Assembly: GCA_038087875.1 (NCBI GenBank)
Contig: CM075987.1
Coordinates: forward strand, 20,462,001-20,522,000
DNA length: 60,000 bases
DNA from: Malacoraja senta
Taxonomy: Eukaryota
Direction of reading: 5' to 3'
The notes under the pieces were generated by a model that worked only from the letters and a program-made list of their open reading frames with translations, ran no database searches and was not told where the DNA came from. Of this stretch, positions 1 to 60,000 are shown in pieces (position 1 is the first letter of the stretch; each line of letters opens with the position of its first letter). A program made the translations under genes and the position numbers.

Positions 1-946
1 AATATCCTGTTGATGTTCAGCTGAGTGAAGGACCTTGCAGCAAAACCAAAGGAACCTGCAGAGTCAATAAAATATTGAGGTGTACTGCTGTGTGTGTCCA
101 TTTATCTCCAGTCTCCTGTACGCAGCTCAAGGCAACTCAAGCACATTAACCTGTAAATAATGAATAGGCATGGAGGTTTTAGGCTGCAGCCTGAGACATG
201 ACTTGCACAGTCAAAATTCTCCTCAACAGCTTTATGTAAAAATAACTACAGCGATCTTCGTGCACAAGCAGTGACCCTGGGGCTGGTGATTAGAAAACCA
301 GGCCCTTTAACATTCAAATCAGAGCTTTCTCACAGTTTTCATCAAATCTGGTATTTTGGCATAGTGGGGGGACTAATTCATTTTGATATAACAAAAAGTG
401 GATATAACAAAAAGCAATTGGATATAACAGGTGGATATAACAAAAAGCAATAAATCCTTGTTACAGCTCAACTTTAGAAAAAATAGTAGGCTCATTTGTG
501 TTGTGTGTGCAAGTTAATATTGATCTTCCCAAATCAAACAATTTGTTGCAGCGGATAGAAACTTTCCAAATGACAGCGGTTTTCTTGAAAGCAACTCATT
601 TTGTTTGCCTGTCCAAATTTGGCTCCAAACAATTAAAAATATTTTTGTCTAAATGTGTTCTGCTGAAAGGTCATCTGCCCGAAACATTGATGATATTTCT
701 CTCTCCACCGATGCTACCCAACTCCTGAACCTTTCCAGCAGTTTGTTTTAGTTCACGATTCCACAGTGGTGTGTGCAAGCGTGTGTGTGAAAATCATAGT
801 CTCATATCAGGCAGAAACAGGCTACGCAGTCCATCACACCCGAGTCAGGCTAATTAATCTCTCCTTCCCTGCTTCCAAGTATCCAATTGTCTTCCTTTCG
901 GCAATCCATATCCAATCACAGCTCAAACCATCAAACTAATTCTCCA

Positions 947-1879
947 GGCTCGCACCAGGGTCTCTGCCATACCCCGCAACACTGCTCTCTCTCCCCATCC
1001 CCCCACTCACAACAAAGGCAGAGTCCCCCTAGTCCTCACCTTTCACCCCACCAGCCGTCACATACAACAAGTGATCCTCCGTCAGTTTCGCCACCTCCAA
1101 CGTGACCCCACCACTCGCCACATCTTCCCATCTCCCCCTATGTCTGCCTTCCGCAAAGACCGCTCCCTCCGTAACTCCCTTGTCAATTCTTCCCTTCCCT
1201 CCCATACCACCCCCTCCCCTGGTACTTTCCCTTGCAACCGCAAGAGATGCAACACTTGTCCCTTCACTTCCCCCCTCCACTCCATTCCAGGACCCAAGCA
1301 GTCGTTCCAGGTGCGACAGAGGTTCACCTGCATCTCCTCCAACCTCATCTATTGCATTCGCTGCTCTAGATGCCAGCTGATCTACATCGGTGAGACCAAG
1401 CGGAGGCTTGGCGATCGTTTCGCCGAACACCTCCGGTCGGTCCGCAATAACCAACCTGAACTCCCGGTGGCTCAGCACTTCAACTCCCCCTCCCATTCCG
1501 TATCTGACCTCTCTGTCCTGGGTCTCCTCCATGGCCACAGCGAGCAACACCGTAAATTGGAGGAAATGCACCTCATATTCCGCTTGGGCAGTCTACACCC
1601 TGGTGGCCTGAACGTTGAATTCTCCCAATTCTGCTAGCCCTGGCTGTCCCCTCCCCTTCATCAGCCATCTGGTTGTCTCCTCCCCTCCCCCAACCCTCGG
1701 GCTCCTCCTCCTCCTTTTCCTTTTTTCCTTTCTTCTCCCCACCCCCTATCAGTCTGAAGAAGGGTTTCGGCCCGAAACGTTACCTATTTCCTTCGCTCCA
1801 TAGATGCTGCTGCACCCGCTGAGTTTCTCCAGCATTTTTGTGTACCTTCGATTTTCCAGCATCTGCAGTTCCTTCTTTA
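947..1879 (+). mobile_element. 5'-truncated Penelope-like retroelement (GIY-YIG endonuclease end plus terminal repeat) in an SH3GLB2 intron
   Basis: Open frame 948-1637 with PLVLTFHP, Cys cluster CNRKRCNTC and NLIYCIRCSRCQLIYIGETKRRLGDRFAEH (GIY-YIG). Flanked by a perfect 14-bp duplication AAACTAATTCTCCA at 933-946 and 1880-1893. Confidence 0.93.
1752..1783 (+). ncRNA. Minimal type I hammerhead ribozyme motif in the Penelope terminal repeat
   Basis: GT-CTGAAGA-A-GGGT TTCG GCCC-GAAA-CG-TT-AC: core CUGANGA, stem II with UUCG loop, GAAA, palindromic ACGU and a UH site. Confidence 0.7.
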
Positions 1880-2269
1880 AAACTAATTCTCCATCTGCCT
1901 TGGTGTTTTTTTTAATCAATTATCATAAATCTGTCATCTGGTTACTTAACATCTTCACAATGTAAAAGAACATTATTCCTGTGTACTTTTCCAAATGCCC
2001 TTGTGTATTCGTTTTATTGATGGATTGAAAGTTTGGCTGCCTTTGGGAGGATTAATCACCAGCATTTTACTCAACTGCTGGTTTATCATAAAGGTGATCC
2101 CTTGAGGCTGTTACAGAGCAAACCTCCACACTCTCAGGCTGAGCAGTGCGCCTATCCGGATTTGTAAAAATTAACTTGAAATGTTTCAGTAATCCAATTC
2201 TGAAACAACAACCCACCAGATTCTGCCCCTTAATGTTCAGCAGCAACAGCAGGATCCTAGGCAGTGATC

Positions 2270-2620
2270 ATTGCCACAGAGTTTTGGTGTTGGTTGCACC
2301 AAGTTTCAGTGAGTCCCTCAGCATGCTCTCCTGCAGTCTGGAATGGGCCAGTCGGCAACATTCCCTGACGGACGGCTCACTGCGCTGGGAGGCCGACACG
2401 TTTCAGGCAGGCCAAAGAGCGTCTTTCACCAAGTTGATGATCTTCCGGCAGCACTTGGTGCCCGTCTACGAATGTGCCCCTGGAAACAGCCTGTAAATCA
2501 AAAGGTCCTCAACAGTCTCTTCTTTGTGGCGGGAGGAAGATTTTGACGGAACAGGAAGGACGTGCCTGGGAGGGTGGTCCCTCACCAAGTGAGGTCTTGG
2601 TGCTTGTTGCTGAGTTTGTG
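2270..2620 (-). mobile_element. Degenerate Tx1/L1-clade LINE ORF2 C-terminal fragment
   Basis: Minus strand reads KLSNKHQDLTW* ... LIYRLFPGAHS*TGTKCCRKIINLVKDALWPA*NVSASQRSEPSVRECCRLAHSRLQESMLRDSLKLGA, with internal stops. Resembles fish Tx1-type ORF2 ends. Confidence 0.65.
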
Positions 2621-3104
2621 CCAGAGAAACTGTAGATGTAAACAGTTTTATTCAGTGCAAGAAGCAGCCACTACAGAGGAGACCTGGGAGAATATCTCAG
2701 TAGAATCTCCCTGAAATCAAAGAACATTGAAATCTTATACTCTTTAAACACAAAGATAACAGTAGGCGATTGCAATTATAACAATTGAAATTGTATTCAT
2801 AGTTTACTTCATTATTTTGAGTGCAGGCAAATTGTTCCATGCAATTACAGTGAGACATCTAACTGACAGGACACATCAAACAGCTTTGTTGAGACAAAAT
2901 AGTTCTCATCAATATTCTAAAAGCTTCTGAGCACAGAAGCTCAGAACAAATTTGACTATGAATATGATAGACACACAACGCTGGTGTAACTCAGTGGGTC
3001 AGGCAGCATTGTCTGGAAAAAATGAATAGTGACGTTTTGGGGCGGGACCCTTCTTTTGACTATGACAATGTTTGATGTGTTAAAATGGCAATGACTGGAA
3101 GCTT

Positions 3105-3513
3105 CCTTCATCTCAGTCTCGCTATGAAGGCCAACATGCCATTTGCTTTCTTCACTGCCTGCTGCACCTGCATGATTACTTCCAGTGACTGATGTACAAG
3201 GAAATGCAGGAACAATAGACAATAGACAACAGACAATAAGTGCAGGAGAAGGCCATTTGGCCCTTCGAGCCAGCACCGCCATTCAATGTGATCATGGCTG
3301 ATCATCCCCAATCAGTACCCCGTTCCTGCCTTCTCCCCATATCCCCTGACTCCGCTATCTTTAAGAGCCCTATCTAGCTCTCTCTTGAAAGCATCCAGAT
3401 AACCTGTCTCCACCGCCCTCTGAGGCAGAGAATTCCACAGACTCACCACTCTCTGTGAGAAAAAGTGTTTCCTCGTCTCCGTTCTAAATGGCTTACTCCT
3501 TATTCTTAAACTG
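3105..3513 (-). mobile_element. CR1 LINE fragments (RT C-terminal piece, 3' end and UTR)
   Basis: QVQQAVKKANGMLAFIAR fragment; CR1 3'UTR (GGCTCGAAGGGCCAAATGGCCT) with an (ATTGTCT)n tail. Confidence 0.85.
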
Positions 3514-4759
3514 GGCGAGCAGTAGGATGTGGTGAGCAGAGGATTGAGCCAGAGCTAGTTCTGAGTAGTGGTCTGCTATGAAAGTTTCATGGCTACAAAA
3601 GATGGAGTGAGGTTCGGGGGCACTGGTAACAGAGAAGTAAGCGTAGCCTGTATTGCAGTGAGGAAAGGAAAAGCCCACACTGATGAAAGGTTCGTTGAGT
3701 TGAATGCTTAGCTCGGACACCAGGGGATTTGAAGAATCTAAGTAGATCCAGCAAGGGGATGGCATTAATGATAATAGTTTGCTAACCTTTGATGTATTTA
3801 TGCAAGGCAGTCCTGTTCGATTAATGATGTTGAAGTATAGCAGCTGGCTAAACAGGATATATTTCAGGGGTTGTGTGCTTTCATGGCTTAAATGATTTCT
3901 CATTTGATGGAATTAGAGACTTCTACAGCACAAAGAAGCCATTTCAGGCTGTGCTCTGCATAAGCCTCCTGCCATCTGGTTAGTGTCTTTGAATATGTTT
4001 GATAAATGCAACTGTAAACTTCATTCAACAATCAATAATGCCCTGAGTCCCACCATAGTGGACGGCACTGTACATTTTGTAGATGATAAATTTTAGGAAT
4101 ATCAATTTTATATCCACTTATCTCCTGGATAATCTCAAAACATTTAATTCCTGCCTGTGACCTGCACAAAGTCTGGTCGAGCAACTCTCACAGGGCTGCT
4201 CTGTGTCTTTTGGATTTGATGTTGCATTGCAGGGTCCAAATAGAAAGCCAAGCATTCAGCCCGCTGGGTACAAGTCCGAATCATCTTCAGCTGCGCTCAA
4301 TAAAGTCAACTCCTCTCCTCCCAAGATAAATGAGCTGTGGCTGTGACGAATTATGAAGCTGGGCTTTGTATCAGAAGATGAGGTAGAAAGGGCACAGGAC
4401 TGGTTTGCTCAAACTCTGCCCGAGTAAACGCAACAGGCACTACTCTCAAAAGTGGGAAGTTTTGATCGTTTCAGTGTCAAGTCAAGTTTATTTGTCACAT
4501 ACGCATACGAGATGTGCAGTGAAATGAAAAGTGGCAATGCTTGCGGATTATGCAAAAAAAAACTACAAAACAGAATCAAAAGTTCCAACAAGCTAGGATG
4601 GGTCGCCTCCAACAATTCTAGACCATATAACACTATATATAATACTATTTCTGAAATCTTTATACCTGCAAATTAGCTGCTGGTCTCACCCTCAAAAGCT
4701 GCTTGAACTCCTGGACTCCAGGAGAGTCTATCAGAAAGCAGCTTTCCTTTCATTGCAGA

Positions 4760-5440
4760 TGTATAGGACTTTGATTAGGCAGCATTTGGAGTTATGTGTA
4801 CAATTCTGGTTGCCCCATTACAGGAAGAATGTGGAGGCCTTGGGGAGGTTTTAGAAGAGGTTTACCATAATGCTGCCTGGATTAGAAGGTATTCGCTAAA
4901 AGGAGAGAGCGAACAAACTTGGATTGTTTTTTCTGGTATGTCGGAGGCTGAGGGAGACCTGATAGATGTGCACAAAATTATAAGAGGCACAGATAGGATT
5001 GACAGTCACAGCATCTTTTCCTCGGGTGGTAATGTCAAAGACTAGAGGGTATAGCTCAATGGGGCAACATTTAAAGATGTGCATGACAATTTATTTTTAC
5101 TGAAGATAGGCACAAAATGCTGGACTCAGCGGGACAGGCAGCATCTCTGGAGAGAAGGAATGGGTGATGTTTTGGGTCGAGACCATTCTTCAGACTGCTA
5201 AGGACTGCAGTTCCTTCCTGCACAAGTGTCTTTGCACAGAGTGGTGTGTTCCTGGAATGCACTGACAAGGGTGGTGGTGGAGACAGATATGATAATGGCA
5301 TTTGAGGCTTTTAGATAGGCACATGGATATGTAGGGATATTGATCATGTGCAGGCCAAGGAGATCAGTTTCATTGGGCATCCTGTTCAGCACAGGCATTA
5401 TGGGCCGAAGGGCCTGTCCAGTGCTGTTCTGTTCTCTGTC
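4760..5440 (+). mobile_element. Old CR1 3' fragment interrupted by a Penelope-derived short repeat (about 5101-5220)
   Basis: Degenerate CR1 motifs (GDLIDVHKIIRG, GGGCCGAAGGGCCTG 3'UTR) resume after the insert. Confidence 0.75.
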
Positions 5441-5769
5441 CTAAATGAAGCTGCCAGATAATGACAGTCAGGTCACTGTAAAAGGCAGGAAAGGGAAATG
5501 TGGCAACGTTCAAAATAGAAAATGGTTCAGATGATAGGAGAACCACTTGAAACAGTTACTCTGTCTCTCTCTCCACAGATGTTGCCTGACCTGCTCATCA
5601 TTTCCAGCATTTTCTGTTTTTATTTCAAACTCCCAGTATTTGCAGTTGGGGGAGATACCAGGTAGACAATTACTCTGACACATTCAGGCTATGGTAAACT
5701 CACGTTGAAAGGCAAACTCAGCGGTTTATTAACAGATAAAAATAAAGTTCATAGTCCATACGTTCTGGG

Positions 5770-6195
5770 AGAAGAATTAGGCCATTCGGCCCATCAATTT
5801 TACTCTGCCATTCAATCATGTCTGATCTATCTTTCCCTCTGATCCCCATTCTCCTGCCTTAATTCCATAACCTCTGACACCCATACTATTCAAGAATTTG
5901 TCAATCTCCACCTTAAAAATATCCAGTGGCTTGGCCTCCACAGCCATCTGTGGCAATGAATTCCACAGATTCACCACCACCTGACTAAACAAATTACTCC
6001 TCATCTCCTTTCTAAAGGTATGTCCTTTTGTTCTGAGGCTATGGCCTCTGGTCCTAGACCCTCCCACTGCTGGAAACATCCTCTCCACATCCACTCTATC
6101 CAAGCCTTTCACTATTCGGTAAGTTTCAATGAGGTGCCCCCTCATCCTTCTAAACTCCAGCGAGTACAGGCCCAGTGCCTTCAAACACTCATCAT
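5770..6195 (-). mobile_element. CR1 LINE 3' fragment
   Basis: LGLYSLEFRRMRGHLIETYRIVKGLDRVD...VVNLWNSLP followed by the CR1 3'UTR. Confidence 0.9.
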
Positions 6196-6385
6196 AAAAA
6201 AAGGAATGGTTCTTGTGGTGCTGGGGGTCTCGGGCCTGTCCCAGCAGCTCAGTCTTGCTCCGAGCCTGCAAAGAGAGGCTCAGTTAGTAGGGAGTCCTCC
6301 GCTCTCTCCGTGGCTGCACCTGCCTTGGTTTTTAAGGAGTGGGGCTGACGAGGTGCAGGGGAGTTGATGCAACCCTGGCTAATTG

Positions 6386-6590
6386 TGTTGGAAGGAACGG
6401 CAGATACTGGTTTGAACCGAAGATAGACACAAAATGCTGGAGTAACTCAGCGGGACAAGCAGCATCTCTGGATAGAAAGAATGGGTGACATGTTGGGTCT
6501 GAAGAAGGGTCTCGACCCGAAACGTTACCCATTCCTTCTCACCAGAGACGCTGCCTGTCCCGCTGAGTTACTCCAGCGTTTTGTGTCTAA
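6386..6590. mobile_element. Fold-back Penelope-derived short element with hammerhead motif and 12-bp TSD
   Basis: Arms at about 6424-6490 and 6524-6589 are reverse complements. CCTGGCTAATTG is duplicated at 6374-6385 and 6591-6602. Confidence 0.85.
6495..6530 (+). ncRNA. Minimal type I hammerhead ribozyme motif (best-paired copy)
   Basis: GGGT-CTGAAGA-A-GGGT CTCG ACCC-GAAA-CG-TT-ACCC: 4-bp stem I, 4-bp stem II and an intact core. Confidence 0.72.
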
Positions 6591-6884
6591 CCTGGCTAAT
6601 TGGATGCAGCTGCTGCCCCTTTGTGGCCTCAGCTCAGTCACATAATATTGTTGCTTTTCAACTGTCTTGGACTCTTGTTGGCCAAGTGTTGCATTTGATA
6701 ATTTGCAAATGATTGGCTTTATTTGCTAATCAATAATATATTTTTTCATTTATTCATCCATTTTACATAATGGATTAATTTTTGACATCATCTGATTTAA
6801 AAGCTTGCCATTACCATATTAGTTTTATATAAATGCTGCATACTTTTAATTTATTCGTATGATCAAACTGCATGAAAATGTGTT

Positions 6885-7205
6885 TATAGTTTAGTTCATG
6901 GTCACATGTATCGAGGTACAGTGAAAAGCTTTTGTTGTGGGATATCCAGTCAGTAGAAAGAGTATACATGATTACAATCAAGCTGTCCAGAGTGTACAGA
7001 TACATGATAAAGGGAATAACATTTAGTGCAAGGTAAAGTCCGATTAAAGATAGGCTGAGGGTCTCCAGCGAGGCAGATAGTAGCTCAGTGCCGCTCTCAA
7101 GTTGTTGATGGGATGATTCAGTTGTCTGATAACAGCTGGAGGAATCTGTCCCTGAATGTGGAGGTGTATGTTTTCACACTTCTGTACCTCTTGCCTGATG
7201 GGAGT
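6885..7205 (-). mobile_element. Rex1/Babar-like LINE 3' end
   Basis: Minus strand PSGKRYRSVKTYTSTFRD, similar to the Rex1/Babar C-terminal motif LPSGRRYRS...RFRDSFFP, followed by a 3'UTR. Confidence 0.6.
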
Positions 7206-8119
7206 GGAGAGAACAGGGAGTGACCGGGGTGAGGTGAGTGAGATTGAAATATTTGGGATGATGAATGTGTGCCTGTGTGGACCTTTTGTGAATATGGTGA
7301 ATTCTGGAAAGATTAGAATCAGCCGTGGTACTTTTGGAGAAAGGGTGGAAGCATATGTGTTAATGGTGGACTGGGAGCATTTGCTGCTAGTGGGTGAACT
7401 GTTACAGCATCATTGCTCTCTGACTACAAACCTTATGATGCAGGGAAGGATGGAACAGGAATAGCGTGGTGGCAGGCTAATGAAAATGATAGACTTGGTT
7501 TCTGTTTGTTCATCCCTTGCCCTGAGTATCCTTTCTCTGAGTATCACTGGCCATAGATACCATGCATTGAGCAAAATTCATACCTTCCCCAGCATTCCCT
7601 GCAAGAGGAACAAAGTGAGTGTGTGAAACTGGGGAACAGTGACAAGTGAGAAACCTCTTGATGCAAAGCGAAAGAAAATCCAGAACTGCAAAAATAACAC
7701 ATTGTGGCCCCTCTGGGTACGGGTGATGTTTATGCTCCAAACTTGCCCTCCTGTGTAACCTCTTCTTCAGCTGTGTGTCATCCACCCTGCCCTTAAAGGC
7801 ACCAGCGTTATTTGCCTCAACTCATCTTCACAGCACAGAGATCATTGTTTTTTGCCACTTGCTGAGTAAAGTGACATTCCCTCTTTGCCTTATTTTACTT
7901 ATTTGTGACTTTTTTTGTATTTATATCCCTGGTCTTTACCTGTCCCACAGGCAGAAGTAGCTTCTCTACGCCAGCATAATGGAACCCTCTGCTGGGCATT
8001 GTGTCACCTACTTCTTGCCTTAACCTGGAGCAATATTCAGAAGCGCGGGTTGCCGGAGTGTTTAAAAATGCACATGCATTGTTTGAATTGAAATCTCCTG
8101 CATTCTCTGTTTCTCTTTA

Positions 8120-8478
8120 CCTCTCCACCATCTACCCTTCCCCCCCCTCCCCCTGCCTCTTCACCATCTAAACTCCCCCCTCCTCTCCACCACCTAACCT
8201 CCCCTCGCCCCTCCACCATCTACTCTCCTCTACTCCGCCTCCATCTAACCTCCCCCGCCTCTCCCATCTACCCCTCCCCCCGCCCGCCTATCCACCATCT
8301 ACCCTCCCCCTGCCTCCGCCCCTCCACCATCTACCCTCCCCGCCCCTCCACTATCTAAACTCCCCCCCGCCTCTCCGCCACCTACCCCCATCCCCCACCT
8401 CTCCACCATCTACCCTCCCCCGCCTCTCCCAATCTACCCCCGCACCTCGCCACTCCACAATCTATCTTCCCTCCGCAT
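8120..8478. repeat. C-rich imperfect minisatellite (unit about 25-28 bp, CCACCATCTACCCTCCCCCGCCTCT-like)
   Basis: About a dozen degenerate tandem units are directly visible. Confidence 0.9.
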
Positions 8479-8593
8479 TATGCACAAAGTATAAGACTGT
8501 ACGGGAGATCTTTGCATAATCCAGCTGGTGCTTTGTGCAGCTGAGGTGGAGAGGACAGATATCCACGTGTAACACTGTCCATTACTACCTCAG

Positions 8594-8727
8594 GCAGCAC
8601 TCTGATCAAGGTTGGGGAGGCACAGCGACGCCTGGGAGCTGCCGATCGTGATTTCATTCAATCTTCCATGATTAACTTCCTGACTCCACTCCGTAACTTC
8701 CTGGAAGGTGACTGGAAGACCATATTG
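8594..8727 (+). CDS. SH3GLB2: Endophilin B2 coding exon (BAR domain), 134 nt; first SH3GLB2 exon found in the window
   Basis: ctcag|GC AGC ACT CTG ATC AAG...ACC ATA TTG|gtgagt. Translates STLIKVGEAQRRLGAADRDFIQSSMINFLTPLRNFLEGDWKTIL, matching the endophilin B motif FLTPLRNFLEGDWKTI. Confidence 0.96.
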
Positions 8728-9111
8728 GTGAGTTTTGCACAATTGCCACCACGTCCCATTCCCACCGCTAGGGCCAGTGAAAGGCTAACTCCCTTGTCCA
8801 TGTCCGTGGCATTATGGCAGTCCCAGTCTTATTGGGATTGTTAAAATCCCCTACTATGCCAAACCTGTTAGGCTTGCAGCTGCCTGCAATCTCCTGGCAC
8901 ATTTGTTTTTGGCAGACATTGTCCCGTCTCCACTCTTCTCTAAGCGTCCTCTCCCAGCGTTCTCTCCCAGCATTCTCTCCCATACTACAAACAATCAGTT
9001 TGAAGAAAGATCCCTTCCCAACATGTCGCCTGTCCATTCCCTCCACATATGTTGCCTAACCTGCTGAGTTAATCCAGCACTTTCTATTTTGCTGTCAAGC
9101 TGTAACTGACT

Positions 9112-9400
9112 TTGGTGCAGGAGTAGGCCATTCAGCCCTTCGAGCCCGCACTGCCATTCAATATGATCATGGCTGATCATCCAAAAACAGTACCCCATTC
9201 CTGCTTTTCCCCCATATCCCTTGATTCCGTTAGCCCTAAGAGCTAAATCTAACTCTCCCTTGAAAACATCCAGTGAATTGGCCTCCACTGCCTTCTGTGC
9301 AGGGAATTCCACAGATTCACAACTCTCTGGGTGAAAATGTTTTTCCTCATCTCAGTCCTAAATGGCCGACCCCTTGTTCTTAAATCGTGACCCCTGGTCC
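9112..9400 (-). mobile_element. CR1 LINE 3' fragment ending about 45 nt before an SH3GLB2 exon
   Basis: AVEANSLDVFKGELDLALRANGIKGYG followed by the CR1 3'UTR. Confidence 0.85.
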
Positions 9401-9446
9401 CGCATGCAGATGATGGATGCTTTTCTGCTTTGTTTTTAACGTGCAG

Positions 9447-9539
9447 AGGGAGAGAAGACTCTTGGAGAACAGACGATTGGACCTGGACGCCAGCAAGACC
9501 CGATTAAAGAAAGCAAAGGCAGCCGAGGCCAAGGCAGCA
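9447..9539 (+). CDS. SH3GLB2: Endophilin B2 coding exon, 93 nt
   Basis: gtgcag|AGG GAG AGA...GCA GCA|gtaggt. Translates RERRLLENRRLDLDASKTRLKKAKAAEAKAA, in frame with the previous exon. Confidence 0.96.
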
Positions 9540-9834
9540 GTAGGTCGCTTACTTTTCAATCCTTCGCAAGGATTCATTTACTCTCCTGAGTGTTCTGGCA
9601 GCGCGTGCATGTTTTCAGATGTGGCCATAAGCCGAGATACTTAACTAGAGGCTGCATCTCTTCATCAGTGCTGATTGTTCATACTCTGAGAGCTAATGTA
9701 TTTGCATGAGTCTCTCTTTCCCCATTCATTGTTCAATAACATTTGAATAACATCTCTAATTCCATGTCACAACTACATTGTTCCCAGTCGTCCTTTACTG
9801 ACTAATGTTTTTTTTTCTGTTGTGTCCTGCACAG

Positions 9835-9846
9835 TGTGAGGGAGAA
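9835..9846 (+). CDS. SH3GLB2: Endophilin B2 12-nt microexon (CEGE)
   Basis: Branch-like TGACTAAT, poly-T tract, then tcctgcacag|TGTGAGGGAGAA|gtaagt. Phase 0/0. Resembles the CEGD insert I recall in mammalian SH3GLB2 isoforms. Confidence 0.85.
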
Positions 9847-11169
9847 GTAAGTACTTGTTGGTTGAACTGCTACTTTCTCTGGTCTAATTTTCCATAACAA
9901 TCCAGAAGTGATTTTTTTTTTTAAAGAATTGATTTGTTGCCTGGCTGCTACTCTGAACCACAGTTGGTCTGATGAGACTTTTGCAGGAGCAGCTACAGAA
10001 AGTCAGGGGATGTCCAAGCTGCATTCCTCCTCATGAATGAGTTGAACCACTGTGTGTTTCTGCAGTAGCCTTGAGGAGGGTGTGGAGGTGGGCTTTAGTG
10101 GCCGCGATCAGTGGAGATGTGCTGAGAGCTGCAACTCATTAGATCTTCCATTCTTCATAGGTTCTGGGAGCAGAATTGGGCCATTCAGCCCATCAAGTCT
10201 ACTCCTCCATTCAATCATGTCTGATCCATCTTTCCCTCTCAACCCCATTCTCCTGCCTTCTCCCCATAACCACTGACACGCTTACTAATCAAGAACGATA
10301 CAGAGTCTGATTGGAGCTTCCCCCACCCCTCCTGACATTGGCAGTAATCAGTGTTGCTGATCTGCATGCCTACTCATTGATACCAGAGCTGATGGAGAAC
10401 ACAAAGAGCCTCTGAGGTTGTTTTTATTTGAAAGAAAGTTCTCTAACTGCATGAAGTAGAAATTGAGAAAGATTTATTAACTAGCTGCAGTCATCAATTT
10501 TCTTCCTTTACAGTCCTACAGTTCCTCTTTAATCTCAACACCAGCCCCTTAACCAGGATCAAGGATTCCAACTCAAGACCCAGCAACATGCCTGAAAGAT
10601 AAATTTGACTATATTTGGGGGGGGTGATAATATGTGGAAAGACACTAATTACATTGGTGCATGCACCCCTACTATACTTAATAATGACATGGTAGAACCC
10701 TGCCTTCGTATATCCCCTTCCGAATCTTCTTCTTTCGAGTCCATCCTGTTACAAATGTTGACCTCGCTGTCATCGTCCGTTGACAATCAGTGGGAGCCAT
10801 CACTTGTCGCAATAGGTGATGGTGGTAGCAGAATTAGCTCAGGATACTTCCAGTTTCCAGCCCCGCGACGTGGACCCTTCCCAATGATCCCCCATAAATC
10901 AGACTGGTGTAATAGAACCTTAAACCTCAAGAGTCTTTCCATTGTACAATATTTTTATGCTCCAACACTGATGGGGGTATTAGGAGATGTGAATTAATCA
11001 GTTTCAAAATGGATTCCATTTTCATGCCCTTTTGCTTCTTAATTTTGTTTCATTTCCTTCAGTGGAGATGCCAAACCGGGGTAAAAAGCTCACAATTAAC
11101 GATAATGCTCCTTGATATAACGGTCTGGAAAGTTTAGGATTTGCCCTACATGTTCAAGTGATGGTGATG

Positions 11170-11515
11170 GCCAGCTTGTTCCATATGCCCACTGCTCTCT
11201 GCTTGAAAAGGTTGCCCCTTGGGTTCCTATTAAATCTTTCCCCTCTCATCTTAAAACTATGTCCTCTGGTTCTTGATTCCCCTACCCTGAGTAAAAGACT
11301 GAATTCACTGTACCCACTCCCCCCATGATTTCACACTTCTATAACATCACCCCTTAACCTCATGCACCAAGGAGTAAAGTCCTTGGTTGCCAAACTGCTC
11401 CCTAAAGCTCAGGCCCTCAAGTCCTGGGATCATAAATCTTTTCTGCATTCTTTCCAGCTTGCTGACATCCTTTCTATAGCAAGGTGACCAAAACTGAACA
11501 CCTATACTCCCAAGT
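11170..11515 (-). mobile_element. Degenerate CR1 fragment
   Basis: Similar to the 3' part of the 12.9-13.4 kb CR1 (ggttcctattaaatctttcccctctc...). Confidence 0.75.
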
Positions 11516-11944
11516 CCCTGGATCTTGAACCAAATTTCAGGTCAGTTTAGTTGAAGTTAAATATGTGATTTGAGCAATAGCTGTAAACTATAACACTGAC
11601 CTGCAGCTATCATTGGGGGGCACAGATTTTCCATCCAACAGTATTATCCCTTTGTAGAAACCCGATTCATTCCTTGGAGGCCCACCACTCCACACTGCTC
11701 TACTCCTCGATGCTTTGATTAAACTAAGCACAGTGTGGATTAGGATTTCTTGGACATCTTTCACTCATAGTGTGTGCCACACAATATCAATTGAGTCCAG
11801 TTCCTCTGCACATCTGCAGGCCTGATCCTGTTTTCTGGTTTGGAGCCAGCGTACCTTTCAAGTTTGAAGTGACCTTCCTCGTTAAGCACGTCCTCAGATA
11901 TTTTGCATGTTTTTTTTCTGTAAAATTCTCTTCCCGCCTTGTAG

Positions 11945-12007
11945 GCGACACCAGATTTTCAGGAGACCAGGCCTCGTAACTATGTGCTGTCGGCCAGTGC
12001 ATCTGCG
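11945..12007 (+). CDS. SH3GLB2: Endophilin B2 coding exon, 63 nt
   Basis: cttgtag|GCG ACA CCA GAT TTT CAG...TCT GCG|gtaaga. Translates ATPDFQETRPRNYVLSASASA; PDFQETRPRNY is characteristic of B2 rather than B1. Confidence 0.95.
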
Positions 12008-12841
12008 GTAAGACATCGCTGGAGCCTCAAAAATCAACCTCCCAGCTGTTTTATAACTCTCTCTCTCTTTCTCTCCCATATTGTATGATATAAGGATTGG
12101 TGACCCTTTTTACTCAATTTTTAGCAAATTTTAAAACTGCAACCTTGATTTGTGTTTCTAACTCTGGAATGTAATCCTGGAGATTTTTTTACCCTCACCA
12201 ACCTTGGCCAAACAGCCTTACTTTGGCTGACTTTCAACGTATATAAACCTTGAAGAAAAAAATCAAGGCGAACAATTTAATAGCTTTTAAAGATATTTCT
12301 GTTGTGAGTTGCTCAGTCATGAATCCAGGAGCAACCTCCTGAAACTGAACATTTGATAGCGATTGCAGGCCTATCCTGGAGGTTTGACAACCACCAGCTT
12401 AAGTCAGGGCATTTCAGACCCACCAGCATCTACCTTGTGTGACAAATTTCCACACACATGTAGCAGAATTTTAGAGGATCTGGAATGCAGCACAATCTAG
12501 TTGTGCAGATAGGGGAGCACGTTTCAGCTTCCATTTGTATATGTTTAGTTCAGCTTCTAAATTCACTGCCCAGGCTGCTCTGTATTCATGGGAGTGTTAC
12601 CAAATCATGTACAGTCCTGATGGAAATATAGCAGTGATCCATTATCATCGTCTCACAGTGCAATTTCTCACCAGCACCACTGTGTATCATTGTGCAACAC
12701 CACCTTCTAAAGGTGTATTTCCCCGTCGGAAATGTTAGCAAGGGGTGCAGAGTCAATGTCGAGGATACAGAGGCCTGATTGCAAACCATGCTTCCCCCAC
12801 CTTTGTTGTGTCTGTGCTGCCAGTGACACAGGGCATATCTA

Positions 12842-15052
12842 GAGTCAGAGTGATACAGTGTGGAAACAGGCCCTTTGGCCCAACTTGGCCAACAATGTCC
12901 TCGTGACACTAGTCCGACTTGCCTGCGCTTGGTCCATATCCCTCCAAACCTGTCCTATCTATGCACCTGTTTAACTGTTTCTTAAATGATGGGATAGTCC
13001 CAGCCTCAACTACCTCCTCTGGCAGCTTGTTCCAAACACCCACCACCCTTTGTGTGAAAAAGTTACCCCTTGGATTCCTATTAAATCTTTTCCCCCTCTC
13101 CTTGAACCTATGTCCTCCGGTCCTCGATTCCCCTACTCTGGGCAAGAGACTCTGTGCATCTACCCGATCTATTCCTCTCATGATTTTGCACACCTCTATA
13201 AGATCACTCCTCATCCTCCTGTGCTCCATGGAATAGAGACCCAGCCTACTCAATCTCTCCCTATAGCTCGCACCCTCTAGTCCTGGCAACATCCTCGTAA
13301 ATCTTTTCTGAGCCCTTTCAAGCTTGACAATATGTTTCCAATAACATGGTGCCCAGAACTGAACACAATATTCTAGATGCAGTCTCAACAACGTCTTAAA
13401 AAAATTGCAACATGACCTCCCAACTTCTATACTCAATACTCTGACTGATAACGGCCAAAGTGCCACCTTATTTACCTGCAACTCGACCTTCAAGGAACCA
13501 TGCACCTGTACTCCTAGATCCCTCTGCTCTACAACACTACCCAGAGTCCTACCATTTACTGTGTAGGTCCTGCCCTTGTTCGACGTCCCAAAATGCAATG
13601 CCTCACACTTCTCTGTATTAAATTCCATCAGCCATTCCTCTGCCCACCTGGCCAATCGATCCAGATCCTGCTGCAATCGTTCACAACCATCTTCACTATC
13701 TGCAAAACCACTAACTTTTGTATCATCAGCAAACTTTCTAATCTTGCCCTGTAAGTTCTCATCCAAATCATTGATGTAGATGACAAACAGTAACGGGCCC
13801 AGCACCGAACCCTGAGGCACACCACTAGTCCCAGGCCTCCAGTCCGAGAAGCAACCTTCCTCCATCACCCTCTGCTTCCTTCCATGGAGCCAATTTGCTT
13901 TCCATTCAGCTATCTCTCCTTGGATCCCATGCGACCTAACTTTTCAGAGCAGCCTACCATGCGGAACCACACAACATCGACCTTTTTGGTCACATCTTCA
14001 AAAAAATCAATCTGATTTCTGAGACACGACCTCCCACGTACAAAACCGTGCTGACTATCCCTATTCAGCCCTTGTCCATCCAAATGCCTGTAAAACCAAT
14101 CCCTCAGAATACTCTCTAGAAACTTTCCAACTACAGATGTTAAGCTCAGCGGCCTATAGTTCCCAATATTTTCCCTGCAGCCCTTCTTGAAAAGAGGCAC
14201 AACATTTGCCACCCTCTAGTCTTCCGGCACCTCTCCTGTATTTAAGGACGACTCGTTAATTTCAACAACGGCTCCCGCAATTTCCTCTCTAGTTTCCTGC
14301 AACGTCCTCTGATATATATGATCAGGCCCTGGAGATTTGTCTACCTTCATACACGACAGTACCTTCAGTACTTCTTCGACGGTAACGCTGACTGCTCTCA
14401 AGACACTTCCATTGACTGCCCCAAGTTCCTCCTGTCTACTGTCTTTCTACTGTCTTTCTCGGTAAATACAAAGGAGAAATACTCATTGAGTACCTTGTCC
14501 ATCTCCTGTGGCTCCACACAGAGGTGACCGCTTTGATTCCTGAAAGGTCCCACTCTCTCTCTCTAGTTACCCTTTTCCCCCTTATGTATATAAAATATTT
14601 TGGGAATGTCCTTAATGCTACATGACATTGTTATCTCCTGGCCCCTTTTTGTCTTTGTAATGTCCTTTTTCAGTTTACTCCATAGTTCCCAAAACTCCTC
14701 CAGGGATGCACCTCATCCCAGCTGCCTATATATGTTCCATGCATCCTTCTTGTTTTTGACCAACGCCTCAATTTCCCTCGTTAGCTAAGCTTCCTTGCGT
14801 TTGCCTGCTTTGCCCTTCACTCCAACGGGGACGTACACATCCTGAGCTTTCGTCAGCACACTTTTAAAAAACATCCCACTTGGCCAATGTCCCTTTCCCC
14901 TTAAATAACCTGCTCCAGACAACATGAGTGAGACCATCTGTCATAGCCTCAAAGTTGGCCTTACCCCGGTTGAACATTTTAACACATGGACCCTCACCGT
15001 CCCTGTCCATAACTATCTTAAACCTAATCAAACTGTGGCCACTGGTCCCAAA
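12842..15052 (-). mobile_element. Large 5'-truncated CR1 LINE (ORF2 reverse transcriptase, disrupted)
   Basis: KSPGPDHIY, ANVVPLFKKG...NYRPLSLTS, GVPQGSVLGPLLFVIYINDL...KFADDTK and the CR1 C-terminus, split across several ORFs by stops and frameshifts. Confidence 0.95.
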
Positions 15053-18000
15053 GATGTAGATGTAAGTGTCTAGATCATCCAAGAAAGGCGGAATACCACC
15101 ATGTCAAAATGATGCTTAGCTGTCTCTGAGGCAGCTCTCCAAATCCAGGCAAGAGTGAGACGGGTTGACTGTGTTGTACAGGCCTTCCCTGTAGCATGGT
15201 GGTTTAATCCAACTGAGTGGCTTGCTGTGGCATTTTCAGTGAGGTTAACAGTCAGCCACATATCCCACAATGGGTGTCAGCTGATCCTGGCGATATGGCC
15301 ATTGGGATCTCTGCATTTCCCTTGTTCCCAATAGTTAATAGCGAGTCTGTTCTGATAAAAAGCATCACCAATCCAATACCATATTTATTACATACCCACT
15401 TCTGTCTTTGCTCTGTTTGGAATCCTATTTATCTACCTTGTGTGACAATTTTACACACAAATGTAGCAGAATTTTAGAAGCTCTGGAATGCAGCACAATT
15501 TTGGTGTGCAGGTTGACGGTGAATCTAACTTTCACTTTCCCACCTCTGTGGCATTAAAATCTTCATTTGCCACCTCCTATTCTGCGATGTGAATCCTGCT
15601 GCATTCTACTCAGTCACAATTTTCAATTCTATTTCCAACACTCAGATGGTATGTAATAAGTGACATTGATTGTCCCCTACAGCATTCACCCCCACTAACC
15701 TAGATTAATCTGCTACTAACCCCATAATCATTGAGGAAAGTTGGATTTGTCTTGAGTCTTGTCCAGTGTGTGTTATTGGTGGGAAAGCAGTCAGTGCACT
15801 TGCACAACAGAGGGAGAGACTTATCAACAAATTAGATCAATAGAATATTCACTGTGGTCCCTAGATCTCCTGCACTGGTATCACTATATCAGTTTCCATT
15901 TATATTCAGCCTTTAACACAGGAAAGGGTGCCCCACAAATGCAAAGACTTAGCCAAGGAAGGTTCTTGTAGGAGGTTGGGGTGGAAGATAGGAAGCTAAT
16001 GGAAGGAAATCCCAGGGCTTTGTGTATTGATGCCTCAAGACACAGTCGCCATGATGGGAGCATAGACCACAGGAGACCTGCGCTGCCTGAAGACCAAGAG
16101 CCGAGGGGCTGGAAGAGGTGACATGAAAGGGAAGGGCCACGACCTTGGAGGAATTGTAAAACCTAAAAGAGAATTTTTAATCTGAAGCATTAATTTTTAT
16201 ACGGGTTAATAGTTGTTTCTGTGCCACCTGAGAACCCTCAGCAATGCTGTAAGGTATGTGTGGTGTGGAGATGCTGAAAATCTGCACATGTGCCAAATCA
16301 TGCACATCCATAGACTTGGAAACCAGGAAGTTTTCTCTGTGAGGGGCAGTGTTTTATGTTGTTTGATTGCCTGACTCTGAAGTACCTTGGGATCTTTTCC
16401 TATGTTAAAGACACAATATTTATGCTGCTTATTGGCATTGTAGATCACACAGTCTTCCAGATATTTATGTCCCGTTTAACAGCACAGTTTTATTTGTGGA
16501 ATTGGTTCAATTAACTCAGGAAAATATAAGTTCATATTTAATCTTTGTAGTCACTTATTTTTACTTCCTGTTTTTCTTAAGACAAATTCAACTTGAAATT
16601 TAACTAAACCAATAACTGTATTTCATTGAAAGAAAAGAAAACATATTTTAGAACTTTACACAGATCTGCTCAAACCTGCCCACTGAATATACTCTAAATG
16701 TTGAGAAATGTCCAAGTTAGATTTTTTTTTTAAATTACGGTTTTAGAACATAGCCGAGAGTTTTGTGTCCCAGGTCCCTTCCCTGGTGCCGTGCTCTCTA
16801 TCTGGCTGGAGTTTTGTCCTGATGGTGAAGCCTGAGTGAAGATTCCTATATCACTGCTGGTTTGTAGCAGATTTTCTTTAACACTCACTAGCTGTGTGGG
16901 CTATTTCCATGTTGCTGATTTGACTAACTTCTGATCTGATTCTATCGAAAATCATTTTAGTTTTCTTCCTCCAGAGCTTTTGACTATTGAGGTCAGCTTT
17001 GCACAGACTTGCTTTATCCATTAGCCGAAATAATATTTCTATTGGCTGTGCCTAAAGATCATTAGGTCGGAATTTACTGAGATTTTAACCAAGTTCAAAT
17101 CAAGGTCTGATCTATGTGCTCCGCACTTTAAGGCAGAATATTTGATCAAGTCAAAAGAATCAGTGGAGGGAAGGGTTTGGGGCGAAACCAGGAACTGAGG
17201 CCATCTCTGGGTGAATGGCAGAAGGTCTGGGAGGTGGTTCCACCTGGATGTGGTTTGAGGGATGTTGCTGGGTGGGGGTGGTTGGGCAAACTTGGGTTTC
17301 CTAACCCTGGAATGAATGGACTGCGAGAGGATGCAGAGAGATTTTTACAGCACCTTTTGAGTTGGAATGTGTCACTTATGCCAAATTGGTAAAATGTAGA
17401 CATTGTGTTGAATTCTTCACCAAAAGGAAGTGCATTCTGGGCTGGAAATCCAACATTCAGTTAATTTTGTATGTGTTTGCGTTGCCCCAGCTTTTCCTCT
17501 CTTTTCCTGTCTTGTTGGCCGCACCCTGACTGACATGATATTAGACCTAGTTTGGGTAGGGTGGATATCAGACCATCAGAATTTATCATTACCCACCTGG
17601 GGTCATGTTTGGGATTCAAGATCAGACTGTAATTGTGCACTCCAGCCTTCCAGCTATTTTGAGTCACCCATCCGTATCCTCCAGAGTTGGTGCCTGACCC
17701 GCTGAGTTACTCCATCACTAACATCCACAGTTCCTTCAGATTCAGATTCAACTTTATTGTCATTGTGCAGTGTACAGTACAGAGACAACGAATCTGCCAA
17801 CTGTTTTACTCCACTGAGAGACGGAAAATTGGCAGTGAACTTCTGGTAAAGTTCATTGACCATGCATAGTTCTAATGGACTGGAGTCTGGAACATCCATA
17901 TTTTAGTCACGAAGTTCATGGAATCAAATGTGACAGGATTTTCAAGGGAATGTGGGAATAGGAGAAGATTAAAAACAAATTGAGAAGAGCAATCCTTCAA

Positions 18001-18071
18001 GAAAAATGAACTTTATTGAAGACCCAGTGTCTGTTATATTGTTTAAACCTGCCCTTGGCCTAGAATAATCT

Positions 18072-18299
18072 TGTAGGAAGGAACTGCAGATGCTGGTTTA
18101 AACTCTAGATAGACACAAAATGTTGGAGTAACTCAGCGGGACAAGCAGTAGCTCTGGATAGAAGGAATGGGTGAGGTTTCAGGTCGAGACCTTTCAGTCT
18201 GAAGAAGGGTCTCGATCCGAAACGTCACCCATTCCTTCTATCCAGAGATGCTGCCTGTCCCGCTGTGTTACTCCAGCATTTTGTGTCTATCTAGAGTTT
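18072..18299. mobile_element. Fold-back Penelope-derived short element with hammerhead motif (18197-18228, +)
   Basis: About 95-bp arms in inverted orientation; CTGAAGA-A-GGGT CTCG ATCC-GAAA-CG-TC. Possible 7-bp TSD ATAATCT at 18065-18071 and 18300-18306. Confidence 0.85.
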
Positions 18300-19776
18300 A
18301 TAATCTGATGTATCAGAGGATTAATTGTGATCCTTGTTACAAGATGAGCCATGATCACAATGAATGGCGGTGCTGGCTCGAAGGGCCAAATGGCCTCCTC
18401 CTGCACCTATTTTCTATGTTATTTTCTAAGATGTTTCAGATTGCGTAAAGCATGAACTGAATTCAATGCTAGGGCACTAGTTTGAAACTCATTCCATTGA
18501 ATGAAGCGGTGTGTTGCTTATCATCTCTATTTACTTGGATTCTTTCACGTTTACGGTTTAAATATGATTTCAAGCTTAAATATGAAATCAGATCATCAGT
18601 TTTCTAAGCTGCACAAATGAAATTAACAAAACCAGCGCCCAGCCTTATGAAAGAATTAAGTAAGATATCTCGGCATCGTAGACATGATAATGTGTTTTCA
18701 CAGTGACATATAGAATTGACTTATGAGTAATAATTTAAGTTGCTGTTCATAATCACGCAACAAGCAAACTTTGTCTTACACGTGAAATTAATTATATTCC
18801 CAGAAGGAATAAGCTAATAGGCCAGCATTGATAGATTGGAGAAATAACAGAACAAACATAACACTAAGTGTGAGACTTAAACATTAATAGTAATGCAGAC
18901 ATTGGTCTTACTGTCAATTAATTAATGCAGTAAACTCTGATTACCCAATGAGCAGAAATCAAAATAATTTGGCATCGGGTTGACTGGGGCACCATTCCTA
19001 TTCTATATTTAAACTCTTAAGAAGTGCGAGGTGATGTATTTTGGAAGTTGTGTAGGACAGATATCGTAAATGGTAGATCACTAATGAATGCTGATGAACA
19101 GAGGGATCTTGTGGTTTAAGTTCATAGTTCCCTGAAAGTGGCAACTCGGGTAGATAGGGTGGTGATGAAGGCATATGGTTTGCTTGCCGTTATCCAATTG
19201 CCAATGAAATTGAGCATCGATTTGTTGATCATTTCATCCTAATCTGTAAATTGCCACTTTTTGTACCACATTTACAAAACTATACATTACTCTCCTTAAA
19301 CTTCAGACCTTTTGGGATTTGCTGATCCTTGATTCAATTGCAGAGACTGTTGACTTAATTCATACTTCAATCTTTTCCTCACTCTTGTGTCCTTTTGGAA
19401 AAACCACCCTCTACCTAAAATGTAACCCAGCTTTTGGTTTGTTGATATCTGGATTTTCTTTATTTGTAAATTGCTGGCAAGTATAGTCCCATATGATGAC
19501 AACTCTGCTCTAGAGGTGTCCCTTACCAGGGTTCACTATTTTTTGCCTAATTATTCATTGCAAATTCTTAGCCAAGGTCTGTGGTCCATACCAAACCATC
19601 AAGAGTTAAGATCCTGTTGTCCACAGTACAAATATGTTTTCTGTTCTTCTGCATGTTTGTGTTTATGTTGTGTTATCATCATAGTCTGACCATAGCTTAC
19701 ATTGAACATCAGTAACAATGAGCTCCTTCTCGTGTCAAATACTCATCTCCTTTCTTGTTGCTGTGTGGATTTGCAG

Positions 19777-19800
19777 CTCTGGAGTGAGGAGGTGACGAAA
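19777..19800 (+). CDS. SH3GLB2: Endophilin B2 24-nt microexon (LWSEEVTK)
   Basis: ttgcag|CTC TGG AGT GAG GAG GTG ACG AAA|gtgagt. Phase 0/0. Corresponds to LWNDEVDK of human B2 as recalled. Confidence 0.9.
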
Positions 19801-20179
19801 GTGAGTATCCAAAACCCAGGGAGAAATATCATAGGCACTGGGAAAACTAGGCTACTGGTTACTTGGTGATTAATATTGGGGAATTTGTAAAGATTTATTA
19901 AAAAGGTGTTTTACAGGCAAGTGTCTCGGAATTGATCAGCATGTTTCAAAAACCTCCGACCAAAATGTGAACTTGCTGCATCTGTGATTCGATCTCCATC
20001 TGTTCCCACTTCCATTCTTGGGGTTGATTGTCGTTGGTTCAAACATTGGTGAGCACTATAAGATTGGCTCCTGTGGTATCAATAATCCCAATCCCTGGTA
20101 TAATACCTAATCTCAGGATTAATGGCCTATGTCAGGTGATGAAGAGAAGATTTTAGTCATAAGAGCGAAGGTTATGTTT

Positions 20180-20568
20180 TAGTTTAGACATACAGCATGG
20201 TAATAAAAAGCATGATCTGAAGAAGGGTCTCAACCCGAAACTTCATCCATTGTTGCCTGTCCCGTTGAGTTACTTCAGCTTTGTGTGTCTATCGTGGTAA
20301 TAGGCCCTTTGGCACACTGAGACCACACTGACCATTGATCACCCGTTCACACTAGTTCTACATTATCGCACTTTCACATCTAGGGACAATTTACAGAGCC
20401 CAATTAATCTGGAAACCTGCATGCCTTTGGGATGTGGGAGGTAATCAGAGCACCTGGAGGAAAACCACACTGGAGAAAGTGCAAACTCCACGCAGAGAGC
20501 ACACAGGGTCGGGATAGAATGTGAGCACTGTGAGGCAGCAGCTCTGCCAGCTGCACCACCGTGCTGCC
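20180..20568 (-). mobile_element. tRNA-derived SINE (V-SINE-like) with a nested Penelope-derived insert (20206-20294)
   Basis: Minus-strand head GGGCAGCACGGTGGTGCAGCTGG. The nested insert is flanked by TGGTAATA at 20198-20205 and 20295-20302. Confidence 0.75.
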
Positions 20569-22268
20569 CTATGTGATGTGAAGAAGAGTGATGACTGTTC
20601 CAATGTGGCCATTGATTTTGAGGCAGAGTTCTGATTTAATAACAGCGGTGGTGAGGGAATTCTGTGGAACGCTGCAACTCACTCTGACCTTCCCCAAAAG
20701 ATCCCGGTAAAAACGCCCCACAGCAAGGTACAGATCATTGATGATGGGGATTAAGGACATGCACCCATTTGTGCAGATCACCTTAAAACTGTACAGCAGC
20801 TCAAGAGCTCCCAATTCATCAATCTGTACTGTGAAGAAATGCAGAGAGGCCAGGGGACTGAGATGTCAAAAATAAGAAGTTTATATATTTTTGTAAGTGG
20901 AACATGATTCTCTAATGTGAAATTTATCGAGCACTGTAAAGCACCTTGCTCCCAATATTAACAAAAGCGGAGCAACACTGATTCTGTAGAACAATCAAAT
21001 GTGAGATGTCTACTGTTTCACATTTATCACATTTTGGATTCAAACGGTTTGTAACTTTTCACTGAAAAACAAGTAGATGGCACGAACTTGGAGATGGATC
21101 AACCCTCTCCGGCTGCCAGAGTGTTGAGCAGGTTGCTCTGTATTTGCCATGTGACCAATGCTCTGGTCTTTCCATGTCTATTGGGGTGGGAGGAGATCAA
21201 TGATGTTAAAGCTGCAATGTATAGAATACACTGAAGCAACCACTGATGTTATGCTTAGTAAAACATCATATCCTTTACATAGGAAATCAAATTATATTCT
21301 TTACACCAAAGGCATGAATTAATTCCATTTTCTAGTGTACTTTTGTTGCAGCTTTATCATCAGATGGAATCTGGCTTTTCCTGGGTATTTTTCAGGTCTA
21401 AAAAATGTAGCAACATTTTTAATAATTTAATTGATTAACCATGCATGGAATTAAGACTGCTCAAGGAAATAAAAGGTGTGTGTTAATACGTGGGTCTAAC
21501 AGTGATGATTCAGATACCTTTATTGCATCAAGCTGATCCGGTTTATCCTTACCGACTCTTGCAAAGTGACTGCCCACAGCTTGCTCCACCTTGTGTTGGA
21601 TTCTATTTTAATCTGACCCGTTTAACAAATTAATGGGATAGCTGGCTTTTGGCCCTGGTCTTTCATTTTCTAACATTTTATTGATGTTCTCGCTTGAATA
21701 TCTTTTCTGGTTTCCGGGGCGGCGGGATGCGATGATATTTATAAAGCACTGTTTTATATTAATGCTTTTATTTGTTCCTTTCACCGACCAAAAGAATAAT
21801 GATACTTGCAACCCAGTTTTGGCCCTTTGTGCTGAGAATGAGATCTGTCTCTTCAACCATCAAAAGAATTTCCCATTGATGATTCTCTTGCATGAAATAA
21901 ATTGTAGCTCACTTCAGCCAGACTTGGTTTGGTCAGTCAGCCAGACTGCAGTTGACTGCATTGTTTAATATTGGGAAACATTAGTGCCAGTACACATTGG
22001 ATGTGGTGGAGTTTAAACAGAGGTATGAACTACTGGAGATCATTGTTAATCTGTTGGAAATTGTTAATGAATGACATACAATTTCTCCCTCTTTTTATAA
22101 CCTTTTGGTTGTACATTTTAAGACAAGGATTTTTACATAGGGCCATTTAGTCACGAATATTTGTTTCTTTTAACAACTAGCCAGTGAATATAATATATTA
22201 ACTGTTCAGCAATCCGGGCTGGAAGCAAAACATTGGCTGCTCTAGAGATGTATGAACATTTATCATGT

Positions 22269-22618
22269 ATAGGAAGGAACTGCAGATGCTGGTTTAAACG
22301 GAAGATAGACACAAAAAGTTGGAGTAACTCAGCGGGACAGGCAGCATCTCTGGTGAGAAGGAATGGGTGACGTTTTTGGCCGAGACCCTTCTTCAGACTG
22401 GTTAAGGATAAGGGTAGTGAGAGATATAGGCGATGATGTAGAGAGATAAAGAACAATGCAATGAATGCATAAAAGTAACAATGATGAAGGAAGCAGGCCA
22501 TTGTTAGCTGTTTGTTTGGTGAAAACGAGAAGCTAGTGTGACATGGGTGGGAGAGGGATAGCGAGGCTTCTTCACTTCTTCCCACCTGTCCCGCTGAGTT
22601 ACTCCAGCTTTTTGTGTC
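22269..22618 (-). mobile_element. Penelope terminal-repeat insert with a short inverted end and 18-bp TSD
   Basis: TATGAACATT(T/C)ATCATGT at 22251-22268 and 22619-22636. A degenerate hammerhead motif lies on the minus strand at about 22365-22398. Confidence 0.85.
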
Positions 22619-23424
22619 TATGAACATTCATCATGTTTAATGCCAATGAGGTTTCTGCCTAGACAAAGCTATTCACCTGATCAGTTACCCACACCTAAAG
22701 CTGTCAGGCATCCCCCTCCCCCCCCCCCCCCACCATCATAACCGACCCTCATTGCTGATGGCCCCAGTGTCACTACCAAGAGCTCTACTTCCAAGGCTTG
22801 CCTGGGATCTTGTTCCTTACACAGTAGCTTTGTTCTTTAAGTTAATGCAGGGCATACTTGAGTCTTGCAGAAATGAGTGTGAGAAATCCAACCCCACTTT
22901 CAAATCTGCAATATTTTCAAAGAAAGGTGTGTGTTCTGTGTATCTACTGTGTTTAGCAGACCACACATATAAACACACGTTGAACACCGGGCAATATGTC
23001 TGTCATCCAATGTGAGGGGGTGGGACTTACAGCAGCCGGCCCTTTCACTCAGCGACCAAACTCCACAAGGTCATCTGTTTCCAGCCCTGATTTGTCCCGG
23101 CCTTTTCTCACCTCCAGTTCCCTTCTTTCCCCCTCCCCCCCCCTTCTATCTTTCATGTCTGAAGAAGGGTTTCAACCCATCTATTCCTTTTCTCCAGAGA
23201 TGCTGCCTGACCCGTTGAGTTATTCCAGCATTTTCTGTCTACACCACACACCATGTCACCAATCTCTATTCACTTTTTTTTTAGTATTTCCCAGTAAAAT
23301 AGTGAGTTACCAATTTAGTGTGTGAAATAGATACTATGTACTTGCAGGAGAGAGTGCTTCACACTGATGGTGAAACCAGCTCTCTTCTCCATTCTGGCTG
23401 GCCCCTAAGATGATGGTCAATTAA

Positions 23425-23651
23425 AAGGCCTGTCCCACTTTCACGACCTAATTCACGACCTCTGCCGAGTTTGCCCTTGACTCATACTCGCAGCATGGTC
23501 GTAGGAGATCGTAGGTAGGTCGTAGGTAGGTCGTGATGCTAGCCGTAGGTACTCGTGGCATCAAGTAGGTCGGGGCGTTTTTCTAGCATGATGAAAAATG
23601 TCCACAAGTAAAAAAGATCGTGAATTAGGTCGTGAAAGTGGGACAGGCCCT
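23425..23651. mobile_element. 227-bp MITE with about 34-bp terminal inverted repeats, flanked by TTAA (Kolobok-like; Harbinger not excluded)
   Basis: A(A/G)GGCCTGTCCCACTTTCACGACCTAATTCACGA at both ends in inverted orientation. TTAA at 23421-23424 and 23652-23655. Internal GTAGGTC repeats. Confidence 0.88.
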
Positions 23652-24601
23652 TTAAGGTGCAACTCTCCTTGGTCTCCAGACCATGAACTTTTTTGCCACG
23701 GCCACTGTGCTCTTTTCTTGTTCATTTCCACCTTTAAATTTGTGGCTTGCAATTCACTTTTTTCCATGTTGTTTATTTTTTTGGTCCCATTTTGTGTGTT
23801 TAAACCATTGCGAGGGATGGCTTCAAGATGATCCAATGCATGTGTGTCTGGATTGATAAACCACCTACTACAAAATCCGTGGGCTGACAGGCAATCTATA
23901 AGCTTATCACATTGAAGTATAATGTTAACATTTGTAAAAGAGATTTATAAGGCGAAGAGAATTGATCTTTTATTTGTATCTGCAATGAACCGATTAATGT
24001 AGTTACAGTTGCACCAAATTGGCCAACTTGAAGTCATAAACACTAACAAGCCCATTAGATGAGTGGTAGGAGTTCAGAGCCTGGAGAATAGAGGTTGTGC
24101 AAGAGCTGTCTATACCTCATTACGGAGTGGTTGGCCCAGCTCTGAGTTTTACCCTGCTCCAATTTTAGTGTGTTCGTGGTTCTTCTGGAAAGATCTGGCT
24201 CACAGTGAAATTGAGTAGTGTATATGCCTTTAACCATTTTACACCCAGGCACCACCTTTAATGCAATTTATGGATGAATTGAGGCAGCATCCGGTAGAAT
24301 GTCCATTGACAAAGATAGTCCAATCCAGCCAGCCTTCTCGATTGTCTTTGAGAAACTCAAACCTGTTGTGAGAACCGCCAAATCTTGATGTCCGAGTTGC
24401 TGATGATTCACTCATCGAAACACAGGCAGATGACTGCACAAAGAAAGCAATCTGGACAGATGTATAATGGTTGCTTTGGAAAATGTAAATCAACACTGGT
24501 TTGTATTGGTGGCCGTGTGAGTTGTTTGCAGATTGCCGTGTTAATGTGTAACTTTGTTCAGGTTTTGCCTTTCCCCCACCCACCCGCCTTTCCATTTGCA
24601 G

Positions 24602-24691
24602 GCGGAGCAGGAGTTGCGAGTGGCACAGACGGAGTTTGACCGGCAAGCTGAGGTCACCAGGTTACTGCTGGAGGGTATCAGCAGCACTCAC
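24602..24691 (+). CDS. SH3GLB2: Endophilin B2 coding exon, 90 nt
   Basis: tttgcag|GCG GAG CAG...ACT CAC|gtatgt. Translates AEQELRVAQTEFDRQAEVTRLLLEGISSTH. Confidence 0.97.
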
Positions 24692-24821
24692 GTATGTCAC
24701 TGAATGCAACAGGGAATGCAATTTCTGTTTGTGACAATTTATAATGTTCCATGCCTCTTTGCTTCCTATATTTAAAATGTTCCATGCTTCCTACCAAAAA
24801 GGGTGTGCTGGCTCTGGCTCT

Positions 24822-25102
24822 TCAGGAGCCTGAAGACTGCAACGTCCAGGTTCAGAAATAGCTACTTCCCCACAGCCATCAGGCTATTAAACTCAACTGA
24901 AACAAATCTCTGAACATTAATAGACCATTATCTGTTTATTTGCACTTCATCTGCTTATTTATTGATGTGTGTATATATTTATATAATGGTATATGGACAC
25001 ACTGATATGTTCTGTATTCATGCCTACTCTGTTGTGCTGAAGCAAAGCAAGAATTTCATTGTCCTATCTGGGACCCATGACAATAAACTCTCTTGACTTG
25101 AC
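24822..25102 (+). mobile_element. Rex1/Babar-like LINE 3' end
   Basis: RSLKTATSRFRNSYFPTAIRLLN followed by a UTR ending ACAATAAACTCTCTTGACTTGAC. Confidence 0.65.
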
Positions 25103-25598
25103 ATGGAGAGGGTCCAGAGGAGGTTTTTAATAATGATCCCAGGAATGAGTAGATTAACATATGATGAGCGTTTGACGACACTGGGCCTGTACTCGCTGGA
25201 GTTCAGAAGAATGAGGAGGGGCATCATTTAAACATACAGAACAGCGAAAGGCTTGGATAGAGTGGATGTGTAGAGGATGTTTCCACTAGTGGGAGAGTCG
25301 AGGATTAGAGGTCATGTAGCCTCAGAATTAAAGGATGTTCTTTTAGGAAGATGAGGAGGAATTTCTTTAGTCAGAGAGTGGTGATTCTGTGGAATTCTTT
25401 GCCACAGAAGGCTGTGGAGGCCAAGTCAGGGATATTTTTAAGGCAGAGATAGATAGAATCTTGATTAGTACAGGTGTCAGAGGTTGTGGGGAGAGGGCAG
25501 GAGAATGGGGTTAGGAGGGAGAGATCAGCAATGATTGAATAGCAGAGTAGACTTGATGGGCCGAATGGCCTAATTCTGCTCCGATCACTTATGATCTT
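25103..25598 (+). mobile_element. CR1 LINE 3' fragment
   Basis: GAGAGGGTCCAGAGGAGGTTT...GGCCTGTACTCGCTGGAGTTCAGAAGAATGAGG...GGGCCGAATGGCCTAATTCTGCTCC. Confidence 0.85.
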
Positions 25599-26809
25599 AG
25601 GAAATCCAATGCCGTCTCTGGCACCATTGGATTTATATAGACTTTAAAATGTGGAAATGGGTCATTCACTGAACTGCTTTATATGGTTGTCCATAGCCTA
25701 CATTAACCTCTTTGCCTCACATCATCTCAACCTATCAACATGCTCTTCTGATGTACCTTCCCTCATCTGTTTATCAAGCATTTTAAACACTTGACCCAAC
25801 TGCTCCCTATGGCAGCGAGTCCCTCATTTCAGCTGCACAAACTGCAGTTGAATTCCATACTAAATTTATCAGTGATAATCCATTATTTATAACTCCTAAT
25901 TTCATTTTCTCCCCATCTGCCCTGTTAAGTCCTTTAATAAAATCCAACCTTTCACATGTTTTACTTGTGCTTTGCTTTAAATCTAATATTGAGCTGATAT
26001 CAGCACAAGAGGCTATCGAGCCAGTCCAAAACTCTTGGCAAGTCCCCAGTTGTATAGCACAGAAACAGGCACATCTGCCCTTCACATCTGCCCTTCACAA
26101 TTGCTCTTCACGTCTGCATTGACCGTCAAGCACCCATCTACATTAACCCAATTTTTTGCCTTCTGCATCTGCGTCAACTACCCAGCACCTCCCCAAACTC
26201 TACCCACCCTGATTTTCTATCCAACCATCTACACTAGGGATCCAGTGTGGCTAAGGGAACCCCTCATGGGCACAAGGAGAACGTGTGTGATGTACACAGA
26301 CAGCCTCTGGAGATCAGGATTGAACCCAGATCCCTGGAACTATGAGGAAGCAGCATTACCTGCTGCAGCACTGTGAAGCCCAGTCTAATTAAACTCAATC
26401 CCCTGCTCATACCTTATCGCCCTGCAACTGATTTTTACCCTTTATCTTTCCAAGTATTTAAATGTCCAATTAAAAAAAAAAAAATTGCCAATTATTATTG
26501 AATCTACATTGCAGCAGTTGTCTAGGGTATAGTCTTGGTTCCTTGGTATGATGTGTTATTGCATGTAATGAGGTGGGAGTTACATGGCATGGCTGTACTC
26601 TGATGCTCAGTATTGACCAGGAAAGAGGGTCTGACCAATGTTAAATGGGGAGGAGGCTCAACGGTTTAAAGGATACAGCAGTAACATTAAAACTTTCAGC
26701 AGTTTGTTGAGGACCTCTTGCTGCTGATGGGATACAATTAGAGCCAGTTGGTTGGTAGATTGACACAAAAAGCTGGAGTAACTCAGCGGGACATTTGTTT
26801 AGTAAAGTT

Positions 26810-27050
26810 TAGAGTCCGCACCGACCAGCGATCCCCGCACAGTAACACTATCCTACACACACTATAGACAATTTACATTTACACCAAGCCAATTAACCTA
26901 CAAACCTGTACGTCTTTGGTGTGTGGGAGGAAACCGAAGATCTCGGGGAGAATGTACAATCTCCATACAGACAGCACCTGTAGTCGGGATTGAACCTGGG
27001 TCCCTGGTGCTGTAAGGCAGCAACTCTACCATTGCGCCACCATGCCGCCC
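26810..27050 (-). mobile_element. tRNA-derived SINE (V-SINE-like) with Pol III A and B boxes
   Basis: Minus-strand A box TGGCGCAATGG (27029-27039) and B box GGTTCAATCCC (26986-26996). Central domain TTTCCTCCCACAC...AAAGAC. Confidence 0.85.
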
Positions 27051-27243
27051 TTCCACCTGAAATAAATATTTCCTGCAAAAGGACTGTCCCCCCTCTTACT
27101 TCCGAATTAATCCAGAGACTACCCTGCCTGAATGATACATCAGGGGGAGATTATGTTGCCATTGCTTTATGGTCTGAATAGAAAGTAATATTCAATTGAA
27201 TAATTCAAAGCAACAGATTGTGGTTGTAGAAACAAGTTGAAAC

Positions 27244-27277
<34 letters not shown>

Positions 27278-27287
27278 CTCTCTACAG

Positions 27288-27388
27288 ATCAACCACCTGC
27301 GCTGTCTGCATGAGTTTGTGGAGGCTCAGGCCACATATTATGCCCAGTGTTATCAGTATACAGTCGACCTGCAGAAACTACTGGGCAG
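27288..27388 (+). CDS. SH3GLB2: Endophilin B2 coding exon, 101 nt (end of BAR domain)
   Basis: ctacag|ATC AAC CAC...CTG GGC AG|gtaagc. Translates INHLRCLHEFVEAQATYYAQCYQYTVDLQKLLG and ends in phase 2. Confidence 0.96.
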
Positions 27389-28047
27389 GTAAGCAGCTGC
27401 AGCACCAAATTAAGTATTCAGAAGCAATAATTCGAGTTTATTTCAAACACTCCATGCGACATGTACAGACTCTGGGTGCTGTTATTAGGAACATTAGATC
27501 TGCCGGAACGACACAATAAATCTCACCTCTGCAGTGGCACCCATGTCCAGAGATTAAATGAATCATTCAAGGCTACATTAGAGGGCATGTCTAATCATAG
27601 TGATGGTAGTTATGTTAGTTAACTGATAAATCCAAGTGTTCAAATCCAAAACTTGTATCAGTAAAAGGAACCATGGAATTGGGGTAAAACCCCTTCATTA
27701 ATGTTCTTTAGGAAGGAATCTTATCGTTAAGGCCTGTGTATGACTTCATCCAATACTTGCTTGATAGACCTACTGTCTGAAACCGTCTAGCAAGACACTC
27801 CATTATACCAGCAGACATGTGGGGCTGCACCAGGCCAGCGACAAGTGCACAGCAAATGAAGTTAAACTGCTTACACTGGTAAAACAACACTAAATATTAA
27901 GCATGTGAAGAAATGTAAAACCATTTACCATCTAACATGTGATTGGAGAGCCATGTTTTTGAATTTGTTTGCAAACAATTAATGAATGAATACATTCTAT
28001 ATAAATATCTCCCTGCATTTTTGAATGTCTCTTTTGCGTATGTTCCA

Positions 28048-28449
28048 TAGAAACATAGAAAATAGGTGCAGGAGTAGGCCATTCGGCCCTTCGAGCCTGC
28101 ACCGCCATTCAATATGATCATGGCTGATCATCCAACTCAGTATCCTGTACCTGCTTTCTCTCCATACCCCCTGATCCCTTTAGCCACAAGGGCCACATCT
28201 AACTCCCTCTTAAATATAGCCAATGAACTGGCCTCAACTACCTTCTGTGGCAGAGAATTCCAGAGATTCACCACTCTCTGTGTAAAAAATGATCTTCTCA
28301 TCTCGGTCCTAAAAGATTTCCCCCTTATCCTTAAACTGTGACCCCTTGTTCTGGACTCCCCCAACATCGGGAACAATCTTCCTGCATCTAGCCTGTCCAA
28401 CCCCTTAAGAATTTTGTAAGTTTCTATAAGATCCCCCCTCAATCTTCTA
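28048..28449 (-). mobile_element. Young CR1 LINE 3' fragment
   Basis: RRLRGDLIETYKILKGLDRLDAGRLFPMLG...GYGEKAGTGY* followed by the 3'UTR and a TTTCTATG tail. Confidence 0.93.
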
Positions 28450-28775
28450 TAGATATGAGATCCCCCCATACTCTGCTTCTCTCCCTACATCTACACAGTG
28501 TCTGGGTCACCGATTATCTGTCACTGAATCTGATTGTCTAGCTCTTTATTTCTCCCTCTACTTAGTGTAAGTCACTCTTGAATAGGGAGGTACTGAAGTT
28601 AACATCTAATTGTTAATTGCACCATCCTCAGCCGATGAGACAGGTTGAGCAGAGGATCCGGAGCTAATATTGTTTTTTCGCAGCACCAGGCTGCATCTCA
28701 GTAGTGACCTTTCAAGAAAGGCTGTTCTTTAAATATTTTTATAACCTCATTATGATTTTCATTTCATGCTTTCAG

Positions 28776-28790
28776 CTCCGATGGTGAAAT
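28776..28790 (+). CDS. SH3GLB2: Endophilin B2 15-nt microexon (gives ...LG-SSDGEM-FPG...)
   Basis: catgctttcag|CTCCGATGGTGAAAT|gtaagt. Phase 2/2 fits both neighbouring exons. Resembles the SSQGAI insert recalled for mammalian isoforms. Confidence 0.83.
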
Positions 28791-29049
28791 GTAAGTATAA
28801 ATCTTGGATTTATGATATAATGCGTAACCAGTGAAAACTCCTGTCTATGATAACAAAGAGAGATAATTTCAGCACTTTAATCTGTATCTGCCCACCTTCC
28901 ATGAAACTAAAACCTCCTTTCGTATTTCATCTCCCTTCCTTGCATGGAGGAGTATTTCTCCCATCCAGTAAAACCCATGACTTGCAGTCTTGACTGTATT
29001 GAAAGTAACACATCGGGACCTTGGGTGTAAACTGATACACGTGAACAGT

Positions 29050-29183
29050 GCAGGAAGAAACTGCAAATTTTGGTTTAAACCGAAGATAGACACAAAAAGC
29101 TGGAATAACGCAGCGGGCCAGACAGCATCTCTGGAGAAAAGGAATAGGTGACGTTTCGGGTCGAGACTCATCTTCAGACTCTT
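29050..29183 (-). mobile_element. Penelope-derived short insert with hammerhead motif (29147-29180, -)
   Basis: Minus strand AGT-CTGAAGA-T-GAGT CTCG ACCC-GAAA-CG-TC-ACC. TSD-like CACGTGAA(C/G)AGT at 29038-29049 and 29184-29195. Confidence 0.8.
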
Positions 29184-29202
29184 CACGTGAAGAGTCCTGT
29201 TC

Positions 29203-29869
29203 AGGCAGCAGGCAGTGAAGAAAGCGAATGGTATGTTGACTTTCATAGCAAGAGGATTTGAGTATAGGAGCAGGGAGGTTCTACTGCAGTTGTACAGGGT
29301 CTTGGTGAGACCACACCTGGAGTATTGCGTACAGTTTTGGTCTCCAAATCTGAGGAAGGACATTATAGCCATAGAGGGAGTGCAGAGAAGGTTCACCAGA
29401 CTGATTCCTGGGATGTCAGGACTTTCATATGAAGAAAGACTGGATAGACTTGGCTTATACTCGCTAGAATTTAGGAGATTGAGAGGGGATCTTATAGAAA
29501 CGTACAAAATTTTTATGGGGTTGGACAGGCTAGATGCAGGAAGATTGTTCCCGATGTTGGGGAAGTCCAGGACAAGGGGTCACAGCTTAAGGATAAGGGG
29601 GAAATCCTTTAAGACCGAGATGAGGAAAAACGTTTTCACACAGAGAGTGGTGAATCTCTGGAACTCTCTGCCACAGAGGGTAGTTGAGGCCAGTTCATTG
29701 GCTATATTTAAGAGGGAGTTAGATGTGGCTAAGGGGATCAGGGGGTATGGAGAGAAGGCAGGTACGGGATACTGAGTTGGATGATCAGCCATGAACATAT
29801 TGAATGGCAGTGCAGGCTCGAAGGGCCAAATGGCCTATTCCTGCACCTATTTTCTATGATTCTATGATT
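29203..29869 (+). mobile_element. Young CR1 LINE 3' fragment
   Basis: 186-aa ORF KKANGMLTFIARGFEYRSREVLLQLYRVLVRPHLEYCVQFWSP...GTGY* followed by the 3'UTR. Confidence 0.95.
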
Positions 29870-30686
29870 CACCTGCAGCCAATGTTGAGCAGCTTTATAG
29901 AGTTAATCCTCACGACCTGTGTGTTCACCACTGTGCCACTGGTTCAATGGCTGACTTGCCCAAGCCTGCTTTCGTGTCATAACCCAAGGATCAATTCAAA
30001 CAAGGTAAACGGTCAAGAAATTGCGTATTTGTGGCTAGCACTGAGCTGAAGGTGAGGCAAGATATTTATTATACAGAAAACAAACCCAATTTACTCGAGA
30101 GCTAAGGAAACAATTTGCAGTAAATCCACCCAATAAAAGGACAACTTCTACAGAAAACGCAGTGTGAAATATTGTTGCACATCACTTATGTGCATAAAAT
30201 CTTTCCCTATCTTACACTCGCCTGCTTTTCATCTCTAGACTTTGCCCACCCATCTGCCAATAAACCCCCCCCCCCTCACCTGTATTCACTTGCCAGACTT
30301 TATCCTGTCCCCAACCTATTTTCCAGCTTTCCCCCCCTACTATGATCCAAAATATCGCCTGCCCATTCCCACCACAGATGCCTGACCTCCTGAGCTCCTC
30401 CGGCACTTTGTATTTTACGCAAGATTCCAGCATCTGCAGTTCCTCGTTCATCACCTTACTGGTTCACCCTTACATTTTACCATCCTTGGCAGCCAGTTGT
30501 AATCAGATCTTGTCATGTGAAAAGCCTGGAAACATGTGACCTTACCCACCATAAACTACACTCAGACACTAATATATCTTCTCAATTTAGTTAAATGTCT
30601 TTGCGTTAGTTAACTAGAGCTGCAAACCTGTGTTGTGATTTACATTTCATTGTGAAGTGATGGGGCTGACCTTGCCTCTGTTTCAG

Positions 30687-30918
30687 GTTCCCCGGTGCAT
30701 TTGTGGGCGATACCAACACACAGGTTCCACCCAGTGGTGTTTCCCCCTCTGCTGCAACCATCCCTGTGGTCCCAGCAGAGGTAGGGCTTTGCAACCCATC
30801 AACATCCTCGATGACGTTCACTGAAGTGAGCCCCCCTTCCACTGGGACAAGGAAGGCTCGTGTTCTCTACGACTATGATGCAGCTGACTCCAATGAGCTT
30901 GAGCTTCTCGCTGATGAG
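30687..30918 (+). CDS. SH3GLB2: Endophilin B2 coding exon, 232 nt (linker and start of SH3)
   Basis: tttcag|G TTC CCC GGT GCA TTT...GAT GAG|gtgagt. Translates FPGAFVG...TGTRKARVLYDYDAADSNELELLADE. Confidence 0.97.
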
Positions 30919-31734
30919 GTGAGTCTCCATTGAGTTGTTCCTCAGGGGCTTCCTCGACTCGATCACTGTTATCCTCATCTTCCACAAGTGGACAGCGGCT
31001 TTTTAAAAAAGCTAACATTTCACATCCATATCGTGGTGCAGACACACATCAACCACAGTTTTGTTGAATATTCGATCAAGCTCAGTTGGTTGCTTGAGGG
31101 TGCACGGGTTACGGGGAGAAGGCAGGAAAATGGGATTAGGAGGCAGAGATCAGCCATGATTGAATGGCAGAGTAGACTCGATGATCCGAATGGCCTAATT
31201 CTACTCCTATAACTTGTGAACTTGCTTGTGATATCGTTTATCATAATGAACTTGGATTTCCCTGTATTAATTAATTCTGCTCGATAGCATCTCCACTTTT
31301 TTTTTTAAAGCTATCCCAATGTTTTTTTAAAGATTTGTAACCAAATGAGCTGATAACTATCCAGCGTGTTTGTTCTTTCATTGACAGAATACATTTAATT
31401 TTAATTTGTGCACAAACATCCCTAGTGGAATCATAACACCTATTTTTCAGCAAGTGGATCTTGTATTGATTTGATTGAAGAGTAGATTATGATTTGTACA
31501 GCATTGTAACGTGGTTGTAAACAAGTATCACTTGCCTCAATGATCATTATTTTACTGTATTGTGAGATTAAGCCAAATTAGAGTATTGAGGATCAAGGAT
31601 AATTTGCGCTTGGATGTAATTCAGTCTTCATTTTAAGGTCATATGATCTGACCTTATTTCCTTTATAAATTGCTCTCCATGTTTCCAATGGGCCCAGGCT
31701 GCCTATATGTCACATAATACTATATACCTCCTGC

Positions 31735-32263
31735 AAAACACAAAGTGTTGGAGGAACTCAGCATGTTAGGCAGCATCTGGGGAGGGAATGGACAGGCAAC
31801 ATTTCAGGTCAGGACCCGTTCTGAAATGACATCTGTTCATTCCCTCAGCAGATGCTGCCTGATCCACTGAGTTACCCCAGCAATTTCTGTTTTGTTCAAG
31901 ATTCTAGCATCTGCAGTCTCCAGTGTTACAATTATATCGTTTAGTTTTGTTCCCAGATACAGCATGGAAACAGGCCCTTTGGCCCAGCAAGTCCACGCTG
32001 CCCATCAATCACACCAGTTTCATGTTATCCCACTTTCTCACCAAATTTCCTGCATATTAAGGGCACTTTTTTCAGAGACCAATTAACCTATAAACCGCAT
32101 ATCTTTGGGATATGGGAGGAAACCGTATCACTTGGAGGAAGCTCACTCACATGGTCATGGGGAGAATGTGCAAACTCCACTTAGACAGGACCCGAGGTCA
32201 GGATCGAACCCAGGTCTCTGGAGCTGTGAGGCAGCAGCTCTACCAGCTGCGCCACTCTGCCAC
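31735..32263. mobile_element. Old fold-back Penelope-derived repeat (about 31735-31920) followed by a minus-strand tRNA-derived SINE (about 31940-32263)
   Basis: Inverted arms GGAACTCAGC...GGCAGCATCTG and CAGATGCTGCC...CTGAGTTACCCCAGCA. SINE B-box-like GGGTTCGATCC on the minus strand. Confidence 0.7.
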
Positions 32264-32339
32264 CTTAAATACATCACCTGGAATGTTGTAAAGTCCATGG
32301 CTACAACGGCAAAATGATGGATTGTATTATTTAATCAGA

Positions 32340-33635
32340 TGCACACATGCCTGAAAGTGGTGACACTGGTAGATAGGGTGGTCAGGAAGACCCTCATACA
32401 TTGACCTTCAACAGTAAGGGTACTGAGTATAGAACTTGGAACGTTCTGTTACAGTTGGACAAGACGTTGGTGAGGCAGCATTTGGGATATTATGTTCAGT
32501 TTTGGTGACCCAGCTATAGGAAGGATGTCATTAATCTGGAAAGAGCAGAGACTGGATTTGGAATAGTGCAGACACATTTTGGAATATTGTGAGCAGTTTT
32601 GGGCTGCATATCTGGGGAAGGATGTGTTGGTGTTGGAGAGGGTCCAGAGGAGGTTTATGAGGTTGATCCCAGAGATATGATTGGGTTAATGTATGAGGAG
32701 CATTTGATGTCTCTGGGCCTGTACTCACAGGAGTTTAGAAGGATGAGGGGGGAATCTCATTGAAAACTATTGAATAATGAAAGGCCTAGATAGAGTGGAT
32801 ACGGAGTGGATGTTTCCAGTTGTGGGAGAGTCCATAAGACCAGAGGGCACAGCCTCAGAGTAAAGGAACGTACCTTTATAATGGAGATGAGGAGGAAGTT
32901 CTTCAGCCAGAGAGTGGTGAATCTGTGGAATTCATTGCCATAGATAGCTGTGCAGGCCAAGTCATTGCGTATATTTTTAAAGCGGAGATGGATATGTTCT
33001 TGATTGGTAAGGGTGTCAAAGGTTACTGGGAGAAGGCGAATGTTACTGGGAGAGGGAAAAATAGATCAGCTATGATGGAATGGTAGAGCAGACTTGATGG
33101 GTCGAATGGCCTAATTCTGCTCTTATGTCTTGGGAACTTATGACGATTTACGAAGATGTCGCCAGGACTTGAGAGCTTGAGCTAAAGGGAGGGGTTGGGC
33201 AGGCTAAGACTTTATTCCTTGGCATGTAGCAGGCTGAGGGGTGATCTTGTAGAGATGTATAAACATGCACAGAATATATAGTGACTTTTACATAGAACCC
33301 GAGGACATAGGTTTAAAGTGAGAGGAGATAGATTTAATAGGAACCTGAGGGGCATTTGTTCACTTAGAGGGTGATGGGTAAATGGAATGAGCTGCCACAG
33401 GGTATTTGAGAAAGGGACTAGAACAGCACTTAAAAGACAAATGGCAACTCAAATTTCACTACACCAATTGGTGTATGTGACAATAAATGTCCTTTGTCCT
33501 TTGTTTGAGAGACATGGATAGGAAAGGTTTAGAGGTATATGGGCCGAATGTGGGCAAGTGGGACAAGCTTAGATGAAGCATCTTGGTCGGCAGGGGCAAG
33601 TTGGGCCGAAGGGCCTGTTTCCGTGCTGTGTGACC
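32340..33635 (+). mobile_element. Nested CR1 fragments filling most of the last SH3GLB2 intron
   Basis: Two CR1 subfamily 3' ends, one at about 32570-33140 nested inside the other. The last 3'UTR ends about 40 nt before the final exon acceptor. Confidence 0.8.
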
Positions 33636-33675
33636 CTGTCAACTGAACGACTTCTTTCAATGTTTGACTTTGCAG

Positions 33676-33783
33676 CTCATTACAGTGTATAGTCTGCCGG
33701 GAATGGATTCTGATTGGCTGATGGGAGAAAAAGGCAACAAGAAAGGGAAGGTACCTGTCACGTACCTGGAGCTGCTGAACTAA
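33676..33783 (+). CDS. SH3GLB2: Endophilin B2 last coding exon (SH3 C-terminus and stop)
   Basis: tttgcag|CTC ATT ACA GTG...CTG AAC TAA. Translates LITVYSLPGMDSDWLMGEKGNKKGKVPVTYLELLN*. Confidence 0.97.
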   Translation, partial: LITVYSLPGMDSDWLMGEKGNKKGKVPVTYLELLN

Positions 33784-34959
33784 CATCCTGTCACCACCTC
33801 TGCCCAACGTGAAGGCTCAACACATGCAGAAACTCCACACCGACATTCACACACTCACCAACCTCATTTCATTCATTCCAAACTCTTTCTGGTGACTTCA
33901 GTTGTACCAGAAAGCTGCAAAAAGTGTGCAAATAGTTGATAATGCCATTTTTTAAATTATTTTGTTCCAATTTAAAATATCACAAACCTGTATTGAAATG
34001 TCACTTTTGAACCACTTGCTTGGAAAAGCCCGATTATAATTTATAATGAGACAATGGACATCTGTGGAAACGAGCATTGAGCTTAATGGTTGCATGGTTT
34101 GCTCATGGATGCTTTTCTAGTGCACACACTGAAGAATCCCTTAAAACAGGTTTGCCCAGTTTGCAGAACTCCATTGATGTATCTGGCCCTATCATGTAAC
34201 AACTCATGTCATCAAGAGCCAGTCAGGTAGATTGTTTTTACCCAGTAAAGATGGGAGAAAATAAAGTTGAGACTCCTGTGCAGGTTTACAACAAGCCTTC
34301 AAACACTAAGTGTGTACACACCTGGAAGATGATTTACTTTTAAAGAAGAATGTTACGTCCTCCACAAGGAACTTGCTTGTCATTTAAATCCAAGGAGTTA
34401 TTATGTTTTGAATTTTCTTAAGGGCTTGCAAGTGTACAGTGTCTCTACATCGGAGGTAGTGGGGCAAAGCTGATGCTTAGCAGAGTCCGAGAAAGTTAAC
34501 TATTTGTGTTTGGACGTGGAGATGAGCAAAGAGTAACTACACTGAATGATGCTCTTCAATGGCCAATACTGTTATCATGAGTCAAACATGTTCCATTCAC
34601 TCTCCTGATCACAAGAAATGTCAGATGCAATTATATTTAAAACTAAACACACGATTTAGATTAAATCAATTTTACACAATAATTCTCTTTTTGTAATTTA
34701 ATTTTTTAGGATAATTTCTGTTTCAAAATGATTTTAAGTTAATGGAATTGAACACTTAAGGGCATTGGAATTGTAGTTTTTGTCCTCTTCCTGTTGGGTA
34801 TAAATGTTCACTCCTTGTGTAAATGTATAATGCAAGGTCCTGGTCGTGTGTTCATACCCTGGCTAGTAATGTCTGCATCAATGTGTACCAACTCCTTCAA
34901 TCCGATTTGGGTGTATTTGCTGCCTGTTAATGCTGTACTACACATAGTGAATGAACTTT

Positions 34960-34965
34960 AATAAA
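34960..34965 (+). terminator. Probable SH3GLB2 polyadenylation signal
   Basis: AATAAA at the end of about 1.2 kb of repeat-free, AU-rich sequence after the stop, with TGTA motifs upstream. A second AATAAA lies at 34260-34265. Confidence 0.55.
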
Positions 34966-35289
34966 GCATTCCTTAACCAGCCTCTCTTCATGTAGATTTT
35001 CATTCTCAAACATCTTGCTTCCATCCTGTTACAGTGTGTTAATACAAGGTATTGCTGTGCGGATTCATGAACAGAAACATGATGCTGTTGTCTTGTTGAA
35101 GAAGTCGCAACTCCAGCGAGCGGGTTAGAGGAAGGACCCAGTCGCAGGTGGTATTAGCGTATTGTTTGAAGGAGTTACTAATCACGTTTCCTAAACTGTA
35201 TTTGTGTGCATCCTTTATCAATAGTTTTTTAAATGAGGTCAGATTTACACAGACAGCCCCAGCACAGCCCATCTAATTCGTAACCCCAC

Positions 35290-36270
35290 AGTAATCTGGA
35301 CTACACCTCCCATCTTTCCTCTTGCAATGATACCATCCCCTACTCTCAATTTCTCCACCTCTGCCCCCAAGATAAGGCTTTCCACTCTACGACATCCAAG
35401 ACGTCCCCTTTCTTTGGTAAACGTGGTTTCTCCCTCCCCCCATCCCTGCTGACCTAGGTTGATCCCTCACCAGCGTCTCCTCTGTATCCCTTAGTTTTGC
35501 CCTCGTTCACCCTCCCTCTAGATGAAACAAGGATAGTTTCCTTGGTCCACGCCTTTCATCCCACCAGCCTCAGCATCCAACACATCATTCTCCAATATTT
35601 CCGTCACCTCCAATGTGATGCCACCACCAGTCACGTCTTCCCCTTTCTGCAGAGAATGTTCCCTCCGCAACTCCTTGCTTCACTCATCCCTTCCCAGTCC
35701 CTATACCTCGTCCTCACCTACATCCAGGGAACCCAGCAGTCCTTCCAGGTGTGACAGAGGTTCACATGTACCTCCTCTAACCTCATATACTGCATCTGGT
35801 GTTCCTGATATGGCCTCCTGTACATCGGCAAGACCAAGCATAGACTCAGTTACCATTTCACACTTGCACTCGGTCCGCCAAGGTCTACTGGATCTCCTAG
35901 TTGGTAACCATTTTAACTCTGCTTCCTATTCCCATACCTGTACGCGCACCAATTTCTCCCCACCCCCTTCCTTTCCATCTAGATTCCTTCCTCTAGCTTC
36001 ACAAATTGTAACTCTTCAATCTTTTTGTCTCGCACCTGTCTTTGTATCTCTGGCCTTTGTCCAACCATCTGCCTATCCAAATCACCCCTCGCCTATATCC
36101 ACCTATTACCTGCCCGGCTTTGTCCACGCCTCATCTCTTCCAGGTTTCTACCCCCCCCCCCCCCAAGCACAGTCAGGCTGAAGCAGTGTCCTGACCCCAA
36201 AAGTCACCTATCTGTGTTCTCCAGAGATGCCGCTTTGCCAGCTGAGTTACTCCAGCATTTAGCGTCACTT
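35290..36270 (+). mobile_element. Degenerate Penelope-like element (RT thumb, GIY-YIG, terminal repeat)
   Basis: LDYTSH, IPYSQFL, SLVHAFHPTS, LQYFRHLQCDATT, SNLIYCIWCS*YGLLYIGKTK. Parallels the 947-1879 element but carries stops and frameshifts. Confidence 0.85.
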
Positions 36271-38423
36271 TGTATTTCATTTAACTCTGCCCTGTTCATG
36301 CTCAATTTCATCAACATATCTTGTTTAATGCACATCCAAAACTATCGTTGTTAAGTGCACCCACAAGTGCAAACTCGATGCCTGATGTTGGCAAAGGCTT
36401 GACACTGTAACGACTAGGCGGCTTTTAAAAAATCGAAGCAGGTCGTGAGAGAGAATTTCCACGAGACTTCGTCAAATTGGAGCAAACACATGCACCGTGT
36501 AAACCCAGCCATCCCTTTTGAAATAAGCTTCATGTTGAAACTAATTAAACTGTATTTGCAGATCTCACTGTTGCTTATCAGCTTCGACACAGAGTTTTGT
36601 TGACTATAGTGAAAGCATTTGTTTGGGAACAAGGTGAGAGGATTCCTTTCAGGCTCTTTGTACGATACCTTAATTGGTGCATGTGGCAATAAATGTGAAC
36701 TTGAACTTTGACTTGACCAAGGTGTGCACCAACTCCCTTCAACTTATTCTGAGGAAGAATCTGATCATTCAGTAATTGTCGAACGCTACAACAATGCCGG
36801 CACATCAGAAACTGCTTCATTGCTGCAGAGTGGTTTGGGTGATCCTAAGATGGTACACAAGGATGTAGAGTCCTGGAGCTGTACAGGATGGAAACAAACC
36901 CTTCAGCCCACCCTGTCTATGCCGATCAAGTCCCATTTTCCTGCATTTAGCCCAAATCCCTCATCGTCCGAACTATCCATATATCTGTCTATCTTTTGAG
37001 TTGTAATTGTTTTTGCTTGTATAGCTTCCTCTGGCTTCTCATTCCAGATACGGAGTACCCTCCAAGTGAAGGTGTTCCTGAGGTCCCTCTTAAATCTCTC
37101 CTCCTCAACTCAACTCACATTTTCGATCTTCTCCCCTGGGAAAAACACAGAATCTTCACTTTATCCACTCATCACTCAACTTCCTTTGCTACAAAGAAAA
37201 GATCTCACCCTGTCCAACCTGTGAGGAGCAGATCTTTGTGTTTTTACGCTTTCCTCTCTGCTGTGATGCCTGTGTGCCTCAGCTTGTGTACTCAGCATCT
37301 ATTGATCCTGATTAGTGTGAGGAGCAGATTCTGTGATCCTTCAGCTTGCGTGTTGGGCAAGAGTCCAGCTGCTCCATTCCGTTAAGTGATGAAAGTAGCC
37401 ATGGAAATAATGACTGAGAAATGGGTAAACCTGATGTTGTTGCAGCCTCTGGCAGTAACTACCAGTGGGGACAGGAACTCATTGACAGGAAGTCCAAAGT
37501 TTTCAAAACCATGACCTTTTGGAAGACATAGACAACAAAACCAAGATGGCAGCTCAGTCAGCAAGGGTAGGACCCTTGGGTGTCATTGAGAATTGATGGG
37601 TGGGATCAGGAAGATTGAGAGAACCTCTGCCACAGTTGACATCCTTTTGAAGGCTGAAGTGCACTCCTTGGTCAAGTGTGAGCCTACTGGCGAGAGTCGG
37701 ACTGAAAGGAACACGTTTTATTGCATTGGGTGACCAATTTGAATATGCGTGTTGCTCTTTACTGATTTATGGAATCCATTAAAACAGTCCAAAAATGGGG
37801 TGTGCTTGACCTCAACATTGGAAGTGAAATATATCACTGTGCATCAAATAGAGCCCAAACATCGACAGTAAAAGGATTTAAATAAATGTTTATTACATCT
37901 TTTATTCCATACTTTTAAAATCTTCCACGCAATGTAGTAGGTGTTGATAGATATATTAAAACTAATAAAATGACACTCCTTCCAGCCCCGTGCACACATA
38001 TCCCATGCTCCATTCCATGCATTTGAAACATTGCAACGCCTATAGTCGCCAACTTTCCTTCAGGACTTTTATGAATTTGTTTTTCAGTAATTAATTTACT
38101 AAAATAAGACGAAACTGAACCTTAAATTCCAGAGCTAATTCAAAATTCAAGGCACCAGAGAAGCAAATTTGCTGCTTTATTATAAATGGGGAAAGTCAGA
38201 CCTGTTTGGTGTTAAAATGGTGTTGAACATTAAGTATTTTGCAAGGAATTGTTAATAAGACGATATGTGGTCTCTATATTGATACCAGTGGCAAAATGAT
38301 TCAAAATTTCAAACATTTAAACGTGTATCAAAAATGTGCAGCATTTTATGATTCACCACCCTCTGACTAAAATTACCTGCTGTCCTTCCATCTTTTTTTT
38401 TTCCTTTCACAGGTGTCCTGGAA

Positions 38424-38795
38424 TAAAATTATAAAAGGACTGGACAGGCTAGATGCAGGAAATTTTTTCCCAATGTTGGGCGAGTCCAGAACCAAGGGCC
38501 ACAGTCTTAGAATAAAGGGGAGGCCATTTAGGACTGAGGTGAGAAAAATCTTTTTCACCCAGAGAGTTGTGAATTTGTGGAATTCCCTGCCACAGAGGGC
38601 AGTGGAGGCCAAATCACTGGATGGATTTAAGAGAGAGTTAGATAGAGCTCTAGGGGCTGGTGGAATCGAGGGATATGGGGGAGAAGGCAGGCACGGGTTA
38701 TTGATTGGGGACGAACAGCCATGATCACAATGAATGGCGGTGCTGGCTCGAAGGGCCGAATGGCCTCCTCCTGCACCTATTTTCTATGTTCTATG
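38424..38795 (+). mobile_element. CR1 LINE 3' fragment
   Basis: KIIKGLDRLDAGNFFPMLGESRTKGHSLRIKG...VVNLWNSLP followed by the 3'UTR. Confidence 0.9.
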
Positions 38796-38867
38796 AATGC
38801 ATTTGAGAGGTGTGGAAGTGAATTATATCCATGGTTAAAAATACAACCAAATTCTGCTGATTGACTA

Positions 38868-39333
38868 CAGTGCCCTCCATAATGTTTGAGACAGGTTAGG
38901 ATGTGTCTGTGCACTTCAGAATTCATTATGGTACTACCATCAGCAGTTGTATCATCAATGAAGATAAGTGAGCCAGTTCCTTCAGCAGCCATACATGCCC
39001 AGGCCATAACACCCCCACCACCATGTTTCGCAGATGAGGTGGTATGATTTGGATCTTGGGCAGTTCCTTCTCTCCTCCATACTTTGCTCTTGCAATCACT
39101 CAGATATAAGTTAATCTTCGTCTCATCTGTCCTCAAGACCTTTTTCCAGAACTGTGGTTGCTCTTTTAAGTACTTCTTGGTGAGCAATGTATAAAAATGG
39201 CCTTTATTAAAATCTGACAATGTGCACTTTCACCACATGTGATTTTTTTTTCTATTACAAATCTCAAATTGTGGAGTACAGAGGCAAATAAATAAATGAT
39301 AGGTCTTTGTCCCAAACATTATGGAGGGCACTG
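38868..39333 (-). mobile_element. Internally deleted Tc1-family DNA transposon with both termini and TA TSD
   Basis: TA|CAGTGCCCTCCATAATGTTTG(A/G)GACA at 38868-38893, inverted copy at 39308-39333, then TA. Internal FWKKVLRTDETKINL...KHGGGGVMAWACMAAEGTGSLIFID is Tc1 transposase. Confidence 0.93.
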
Positions 39334-40487
39334 TATCTCCACAGACGCTACAAGACCTGCTAAGTACTTAAAGTATTTTCTGTTTTAATTTATAATTTTA
39401 ACTTTACTGGGGCTAAGAGGCAAGAATCAACTAAATGCACTTTACTTTTAGTAATTTCAATCGTTTTTGAAAAACCTGCAGCAGTTATTACTACTGCCTC
39501 AGATAAGTAAGGGGGGGGGAGCATTGTGTGACCTGCATAGCCTTAGTATCAGGAGAAAAAAGGACTGGGCAATACATGGGCAGATCGTGGGGGCTCTTTG
39601 GTCAAGCATGAAGGGAGAAAGCAGGAACGGGGTACTGATTGGGGATGATCAGCCATAATCACATTGAATGGCGGTGCAGGCTCGAAGGGCCGAATGGCCT
39701 ACTGTTGCACCTATTGTCATAAATGTTAAAATTGTTCCGGGTGAACCATTCTGTTCACTTGTCTATCCTGTGAGAAAAGTAAACACACTCTGACGCAAGA
39801 AAGGACTAGTCTTGACGGTTGCTGTGACACCGCTGTTTAAATTAATAAATGATCTGTCTCACTGGGTTGCTTGGAACCATGTCCTGGAGATTAATGCTCA
39901 GGTCCTGGATCAGCTGGAGATTGGGCTGTATTGGGAAGCCTACATCAACCATGGCCAAGGGGAGCACTGTGGGGCCACTTTCATTAACAATTCAAGATCA
40001 CCACTCTTTGACAAACAATCGGTATCTGTCACTGGATCTTTTTCAGCTGTGATCTTTTCCACTTCTGAATCAGGCCTCACCTTCACCAACTGGAAGGACA
40101 GAGACTGGGTGGAGGGCAACATCAGTGCTCACATTCTCCTCCGAGTGACCCAGCTCCCAGCTGCAGCATAGAACAGCCCTTCCTTCCCTATCAAGTCCTG
40201 GAGCTTCCTCACAGTATCACCTGCGCACAGACTGCAGCAGTTCACAAGGGCAGCGCTGGTGGGCTGGGCAGTATTACCAGCCAGGGGTGCCCTCGTTCCA
40301 TGGACCAATATCCAAGAGGTTTGAAAGGAAACAATGCAAACTCCTAGTCCTTGTTGCTCAGACGAGGTTTTCACAAACTCACATCCTGGCCGCAGATCGT
40401 CATAACACAAACCATACCGGCCGCTGCTTACCCGATGGGACTCCACACCAACTCGTGCAGGGCCAGCCTGTCGACCGCCAATCCGTG

Positions 40488-40652
<165 letters not shown>

Positions 40653-41257
40653 TCAGAAGGGATTAACTGAACCTCCGCTGATATTGCTACCATCTGTAAT
40701 AGACACAAGATGTTTTAATTGACAACTGTGGGGTTTGAGTTAAAAGAGTCAGAAACCTTTGAGGACTAATCAATGAGGTTCAGTTATGATTTAGTTCCAG
40801 TCCATTTCAGTCCAATCTAGTTTAATTTGCCAATCCCATTGTTCTCATCCAGTTCAGAGCTCTTGATCCAACCTTGATCCAGTCTACTGAGTAGCAAGTG
40901 ATTAGGGTCAAGGATACACTGTCCAGGGTAGTCATGGAGACAGATTCAATGGTGGCTTTCCAAGAGAGCTGAAAGGAAGGAATTTGCAAGGCAGTGGGGA
41001 GAGGGTGAGGGATTTGGGACAAACTGGATTGTTCTTACACAAAGCCAATATGAGCTTAATGGGCTGTTTGGCCTCCACCTGTGCTCTCACCATCCCATTG
41101 CTGTACTAATATCAGTTTACATGTGATAAACATCCACATTGCTTCAATTAACATTTAGGATCTAAACTTTGAAGAATCTAATGAGCCAGAATCAGCAGGT
41201 ACTAATCCATACATTGCAAGGGGTAGGTGTTGCAAATGAAGGACAAGTCACTCCTAC

Positions 41258-41395
41258 CTCATGTGAGAAGATGATGGCCAGAATTCCTGACAACAGGCAG
41301 CAGAAGACGGTGACCAGAACTGATTCCACCATGTAGTCCTTAGGAGATCTCCTCTGTTCCTGTGCTGATTGGAATCCAGGCAATGGATAATTATA
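41258..41395 (-). CDS. PRRT1B: PRRT1B coding exon 3, 138 nt (CD225 domain, first hydrophobic segment)
   Basis: Minus strand ttgcag|TAT AAT TAT...CAT GAG|gtagga. Translates YNYPLPGFQSAQEQRRSPKDYMVESVLVTVFCCLLSGILAIIFSHE, with the dispanin PKDY...FCC...G..AI..S signature. Confidence 0.95.
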
Positions 41396-43589
41396 CTGCA
41401 AGAAAAGGGGCAAACTGCTAAAAACATAGACAAAGACACAAAGATACCATTTCCTTCCTAATTTCTGCTGCCGAGTACCACATCCCTCCAGATTGATGGA
41501 ATCAGAGGCTTGAAAGGGGTTGCGTATTGTTGTTGAGCTGCCACTTAGTGTCCATTAAACCACTGAGAAGACGTTATCCTCACCGACACCAGAAGCAGCT
41601 CTTTAGCCATGGGTGGAAGATGACACAAAGGAGATGATTGCCAATTCATTCACTGCAACGCAAGAATCTCCTCCATCACCTGCCGACACTGTACAGCACC
41701 ACCTCCAATTATAGCAACTCAAAATGAAGCCACCGCTTAGTTTGGACACGGCTAAAATCCTGTCAGCTAATGTACACATTCCCCATAGATCACCTGCCAT
41801 TTCCAAATGACTTTATCCTGCTGTATCCTTTGACAATCTCTCACTGTCCACAATGTCCATGTCATCTGCAAACTTAATTAATCAGACCATCTACATTTTC
41901 ATTCAAATCAGTAATATATATTACGAAGCCACAGAAGATCGAGATACTATTGCAGAAAATACTGATCCTTGCAGAACCCCACAAATCTTCAGGTAGAACA
42001 GCACCCATCTACCCCTACGTCTGATCAAGCCAATTTTGGATTGTTTACCATCTTACCATGGACCTAGGTTGGTGGGGATTCTACACTTTTTTTTAAATGG
42101 CTTTGAGAACATTCTCAAATTCTCCTGGTTATGCCTTGCCACACATCAGAATAAAAGTCTACTTCAGGAGTCTGGGGTTGGGAATATAGGCCTCAACAAC
42201 ATTACACTATATCATATAATATATGTTATGAATAATATCATCATATATGTATGTATACATGATATATTACTGAGATCATATTTACATACATATGAGACCA
42301 TATGTCTCATTATTATTATGTAATTATCCTGGGTTTGTGAAAGGCAATACAGAAATGCGGAGATTTAAAAAAAATATTATTATCTCGCGTCCTCTGTATT
42401 TGTCCAGCCTTAGCTGCGGGCCAACCCACTCACAGACTGGGAACTGGCTTGAGTCATCTACTCGCTGAGCCATTGGGAAGTGGGGGCTCGGGGGTTCATG
42501 ATTCCACAGCAGCGGTTTCATGAGGATGGGCCAGTTACCGCACTTTGGCCAGCTGAAGGCCACAAATTCTGCTTTGGAAAATCTACCCTCTTCAGATAGT
42601 TTCCAAGTTACATTTGCTTGTAGAATTGTTGATCAATGGGGAGAGCACAACATAAAGAGATCATAGCAACACCAATTGATACAGCTTAAAGGTGAATGTT
42701 CCTAAAAAGATAAAACCTTAGAGGAGTTTACAGATCTGACCTGGGCAAATGGGATTAGTGTAGCTGGGCAAAAAGGTTGGCATGAAAGTGGTGGGCTGAA
42801 GGGCCTTTTCTATGTTGTACAACTCCATATTCAATTTCCCTTTAAGCAGATCATTGAACCTACTTCCACTAAGTTTTCAAACCTTAAGAACATGCTGTAC
42901 ATAATAACATTCTGCCTATGCGCTGTCTGTCTGAATCAATCGTCCCTGAAAATTGATTATCCGATCATTTATCATACTACCAGGTTCTTGTTGTGCACAA
43001 TTTAGTCACCACATTCTCTCTTTTAAATATCTACACTTCAAAAATATTCAAAAGAATACTGTAGATCCTGACCAGATGAGATGAGAACAGATAATGAATG
43101 GTAAAAAGAACAGAGCAGGAATCATCTTTCGAGAGAGAAACAGTTAATGTTTCAACTCGATGACCTTTGATCAGATCTTGTTCCGGATACAACATTGATA
43201 GCACAAATATAACTGTAAACTTAAGATATTGGCCGACATTTTTCAACTGTGGATCTTCAAATTTGATTCCCTCTTTATACTAACATCTCTTTGATAGACG
43301 TCACAGAACATTTGCATTTGGTAGATCATGTTCATTGCTCTGTATTTTTAGGTGTTTGTGTATCTGTGTGTGTTGAAACACTGTGTGCACACTACCCTTC
43401 TGTGAGTTCCAACCAGTTGGAGAATTCAATGCTGATCTTATCAGCAAGAAGTGAACTAAAGACGAGGAGGTTTAAATTACAGGACTGGCATAATGATTAA
43501 CTGAAGCTTCTCACTTTGATGACTTTACCCTGGACCCAGTAAAGTAATCCAGTACTGTGACTGCAATCAAACAAAGCTTTGTTATAAAA

Positions 43590-44095
43590 CTTTGGTTCAG
43601 CAACATTTGGAGTATTGTGTGCAGGTCTGGTTGCCCCACAATGGGAAGAGTGGAGACTTTGGAGAGGGTGCAGGAGAGGTTTACCAGGATGTTCCCTGGA
43701 TTGGAGTGTATTAGCTTTAAGGAGAGGTTGGATAAACCTGGAGCGACCTGACAGATTGATAGACAGATACAACTTAGAAAAAGGCCCTTTGGCCCACCGA
43801 GTTTATGCCAACCGACGATTATGCATACACACTAGTTCTATGTTATCCCACTTTCCCATCCACTGACTACACAAATAAGAGGGCAATTAACATACAAACC
43901 CACACGTCTTTGGTATGGGGGAGGAAGCCAGAGTGGAGGAAATCGCTGTCACAGGAAGAATGTGTAAACTGCACAGAGGCAGCAACTGAGAAACCAGCAC
44001 ACCCGAAGGAAACCCACGCGGTCAGGGAGAACGTGCCAACTCCACATTGAGAAACCTAATGTCAGGGTTGAACCCAGGTCTCTGGCGCTGTGAAC
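43590..44095. mobile_element. CR1 fragment (+, about 43590-43742) followed by a tRNA-derived SINE (-, about 43760-44095) in PRRT1B intron 2
   Basis: HLEYCV...LERVQERFTRMFPGL; SINE domain and B-box-like GGGTTCAACCC on the minus strand. Confidence 0.7.
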
Positions 44096-44695
44096 TGTGG
44101 GGCGTACACAAACCTCAGGAGCCGCCCCAAATCTGCAATCCCGAGGGATGCCGGGAAAGGAGAATTAGGGAAGATCACAGCCGATTTGTGACCATTAACA
44201 TCCCTTAGAACAGTACAACACAGGAACAGGCCCTTCAGCCCACAATGCTCCTAACATTTTCTACACATCATGTGCCCATCCAAAAGCTTCTTAAATGCCA
44301 CCATCGTGTCATGTTCAGCAGGATAATGGCCATCTTTCTAATGGTTGGTTGATGGAGAGCACCCTTGCTCTTCCTCCACAGCCTCCGTGAGAATATTCAA
44401 ATACCAGGGGAAACAAGACAACCAAACCCGAGAAGGCATGGCAGCTGAAGTACAGGCATGTGTTGTGGCCCCTGCCTTTACAGATGCTGCTCACTAATCA
44501 GTCGCATGCATCAATGATGTGAACTAATGAGTATGAATAGTCTCATTTTCTGAAAATAAATTTGTTTAAAGTTATATTTTGTTCCATTTAAAATTATTCA
44601 GAGTTTTGCCAGTTTGGTTCAATCTTGTTCCCTGTATTGAATTCCTGCTCAAGTATCTGTAGAACATTTGAATTATTAAAAGAGGCACTACTTAC

Positions 44696-45147
44696 AATTG
44701 AGAAAGGATAGGGGCCAGGAAGGGCTTGCTGATTTTGACAGAAGACTTGATCCTGTGCTCCTGGCTGGTAAACAACAGGTAACTGTCTCGTGAAAGGGGT
44801 CCCAAAGGAAGGGTAGAGCAGGTGGAACGTCTTTGGATCTGGTGGTGAATATGGAGGAGGCTCTCCCACGTAGGCTCTGTTTGTATATCCCAGCGAGTTT
44901 GCGTCCTGCTCCACCTCGATCGTATCCTTTGGTTGGGCAGCAGAGTCAACAGTGCAATGGTTCCGGCCAGTGCTCTCTGCAGAGTTCGATACCTGGCTAT
45001 GGGTGAAAGGAGGCTCCTCAATGAGCTCAACGGAGGGGATGGCTGAGGCCACCACTTGCACCAGCCCTTCCGTCGCACTTTCTTCTCGGTTCCCATCGTC
45101 TCTCGATCTCCTCTCTCTTTGAGCTTCATGTTCACGCCCTGCTGAGC
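44696..45147 (-). CDS. PRRT1B: PRRT1B coding exon 2, 452 nt (proline-rich N-terminal region)
   Basis: Minus strand tttcttcag|GC TCA GCA GGG...TTC TCA ATT|gtaagt. Open frame containing YVGEPPPYSPPDPKTFHLLYP, close to the human PRRT1B motif GEPPPYAPPDPK as recalled. Confidence 0.92.
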
Positions 45148-45613
45148 CTGAAGAAATGCAAAATATGAACAGCTTTGTATTTGATATATAATATCTTATA
45201 CAATAAGATATCTAGTACACCCTAAAGAACTATATGGCAAATAAAGTATATTCAAAGTGTGTAGTCCGTGTTACAAATTTTATGCCTACTTTTTAATAAG
45301 TAGGAATAAATCTGACTATCTTGCACACTTTCAACTGTAACTAGAAGTTCTTAATATTCAAGGTATGTTTCAACATTAATTGGGGAAAGAGGCTGACGCC
45401 AAATCCAATGATCATCGATCATTGACTCTGATAGTCAAAATCATCCCCGGCCTCTGATTCCATGGTGCTAACATTACCATCATTGAACTTGTAAAACTGT
45501 GTTCACTGGACATGGATATTGATGAACATTTATAGCCCATTCATACTTCCCCCTGACTGAGAAGCCAGGAAAGAATCAAATACTTTGATGGGACTTTAGT
45601 CACATACATAACA

Positions 45614-45712
45614 AAGATAGACACCAAATGCTGGCGTAACTCTGTGGGACAAGCAGCATCTCTGGAGAAGAGAAATGGGTGACGTTTCGGTTGGAGACCC
45701 TTCTTCAGGCTG
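45614..45712 (-). mobile_element. Penelope-derived short repeat with hammerhead-like motif (45677-45710)
   Basis: Minus strand CTGAAGA-A-GGGT CTCC AACC-GAAA-CG-TC-ACCC, with one stem II mismatch. It is sense to the PRRT1B pre-mRNA. Confidence 0.75.
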
Positions 45713-46842
45713 GTTGGTGGAGGATGGCAGATTGAGTTTTACAACCATGTCAAAGCTTATCCTGTAGTTGGTTTATATTTAAATTTTAAAAAAGCAATTT
45801 TGTCCATTTTAAAGACGTAGTATTAGATAAGAAAGCTTTTCATTTTTGCAGACTTGGTTATAATAGAAGTTTGTTTAACCAAACAAGGATGGAAGAACTT
45901 GTTCTCAATCACGTGAAGAGAGAACCGAGTCATTTCACGCACCGTGCTGTGGCACTGGCAGAACTTATATTTAAATATTGAAAAAAAAAAAAATCCAATG
46001 TTTCCTGCTGAACTTTTCAGCCTTGGTCATGTGTCAACTATTCCCGATTCAGACAAAAGACTGCCCCACGGTGGGAGAACTTGCAATGATGTAGAGCACC
46101 TGATATTGTGTCAGCCGGTGCATTCGATTTTCACTGTGAATTCATTGAATGTGGGAAGATCTGAGGGACAAGCCCCCAATAACATCAAGCCCACCACCTC
46201 AATTTACACTATTGCTCAAAGGCAAAATCACACCCAGGGTGTAACTATACAATAATAACTGAGAGCTTGTGGTCTCAAAGGAACTACACTGTTGCAAATC
46301 TGAGAAACTGAGCAGTGTACTGCTGTTACTTGGTGTAACACCCCTGCCATCGAAAGAGATCAAATTGTTCAACTTACTGTTAACAACCTCAGTGGAGACT
46401 GTTTGCAAGGACCAACACATCAACAAGAAATTATTCTCGTCATTTCTAACAATTCTCTCTACAGCTGAATCCATTGTGGGTGGTCTTAACAGATAGTTAA
46501 TTTAAAAAAGACCAAAGTTGGGATCAGTGCATGTGCAGCACAGAAAGAGACCGTTCGTCCCATCTAGTTTATACTGGTGCCACATGAACCTTCTCCCACC
46601 GTACTCCATCTCATCCATCAACAGCTCCTTCTGCTCCTGTCCACCAGGTGTAGATCAAGCTTCCCCGGAACTGTTCACTGCTAGTACACCTTGTGGAAGC
46701 ACATTCCGCACTCTAAACGCTCACTGTGTAAAGAACTGTCTCCTGAATAGATGATTGTATTGCCCTGTTTTATGCGTGATGTTTAATTAATGGATTGACT
46801 GTTTAATTTCTTATCACTTTGTATTTGTTTAGTTATCCAACC

Positions 46843-46846
<4 letters not shown>

Positions 46847-46915
<69 letters not shown>
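46847..46915. repeat. (TA)n microsatellite
   Basis: Perfect TA run of about 34 units. Confidence 0.97.
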
Positions 46916-46920
<5 letters not shown>

Positions 46921-47163
46921 TTTATAAGTGTGTGTATATATATATATCCAATGAATGGAAAAAGCAACCATGCAAGCAATGACTAATGCATCGTGCAGCA
47001 CTTAGATAAGTAACACTTTGAAAGACAGTGACAAAATTTTAAGAATGTTCATTAGGAACGACAAAATAATCAAACAACAAAATCATTGTATGCAAAAAAC
47101 TTTCTTTCAACCATTAGATAATTTTGTGTTATTCATTTGTACATTAAAGGCTTGGTCAAAGAG

Positions 47164-47514
47164 CATAGGAAGGAATTGCAGATGCTGGTTTAAACCGAAG
47201 ATAGACACAAAATGCTGGGGTAACTCAGCGGGACAGGTAGCATCCCTGGAGAGAAGGAATGAGTGTCATTTTGGGTCAAGACCCTTCTTCAGACTGAAAG
47301 TCACGGCAAAGGGAAACGAGAGATGTAGACAATCATGTCGAGAGACATAGAACAGATGAATGAAAGATAAGAAAAAAAGTAATAATGATAAAGGAAACAG
47401 GCCATCATTATTAGCTATAAATACATGAGAATGAAAGCTTGTGTGGCTTGGGTGGGGAAGGGATGGAGAGAGAGGGGAATGCAGGGGTTACTTGAAGTTG
47501 GATAAATCAATATC
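47164..47514 (-). mobile_element. Penelope terminal repeat with endonuclease C-terminal remnant
   Basis: Minus strand DIDLSNFK* followed by the terminal repeat. CAAAGAG is duplicated at 47157-47163 and 47515-47521. Confidence 0.8.
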
Positions 47515-48967
47515 CAAAGAGGTTTGGTTCTAAGAAGGTCAGAGAGGAAGAGAGACTTGGGGAAGGAACAACGAGCTCAATGCTCTATCCTTACTTTTAG
47601 TTCATTATTCCTTCCCTAAGCCTTTCCTTCTCTTTGACTCCTCCTCAAATTCAACTTCTTTGACCAAGTCTTTAATCCTAATATCTCTTTTATATGGTTC
47701 AGTTAGGATTTTGTTTGAAATGCCTTTTGATGTTTTAGCACAGTGTGCAAAGTGACAGCTGTTATTTATTATTTACTTTAATCTCGACACCGCCTTCCAG
47801 CTCCAGAATTACAGCTCTGCCTCCTCCTCCAAAATGGAGAGTTCAGCGTAAGATTCCAGCTTTGGCTGAATATTGCTCTGGTTCTCTTGTTCTCAGCCAG
47901 GTAGTCAAACAGACCTCTTCACAGAGATGAGATGTGAAACAGAAGGTTCCTGTGACGTTGCCAGGGTAGGTGCAAGATGCCGCTACCTCTGGATGGAACA
48001 TCCAGTTTCAAGATAGGGGGACAGCCATTCAGGACGGAGAAGAGGAGAGATTCCTTCACCCATTGAAGGCAAGTTGGGACAAAGGGCCTGTTTCCAAGTT
48101 GTAAGACTCTATAACTATATGACAGTGGGTAATTTGGGAAAATATTCACACAAGGATAAGGAGTCTGCCATTCAGGTCAGAGAAGAATCTCAGTAAGTCA
48201 TTTGGGGAAACCTTCACAGAAGAAAGATACTTGGAAATGTATTACCTCCAAGTTACATACTGGCTTGGAAAAAGATCGACATTGCTATTATATGGGCAAG
48301 AAGGATCTAAGATGTACCCAGCACCATCTTCTCAATGGACTGACCTTGCAGAAAAACCAACATTATAAGCATTATTCTGTAACAATTGACCAAGGAGCAG
48401 AAAAGCTGGACACAAAATCCATAGATCCTCTGGAGGTTATGGAAGATGTGCCAAGGTTGAGATTATAGGAGTCTTCTGTCTGCATTTACTACCTAGGTTT
48501 AGACAAAGGCAATTAAGGAAGTGCATTTTCTCCTTTGAGACGAATCTATTTTACAAGAATGGCAAGATCCTGAATCCACAATGATCTGATGTCCCACCTT
48601 CTTTCCCCCTCACTCCACACACTCCACTCTATGATAACAAGTAACTAACCTCCTCCACATCTACCCATCCAGCAACATTTGAGTTCCATGTACGGCGCCC
48701 CAGAACCATAGCTCCATGCCTCGCAGACCATTCAGCCCTGCCAATCTGCATTGATGTTCACCCTTCACAAGGAAAGAGCCCAAATCACAAGTCCTCCCAT
48801 GTTCCACTGTCTCTTGCCCGATGGAATCCGAACATTTACAAACCCTACCTCAGCCACTCACCTGGAGCTTAATTCAGAGACTCACATATCTGTCTATTGA
48901 TGATTCTCGCTCACACTTCTCCAAATCTCTTGTATTAATAGCCTTGGGCATTAGAACCAGCCATGTG

Positions 48968-49140
48968 GAAACAAGGAACTGCAGATGCTGGTTTACAAAA
49001 GTGCTGGGGTAACTCAGAGGGTCTGGCAGCATCTCTGGACAACCTTCCCATGAAGTAGCTTCACGACCCGAAACGTCACCCATCCATGTTCTCCAGGGAA
49101 GCTGCCTGACCCGCTGAGTTACTCGAGCACTCTGTGTCCT
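48968..49140. mobile_element. Fold-back Penelope-derived short element near the 5' end of PRRT1B intron 1
   Basis: Inverted arms GTGCTGGGGTAACTCAGAGGGTC...GCAGCATC and GCTGCCTGACCCGCTGAGTTACTCGAGCAC; GACCCGAAACGTCACC remnant. Confidence 0.75.
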
Positions 49141-49372
49141 CCCCACCTTAAACTTGGGGGGGGTCTGTCAGTACCAGACACGGCTGTTAGGGGGGGAGAG
49201 GTGCAAAACTACAAGATCCAGCCGTAAAGCTGATCAATAACTTCTCTGGACCACATATAAACTCGCAAAAGAAACGCAGTTGCAAACGCCAATGAGTTTG
49301 GCGGACATTTGCCCAACTTTCAGCCAGTCAATGCGGGTGAAGAAACCCTCCCTCGGGCTGTGAATGACATAC

Positions 49373-49382
49373 CTGATGCCAT
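49373..49382 (-). CDS. PRRT1B: PRRT1B coding exon 1 (ATG GCA TCA G)
   Basis: Minus strand gcagcg ATG GCA TCA G|gtatgt. Good Kozak context in a CpG-rich segment; the phase-1 end matches the phase needed by the exon ending at 45147. Confidence 0.8.
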
Positions 49383-49590
49383 CGCTGCTGCTGCTGCTGC
49401 TGCTCCTCGCACCGTGCCTGCCGCCTGCCGCCTTCACTCGCTGCCGGCGGGAGCAATGAACAAGTGGCCGAGTGCGTGTTTACAGAGCGGGGAGTAAAGA
49501 GGTGAAGCCGGGCGCTGCGGGGAGGGGAGGGGAGGGGAGGGGGCTGGGGGCTGGGGACGGCGACGTGTGGTACCGGCCCGCCTCACCTCA
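49383..49590 (-). promoter_or_regulatory. CpG/GC-rich 5'UTR and promoter region of PRRT1B
   Basis: High local CpG density in a CpG-poor background, directly upstream of the ATG. Contains (AGC)7 in the leader and GGGGA/GGGGCT repeats at about 49519-49556. Confidence 0.7.
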
Positions 49591-50134
49591 CATACACACA
49601 ATCATTTACTGCTCTCCACCAGATAAGGCCCATTATCTCCACGCACAGTGCATGCACCTTGAGCCAGTGGTTAACATTTAAAACGCGTTTTATTACACTT
49701 TCTTCCACCGGGTCAGGTGCAAACTTCAGTCCACTTTTCCGAGAACTAATAAAGCAGTAAAGGAAAAGGTTTTGTAGATTAATAATTTAAAGCAAAGGAC
49801 TTCGGTTTCAGTGGTTTGTAAATGCACAAGGAAACAATTCCAGGTTTTAACCGGTCTCAGATTTCTGTAGCAATTTCCCCAAAACAACTGTCTCCAGAGA
49901 CGTTTAAAAATAAACTACTTCTGAACTCTGGTAATGTCAGAGCCATAGAACACAGAAAGATACAGCAAAAGAACTGGCCCTTCGGCCACAAAGTCTGTGC
50001 CGAGGAATGATGCCACGATGAAGTAGTCATACAGCGCAGAAACATGTTCGACTTATGTACTTATCGACACTCTGGGTGGTTGTAATGGGAAAATCTATAG
50101 TTAGTGGCAAGACCCTTAACAGCCTTGAGGTCTA

Positions 50135-50309
50135 AGTCCACAGTGATCCCGCACATGTCCTACACACACGAGGGACAATTTACATTTATACCAAGCCAAT
50201 TAACCTACAAACCTGTAGGTCTTTGGGGTGTGGGAGGAAACCGGAGATCTTGGAGAAAATCCATGTGGGCACGAGGAGAACGTGCAAACTCTACTGAGCT
50301 GACAGCACC

Positions 50310-50347
<38 letters not shown>

Positions 50348-50410
50348 AACCCGGGTCTACGGCATTGAAAGCGCTGCAAGGCAGCAACTGTACTGCTGCG
50401 CCACTGTGCC
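50135..50410 (-). mobile_element. tRNA-derived SINE (V-SINE-like) with internal (GGGGTC)6 expansion
   Basis: Minus-strand head GGCACAGTGGCGCAGCAG and B box GGGTTCGACCCC. The body matches the 26810-27050 copy. Confidence 0.85.
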
Positions 50411-50466
50411 GTATGTGCGTCTTGTGTTCCAGGGAGAGCAAAACCCAGCCTATCTGATCTCTCCTT

Positions 50467-50782
50467 GTAGACACAAAAAGCTGGAGTAACTCAGCGGGAC
50501 AGGCAGCATCTCTGGAGAGAAGGAATGGGTGATGATTCGGGTCGAGACCCTTCTTCAGACCGGTTAGGGATAAGGGAAACGAGAGATATAGACGGTGATG
50601 TGGAGAGATAAACAACAATGAATGAAAGATATGCAATAAAGTAACGATGATAAAGGAAACAGGCCATTTGCAGGGTGAAAATGAGAAGCTAGTGCGACTT
50701 GGGTGGTGGAGGGATAGGGAGAGAATGCCGGGGCTACCTGATGTGGGAGAATTCAATATTCACGCCACTGGGCTGTAAATTG
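50467..50782 (-). mobile_element. Penelope terminal repeat with endonuclease C-terminal remnant
   Basis: Minus strand NLQPSGVNIEFSHIR* (compare SLHPGGLNVEFSQFC* of the 947-1879 element), followed by the same terminal repeat as at 22.3 and 47.2 kb. Confidence 0.85.
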
Positions 50783-52801
50783 TAACTGCAATGTGCCAAT
50801 GCAGGCAACAACCTGGTGAATGAATCTCCTCTGAACCATCTCAACGCAATCTCATTCTCTCCTATGGCAAACACCATCCATTTATACACAGTGAGTTCCC
50901 ACAACCTACAATATTAATGCTAACCAGATGATTTAACATAGAATCTGGAACAGTACAGCACAGGAAAATGCCCTCCAGCCCTCAATGTCCGTGCTGAACC
51001 TGATGCCAAATCCAACTCTCTTCGACCTACACATGATCTATATTCCTCTATTCCCTGCATACCCATGTGTCTATCCAGAAACCTGTTTGTGATGATGTTG
51101 TTTTAGAGTTAAATGTTGGGTAGGGCCGATTTAATGTCTTGCCCAAAATATCTCACATTTTGCATCTTTCTCCAAGTGTTGGGAGTCAATTGATAATTCC
51201 AAGGCAGAGTTTGCTTGGGAGAGTATCTATGGGTGAGTAGATGATACAGGCCAACCACAGTTCAAATGAAGAATGAAACTAACTTGAGCTTTTGAAGGAC
51301 GCGGTGTTTCTTCAGACAATGGTGCTGGAAAGGGCAAGTGCCAGCTGACAATGAAAACCTCCAACACAATGAGTGTACGCCAAAGATAGCAGGCAGTAAA
51401 TGGTGGCTAATATCCGACCTCTTACTCTGACTGCCCCCATGAATAACATCTCCACGGCCGTCCTTGCCTCACCCTAGCATAGCGATTCCCTTTGTCCCTC
51501 TCCCACCACCTCAGCGACCACAAACTATCATATCCAGTTCTGACTGAGATAAAATGTAATTATTTTTCTCTTTCCACTGAGTTTGCTTGGTGTGCCGAGT
51601 TTTTCTACCATTTCCTGATTTTGTTTCAGGTTTCCAGCATCTACGGGGTTTTGGTTCTCATTTGCTTTCCAAGTCTTGAATCTTGTGCTATTTCGCAGAA
51701 AGTGATGTGAAGGAACAGCCTGGACACTGCTTAGAAGAGAGTTGAATTGAATCCAGCCTTCTCTTCTATTACAAAGTCATTTGACACCCTCTGGTTTACA
51801 CAATAGCATAGAGGCCGCCATTGAAATGCTCAATAAAAAGAGGAGCACAATCCCCATTATTTGTCCTTGTTTGTATTGACTGTGAGAGAGAAAAAAGATT
51901 TTAGATGAAAACAAAGGAAATTGGCACAGTTTGGAAATGCAGCCTGTTTGACTGTTGGAGACCCAAGGATGAACTAAGTGAAGCATTTCAAATGTATGAA
52001 GAATTTGAAAGAGGAGGTAAAGAGTAACCATTTCCTCTGTATGTGGAGTCCAGCATGGGAGGATATGATGTTACAAACAGGACTGATGTCAGCATGTACT
52101 TCGTGGGGTGGAAGATTGCAACCTTCATGTGGTCCGCCCTGTTTCGACTAATGCAATCAACTCGACGTGCACAAACGGAAGATCAAATAGAACAAGTTGT
52201 CCAACAACTTTAGGCTGTGCACGCCACACGAAAGAAGAAGAAGCATGTACTCCACCACACAAGTGGATGTCTTGGTCCTTTTACTGGTACACATGACAAT
52301 AAACTCAACTGAACTCGATTGAAGAAGCTTTTAAGCTTGAGGATGAACCAACATCTTGAAAGATGTTATCAGGAAATGATTTTAAAAGGTAGATGTGTAT
52401 GTGAAGGCCAGTATGGATATAGTGGGCTGAAGGGTGATTTCATTGCTGTGTGGCTCTATATCAGATGAGTATTGTAGGGTCAGCATGGATATGGTGGGTT
52501 GAAGGGCCTGTTTCACTGCTGTGTGACTCTGAGATGGAGTCAAGGTGAGCAACTTCACCTCTTCTTTGAAATAGTGCCGTAAACATCTGTTACATTCATC
52601 AGGCAGGCCCACGGTTTAATGCAGCATTAGAAAGAAAGCAACTAACTGTGCAGCATTCCTTCTGTAGGTCAGCATTGATTTTCTGCTGAAATCTCCGGAC
52701 TTGGACTCACATCCTTCTACGCCAGAGCCTAACAATGCTGCCTATTGAACTGTGGCTGGTGTCATGATCCGCAGCTCAAACCCACAATCATCCACATCAG
52801 C

Positions 52802-52827
52802 GGGGGGGGGGGGGGGGGGGGGGGGGG
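52802..52827. repeat. Poly-G tract
   Basis: About 26 consecutive G. Another G run lies at about 55350-55368 inside a CR1 remnant. Confidence 0.9.
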
Positions 52828-55174
52828 CAGTTCTGTCGACGGCCCTTGTTTTTATTAACCAAAACATCCTGTGTGGTAAAGTTCTTCAGTGACGTTGTAT
52901 CGATGTGGAGCGATGCAAATGGTTGTGGTTGACTGAATATCATTTTCACAGCTCAGATGTGTTAAATAACGGCAATGAAAGCAAATAGAACTCTCTCTGG
53001 AGTTAATCATCAATTCTGCAATGTGTTCCAAGATGTGTTTGAAAGTGAACCTTTAAAATAAATGAAACGTGACGGTGTAAATGGTGCATGGCAAAGAGAC
53101 TTCAATCATCTTCCACCAACAGCTGCAATGCCTCCAGTCCTGGATGGGAACATTGCCCTCCACGATCGCCGTGCCTGAGAACTTTGCTTTATTTTGCTGG
53201 TAGGAAAGGATGTAGAAACGGTTTCCCTGCCAGCTCACCTTTCTGCTTCTTCAGTGTGACTTGAGTGCGACACATTCTGTGGTGCTGCTGGAGGTAAGAA
53301 TTTCATTGTTCTCTCTGGAACATATAATAATAATAATAATAATAATAATCATTTTATTTACTGGCGCCTTTCTAAAACCCAAGGACACCTTACAATGCAT
53401 AGAATCACAACAAAACAAAAAAAACACATAATCGGAATAAATTAAATTTAAAAAAAAACACCACAGTACACAAATCAAGGACAGAATTCAATTTCAAAAG
53501 CACCAAAAGAAAATAAGAAACACAATTTGACAATATATGACAATAAAACACTCTTGACACCATTTGCCTGAGCAACAATATTTAACCCCCGGGACCAGCT
53601 ATTCCTTGGTAACATCAGAGTATTAGACACTTAATATGGGAATATTGCCGATAATCCCAATCTGACACCAATCCGTTTACATTTCCAAAGCTCCTCACAA
53701 GACTTTAAGATTCAGGAAAATGCTTTGTGGCTGATATGGCCCGTCCCTTTAAGGCCTCTGTTAGTTGCTTGTAAGATGAGGGAGATGGGTTTGGGATGGG
53801 GCACATCATATGATCAATTAATTGTTCCTCTCATTGATTTCCTTGTGGAAAAGGTGCTTTTTACTCTTCTCCTTAGGATTGTTATTTGAGGGTCAGAAGC
53901 TAATGAATTCATTTTAATTTCACTTGATGTTTGACTGTTCAGTTATGTTTATTGGTAAGTCTTTTTTTTAAACAAAATTTGATGTGAAGGGTGAATTAAC
54001 TGTAAAACTGAAATTTATTTTTTGATGTTCAAAATATTGTCACAGTGAGTGATGTTAATTCTTTGTTTTATGAGTATGTGTGTGTTTGGGTATTTTTCCC
54101 CTGTTGAAGCAAAGCAGATCATATAACAGCCAAGTCTCTAATGGCTGTAGATCAACACAGGCTGAGGCCATTTGGCATGGAATTGTTTTAATGAGTGAAC
54201 TTAGTAGACACTCCCTTTCACTGGTACATATCGTACAGCAGTGGTGTTTGAAATGGCCTCCCTGAAGACCTTGAGAAGTAACACTTGGTAAACTCCTGCA
54301 GTGAGCTCGCAATCATGGGTCACAGTCCCAAGTCCCAGTTTTCTTGGAGTGCTTTGAAAATCTAGCATGGTAAATGTTTAAATATGGATATAATATTAAA
54401 TGGGAGGTCTGACATTATTGGGATTAATAGACCAGAGACTTTGAACTTGAATCCCATTTTCCCATTTTACAATCTGAAAGTTTGACTTTTTAAAAAAAAT
54501 TTCTGGACATATAAAAGGATAATTTCAGTAAATATGACATTGAAGCACTGGGGCTGTCGAACATCTAAACTGGTTCATTGATGTCTCTCGGTGGCAAGAA
54601 CCTTGTTGCATCGTGCATTGTGCTTGCCATTAAACTGTTCTGAAGCTGACCTAAAACACATTTGGTTTAACCACCACTGCTGATCAACTGAGGAAAGAGA
54701 ATAAGCCTGCAATGCCCTCACCCCAGGAATGAATAAGAGGAAATAAATTGATTGAGACAAAATAAAAATATGATGGGTAATGCTCAGACGATCTCAGTGC
54801 AATGTGACAAACATTTCTCTCCATGACTTTCCTGACATTTACTATTGTAAGGACACCTTTATTTGAACTAATGCACTGCTTGCTTGTCCTTTAATGCATT
54901 TAATTAAGTAATAATTTATGAGATTGCCACTTGAAGGTCAACAGATTATTTCCCTTATCACCATTACAAGATCCTGTTTACTTTGAAAGGCAGTTTAAAT
55001 TCTGTACATGCATCAATAATATCAATGGTCCTTAGCTATATTGTTGGAGTACGTACATAATGTCGTAGCATTCTCAGGCACTTTGGTACATTGTACTGTT
55101 TAATTTGTGTTTATAAACACAAGATGCTGTAGTTCATTAATCTTGCATTATCCAGTAACTGAGGAACCTGGATT

Positions 55175-55560
55175 ATAGGAGGCTGTGGAACGATCTTACA
55201 GAGGTTGATAAAATAATGAAGAATATAGATAAGGTGAATAACCATAGTCTTTTCCCCAGGGAATGGGAGTCTAAACCTACAGGCTGTAGGTTTAAGGCAA
55301 GAGGGGGAAAGATTTGAAAGGAATCCGAGGCACAACCTTGTTCACACAGAGGGGGGGGGGGGGGGGGGTGTATGTGGAGCGAGCTGCCGGAAGAAGTATT
55401 GGTGATGTGTATTATTATGCCATTTAAAGAACATTTGGGAGGAAAGGTTTGGAGGGATATGGTCCAGGCTCAGGCAAGTGGGATTAGCTTGGTTAGGCAG
55501 CTTGGCTGGCATGGACAAGTTAGGGGTGACGGGCCTGTTTCAGTGCTGTATATCTATGCG
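55175..55560 (+). mobile_element. Old CR1 3' fragment
   Basis: GATCTTACAGAGGTTGATAAAATAATGA...TTCACACAGAGGG...GGGCCTGTTTCAGTGCTGTAT. Confidence 0.75.
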
Positions 55561-56715
55561 ACACTGTGCTCTAAATGTATTGTGCCATCTTGTTTGTACA
55601 GTGTGATCGAGTGGGAATGAATATTGGTTGGGGCGAATATGACTGGTAGCTTATCTTATGAAGCTAAATTTGCTGTTACTCAGAAATGGAATATTTAAAA
55701 TATATATTTTCAAGAATTTAAACCATACTGTGTTAGAAATCCGTGTTAAACACTTGTTCATTGTGCATTTCCTCTTTGCTCTCTGACTGAGGGGCAATGT
55801 TCCTTCTCTGCCGTGATTGCTTTGTTCCCATCAAACATCGATTGCCTGAGCTGAATAATGCTTCGGCAACAATAATTAACTCCAGGGTCAGCTGTTCCTT
55901 ATTAACGTCAGTGTATGAGGCGCTTAACGTGGGAACATTGCAGATTATCCTCACCTGGGACCAAACAGATCTAGTTAATTGCTACAGGGCCCTGGATCAG
56001 TGGTCAGGCCACAATCGCACAAAGCAGCATCGCTCTTATGATTAACGTAAAATAAACAACCCAATTATGGAAACAATTTTGTTACACTTTATTTTTATAA
56101 TATAATCAGGTTTTCTTCCCACAGTCTAAGTAGATCTGAGGGACCAAGGCCATTGGCTCTTTTGGAACTGGAAAGAATGACTTTAACATTTAACACCAAG
56201 CTTGTTTTTTTACTGAGAACAATGAAATGTGGTGGAGTGAGTTCGACTGTTCCATACATTGATTGGACATTTTTTCCATTCATTTTTTGAGCCAGCATTT
56301 ATTGTGTGTTCCTAACTGTCCTTGGAGAAGCTGCAGCACTTCCGGTGAAGGTAGTTGCAATGTGCGCAGGGGGAAGGTAATTCCAGGAACAACGATCACT
56401 GATGCTGATGCATTTCCAAGTCAGGATGTTGTTCCACTTGGAGGGGGTGGTAATCCCATTTGCCTTGCTCCTTTGCTGCTTTCCTCCTTGATTGCTGGAG
56501 GTTTGGTCAGTGCTGTTGCAACGGTCTAGGTGAGTAACTCCAGCTCATCTTGTTCATTTCTCCAACACTGCGGCCACTGCAGTCTCCCAGTGTTGGAGGA
56601 ATGAACATTTAGGTGGTTTACAAGATGCCAATCAAGAGGACTACTTTTTCCTGGTGTAAAGTTTCGTGGGAGTTATTGGTGCTGCATTCATCTGGAGAAA
56701 TGAAGTGTATTCCTT

Positions 56716-56718
<3 letters not shown>

Positions 56719-56781
<63 letters not shown>

Positions 56782-56993
56782 AAATGCTGGAGTAACTCAG
56801 TGGGACAGGCAGCATCTCTGGAGGGAAGGAATGGGTGATGTTTAGGGTCGAGACGCTTCTTCTCTGGACTGAAAGAAGGGTCTCGACCTGAAACGTCAGC
56901 CATTCCTTCCCTCCAGAGATGCTGCCAGTCCCGCTGAGTTATTGCAGCATTTTGTGTCTATCTTTGGGTTAAACCAGCATCTACTGTTCCTTC
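56719..56993. mobile_element. (AT)n microsatellite (56719-56776) fused to a fold-back Penelope-derived element
   Basis: Arms at about 56777-56860 and 56873-56958 are inverted. TSD-like TTCCTTC(A/T)CAT at 56710-56720 and 56994-57004. Confidence 0.82.
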
Positions 56994-57337
56994 TTCCTTC
57001 TCATTCCTGATTTATGCCTTGTAGACAGTGGAAAGACTTTGAGTGTCAGGAAATTGGTCACTTGTCGTAGGATACAGGGTCGCTGACCTGCTATTGTAAC
57101 CATGATATGTATGTGACTGGTCACGTGAGTGTTAGGTAACCCTGTGATGTTACTGGTGATGGAAATGCCATTGAATATCAAACAAGAAATGATCTCTAGT
57201 TGAGATGGTTTTTGCTTGGCATTCTTGTGCAAAAACTACTTGCAACATGTCAGCCTGTGCCTCACTGCTGACCAGATCTTACTGTATACAACCAAGTGCT
57301 ACTCCATTTGCTGGGAAGTTGTGAATGAAATTGGAAC

Positions 57338-57628
57338 TCACCGAATAGTGAAAGGCCTGCATAGAGCGACTGTGGGGAGGATGTTTCCACTAGTGGGAGA
57401 GTCTAGGACCAGAGGCTATAGCCTCAGTATAAAAGGATGAACATTTGGAAAGGAGATGAGGAGGAATTTCTTCAGTCAGAGGGTGGTGAATCTGTGGAAT
57501 TCATTGCACAGGGGTTATGGGGAGAAGGCAGGAGGATGGGATTGAGAGGGAAAGATAGATCAGCCATGATTGAATAGTGGAATAGACTTGATGGGTTGAA
57601 TGGCCTAATTCTGCTCCTATAACTTATG
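57338..57628 (+). mobile_element. CR1 3' fragment
   Basis: RIVKGLHRATVGRMFPLVGESRTRGYSLSIKG followed by the 3'UTR. Confidence 0.85.
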
Positions 57629-58059
57629 AACATTGTGTGAACTCCTTGCTGATTCTGTGATGGAAGGAAGAGCATTGAAGATGGTTGGGTCTAAGCACTG
57701 CGCTGAGGATGGGATGATGGACTTTCAGTAACATCACCATCTTTCTTTGTGCAAGGTGTGACATTATCTCTGGAGCATTCTTCTTTTGATGTCCATTGAT
57801 TTAAGTTTTACCAGGTTCTTCATGCCACATTTGGTCAACTGGTGCCTTGATATTGAGGACAGTCATTCTGATAACACCTGGAGCCACAGACAAGCAGCAT
57901 GAAAACAACTTGGCAATGCTGACAAGCTGCCCCATCTACATTAGTCCCACCAGTCCACGTTTGGCCCATATCCCGCGAAACATTTTTTATCCATGTACTT
58001 GTTCAAATGTCTTTTAAATGTTGCTACAGTACCTGCCTCTACTACCTCCTATCTTGATT

Positions 58060-58350
58060 GGTTGGGCAGGTCGGCTGAGGAATGGTCGATGGTTTAATAC
58101 ATGAGAAGTTTGAGATGTTGCATTTTGGGAAGTCTAACCAGGGCAGGACCTAGGCAGTGAACGGCAGGGACCTGGGCGGTGTTGTAGGGAAGAGGGATGT
58201 AAGAGTGCAGGTACATTCCTTGAAAATGGCATCACTGGTAGATAGGGTAGTCAAGAAGACTTTTGGTATATTGGCCTTCATCAGTCAGAGTATTGAGTAT
58301 GGAACTTGGGATGTTATGTTACAGTGGTACAAGATATTGGTGAGGCCGGC
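58060..58350 (+). mobile_element. CR1 internal RT fragment
   Basis: VQVHSLKMASLVDRVVKKTFGILAFISQSIEY...LQWYKILVRP. Confidence 0.8.
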
Positions 58351-58909
58351 AGATATGCTGCCATTCAGCTGAGATCTTCAGCAAGGACTTCAGGTCCCCA
58401 AGACCATGTTTAGAAGAGAACTGAAGCTCCATTATCTGGTCTAACACGTATCCCTCACCCAACACCACTGGATTATTTGCTCATTAGTGGGATCTGAAAA
58501 TAGGAATTGTTTAAAGAAAAATCACGCCTGTAGTTGTTACTGGTGAGATTAGAATACCTGGCCTATCCCTAGCATCTCCTTAGCTTAATGGTAGTGAGGG
58601 AGCTTTTTCATGAACCACTGCAGTCCATGTGGTGGTGTTGTTCCCGCTTGTAGCATCTCATAGGTGGGACATTTGAGGTCCTGGTTGCCCTCCTGATAGT
58701 TCCCTCAATGTCATTTGGAAGGAAAGTGGACTTCTCCTGTGACCTTAACAACCAAAGCCACTTGCTCCTCTAACACCCCCAACCCCACTGACTCCATGTA
58801 CCACTGAATGCAGGAATAACTTCATCCCCTCTGTTAGCAGGTTACTGAATAGATCCCCCATGAGTTAATGATATTATGCCTATCTCCCAACCAACCTCAT
58901 TGTGGCCCT

Positions 58910-59070
58910 GTGTTTAAGAAGGAACTGCAGATGCTGAAAAATCGAAGGTGGACAAAAGTGATGGAGAAGAATATCAGACTGAAGAAGGGTTTCGGCCCGA
59001 AACGTTGCCTATTTCCTTCGCTCCATAGATGCTGCTGCACCCGCTGAGTTTCTCCAGCACTTTTGTCTAC
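58910..59070. mobile_element. Penelope-derived fold-back insert with hammerhead motif (58979-59006, +) and perfect 15-bp TSD
   Basis: CCTCATTGTGGCCCT at 58895-58909 and 59071-59085. CTGAAGA-A-GGGT TTCG GCCC-GAAA-CG-TT; same subfamily as the terminal repeat at 1751-1879. Confidence 0.88.
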
Positions 59071-60000
59071 CCTCATTGTGGCCCTTGTAGTTTTTTTAAT
59101 CTGCTCGCGTTTCTCTGTAACTGTGATGCTGTAACTGTATTGCAGTTTGTTATTTCTGTTCACACCACCTGTACTCGAGTACGGTTGGACTGTACTTGTG
59201 TTCAGCATGATTTGACTGATAGCATGCAAACACTTTTTCAATTTTTCAATTTTTTTCAATTTTTTGCCTCCCTGACAATAATAAACCGACACCAGCACTG
59301 AATCCGCCAACACAGCTTATTATCTTTTAAAGATTCTTGTGTGAGCAAACCCCTTGCACGGTTTTCTAAATATGATCCCCATGTGTTGCTGTGAACGGCA
59401 TTTTCCACAACACTCACACCTTTATCCAGCGTGTGGGAGGAGAAGGGAGTGGGAAGGGCATGACTCCAAGTCAATGTATTTCTTTCAATGTATAACAGGT
59501 TTTTATTACCCTTAATTAAATGAACATTATCATACAACCAGTAATTATTCATGACTGGAGTTCATTTATAACTACAGGCTTTTGACATTTTCTGAACATG
59601 CACGTGTGGAAGATAAAGAAAAGAAAACACTAATGGCCACTGTGACGAGCGAGTGGGAGGGAAAGGGATGTACTTCTCTATATTATTCTTCACCTGTAGA
59701 GGTTAGTGTTGTTAACGCTCCAGGATAGTCCTTCCAATTTAAAAAACATACCTTTATAATATATATGCAGGAAATACAATCGGGGCATGTCTTTCTCTAA
59801 AAAGACAGTGCTGGAGTAACTCCGACTGAAGAAGGGCCCTGACACAAAACGTCACCAATCCATGCTCTCCAGAGACGCTGCCTGATCTACTGAGATACTC
59901 CAGCATCTACAGTTCCTTGTTTCTCCATATTTCTCTACCTTTATTGAATCATAAAATCAATACATTCTCTTACAATACATCAGTGGCACTCATCTTTTCT

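What the first reader, a model, noticed from the sequence alone, without database searches (positions are those of the whole stretch)
1752..59006. Dispersed family of minimal hammerhead-ribozyme motifs carried by Penelope-derived repeats
Seen: the motif CTGAAGA-A-[GGGT loop (A/G)CCC]-GAAA-CG-T(C/T) recurs across the window. Near-intact copies are at 1752-1783 (+), 6495-6530 (+), 18197-18228 (+), 29147-29180 (-), 45677-45710 (-) and 58979-59006 (+). Decayed copies lie near 5165, 20217, 22370, 23159, 36178, 47270, 49065, 50530, 56870 and 59826. Stem II pairing is kept between subfamilies (GGGT-CTCG-ACCC, GGGT-TTCG-GCCC, GGGT-CTCG-ATCC with G.U pairs). Established: CUGANGA/GAAA/UH is the hammerhead core; Penelope-like terminal repeats are known to carry minimal type I hammerheads with a very short palindromic stem III thought to work as dimers; an extra base after A9 occurs in some natural hammerheads. 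Inference: this genome holds a high-copy family of ribozyme-bearing non-autonomous elements, about one per 3-4 kb here, that ORF or gene annotation would miss.
Basis: partly seen in the sequence, partly recalled or inferred. Interest (0 to 1): 0.8.

Follow-up and report, generated by a model that had tools for sequence, protein, structure and literature searches.

The report
Penelope retroelement ends carrying minimal hammerheads
The recurring motif is real: it is the small hammerhead-ribozyme motif already known from Penelope-like jumping genes, and it is spread here in huge numbers because broken-off tail ends of those elements litter this genome.

Summary
The motif CTGAAGA-A-GGGT-loop-RCCC-GAAA-CG-TY has 10 matches with up to 3 mismatches in the window, against 0 in shuffles. 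The intact descriptor has 58,086 matches in the 1.94 Gb genome, against 0 for the reversed control.

It sits in a roughly 95 or 130 nt unit that forms the 3' end of canonical Penelope-like elements (PLEs). A GIY-YIG ORF ends 116 nt upstream of the copy at 1754. Partial tandems elsewhere in the genome show repeat-ORF-repeat, with the motif in both repeats around an open 1224-aa RT/GIY-YIG frame.

PLE hallmarks are present:
- heavy 5' truncation;
- two 3' ends 34-36 nt apart, the "tail";
- 17 head-to-head pairs among 81 units in 220 kb, 14 of them one long arm plus one short arm.

The motif matches the published PLE minimal hammerhead in its core boxes, the bulge after A9, G10.1-C11.1 and the ACGU palindrome.

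Against ribozyme function: there is no real covariation, no Rfam hammerhead hit, a 2-bp helix I, and no read ends at the cut site. Cleavage remains untested.

Verdict: a correct reading of a known kind. The copies are mostly dead PLE fragments. The scan has found such motifs before on other DNA.

The parts
858..1637 (+). 3' remnant of a Penelope-like element ORF (C-terminal GIY-YIG endonuclease part). It is 99% identical to many genomic copies.
   Evidence: Pfam GIY-YIG E 2.5e-4, 21.7 bits, just under the 22.6 cutoff. The translation shows C-x4-C-x2-C, then LIY..CxxC..YIGET, read by eye. There are 147 scored genomic matches at 97-100% identity.
1638..1753 (+). CT-rich 116-nt 3' UTR between the stop codon and the hammerhead. 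It ends in the conserved TATCAGT.
   Evidence: This stretch cannot be aligned between lineages, whereas the unit after it can.
1754..1781 (+). Intact minimal hammerhead motif of the young lineage: CTGAAGA-A-GGGT-TTCG-GCCC-GAAA-CG-TT.
1782..1880 (+). Rest of the unit, long form, including the roughly 31-nt 'tail' GATTTTCCAGCATCTGCAGTTCCTTCTTTAA.
6384..6610 (.). Head-to-head pair. The long arm is on the minus strand (6500 to 6384). The short arm is on the plus strand and carries an intact hammerhead at 6499-6526.
18072..18302 (.). Head-to-head pair. The long arm is on the minus strand and the short arm on the plus strand. The hammerhead at 18199-18226 is intact, with one G-U pair in stem II.
58913..59076 (.). 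Head-to-head pair of the young lineage, with an intact hammerhead at 58979-59006 (+).
29049..29177 (-). Solo long-form unit. The core boxes are kept, one stem II pair is broken, and the bulged A is replaced by T.
45612..45708 (-). Solo short-form unit. The core boxes are kept and one stem II pair is broken.
20217..20296 (+). Unit with the core kept but the ACGT palindrome lost (ACTT) and an internal deletion.
22266..22395 (-). Long-form unit that continues upstream for about 170 nt or more of 3' UTR, a stretch shared with the copies at 47292- and 50558-. G12 and C11.1 have decayed.
35537..36181 (+). ORF remnant of a second, divergent PLE lineage, 42-52% identical at the protein level to the young one.
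   Evidence: tblastn. Pfam found no family for it.
36179..36274 (+). Decayed unit directly after that second ORF. A9 and G12 are changed.
56771..56995 (.). Head-to-head pair. The short arm on the minus strand ends in an (AT)n tract and the long arm is on the plus strand. Both hammerheads have decayed.
31729..31918 (.). Old head-to-head pair of the 'CCTGTCCATTCC' lineage.
48970..49154 (.). Old head-to-head pair of the 'CCATGTTCTCC' lineage.
5092..5193 (-). Decayed unit with CpG decay at G12 and at the palindrome. It is preceded by an inverted fragment of the last ~17 nt of a tail.
50465..50558 (-). Short-form unit with upstream 3' UTR. The core has decayed (GAATCAT).
47166..47291 (-). Long-form unit with upstream 3' UTR and CpG-decayed core.

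Best explanation
The dispersed repeats are the 3'-terminal ~95 nt (short form) or ~130 nt (long form) of canonical, endonuclease-bearing Penelope-like retroelements.

Shown: layout of the young lineage.
- ORF stop, then 116 nt of CT-rich UTR.
- A 28-nt minimal type I hammerhead motif.
- About 66 nt to the first 3' end.
- A further 34-36 nt 'tail' to the second 3' end.
- About 36 nt to the ATG of the next unit.
In partial tandems the motif therefore lies in both pseudo-LTRs.

Inferred from published PLE biology: how the copies arise.
- The PLE protein starts reverse transcription at two internal RNA sites, which gives the two 3' ends.
- It stops early, which gives 5' truncation.
- It often primes from both cut DNA ends, which gives head-to-head pairs with a tail on one arm only.
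- The copies then decay neutrally, fastest at their CpGs.

Inferred, not shown: the motif works only in transcripts of source elements. Two copies pair through the ACGU palindrome to build helix III, probably with the element's own protein helping. The RNA is cut after GUC or GUU. What that cut achieves for the element is still open in the literature.
For: PLE identity.
- GIY-YIG hit on the ORF that ends 116 nt before the copy at 1754.
- 147 scored genomic matches at 97-100% identity, with open frames up to 1247 aa.
- The 1224-aa frame carries RVT_1 followed by GIY-YIG.
- Partial tandems L021 and L023 have the motif both before and after the ORF. The unit spacing of 3918 bp follows from the coordinates.

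PLE hallmarks, as listed in PMC8557442 (passages).
- 5' truncation.
- 17 head-to-head pairs, taking in 34 of 81 units.
- Two 3' ends 34-36 nt apart, seen in this genome and as loose ends at 2930-2932 and 2966 in reads and contigs of four runs from other organisms.
- The tail is on one arm only in 14 of 17 pairs, where about 7 are expected at random (binomial P 9e-4).

Hammerhead features named in PMC4209133.
- Core boxes, a nucleotide between A9 and 10.1, G10.1-C11.1, and palindromic 15.2/16.2.
- 58,086 genome matches to the intact descriptor, against 0 for the reversed control.

Conservation between lineages. In two further lineages (334 and 3,880 matches) the majority of the 100 listed copies reads, by eye, the same core and stem II. 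These lineages differ from the main one only in loop II. The UTR just upstream cannot be aligned between lineages.

A published relative. The Anolis Poseidon RNA printed in PMC11167929 shows the same build: CUGAGGA, one extra base, helix II, then GAAACGUC.
Against: - No Rfam hammerhead family matches, whether at gathering score, at E up to 10 on the whole window, or on two 76-91 nt stretches.
- There is no real covariation. 71.8% of cells pair against 70.7% in shuffles (16 of 500 shuffles reach this). The covariation score is 0.158 against 0.144 (31 of 500).
- Helix I is only 2 contiguous pairs plus 2 more beyond a 2x2 loop, with 58% of cells paired.
- The hammerhead fold is not the predicted minimum. 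It scores -4.2 and -3.2 kcal/mol, against -8.0 and -8.3 for a competing hairpin.
- In poly(A) RNA reads of a related organism the unit is covered about equally on both strands, 92% of laid reads run on into unlike sequence, and no place shows many molecules beginning or ending. This covers about 6% of the run, and the species is not the window's own.
- G variants at the free position N7 number 229, only 1.35 times the 170 at the essential A6. Most genomic variation is therefore neutral decay and says nothing about function.
- In print: hammerhead mutants did not affect Poseidon insertion in vitro and no RNA-seq ends were seen at its cut site (PMC11167929). PLE clades without hammerheads proliferate well (PMC8557442).
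Confidence: 0.85

Rival explanations
1. The 28-nt block is conserved for a reason other than self-cleavage, and the hammerhead likeness is non-functional or merely carried along. One option is an RNA site bound by the PLE protein near the reverse-transcription start. Another is part of the pseudo-LTR core promoter: the conserved TCAGT just upstream looks like an initiator (my recollection of the TCAGTY consensus, from no call).
For: - The block is no better conserved than other blocks of the unit. Non-CpG column identity is 0.89 against 0.84, and the first columns are inflated by local alignment.
- No covariation.
- Helix I is very weak.
- The hammerhead fold is not the minimum-energy fold.
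- In 17 pairs, 24 of 34 arms start at model position 8 or less, next to TCAGT. That would fit an RNA 5' end there.
- In print: the hammerhead is dispensable for insertion in vitro, and 'HHRs may simply parasitize PLEs'.
Against: - All 11 fixed core letters, the bulge, G10.1-C11.1 and the ACGU palindrome are present together. A chance match at that level inside about 250 nt of non-coding sequence is very unlikely (my rough estimate, about 1e-6).
- The same architecture recurs in PLEs of unrelated animals.
- The differences between lineages fall in loop II, N7, H17, position 1.1 and a U-A/U-G pair, all places a hammerhead tolerates.
- No pile-up of read starts was seen at TCAGT.
Confidence: 0.12
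2. The short units are a distinct non-autonomous family, SINE-like or retrozyme-like, that amplifies on its own, for example through small circular RNAs made by double hammerhead cleavage.
For: - Copy number is very high. Extrapolating 50 units per 160 kb of evenly spaced stretches gives about 0.6 million copies.
- Many units start within a few bases of the hammerhead.
- In print: animal retrozymes are proposed to derive from PLE pseudo-LTRs (preprint 10.64898/2026.07.22.740005; abstract and passages).
Against: - I saw no head-to-tail arrays of the short unit in 220 kb. The few adjacent direct copies I saw were either of different lineages (L027) or separated by about 60 nt of unrelated sequence (L030), plus one 35-nt partial duplication (L034).
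- 5' ends vary from inside the unit to well upstream, and 7 of 81 units run on into a PLE ORF remnant.
- The two 3' ends and the one-sided tail are the PLE signature.
- Helix III and the loop contacts of retrozyme hammerheads are absent.
Confidence: 0.05

Closest known systems
Minimal hammerheads (min-HHR) in the pseudo-LTRs of metazoan Penelope-like elements (Cervera and de la Pena 2014, PMC4209133; main text read)
   Same: - CUGANGA / GAAA / UH boxes.
- One unpaired base between A9 and 10.1.
- G10.1-C11.1.
- No helix III hairpin, only a palindrome (ACGU) that can pair between two copies.
- The motif is present in both flanking repeats.
- Most genomic copies are single motifs in truncated elements, some close together on opposite strands.
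   Different: - Helix II is 4 bp with a tetraloop here, whereas the paper describes 6-8 bp.
- Helix I has 2 contiguous pairs, whereas the paper describes 4-5 (2 in D. virilis).
- The motif varies very little in sequence between lineages, whereas the paper stresses extreme variability.
- The count is far higher: 58,086 intact matches against about 4,000 and 9,000 in that paper's 'remarkable' genomes. The descriptors differ, so the figures are not strictly comparable.
Hammerhead of Poseidon from Anolis carolinensis (PAc; PMC11167929, passages)
   Same: - Same build: an extra base after A9 and an identical GAAACGUC segment.
- It lies in the repeat near the ORF start.
- The element has two internal reverse-transcription start sites 30-40 nt apart, which explain the 'tail'.
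- The protein cuts and extends both DNA strands.
   Different: - In PAc the ORF starts inside the ribozyme. Here the ATG lies 163 nt downstream of the motif's first base.
- PAc showed no difference in start site between top and bottom strand in vitro. Here 14 of 17 genomic pairs have one arm with the tail and one without.
- The endonuclease here has the CX4CxxC linker, which PMC8557442 says Penelope/Poseidon lack. The lineage is therefore more Neptune-like (read by eye; tentative).
Animal non-LTR retrozymes and amphibian or schistosome type I hammerhead repeats (PMC7229834, search listing only; preprint 10.64898/2026.07.22.740005, abstract and passages)
   Same: - Type I hammerheads with a weak palindromic helix III, thought to act as dimers.
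- A proposed origin from PLE pseudo-LTRs.
   Different: - Those are head-to-tail tandem arrays with canonical helix I and II loop contacts, and they give circular RNAs.
- Here the units are dispersed, solo or head-to-head, and lack helix III altogether.
Rfam hammerhead families (type I, type III and the others held in release 15)
   Same: The catalytic core letters.
   Different: No match at any threshold tried. I take this to be because the models expect a helix III hairpin, but that is my inference.

Membership tests
Metazoan PLE minimal hammerhead (PMC4209133) | Catalytic boxes CUGANGA ... GAAA ... UH in type I order | tested here: met
   (15 of 81 units in 220 kb keep every box). One search gives 58,086 genome matches, against 0 for the reversed control.
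Metazoan PLE minimal hammerhead (PMC4209133) | [quoted passage not shown] | tested here: met
   An A in at least 90% of 106 aligned copies (column listed as nearly invariant).
Metazoan PLE minimal hammerhead (PMC4209133) | Conserved G10.1-C11.1 pair | tested here: met
   Of 89 distinct rows: G-C 59, G-U 11, A-U 3, unpaired 15, gap 1.
Metazoan PLE minimal hammerhead (PMC4209133) | Palindromic 15.2-16.2 with no helix III hairpin, allowing a dimer | tested here: met
   The segment reads ACGU. A15.1/U16.1 pair in 73 of 89 rows. C/G pair in 50 rows and U/G in 10, the losses being CpG decay.
Metazoan PLE minimal hammerhead (PMC4209133) | Location in both pseudo-LTRs of a PLE | tested here: met
   L021 and L023: the motif lies before and after the 1224-aa ORF.
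Metazoan PLE minimal hammerhead (PMC4209133) | Helix I of 4-5 bp and helix II of 6-8 bp | tested here: not met
   Helix I has 2 contiguous pairs plus 2 beyond a 2x2 loop, with 58% of cells paired. Helix II is 4 bp. The same paper reports a 2-bp helix I in D. virilis.
Metazoan PLE minimal hammerhead (PMC4209133) | [quoted passage not shown] | tested here: not met
   The covariation measures are barely above shuffles (16/500 and 31/500), and changes are mostly wobble or decay.
Self-cleaving hammerhead ribozyme (function) | Site-specific self-cleavage after H17 | not testable with these tools
   The only indirect look (poly(A) reads of a related organism) showed no pile-up of ends.
Rfam hammerhead families | Score at or above the family's gathering threshold | tested here: not met
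   No hammerhead family listed, even at E up to 10.
Canonical EN+ Penelope-like element (PMC8557442) | Single ORF with RT followed by a C-terminal GIY-YIG endonuclease | tested here: met
   RVT_1 at residues 708-877 (E 6.9e-6) and GIY-YIG at 1128-1161 (E 1.5e-3). Both are below Pfam's gathering scores. The window copy's GIY-YIG hit has E 2.5e-4.
Canonical EN+ Penelope-like element (PMC8557442) | CCHH motif with two Cys between GIY and YIG; upstream CX2-5CxxC linker (absent in Penelope/Poseidon) | tested here: inconclusive
   Read by eye in the translation: CNRKRCNTC; LIY-C-IR-C-SRCQLIYIGET; His residues follow. No alignment to reference PLE endonucleases was made.
Canonical EN+ Penelope-like element (PMC8557442) | Partial tandems (pseudo-LTR), inverted 5'-truncated copies, and a 30-40 bp tail often at one end only | tested here: met
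   Tandems. Pairs: 17, with 14 of 17 having one tailed arm. Tail of 34-36 nt.
Non-LTR retrozyme | Head-to-tail tandem arrays of a short hammerhead-bearing unit | tested here: not met
   None seen among 81 units in 220 kb. I read this from the coordinates, with no dedicated search.

The most novel reading that the evidence does not exclude
The hammerhead may sit at the very 5' end of the RNA that is copied. On this reading, transcripts start at the conserved TCAGT three bases upstream of the motif. Short RNAs started in a pseudo-LTR would then be the main template, behind roughly 0.6 million mini-copies making up about 3.6% of the sampled DNA. The strict 'one tailed arm, one untailed arm' rule in head-to-head pairs would mean that the two DNA ends of one integration use different reverse-transcription start sites in vivo, which the published in vitro system did not show. 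Hammerhead cutting would then remove a capped 31-nt leader, not trim a co-transcript.
Probability: 0.12. Interest if true: 0.5.

Novelty: new member of a known kind. Interest (0 to 1): 0.2.

Why it matters
For annotation:
- About 3.6% of the sampled DNA (7,890 of 220,000 bases) is this one unit.
- Its head-to-head pairs imitate microRNA precursors in Rfam scans, so they should be masked as PLE fragments.

For PLE biology:
- The genome offers a very large natural sample of integration products, with young 99%-identical copies and open 1224-aa frames.
- That sample could be used to study the two start sites, the one-sided tail and double-ended priming.
- It could also test at last whether PLE hammerheads cut in vivo.

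It does not reveal a new kind of ribozyme or element.

Tried and rejected
- **Rfam.** I ran the whole window at gathering score and at E up to 10, plus two short stretches. No hammerhead family appeared. The only hits were sub-threshold microRNA-like matches caused by the inverted pairs.
- **Covariation.** The test on 106 copies gave nothing convincing.
- **Column conservation**. The hammerhead block is not clearly better kept than the other blocks, and local alignment biases the first columns.
- **Natural 'mutation scan' by genome counts**. G at N7 gives 229 copies and G at A6 gives 170. The numbers are too alike to be informative, so I stopped after two positions.
- **Folding of monomers and dimers**. 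The hammerhead fold is not the predicted optimum. I printed a dimer hammerhead structure string but did not score it.
- **RNA runs**. No RNA holder is listed.
- **5' ends of solo copies by flank matching**. The result was noisy and I do not rely on it.
- **More genome DNA.** The sample therefore stayed at 220 kb of unbiased sequence plus 24 chosen loci.
- **Papers.**
  - Lunse et al. (RNA Biol, PMC5785218) is not held. I know it only from the reference list and summary in PMC6765202.
  - A search for Penelope + shark + hammerhead ribozyme found one paper (PMC6155905), and its 'shark' refers to the shape of the motif.
  - I did not open the supplementary figures of PMC4209133, which hold the vertebrate motif alignments. 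They may already show a near-identical motif.
- **A consistent 5' end for the longer 'A' copies.** I considered that they might form a separate element. I rejected this because three such units in random stretches directly follow PLE ORF remnants about 64% identical to the young lineage.

Full report
**1. The observation**

- The strict pattern CTGAAGANGGGTN{3,6}CCCGAAA has 4 matches in the window, and none in 100 dinucleotide-preserving shuffles.
- The 27-letter form with up to 3 mismatches has 10 matches, again with none in shuffles.
- Printing the copies with their flanks shows that the motif is the first part of a longer repeat.
- An nhmmer scan with two real copies as queries finds 31 units in the window. 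It finds 50 more in sixteen evenly spaced 10-kb stretches of the same genome, two of which hold none. That is 81 units, or 7,890 of 220,000 bases.

My descriptor asks for all core boxes, four stem II pairs (G-U counted) and a palindromic 15.2/16.2.
- 15 of the 81 units keep every core box, and 8 are fully intact.
- In the window the intact ones are at 1754, 6499, 18199 and 58979.
- Genome-wide the intact descriptor CTGANGANGGGTNNNNRCCCGAAACGTH has 58,086 matches, against 0 for the reversed control.
- One 32-letter form alone has 8,834 matches.

**2. What the repeat is**

An open frame at 858-1637 (+) ends 116 nt before the copy at 1754.
- It gives a GIY-YIG hit (E 2.5e-4, just under Pfam's cutoff).
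- Its translation shows, by eye, a C-x4-C-x2-C stretch followed by LIY-CxxC-YIGET.
- Searching the window's own genome with it returns 147 scored matches at 97-100% identity, with open frames up to 1247 aa, out of 108,412 first-look candidates.

I fetched four full-length loci.
- Each carries a 1224-aa stop-to-stop frame, and the one I scanned (L021) has RVT_1 followed by GIY-YIG (E 6.9e-6 and 1.5e-3, both below gathering).
- In L021 and L023 a truncated upstream ORF, the motif, the full ORF and the motif again follow one another at a 3918-bp spacing. This is the partial tandem that forms pseudo-LTRs.

The layout read from these loci is:
- stop codon, then 116 nt of CT-rich UTR ending in TATCAGT;
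- the 28-nt motif;
- about 66 nt to the short-form 3' end (...GTGTACCTTC);
- a further 34-36 nt (GATTTTCCAGCATCTGCAGTTCCTTCTTTAA..) to the long-form end;
- about 36 nt to the ATG. The ATG lies 163 nt after the first base of the motif.

A second, divergent ORF remnant lies at 35537-36181. It is 42-52% identical at the protein level, and a decayed unit follows it at 36179. In the 220 kb, 7 of 81 units lie directly behind a PLE ORF remnant by my reading: window 1754 and 36179, plus one each in L030, L034, L036, L039 and L040.

**3. Anatomy of the dispersed copies**

3' ends fall in two classes: 41 units end at model positions 83-113, 34 at 116 or later, and 6 elsewhere. The same two ends, at 2930-2932 and 2966 of L021, appear as loose ends in reads or contigs of four runs from other, related organisms.

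Seventeen head-to-head pairs take in 34 of the 81 units.
- In 14 pairs one arm is long and one short.
- No pair is long plus long, one is short plus short, and two have an arm of another length.
- From the overall frequencies about 7 long-plus-short pairs are expected (binomial P 9e-4).

PMC11167929 reports for an Anolis Poseidon element that reverse transcription starts at two adjacent internal RNA sites matching the tail. It also reports that the protein cuts and extends both DNA strands. In vitro the start site did not differ between strands (passages).

The copies here are therefore best read as ordinary PLE integration products, most of them dead on arrival. One short arm ends in an (AT)29.5 tract.

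**4. Is the motif a hammerhead of the PLE kind?**

PMC4209133 (main text) names the features that emerged for metazoan PLE minimal hammerheads. They are the catalytic boxes, a nucleotide between 9 and 10.1, G10.1-C11.1, and palindromic 15.2-16.2 with no helix III, so that two copies form the active dimer.

All of these are met here.
- The extra base is A in at least 90% of 106 aligned copies.
- G10.1-C11.1 is G-C in 59 and G-U in 11 of 89 distinct rows.
- The segment A15.1-C-G-U16.1 reads ACGU.
- The Poseidon RNA printed in PMC11167929 has the same build, including GAAACGUC.

Not met:
- Helix II is 4 bp, where the paper describes 6-8.
- Helix I is 2 contiguous pairs (GU with AC) plus 2 beyond a 2x2 loop, with only 58% of cells paired.
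- The families are not 'full of covariations'.

**5. Evidence for and against function**

For:
- Two further lineages, picked by their different downstream spacers, have 334 and 3,880 matches. In each, the majority of the 100 listed copies reads, by eye, CTGAAGA-A-GGGT-CC(C/T)G-ACCC-GAAA-CG-TC.
- Across all the lineages I saw, the differences lie in loop II, N7, H17, position 1.1 and a U-A/U-G pair. These are places a hammerhead tolerates.
- The UTR just upstream cannot be aligned between lineages.

Against:
- No Rfam hammerhead family matches at any threshold.
- Covariation is at the level of the controls.
- The block is not clearly better conserved than other blocks of the unit (with a stated bias).
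- G variants at the free N7 number 229 and at the essential A6 170, so genomic variation is mostly neutral decay.
- The hammerhead fold is not the predicted optimum. A competing hairpin pairs GAAGAAGGGU with the ACCCAUUCCUUC that follows the cut site.
- In poly(A) RNA reads of a related organism the unit is covered equally on both strands, 92% of laid reads continue into unlike sequence, and no place shows many molecules beginning or ending.
- The literature is equally unsettled. Activity in vitro is low even as dimers. Cleavage is protein-assisted but dispensable for insertion. PLE clades without hammerheads thrive.

**6. Verdict**

The kind has been in print since 2014, and earlier reports of this scan reached the same verdict on other genomes.

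The new points are modest:
- a very large count of intact motifs;
- unusually low sequence variation between lineages;
- a short helix II;
- a clean one-tailed-arm rule in head-to-head pairs.

The copies are not a separate non-autonomous family. I did not identify the organism. My impression that the repeat recalls cartilaginous-fish DNA is recollection only and rests on no call.

Noticed in passing
window 18127-18272, 56802-56932, 47513-47663: At the first two places, sub-threshold Rfam microRNA-like matches (mir-641 at 46.6 bits, MIR2118 at 43.8 bits and others) fall on head-to-head PLE pairs, which fold into long hairpins. The hits at 47513-47663 are another inverted repeat that I did not check. 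Such pairs could mislead microRNA prediction, and they could be sources of hairpin RNA.
   Followed up: partly
window 56719-56777: An (AT)29.5 microsatellite abuts the 3' end of the short arm of the pair at 56771-56995. This fits the microsatellite insertion bias reported for some PLE clades (PMC8557442).
   Followed up: partly
unit positions about 75-81 and 105-111 (e.g. window 1828-1834 and 1858-1864): The word CCAGCAT occurs twice in the unit, each time about 12-20 nt before one of the two alternative 3' ends. It could be part of what places the two reverse-transcription start sites.
   Followed up: no
window 1757-1795 and the same place in other copies: GAAGAAGGGU in the 5' half of the hammerhead can pair with ACC(C/U)AUUCCUUC just after the cut site. 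This gives the predicted minimum-energy fold and competes with the ribozyme fold. The word ACCC occurs twice, once as the 3' strand of stem II and once right after the cut.
   Followed up: partly
L034:1006-1041; L021:2844-2875 in reads of run X24: A 35-nt hammerhead-only fragment lies directly before a full unit, joined by AGT. 18 RNA reads of a related organism show a joint that goes back 32 nt over the same stretch. This looks like template switching at the RNA 5' end.
   Followed up: no
window 12909-13943 (-): An open frame of 344 aa has a clear RVT_1 hit (E 1.8e-14). The PLE ORF does not match it in tblastn, so it belongs to another retroelement, probably LINE-like.
   Followed up: no
window 41192-41554 (-): An open frame has a CD225 / interferon-induced transmembrane protein domain hit (E 3.6e-10). 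It may be an exon of a host gene.
   Followed up: no
window as a whole versus L025-L040: The window holds 31 units in 60 kb, while sixteen evenly spaced 10-kb stretches hold 50 in 160 kb. The window is about 1.7 times richer than the sampled average.
   Followed up: no
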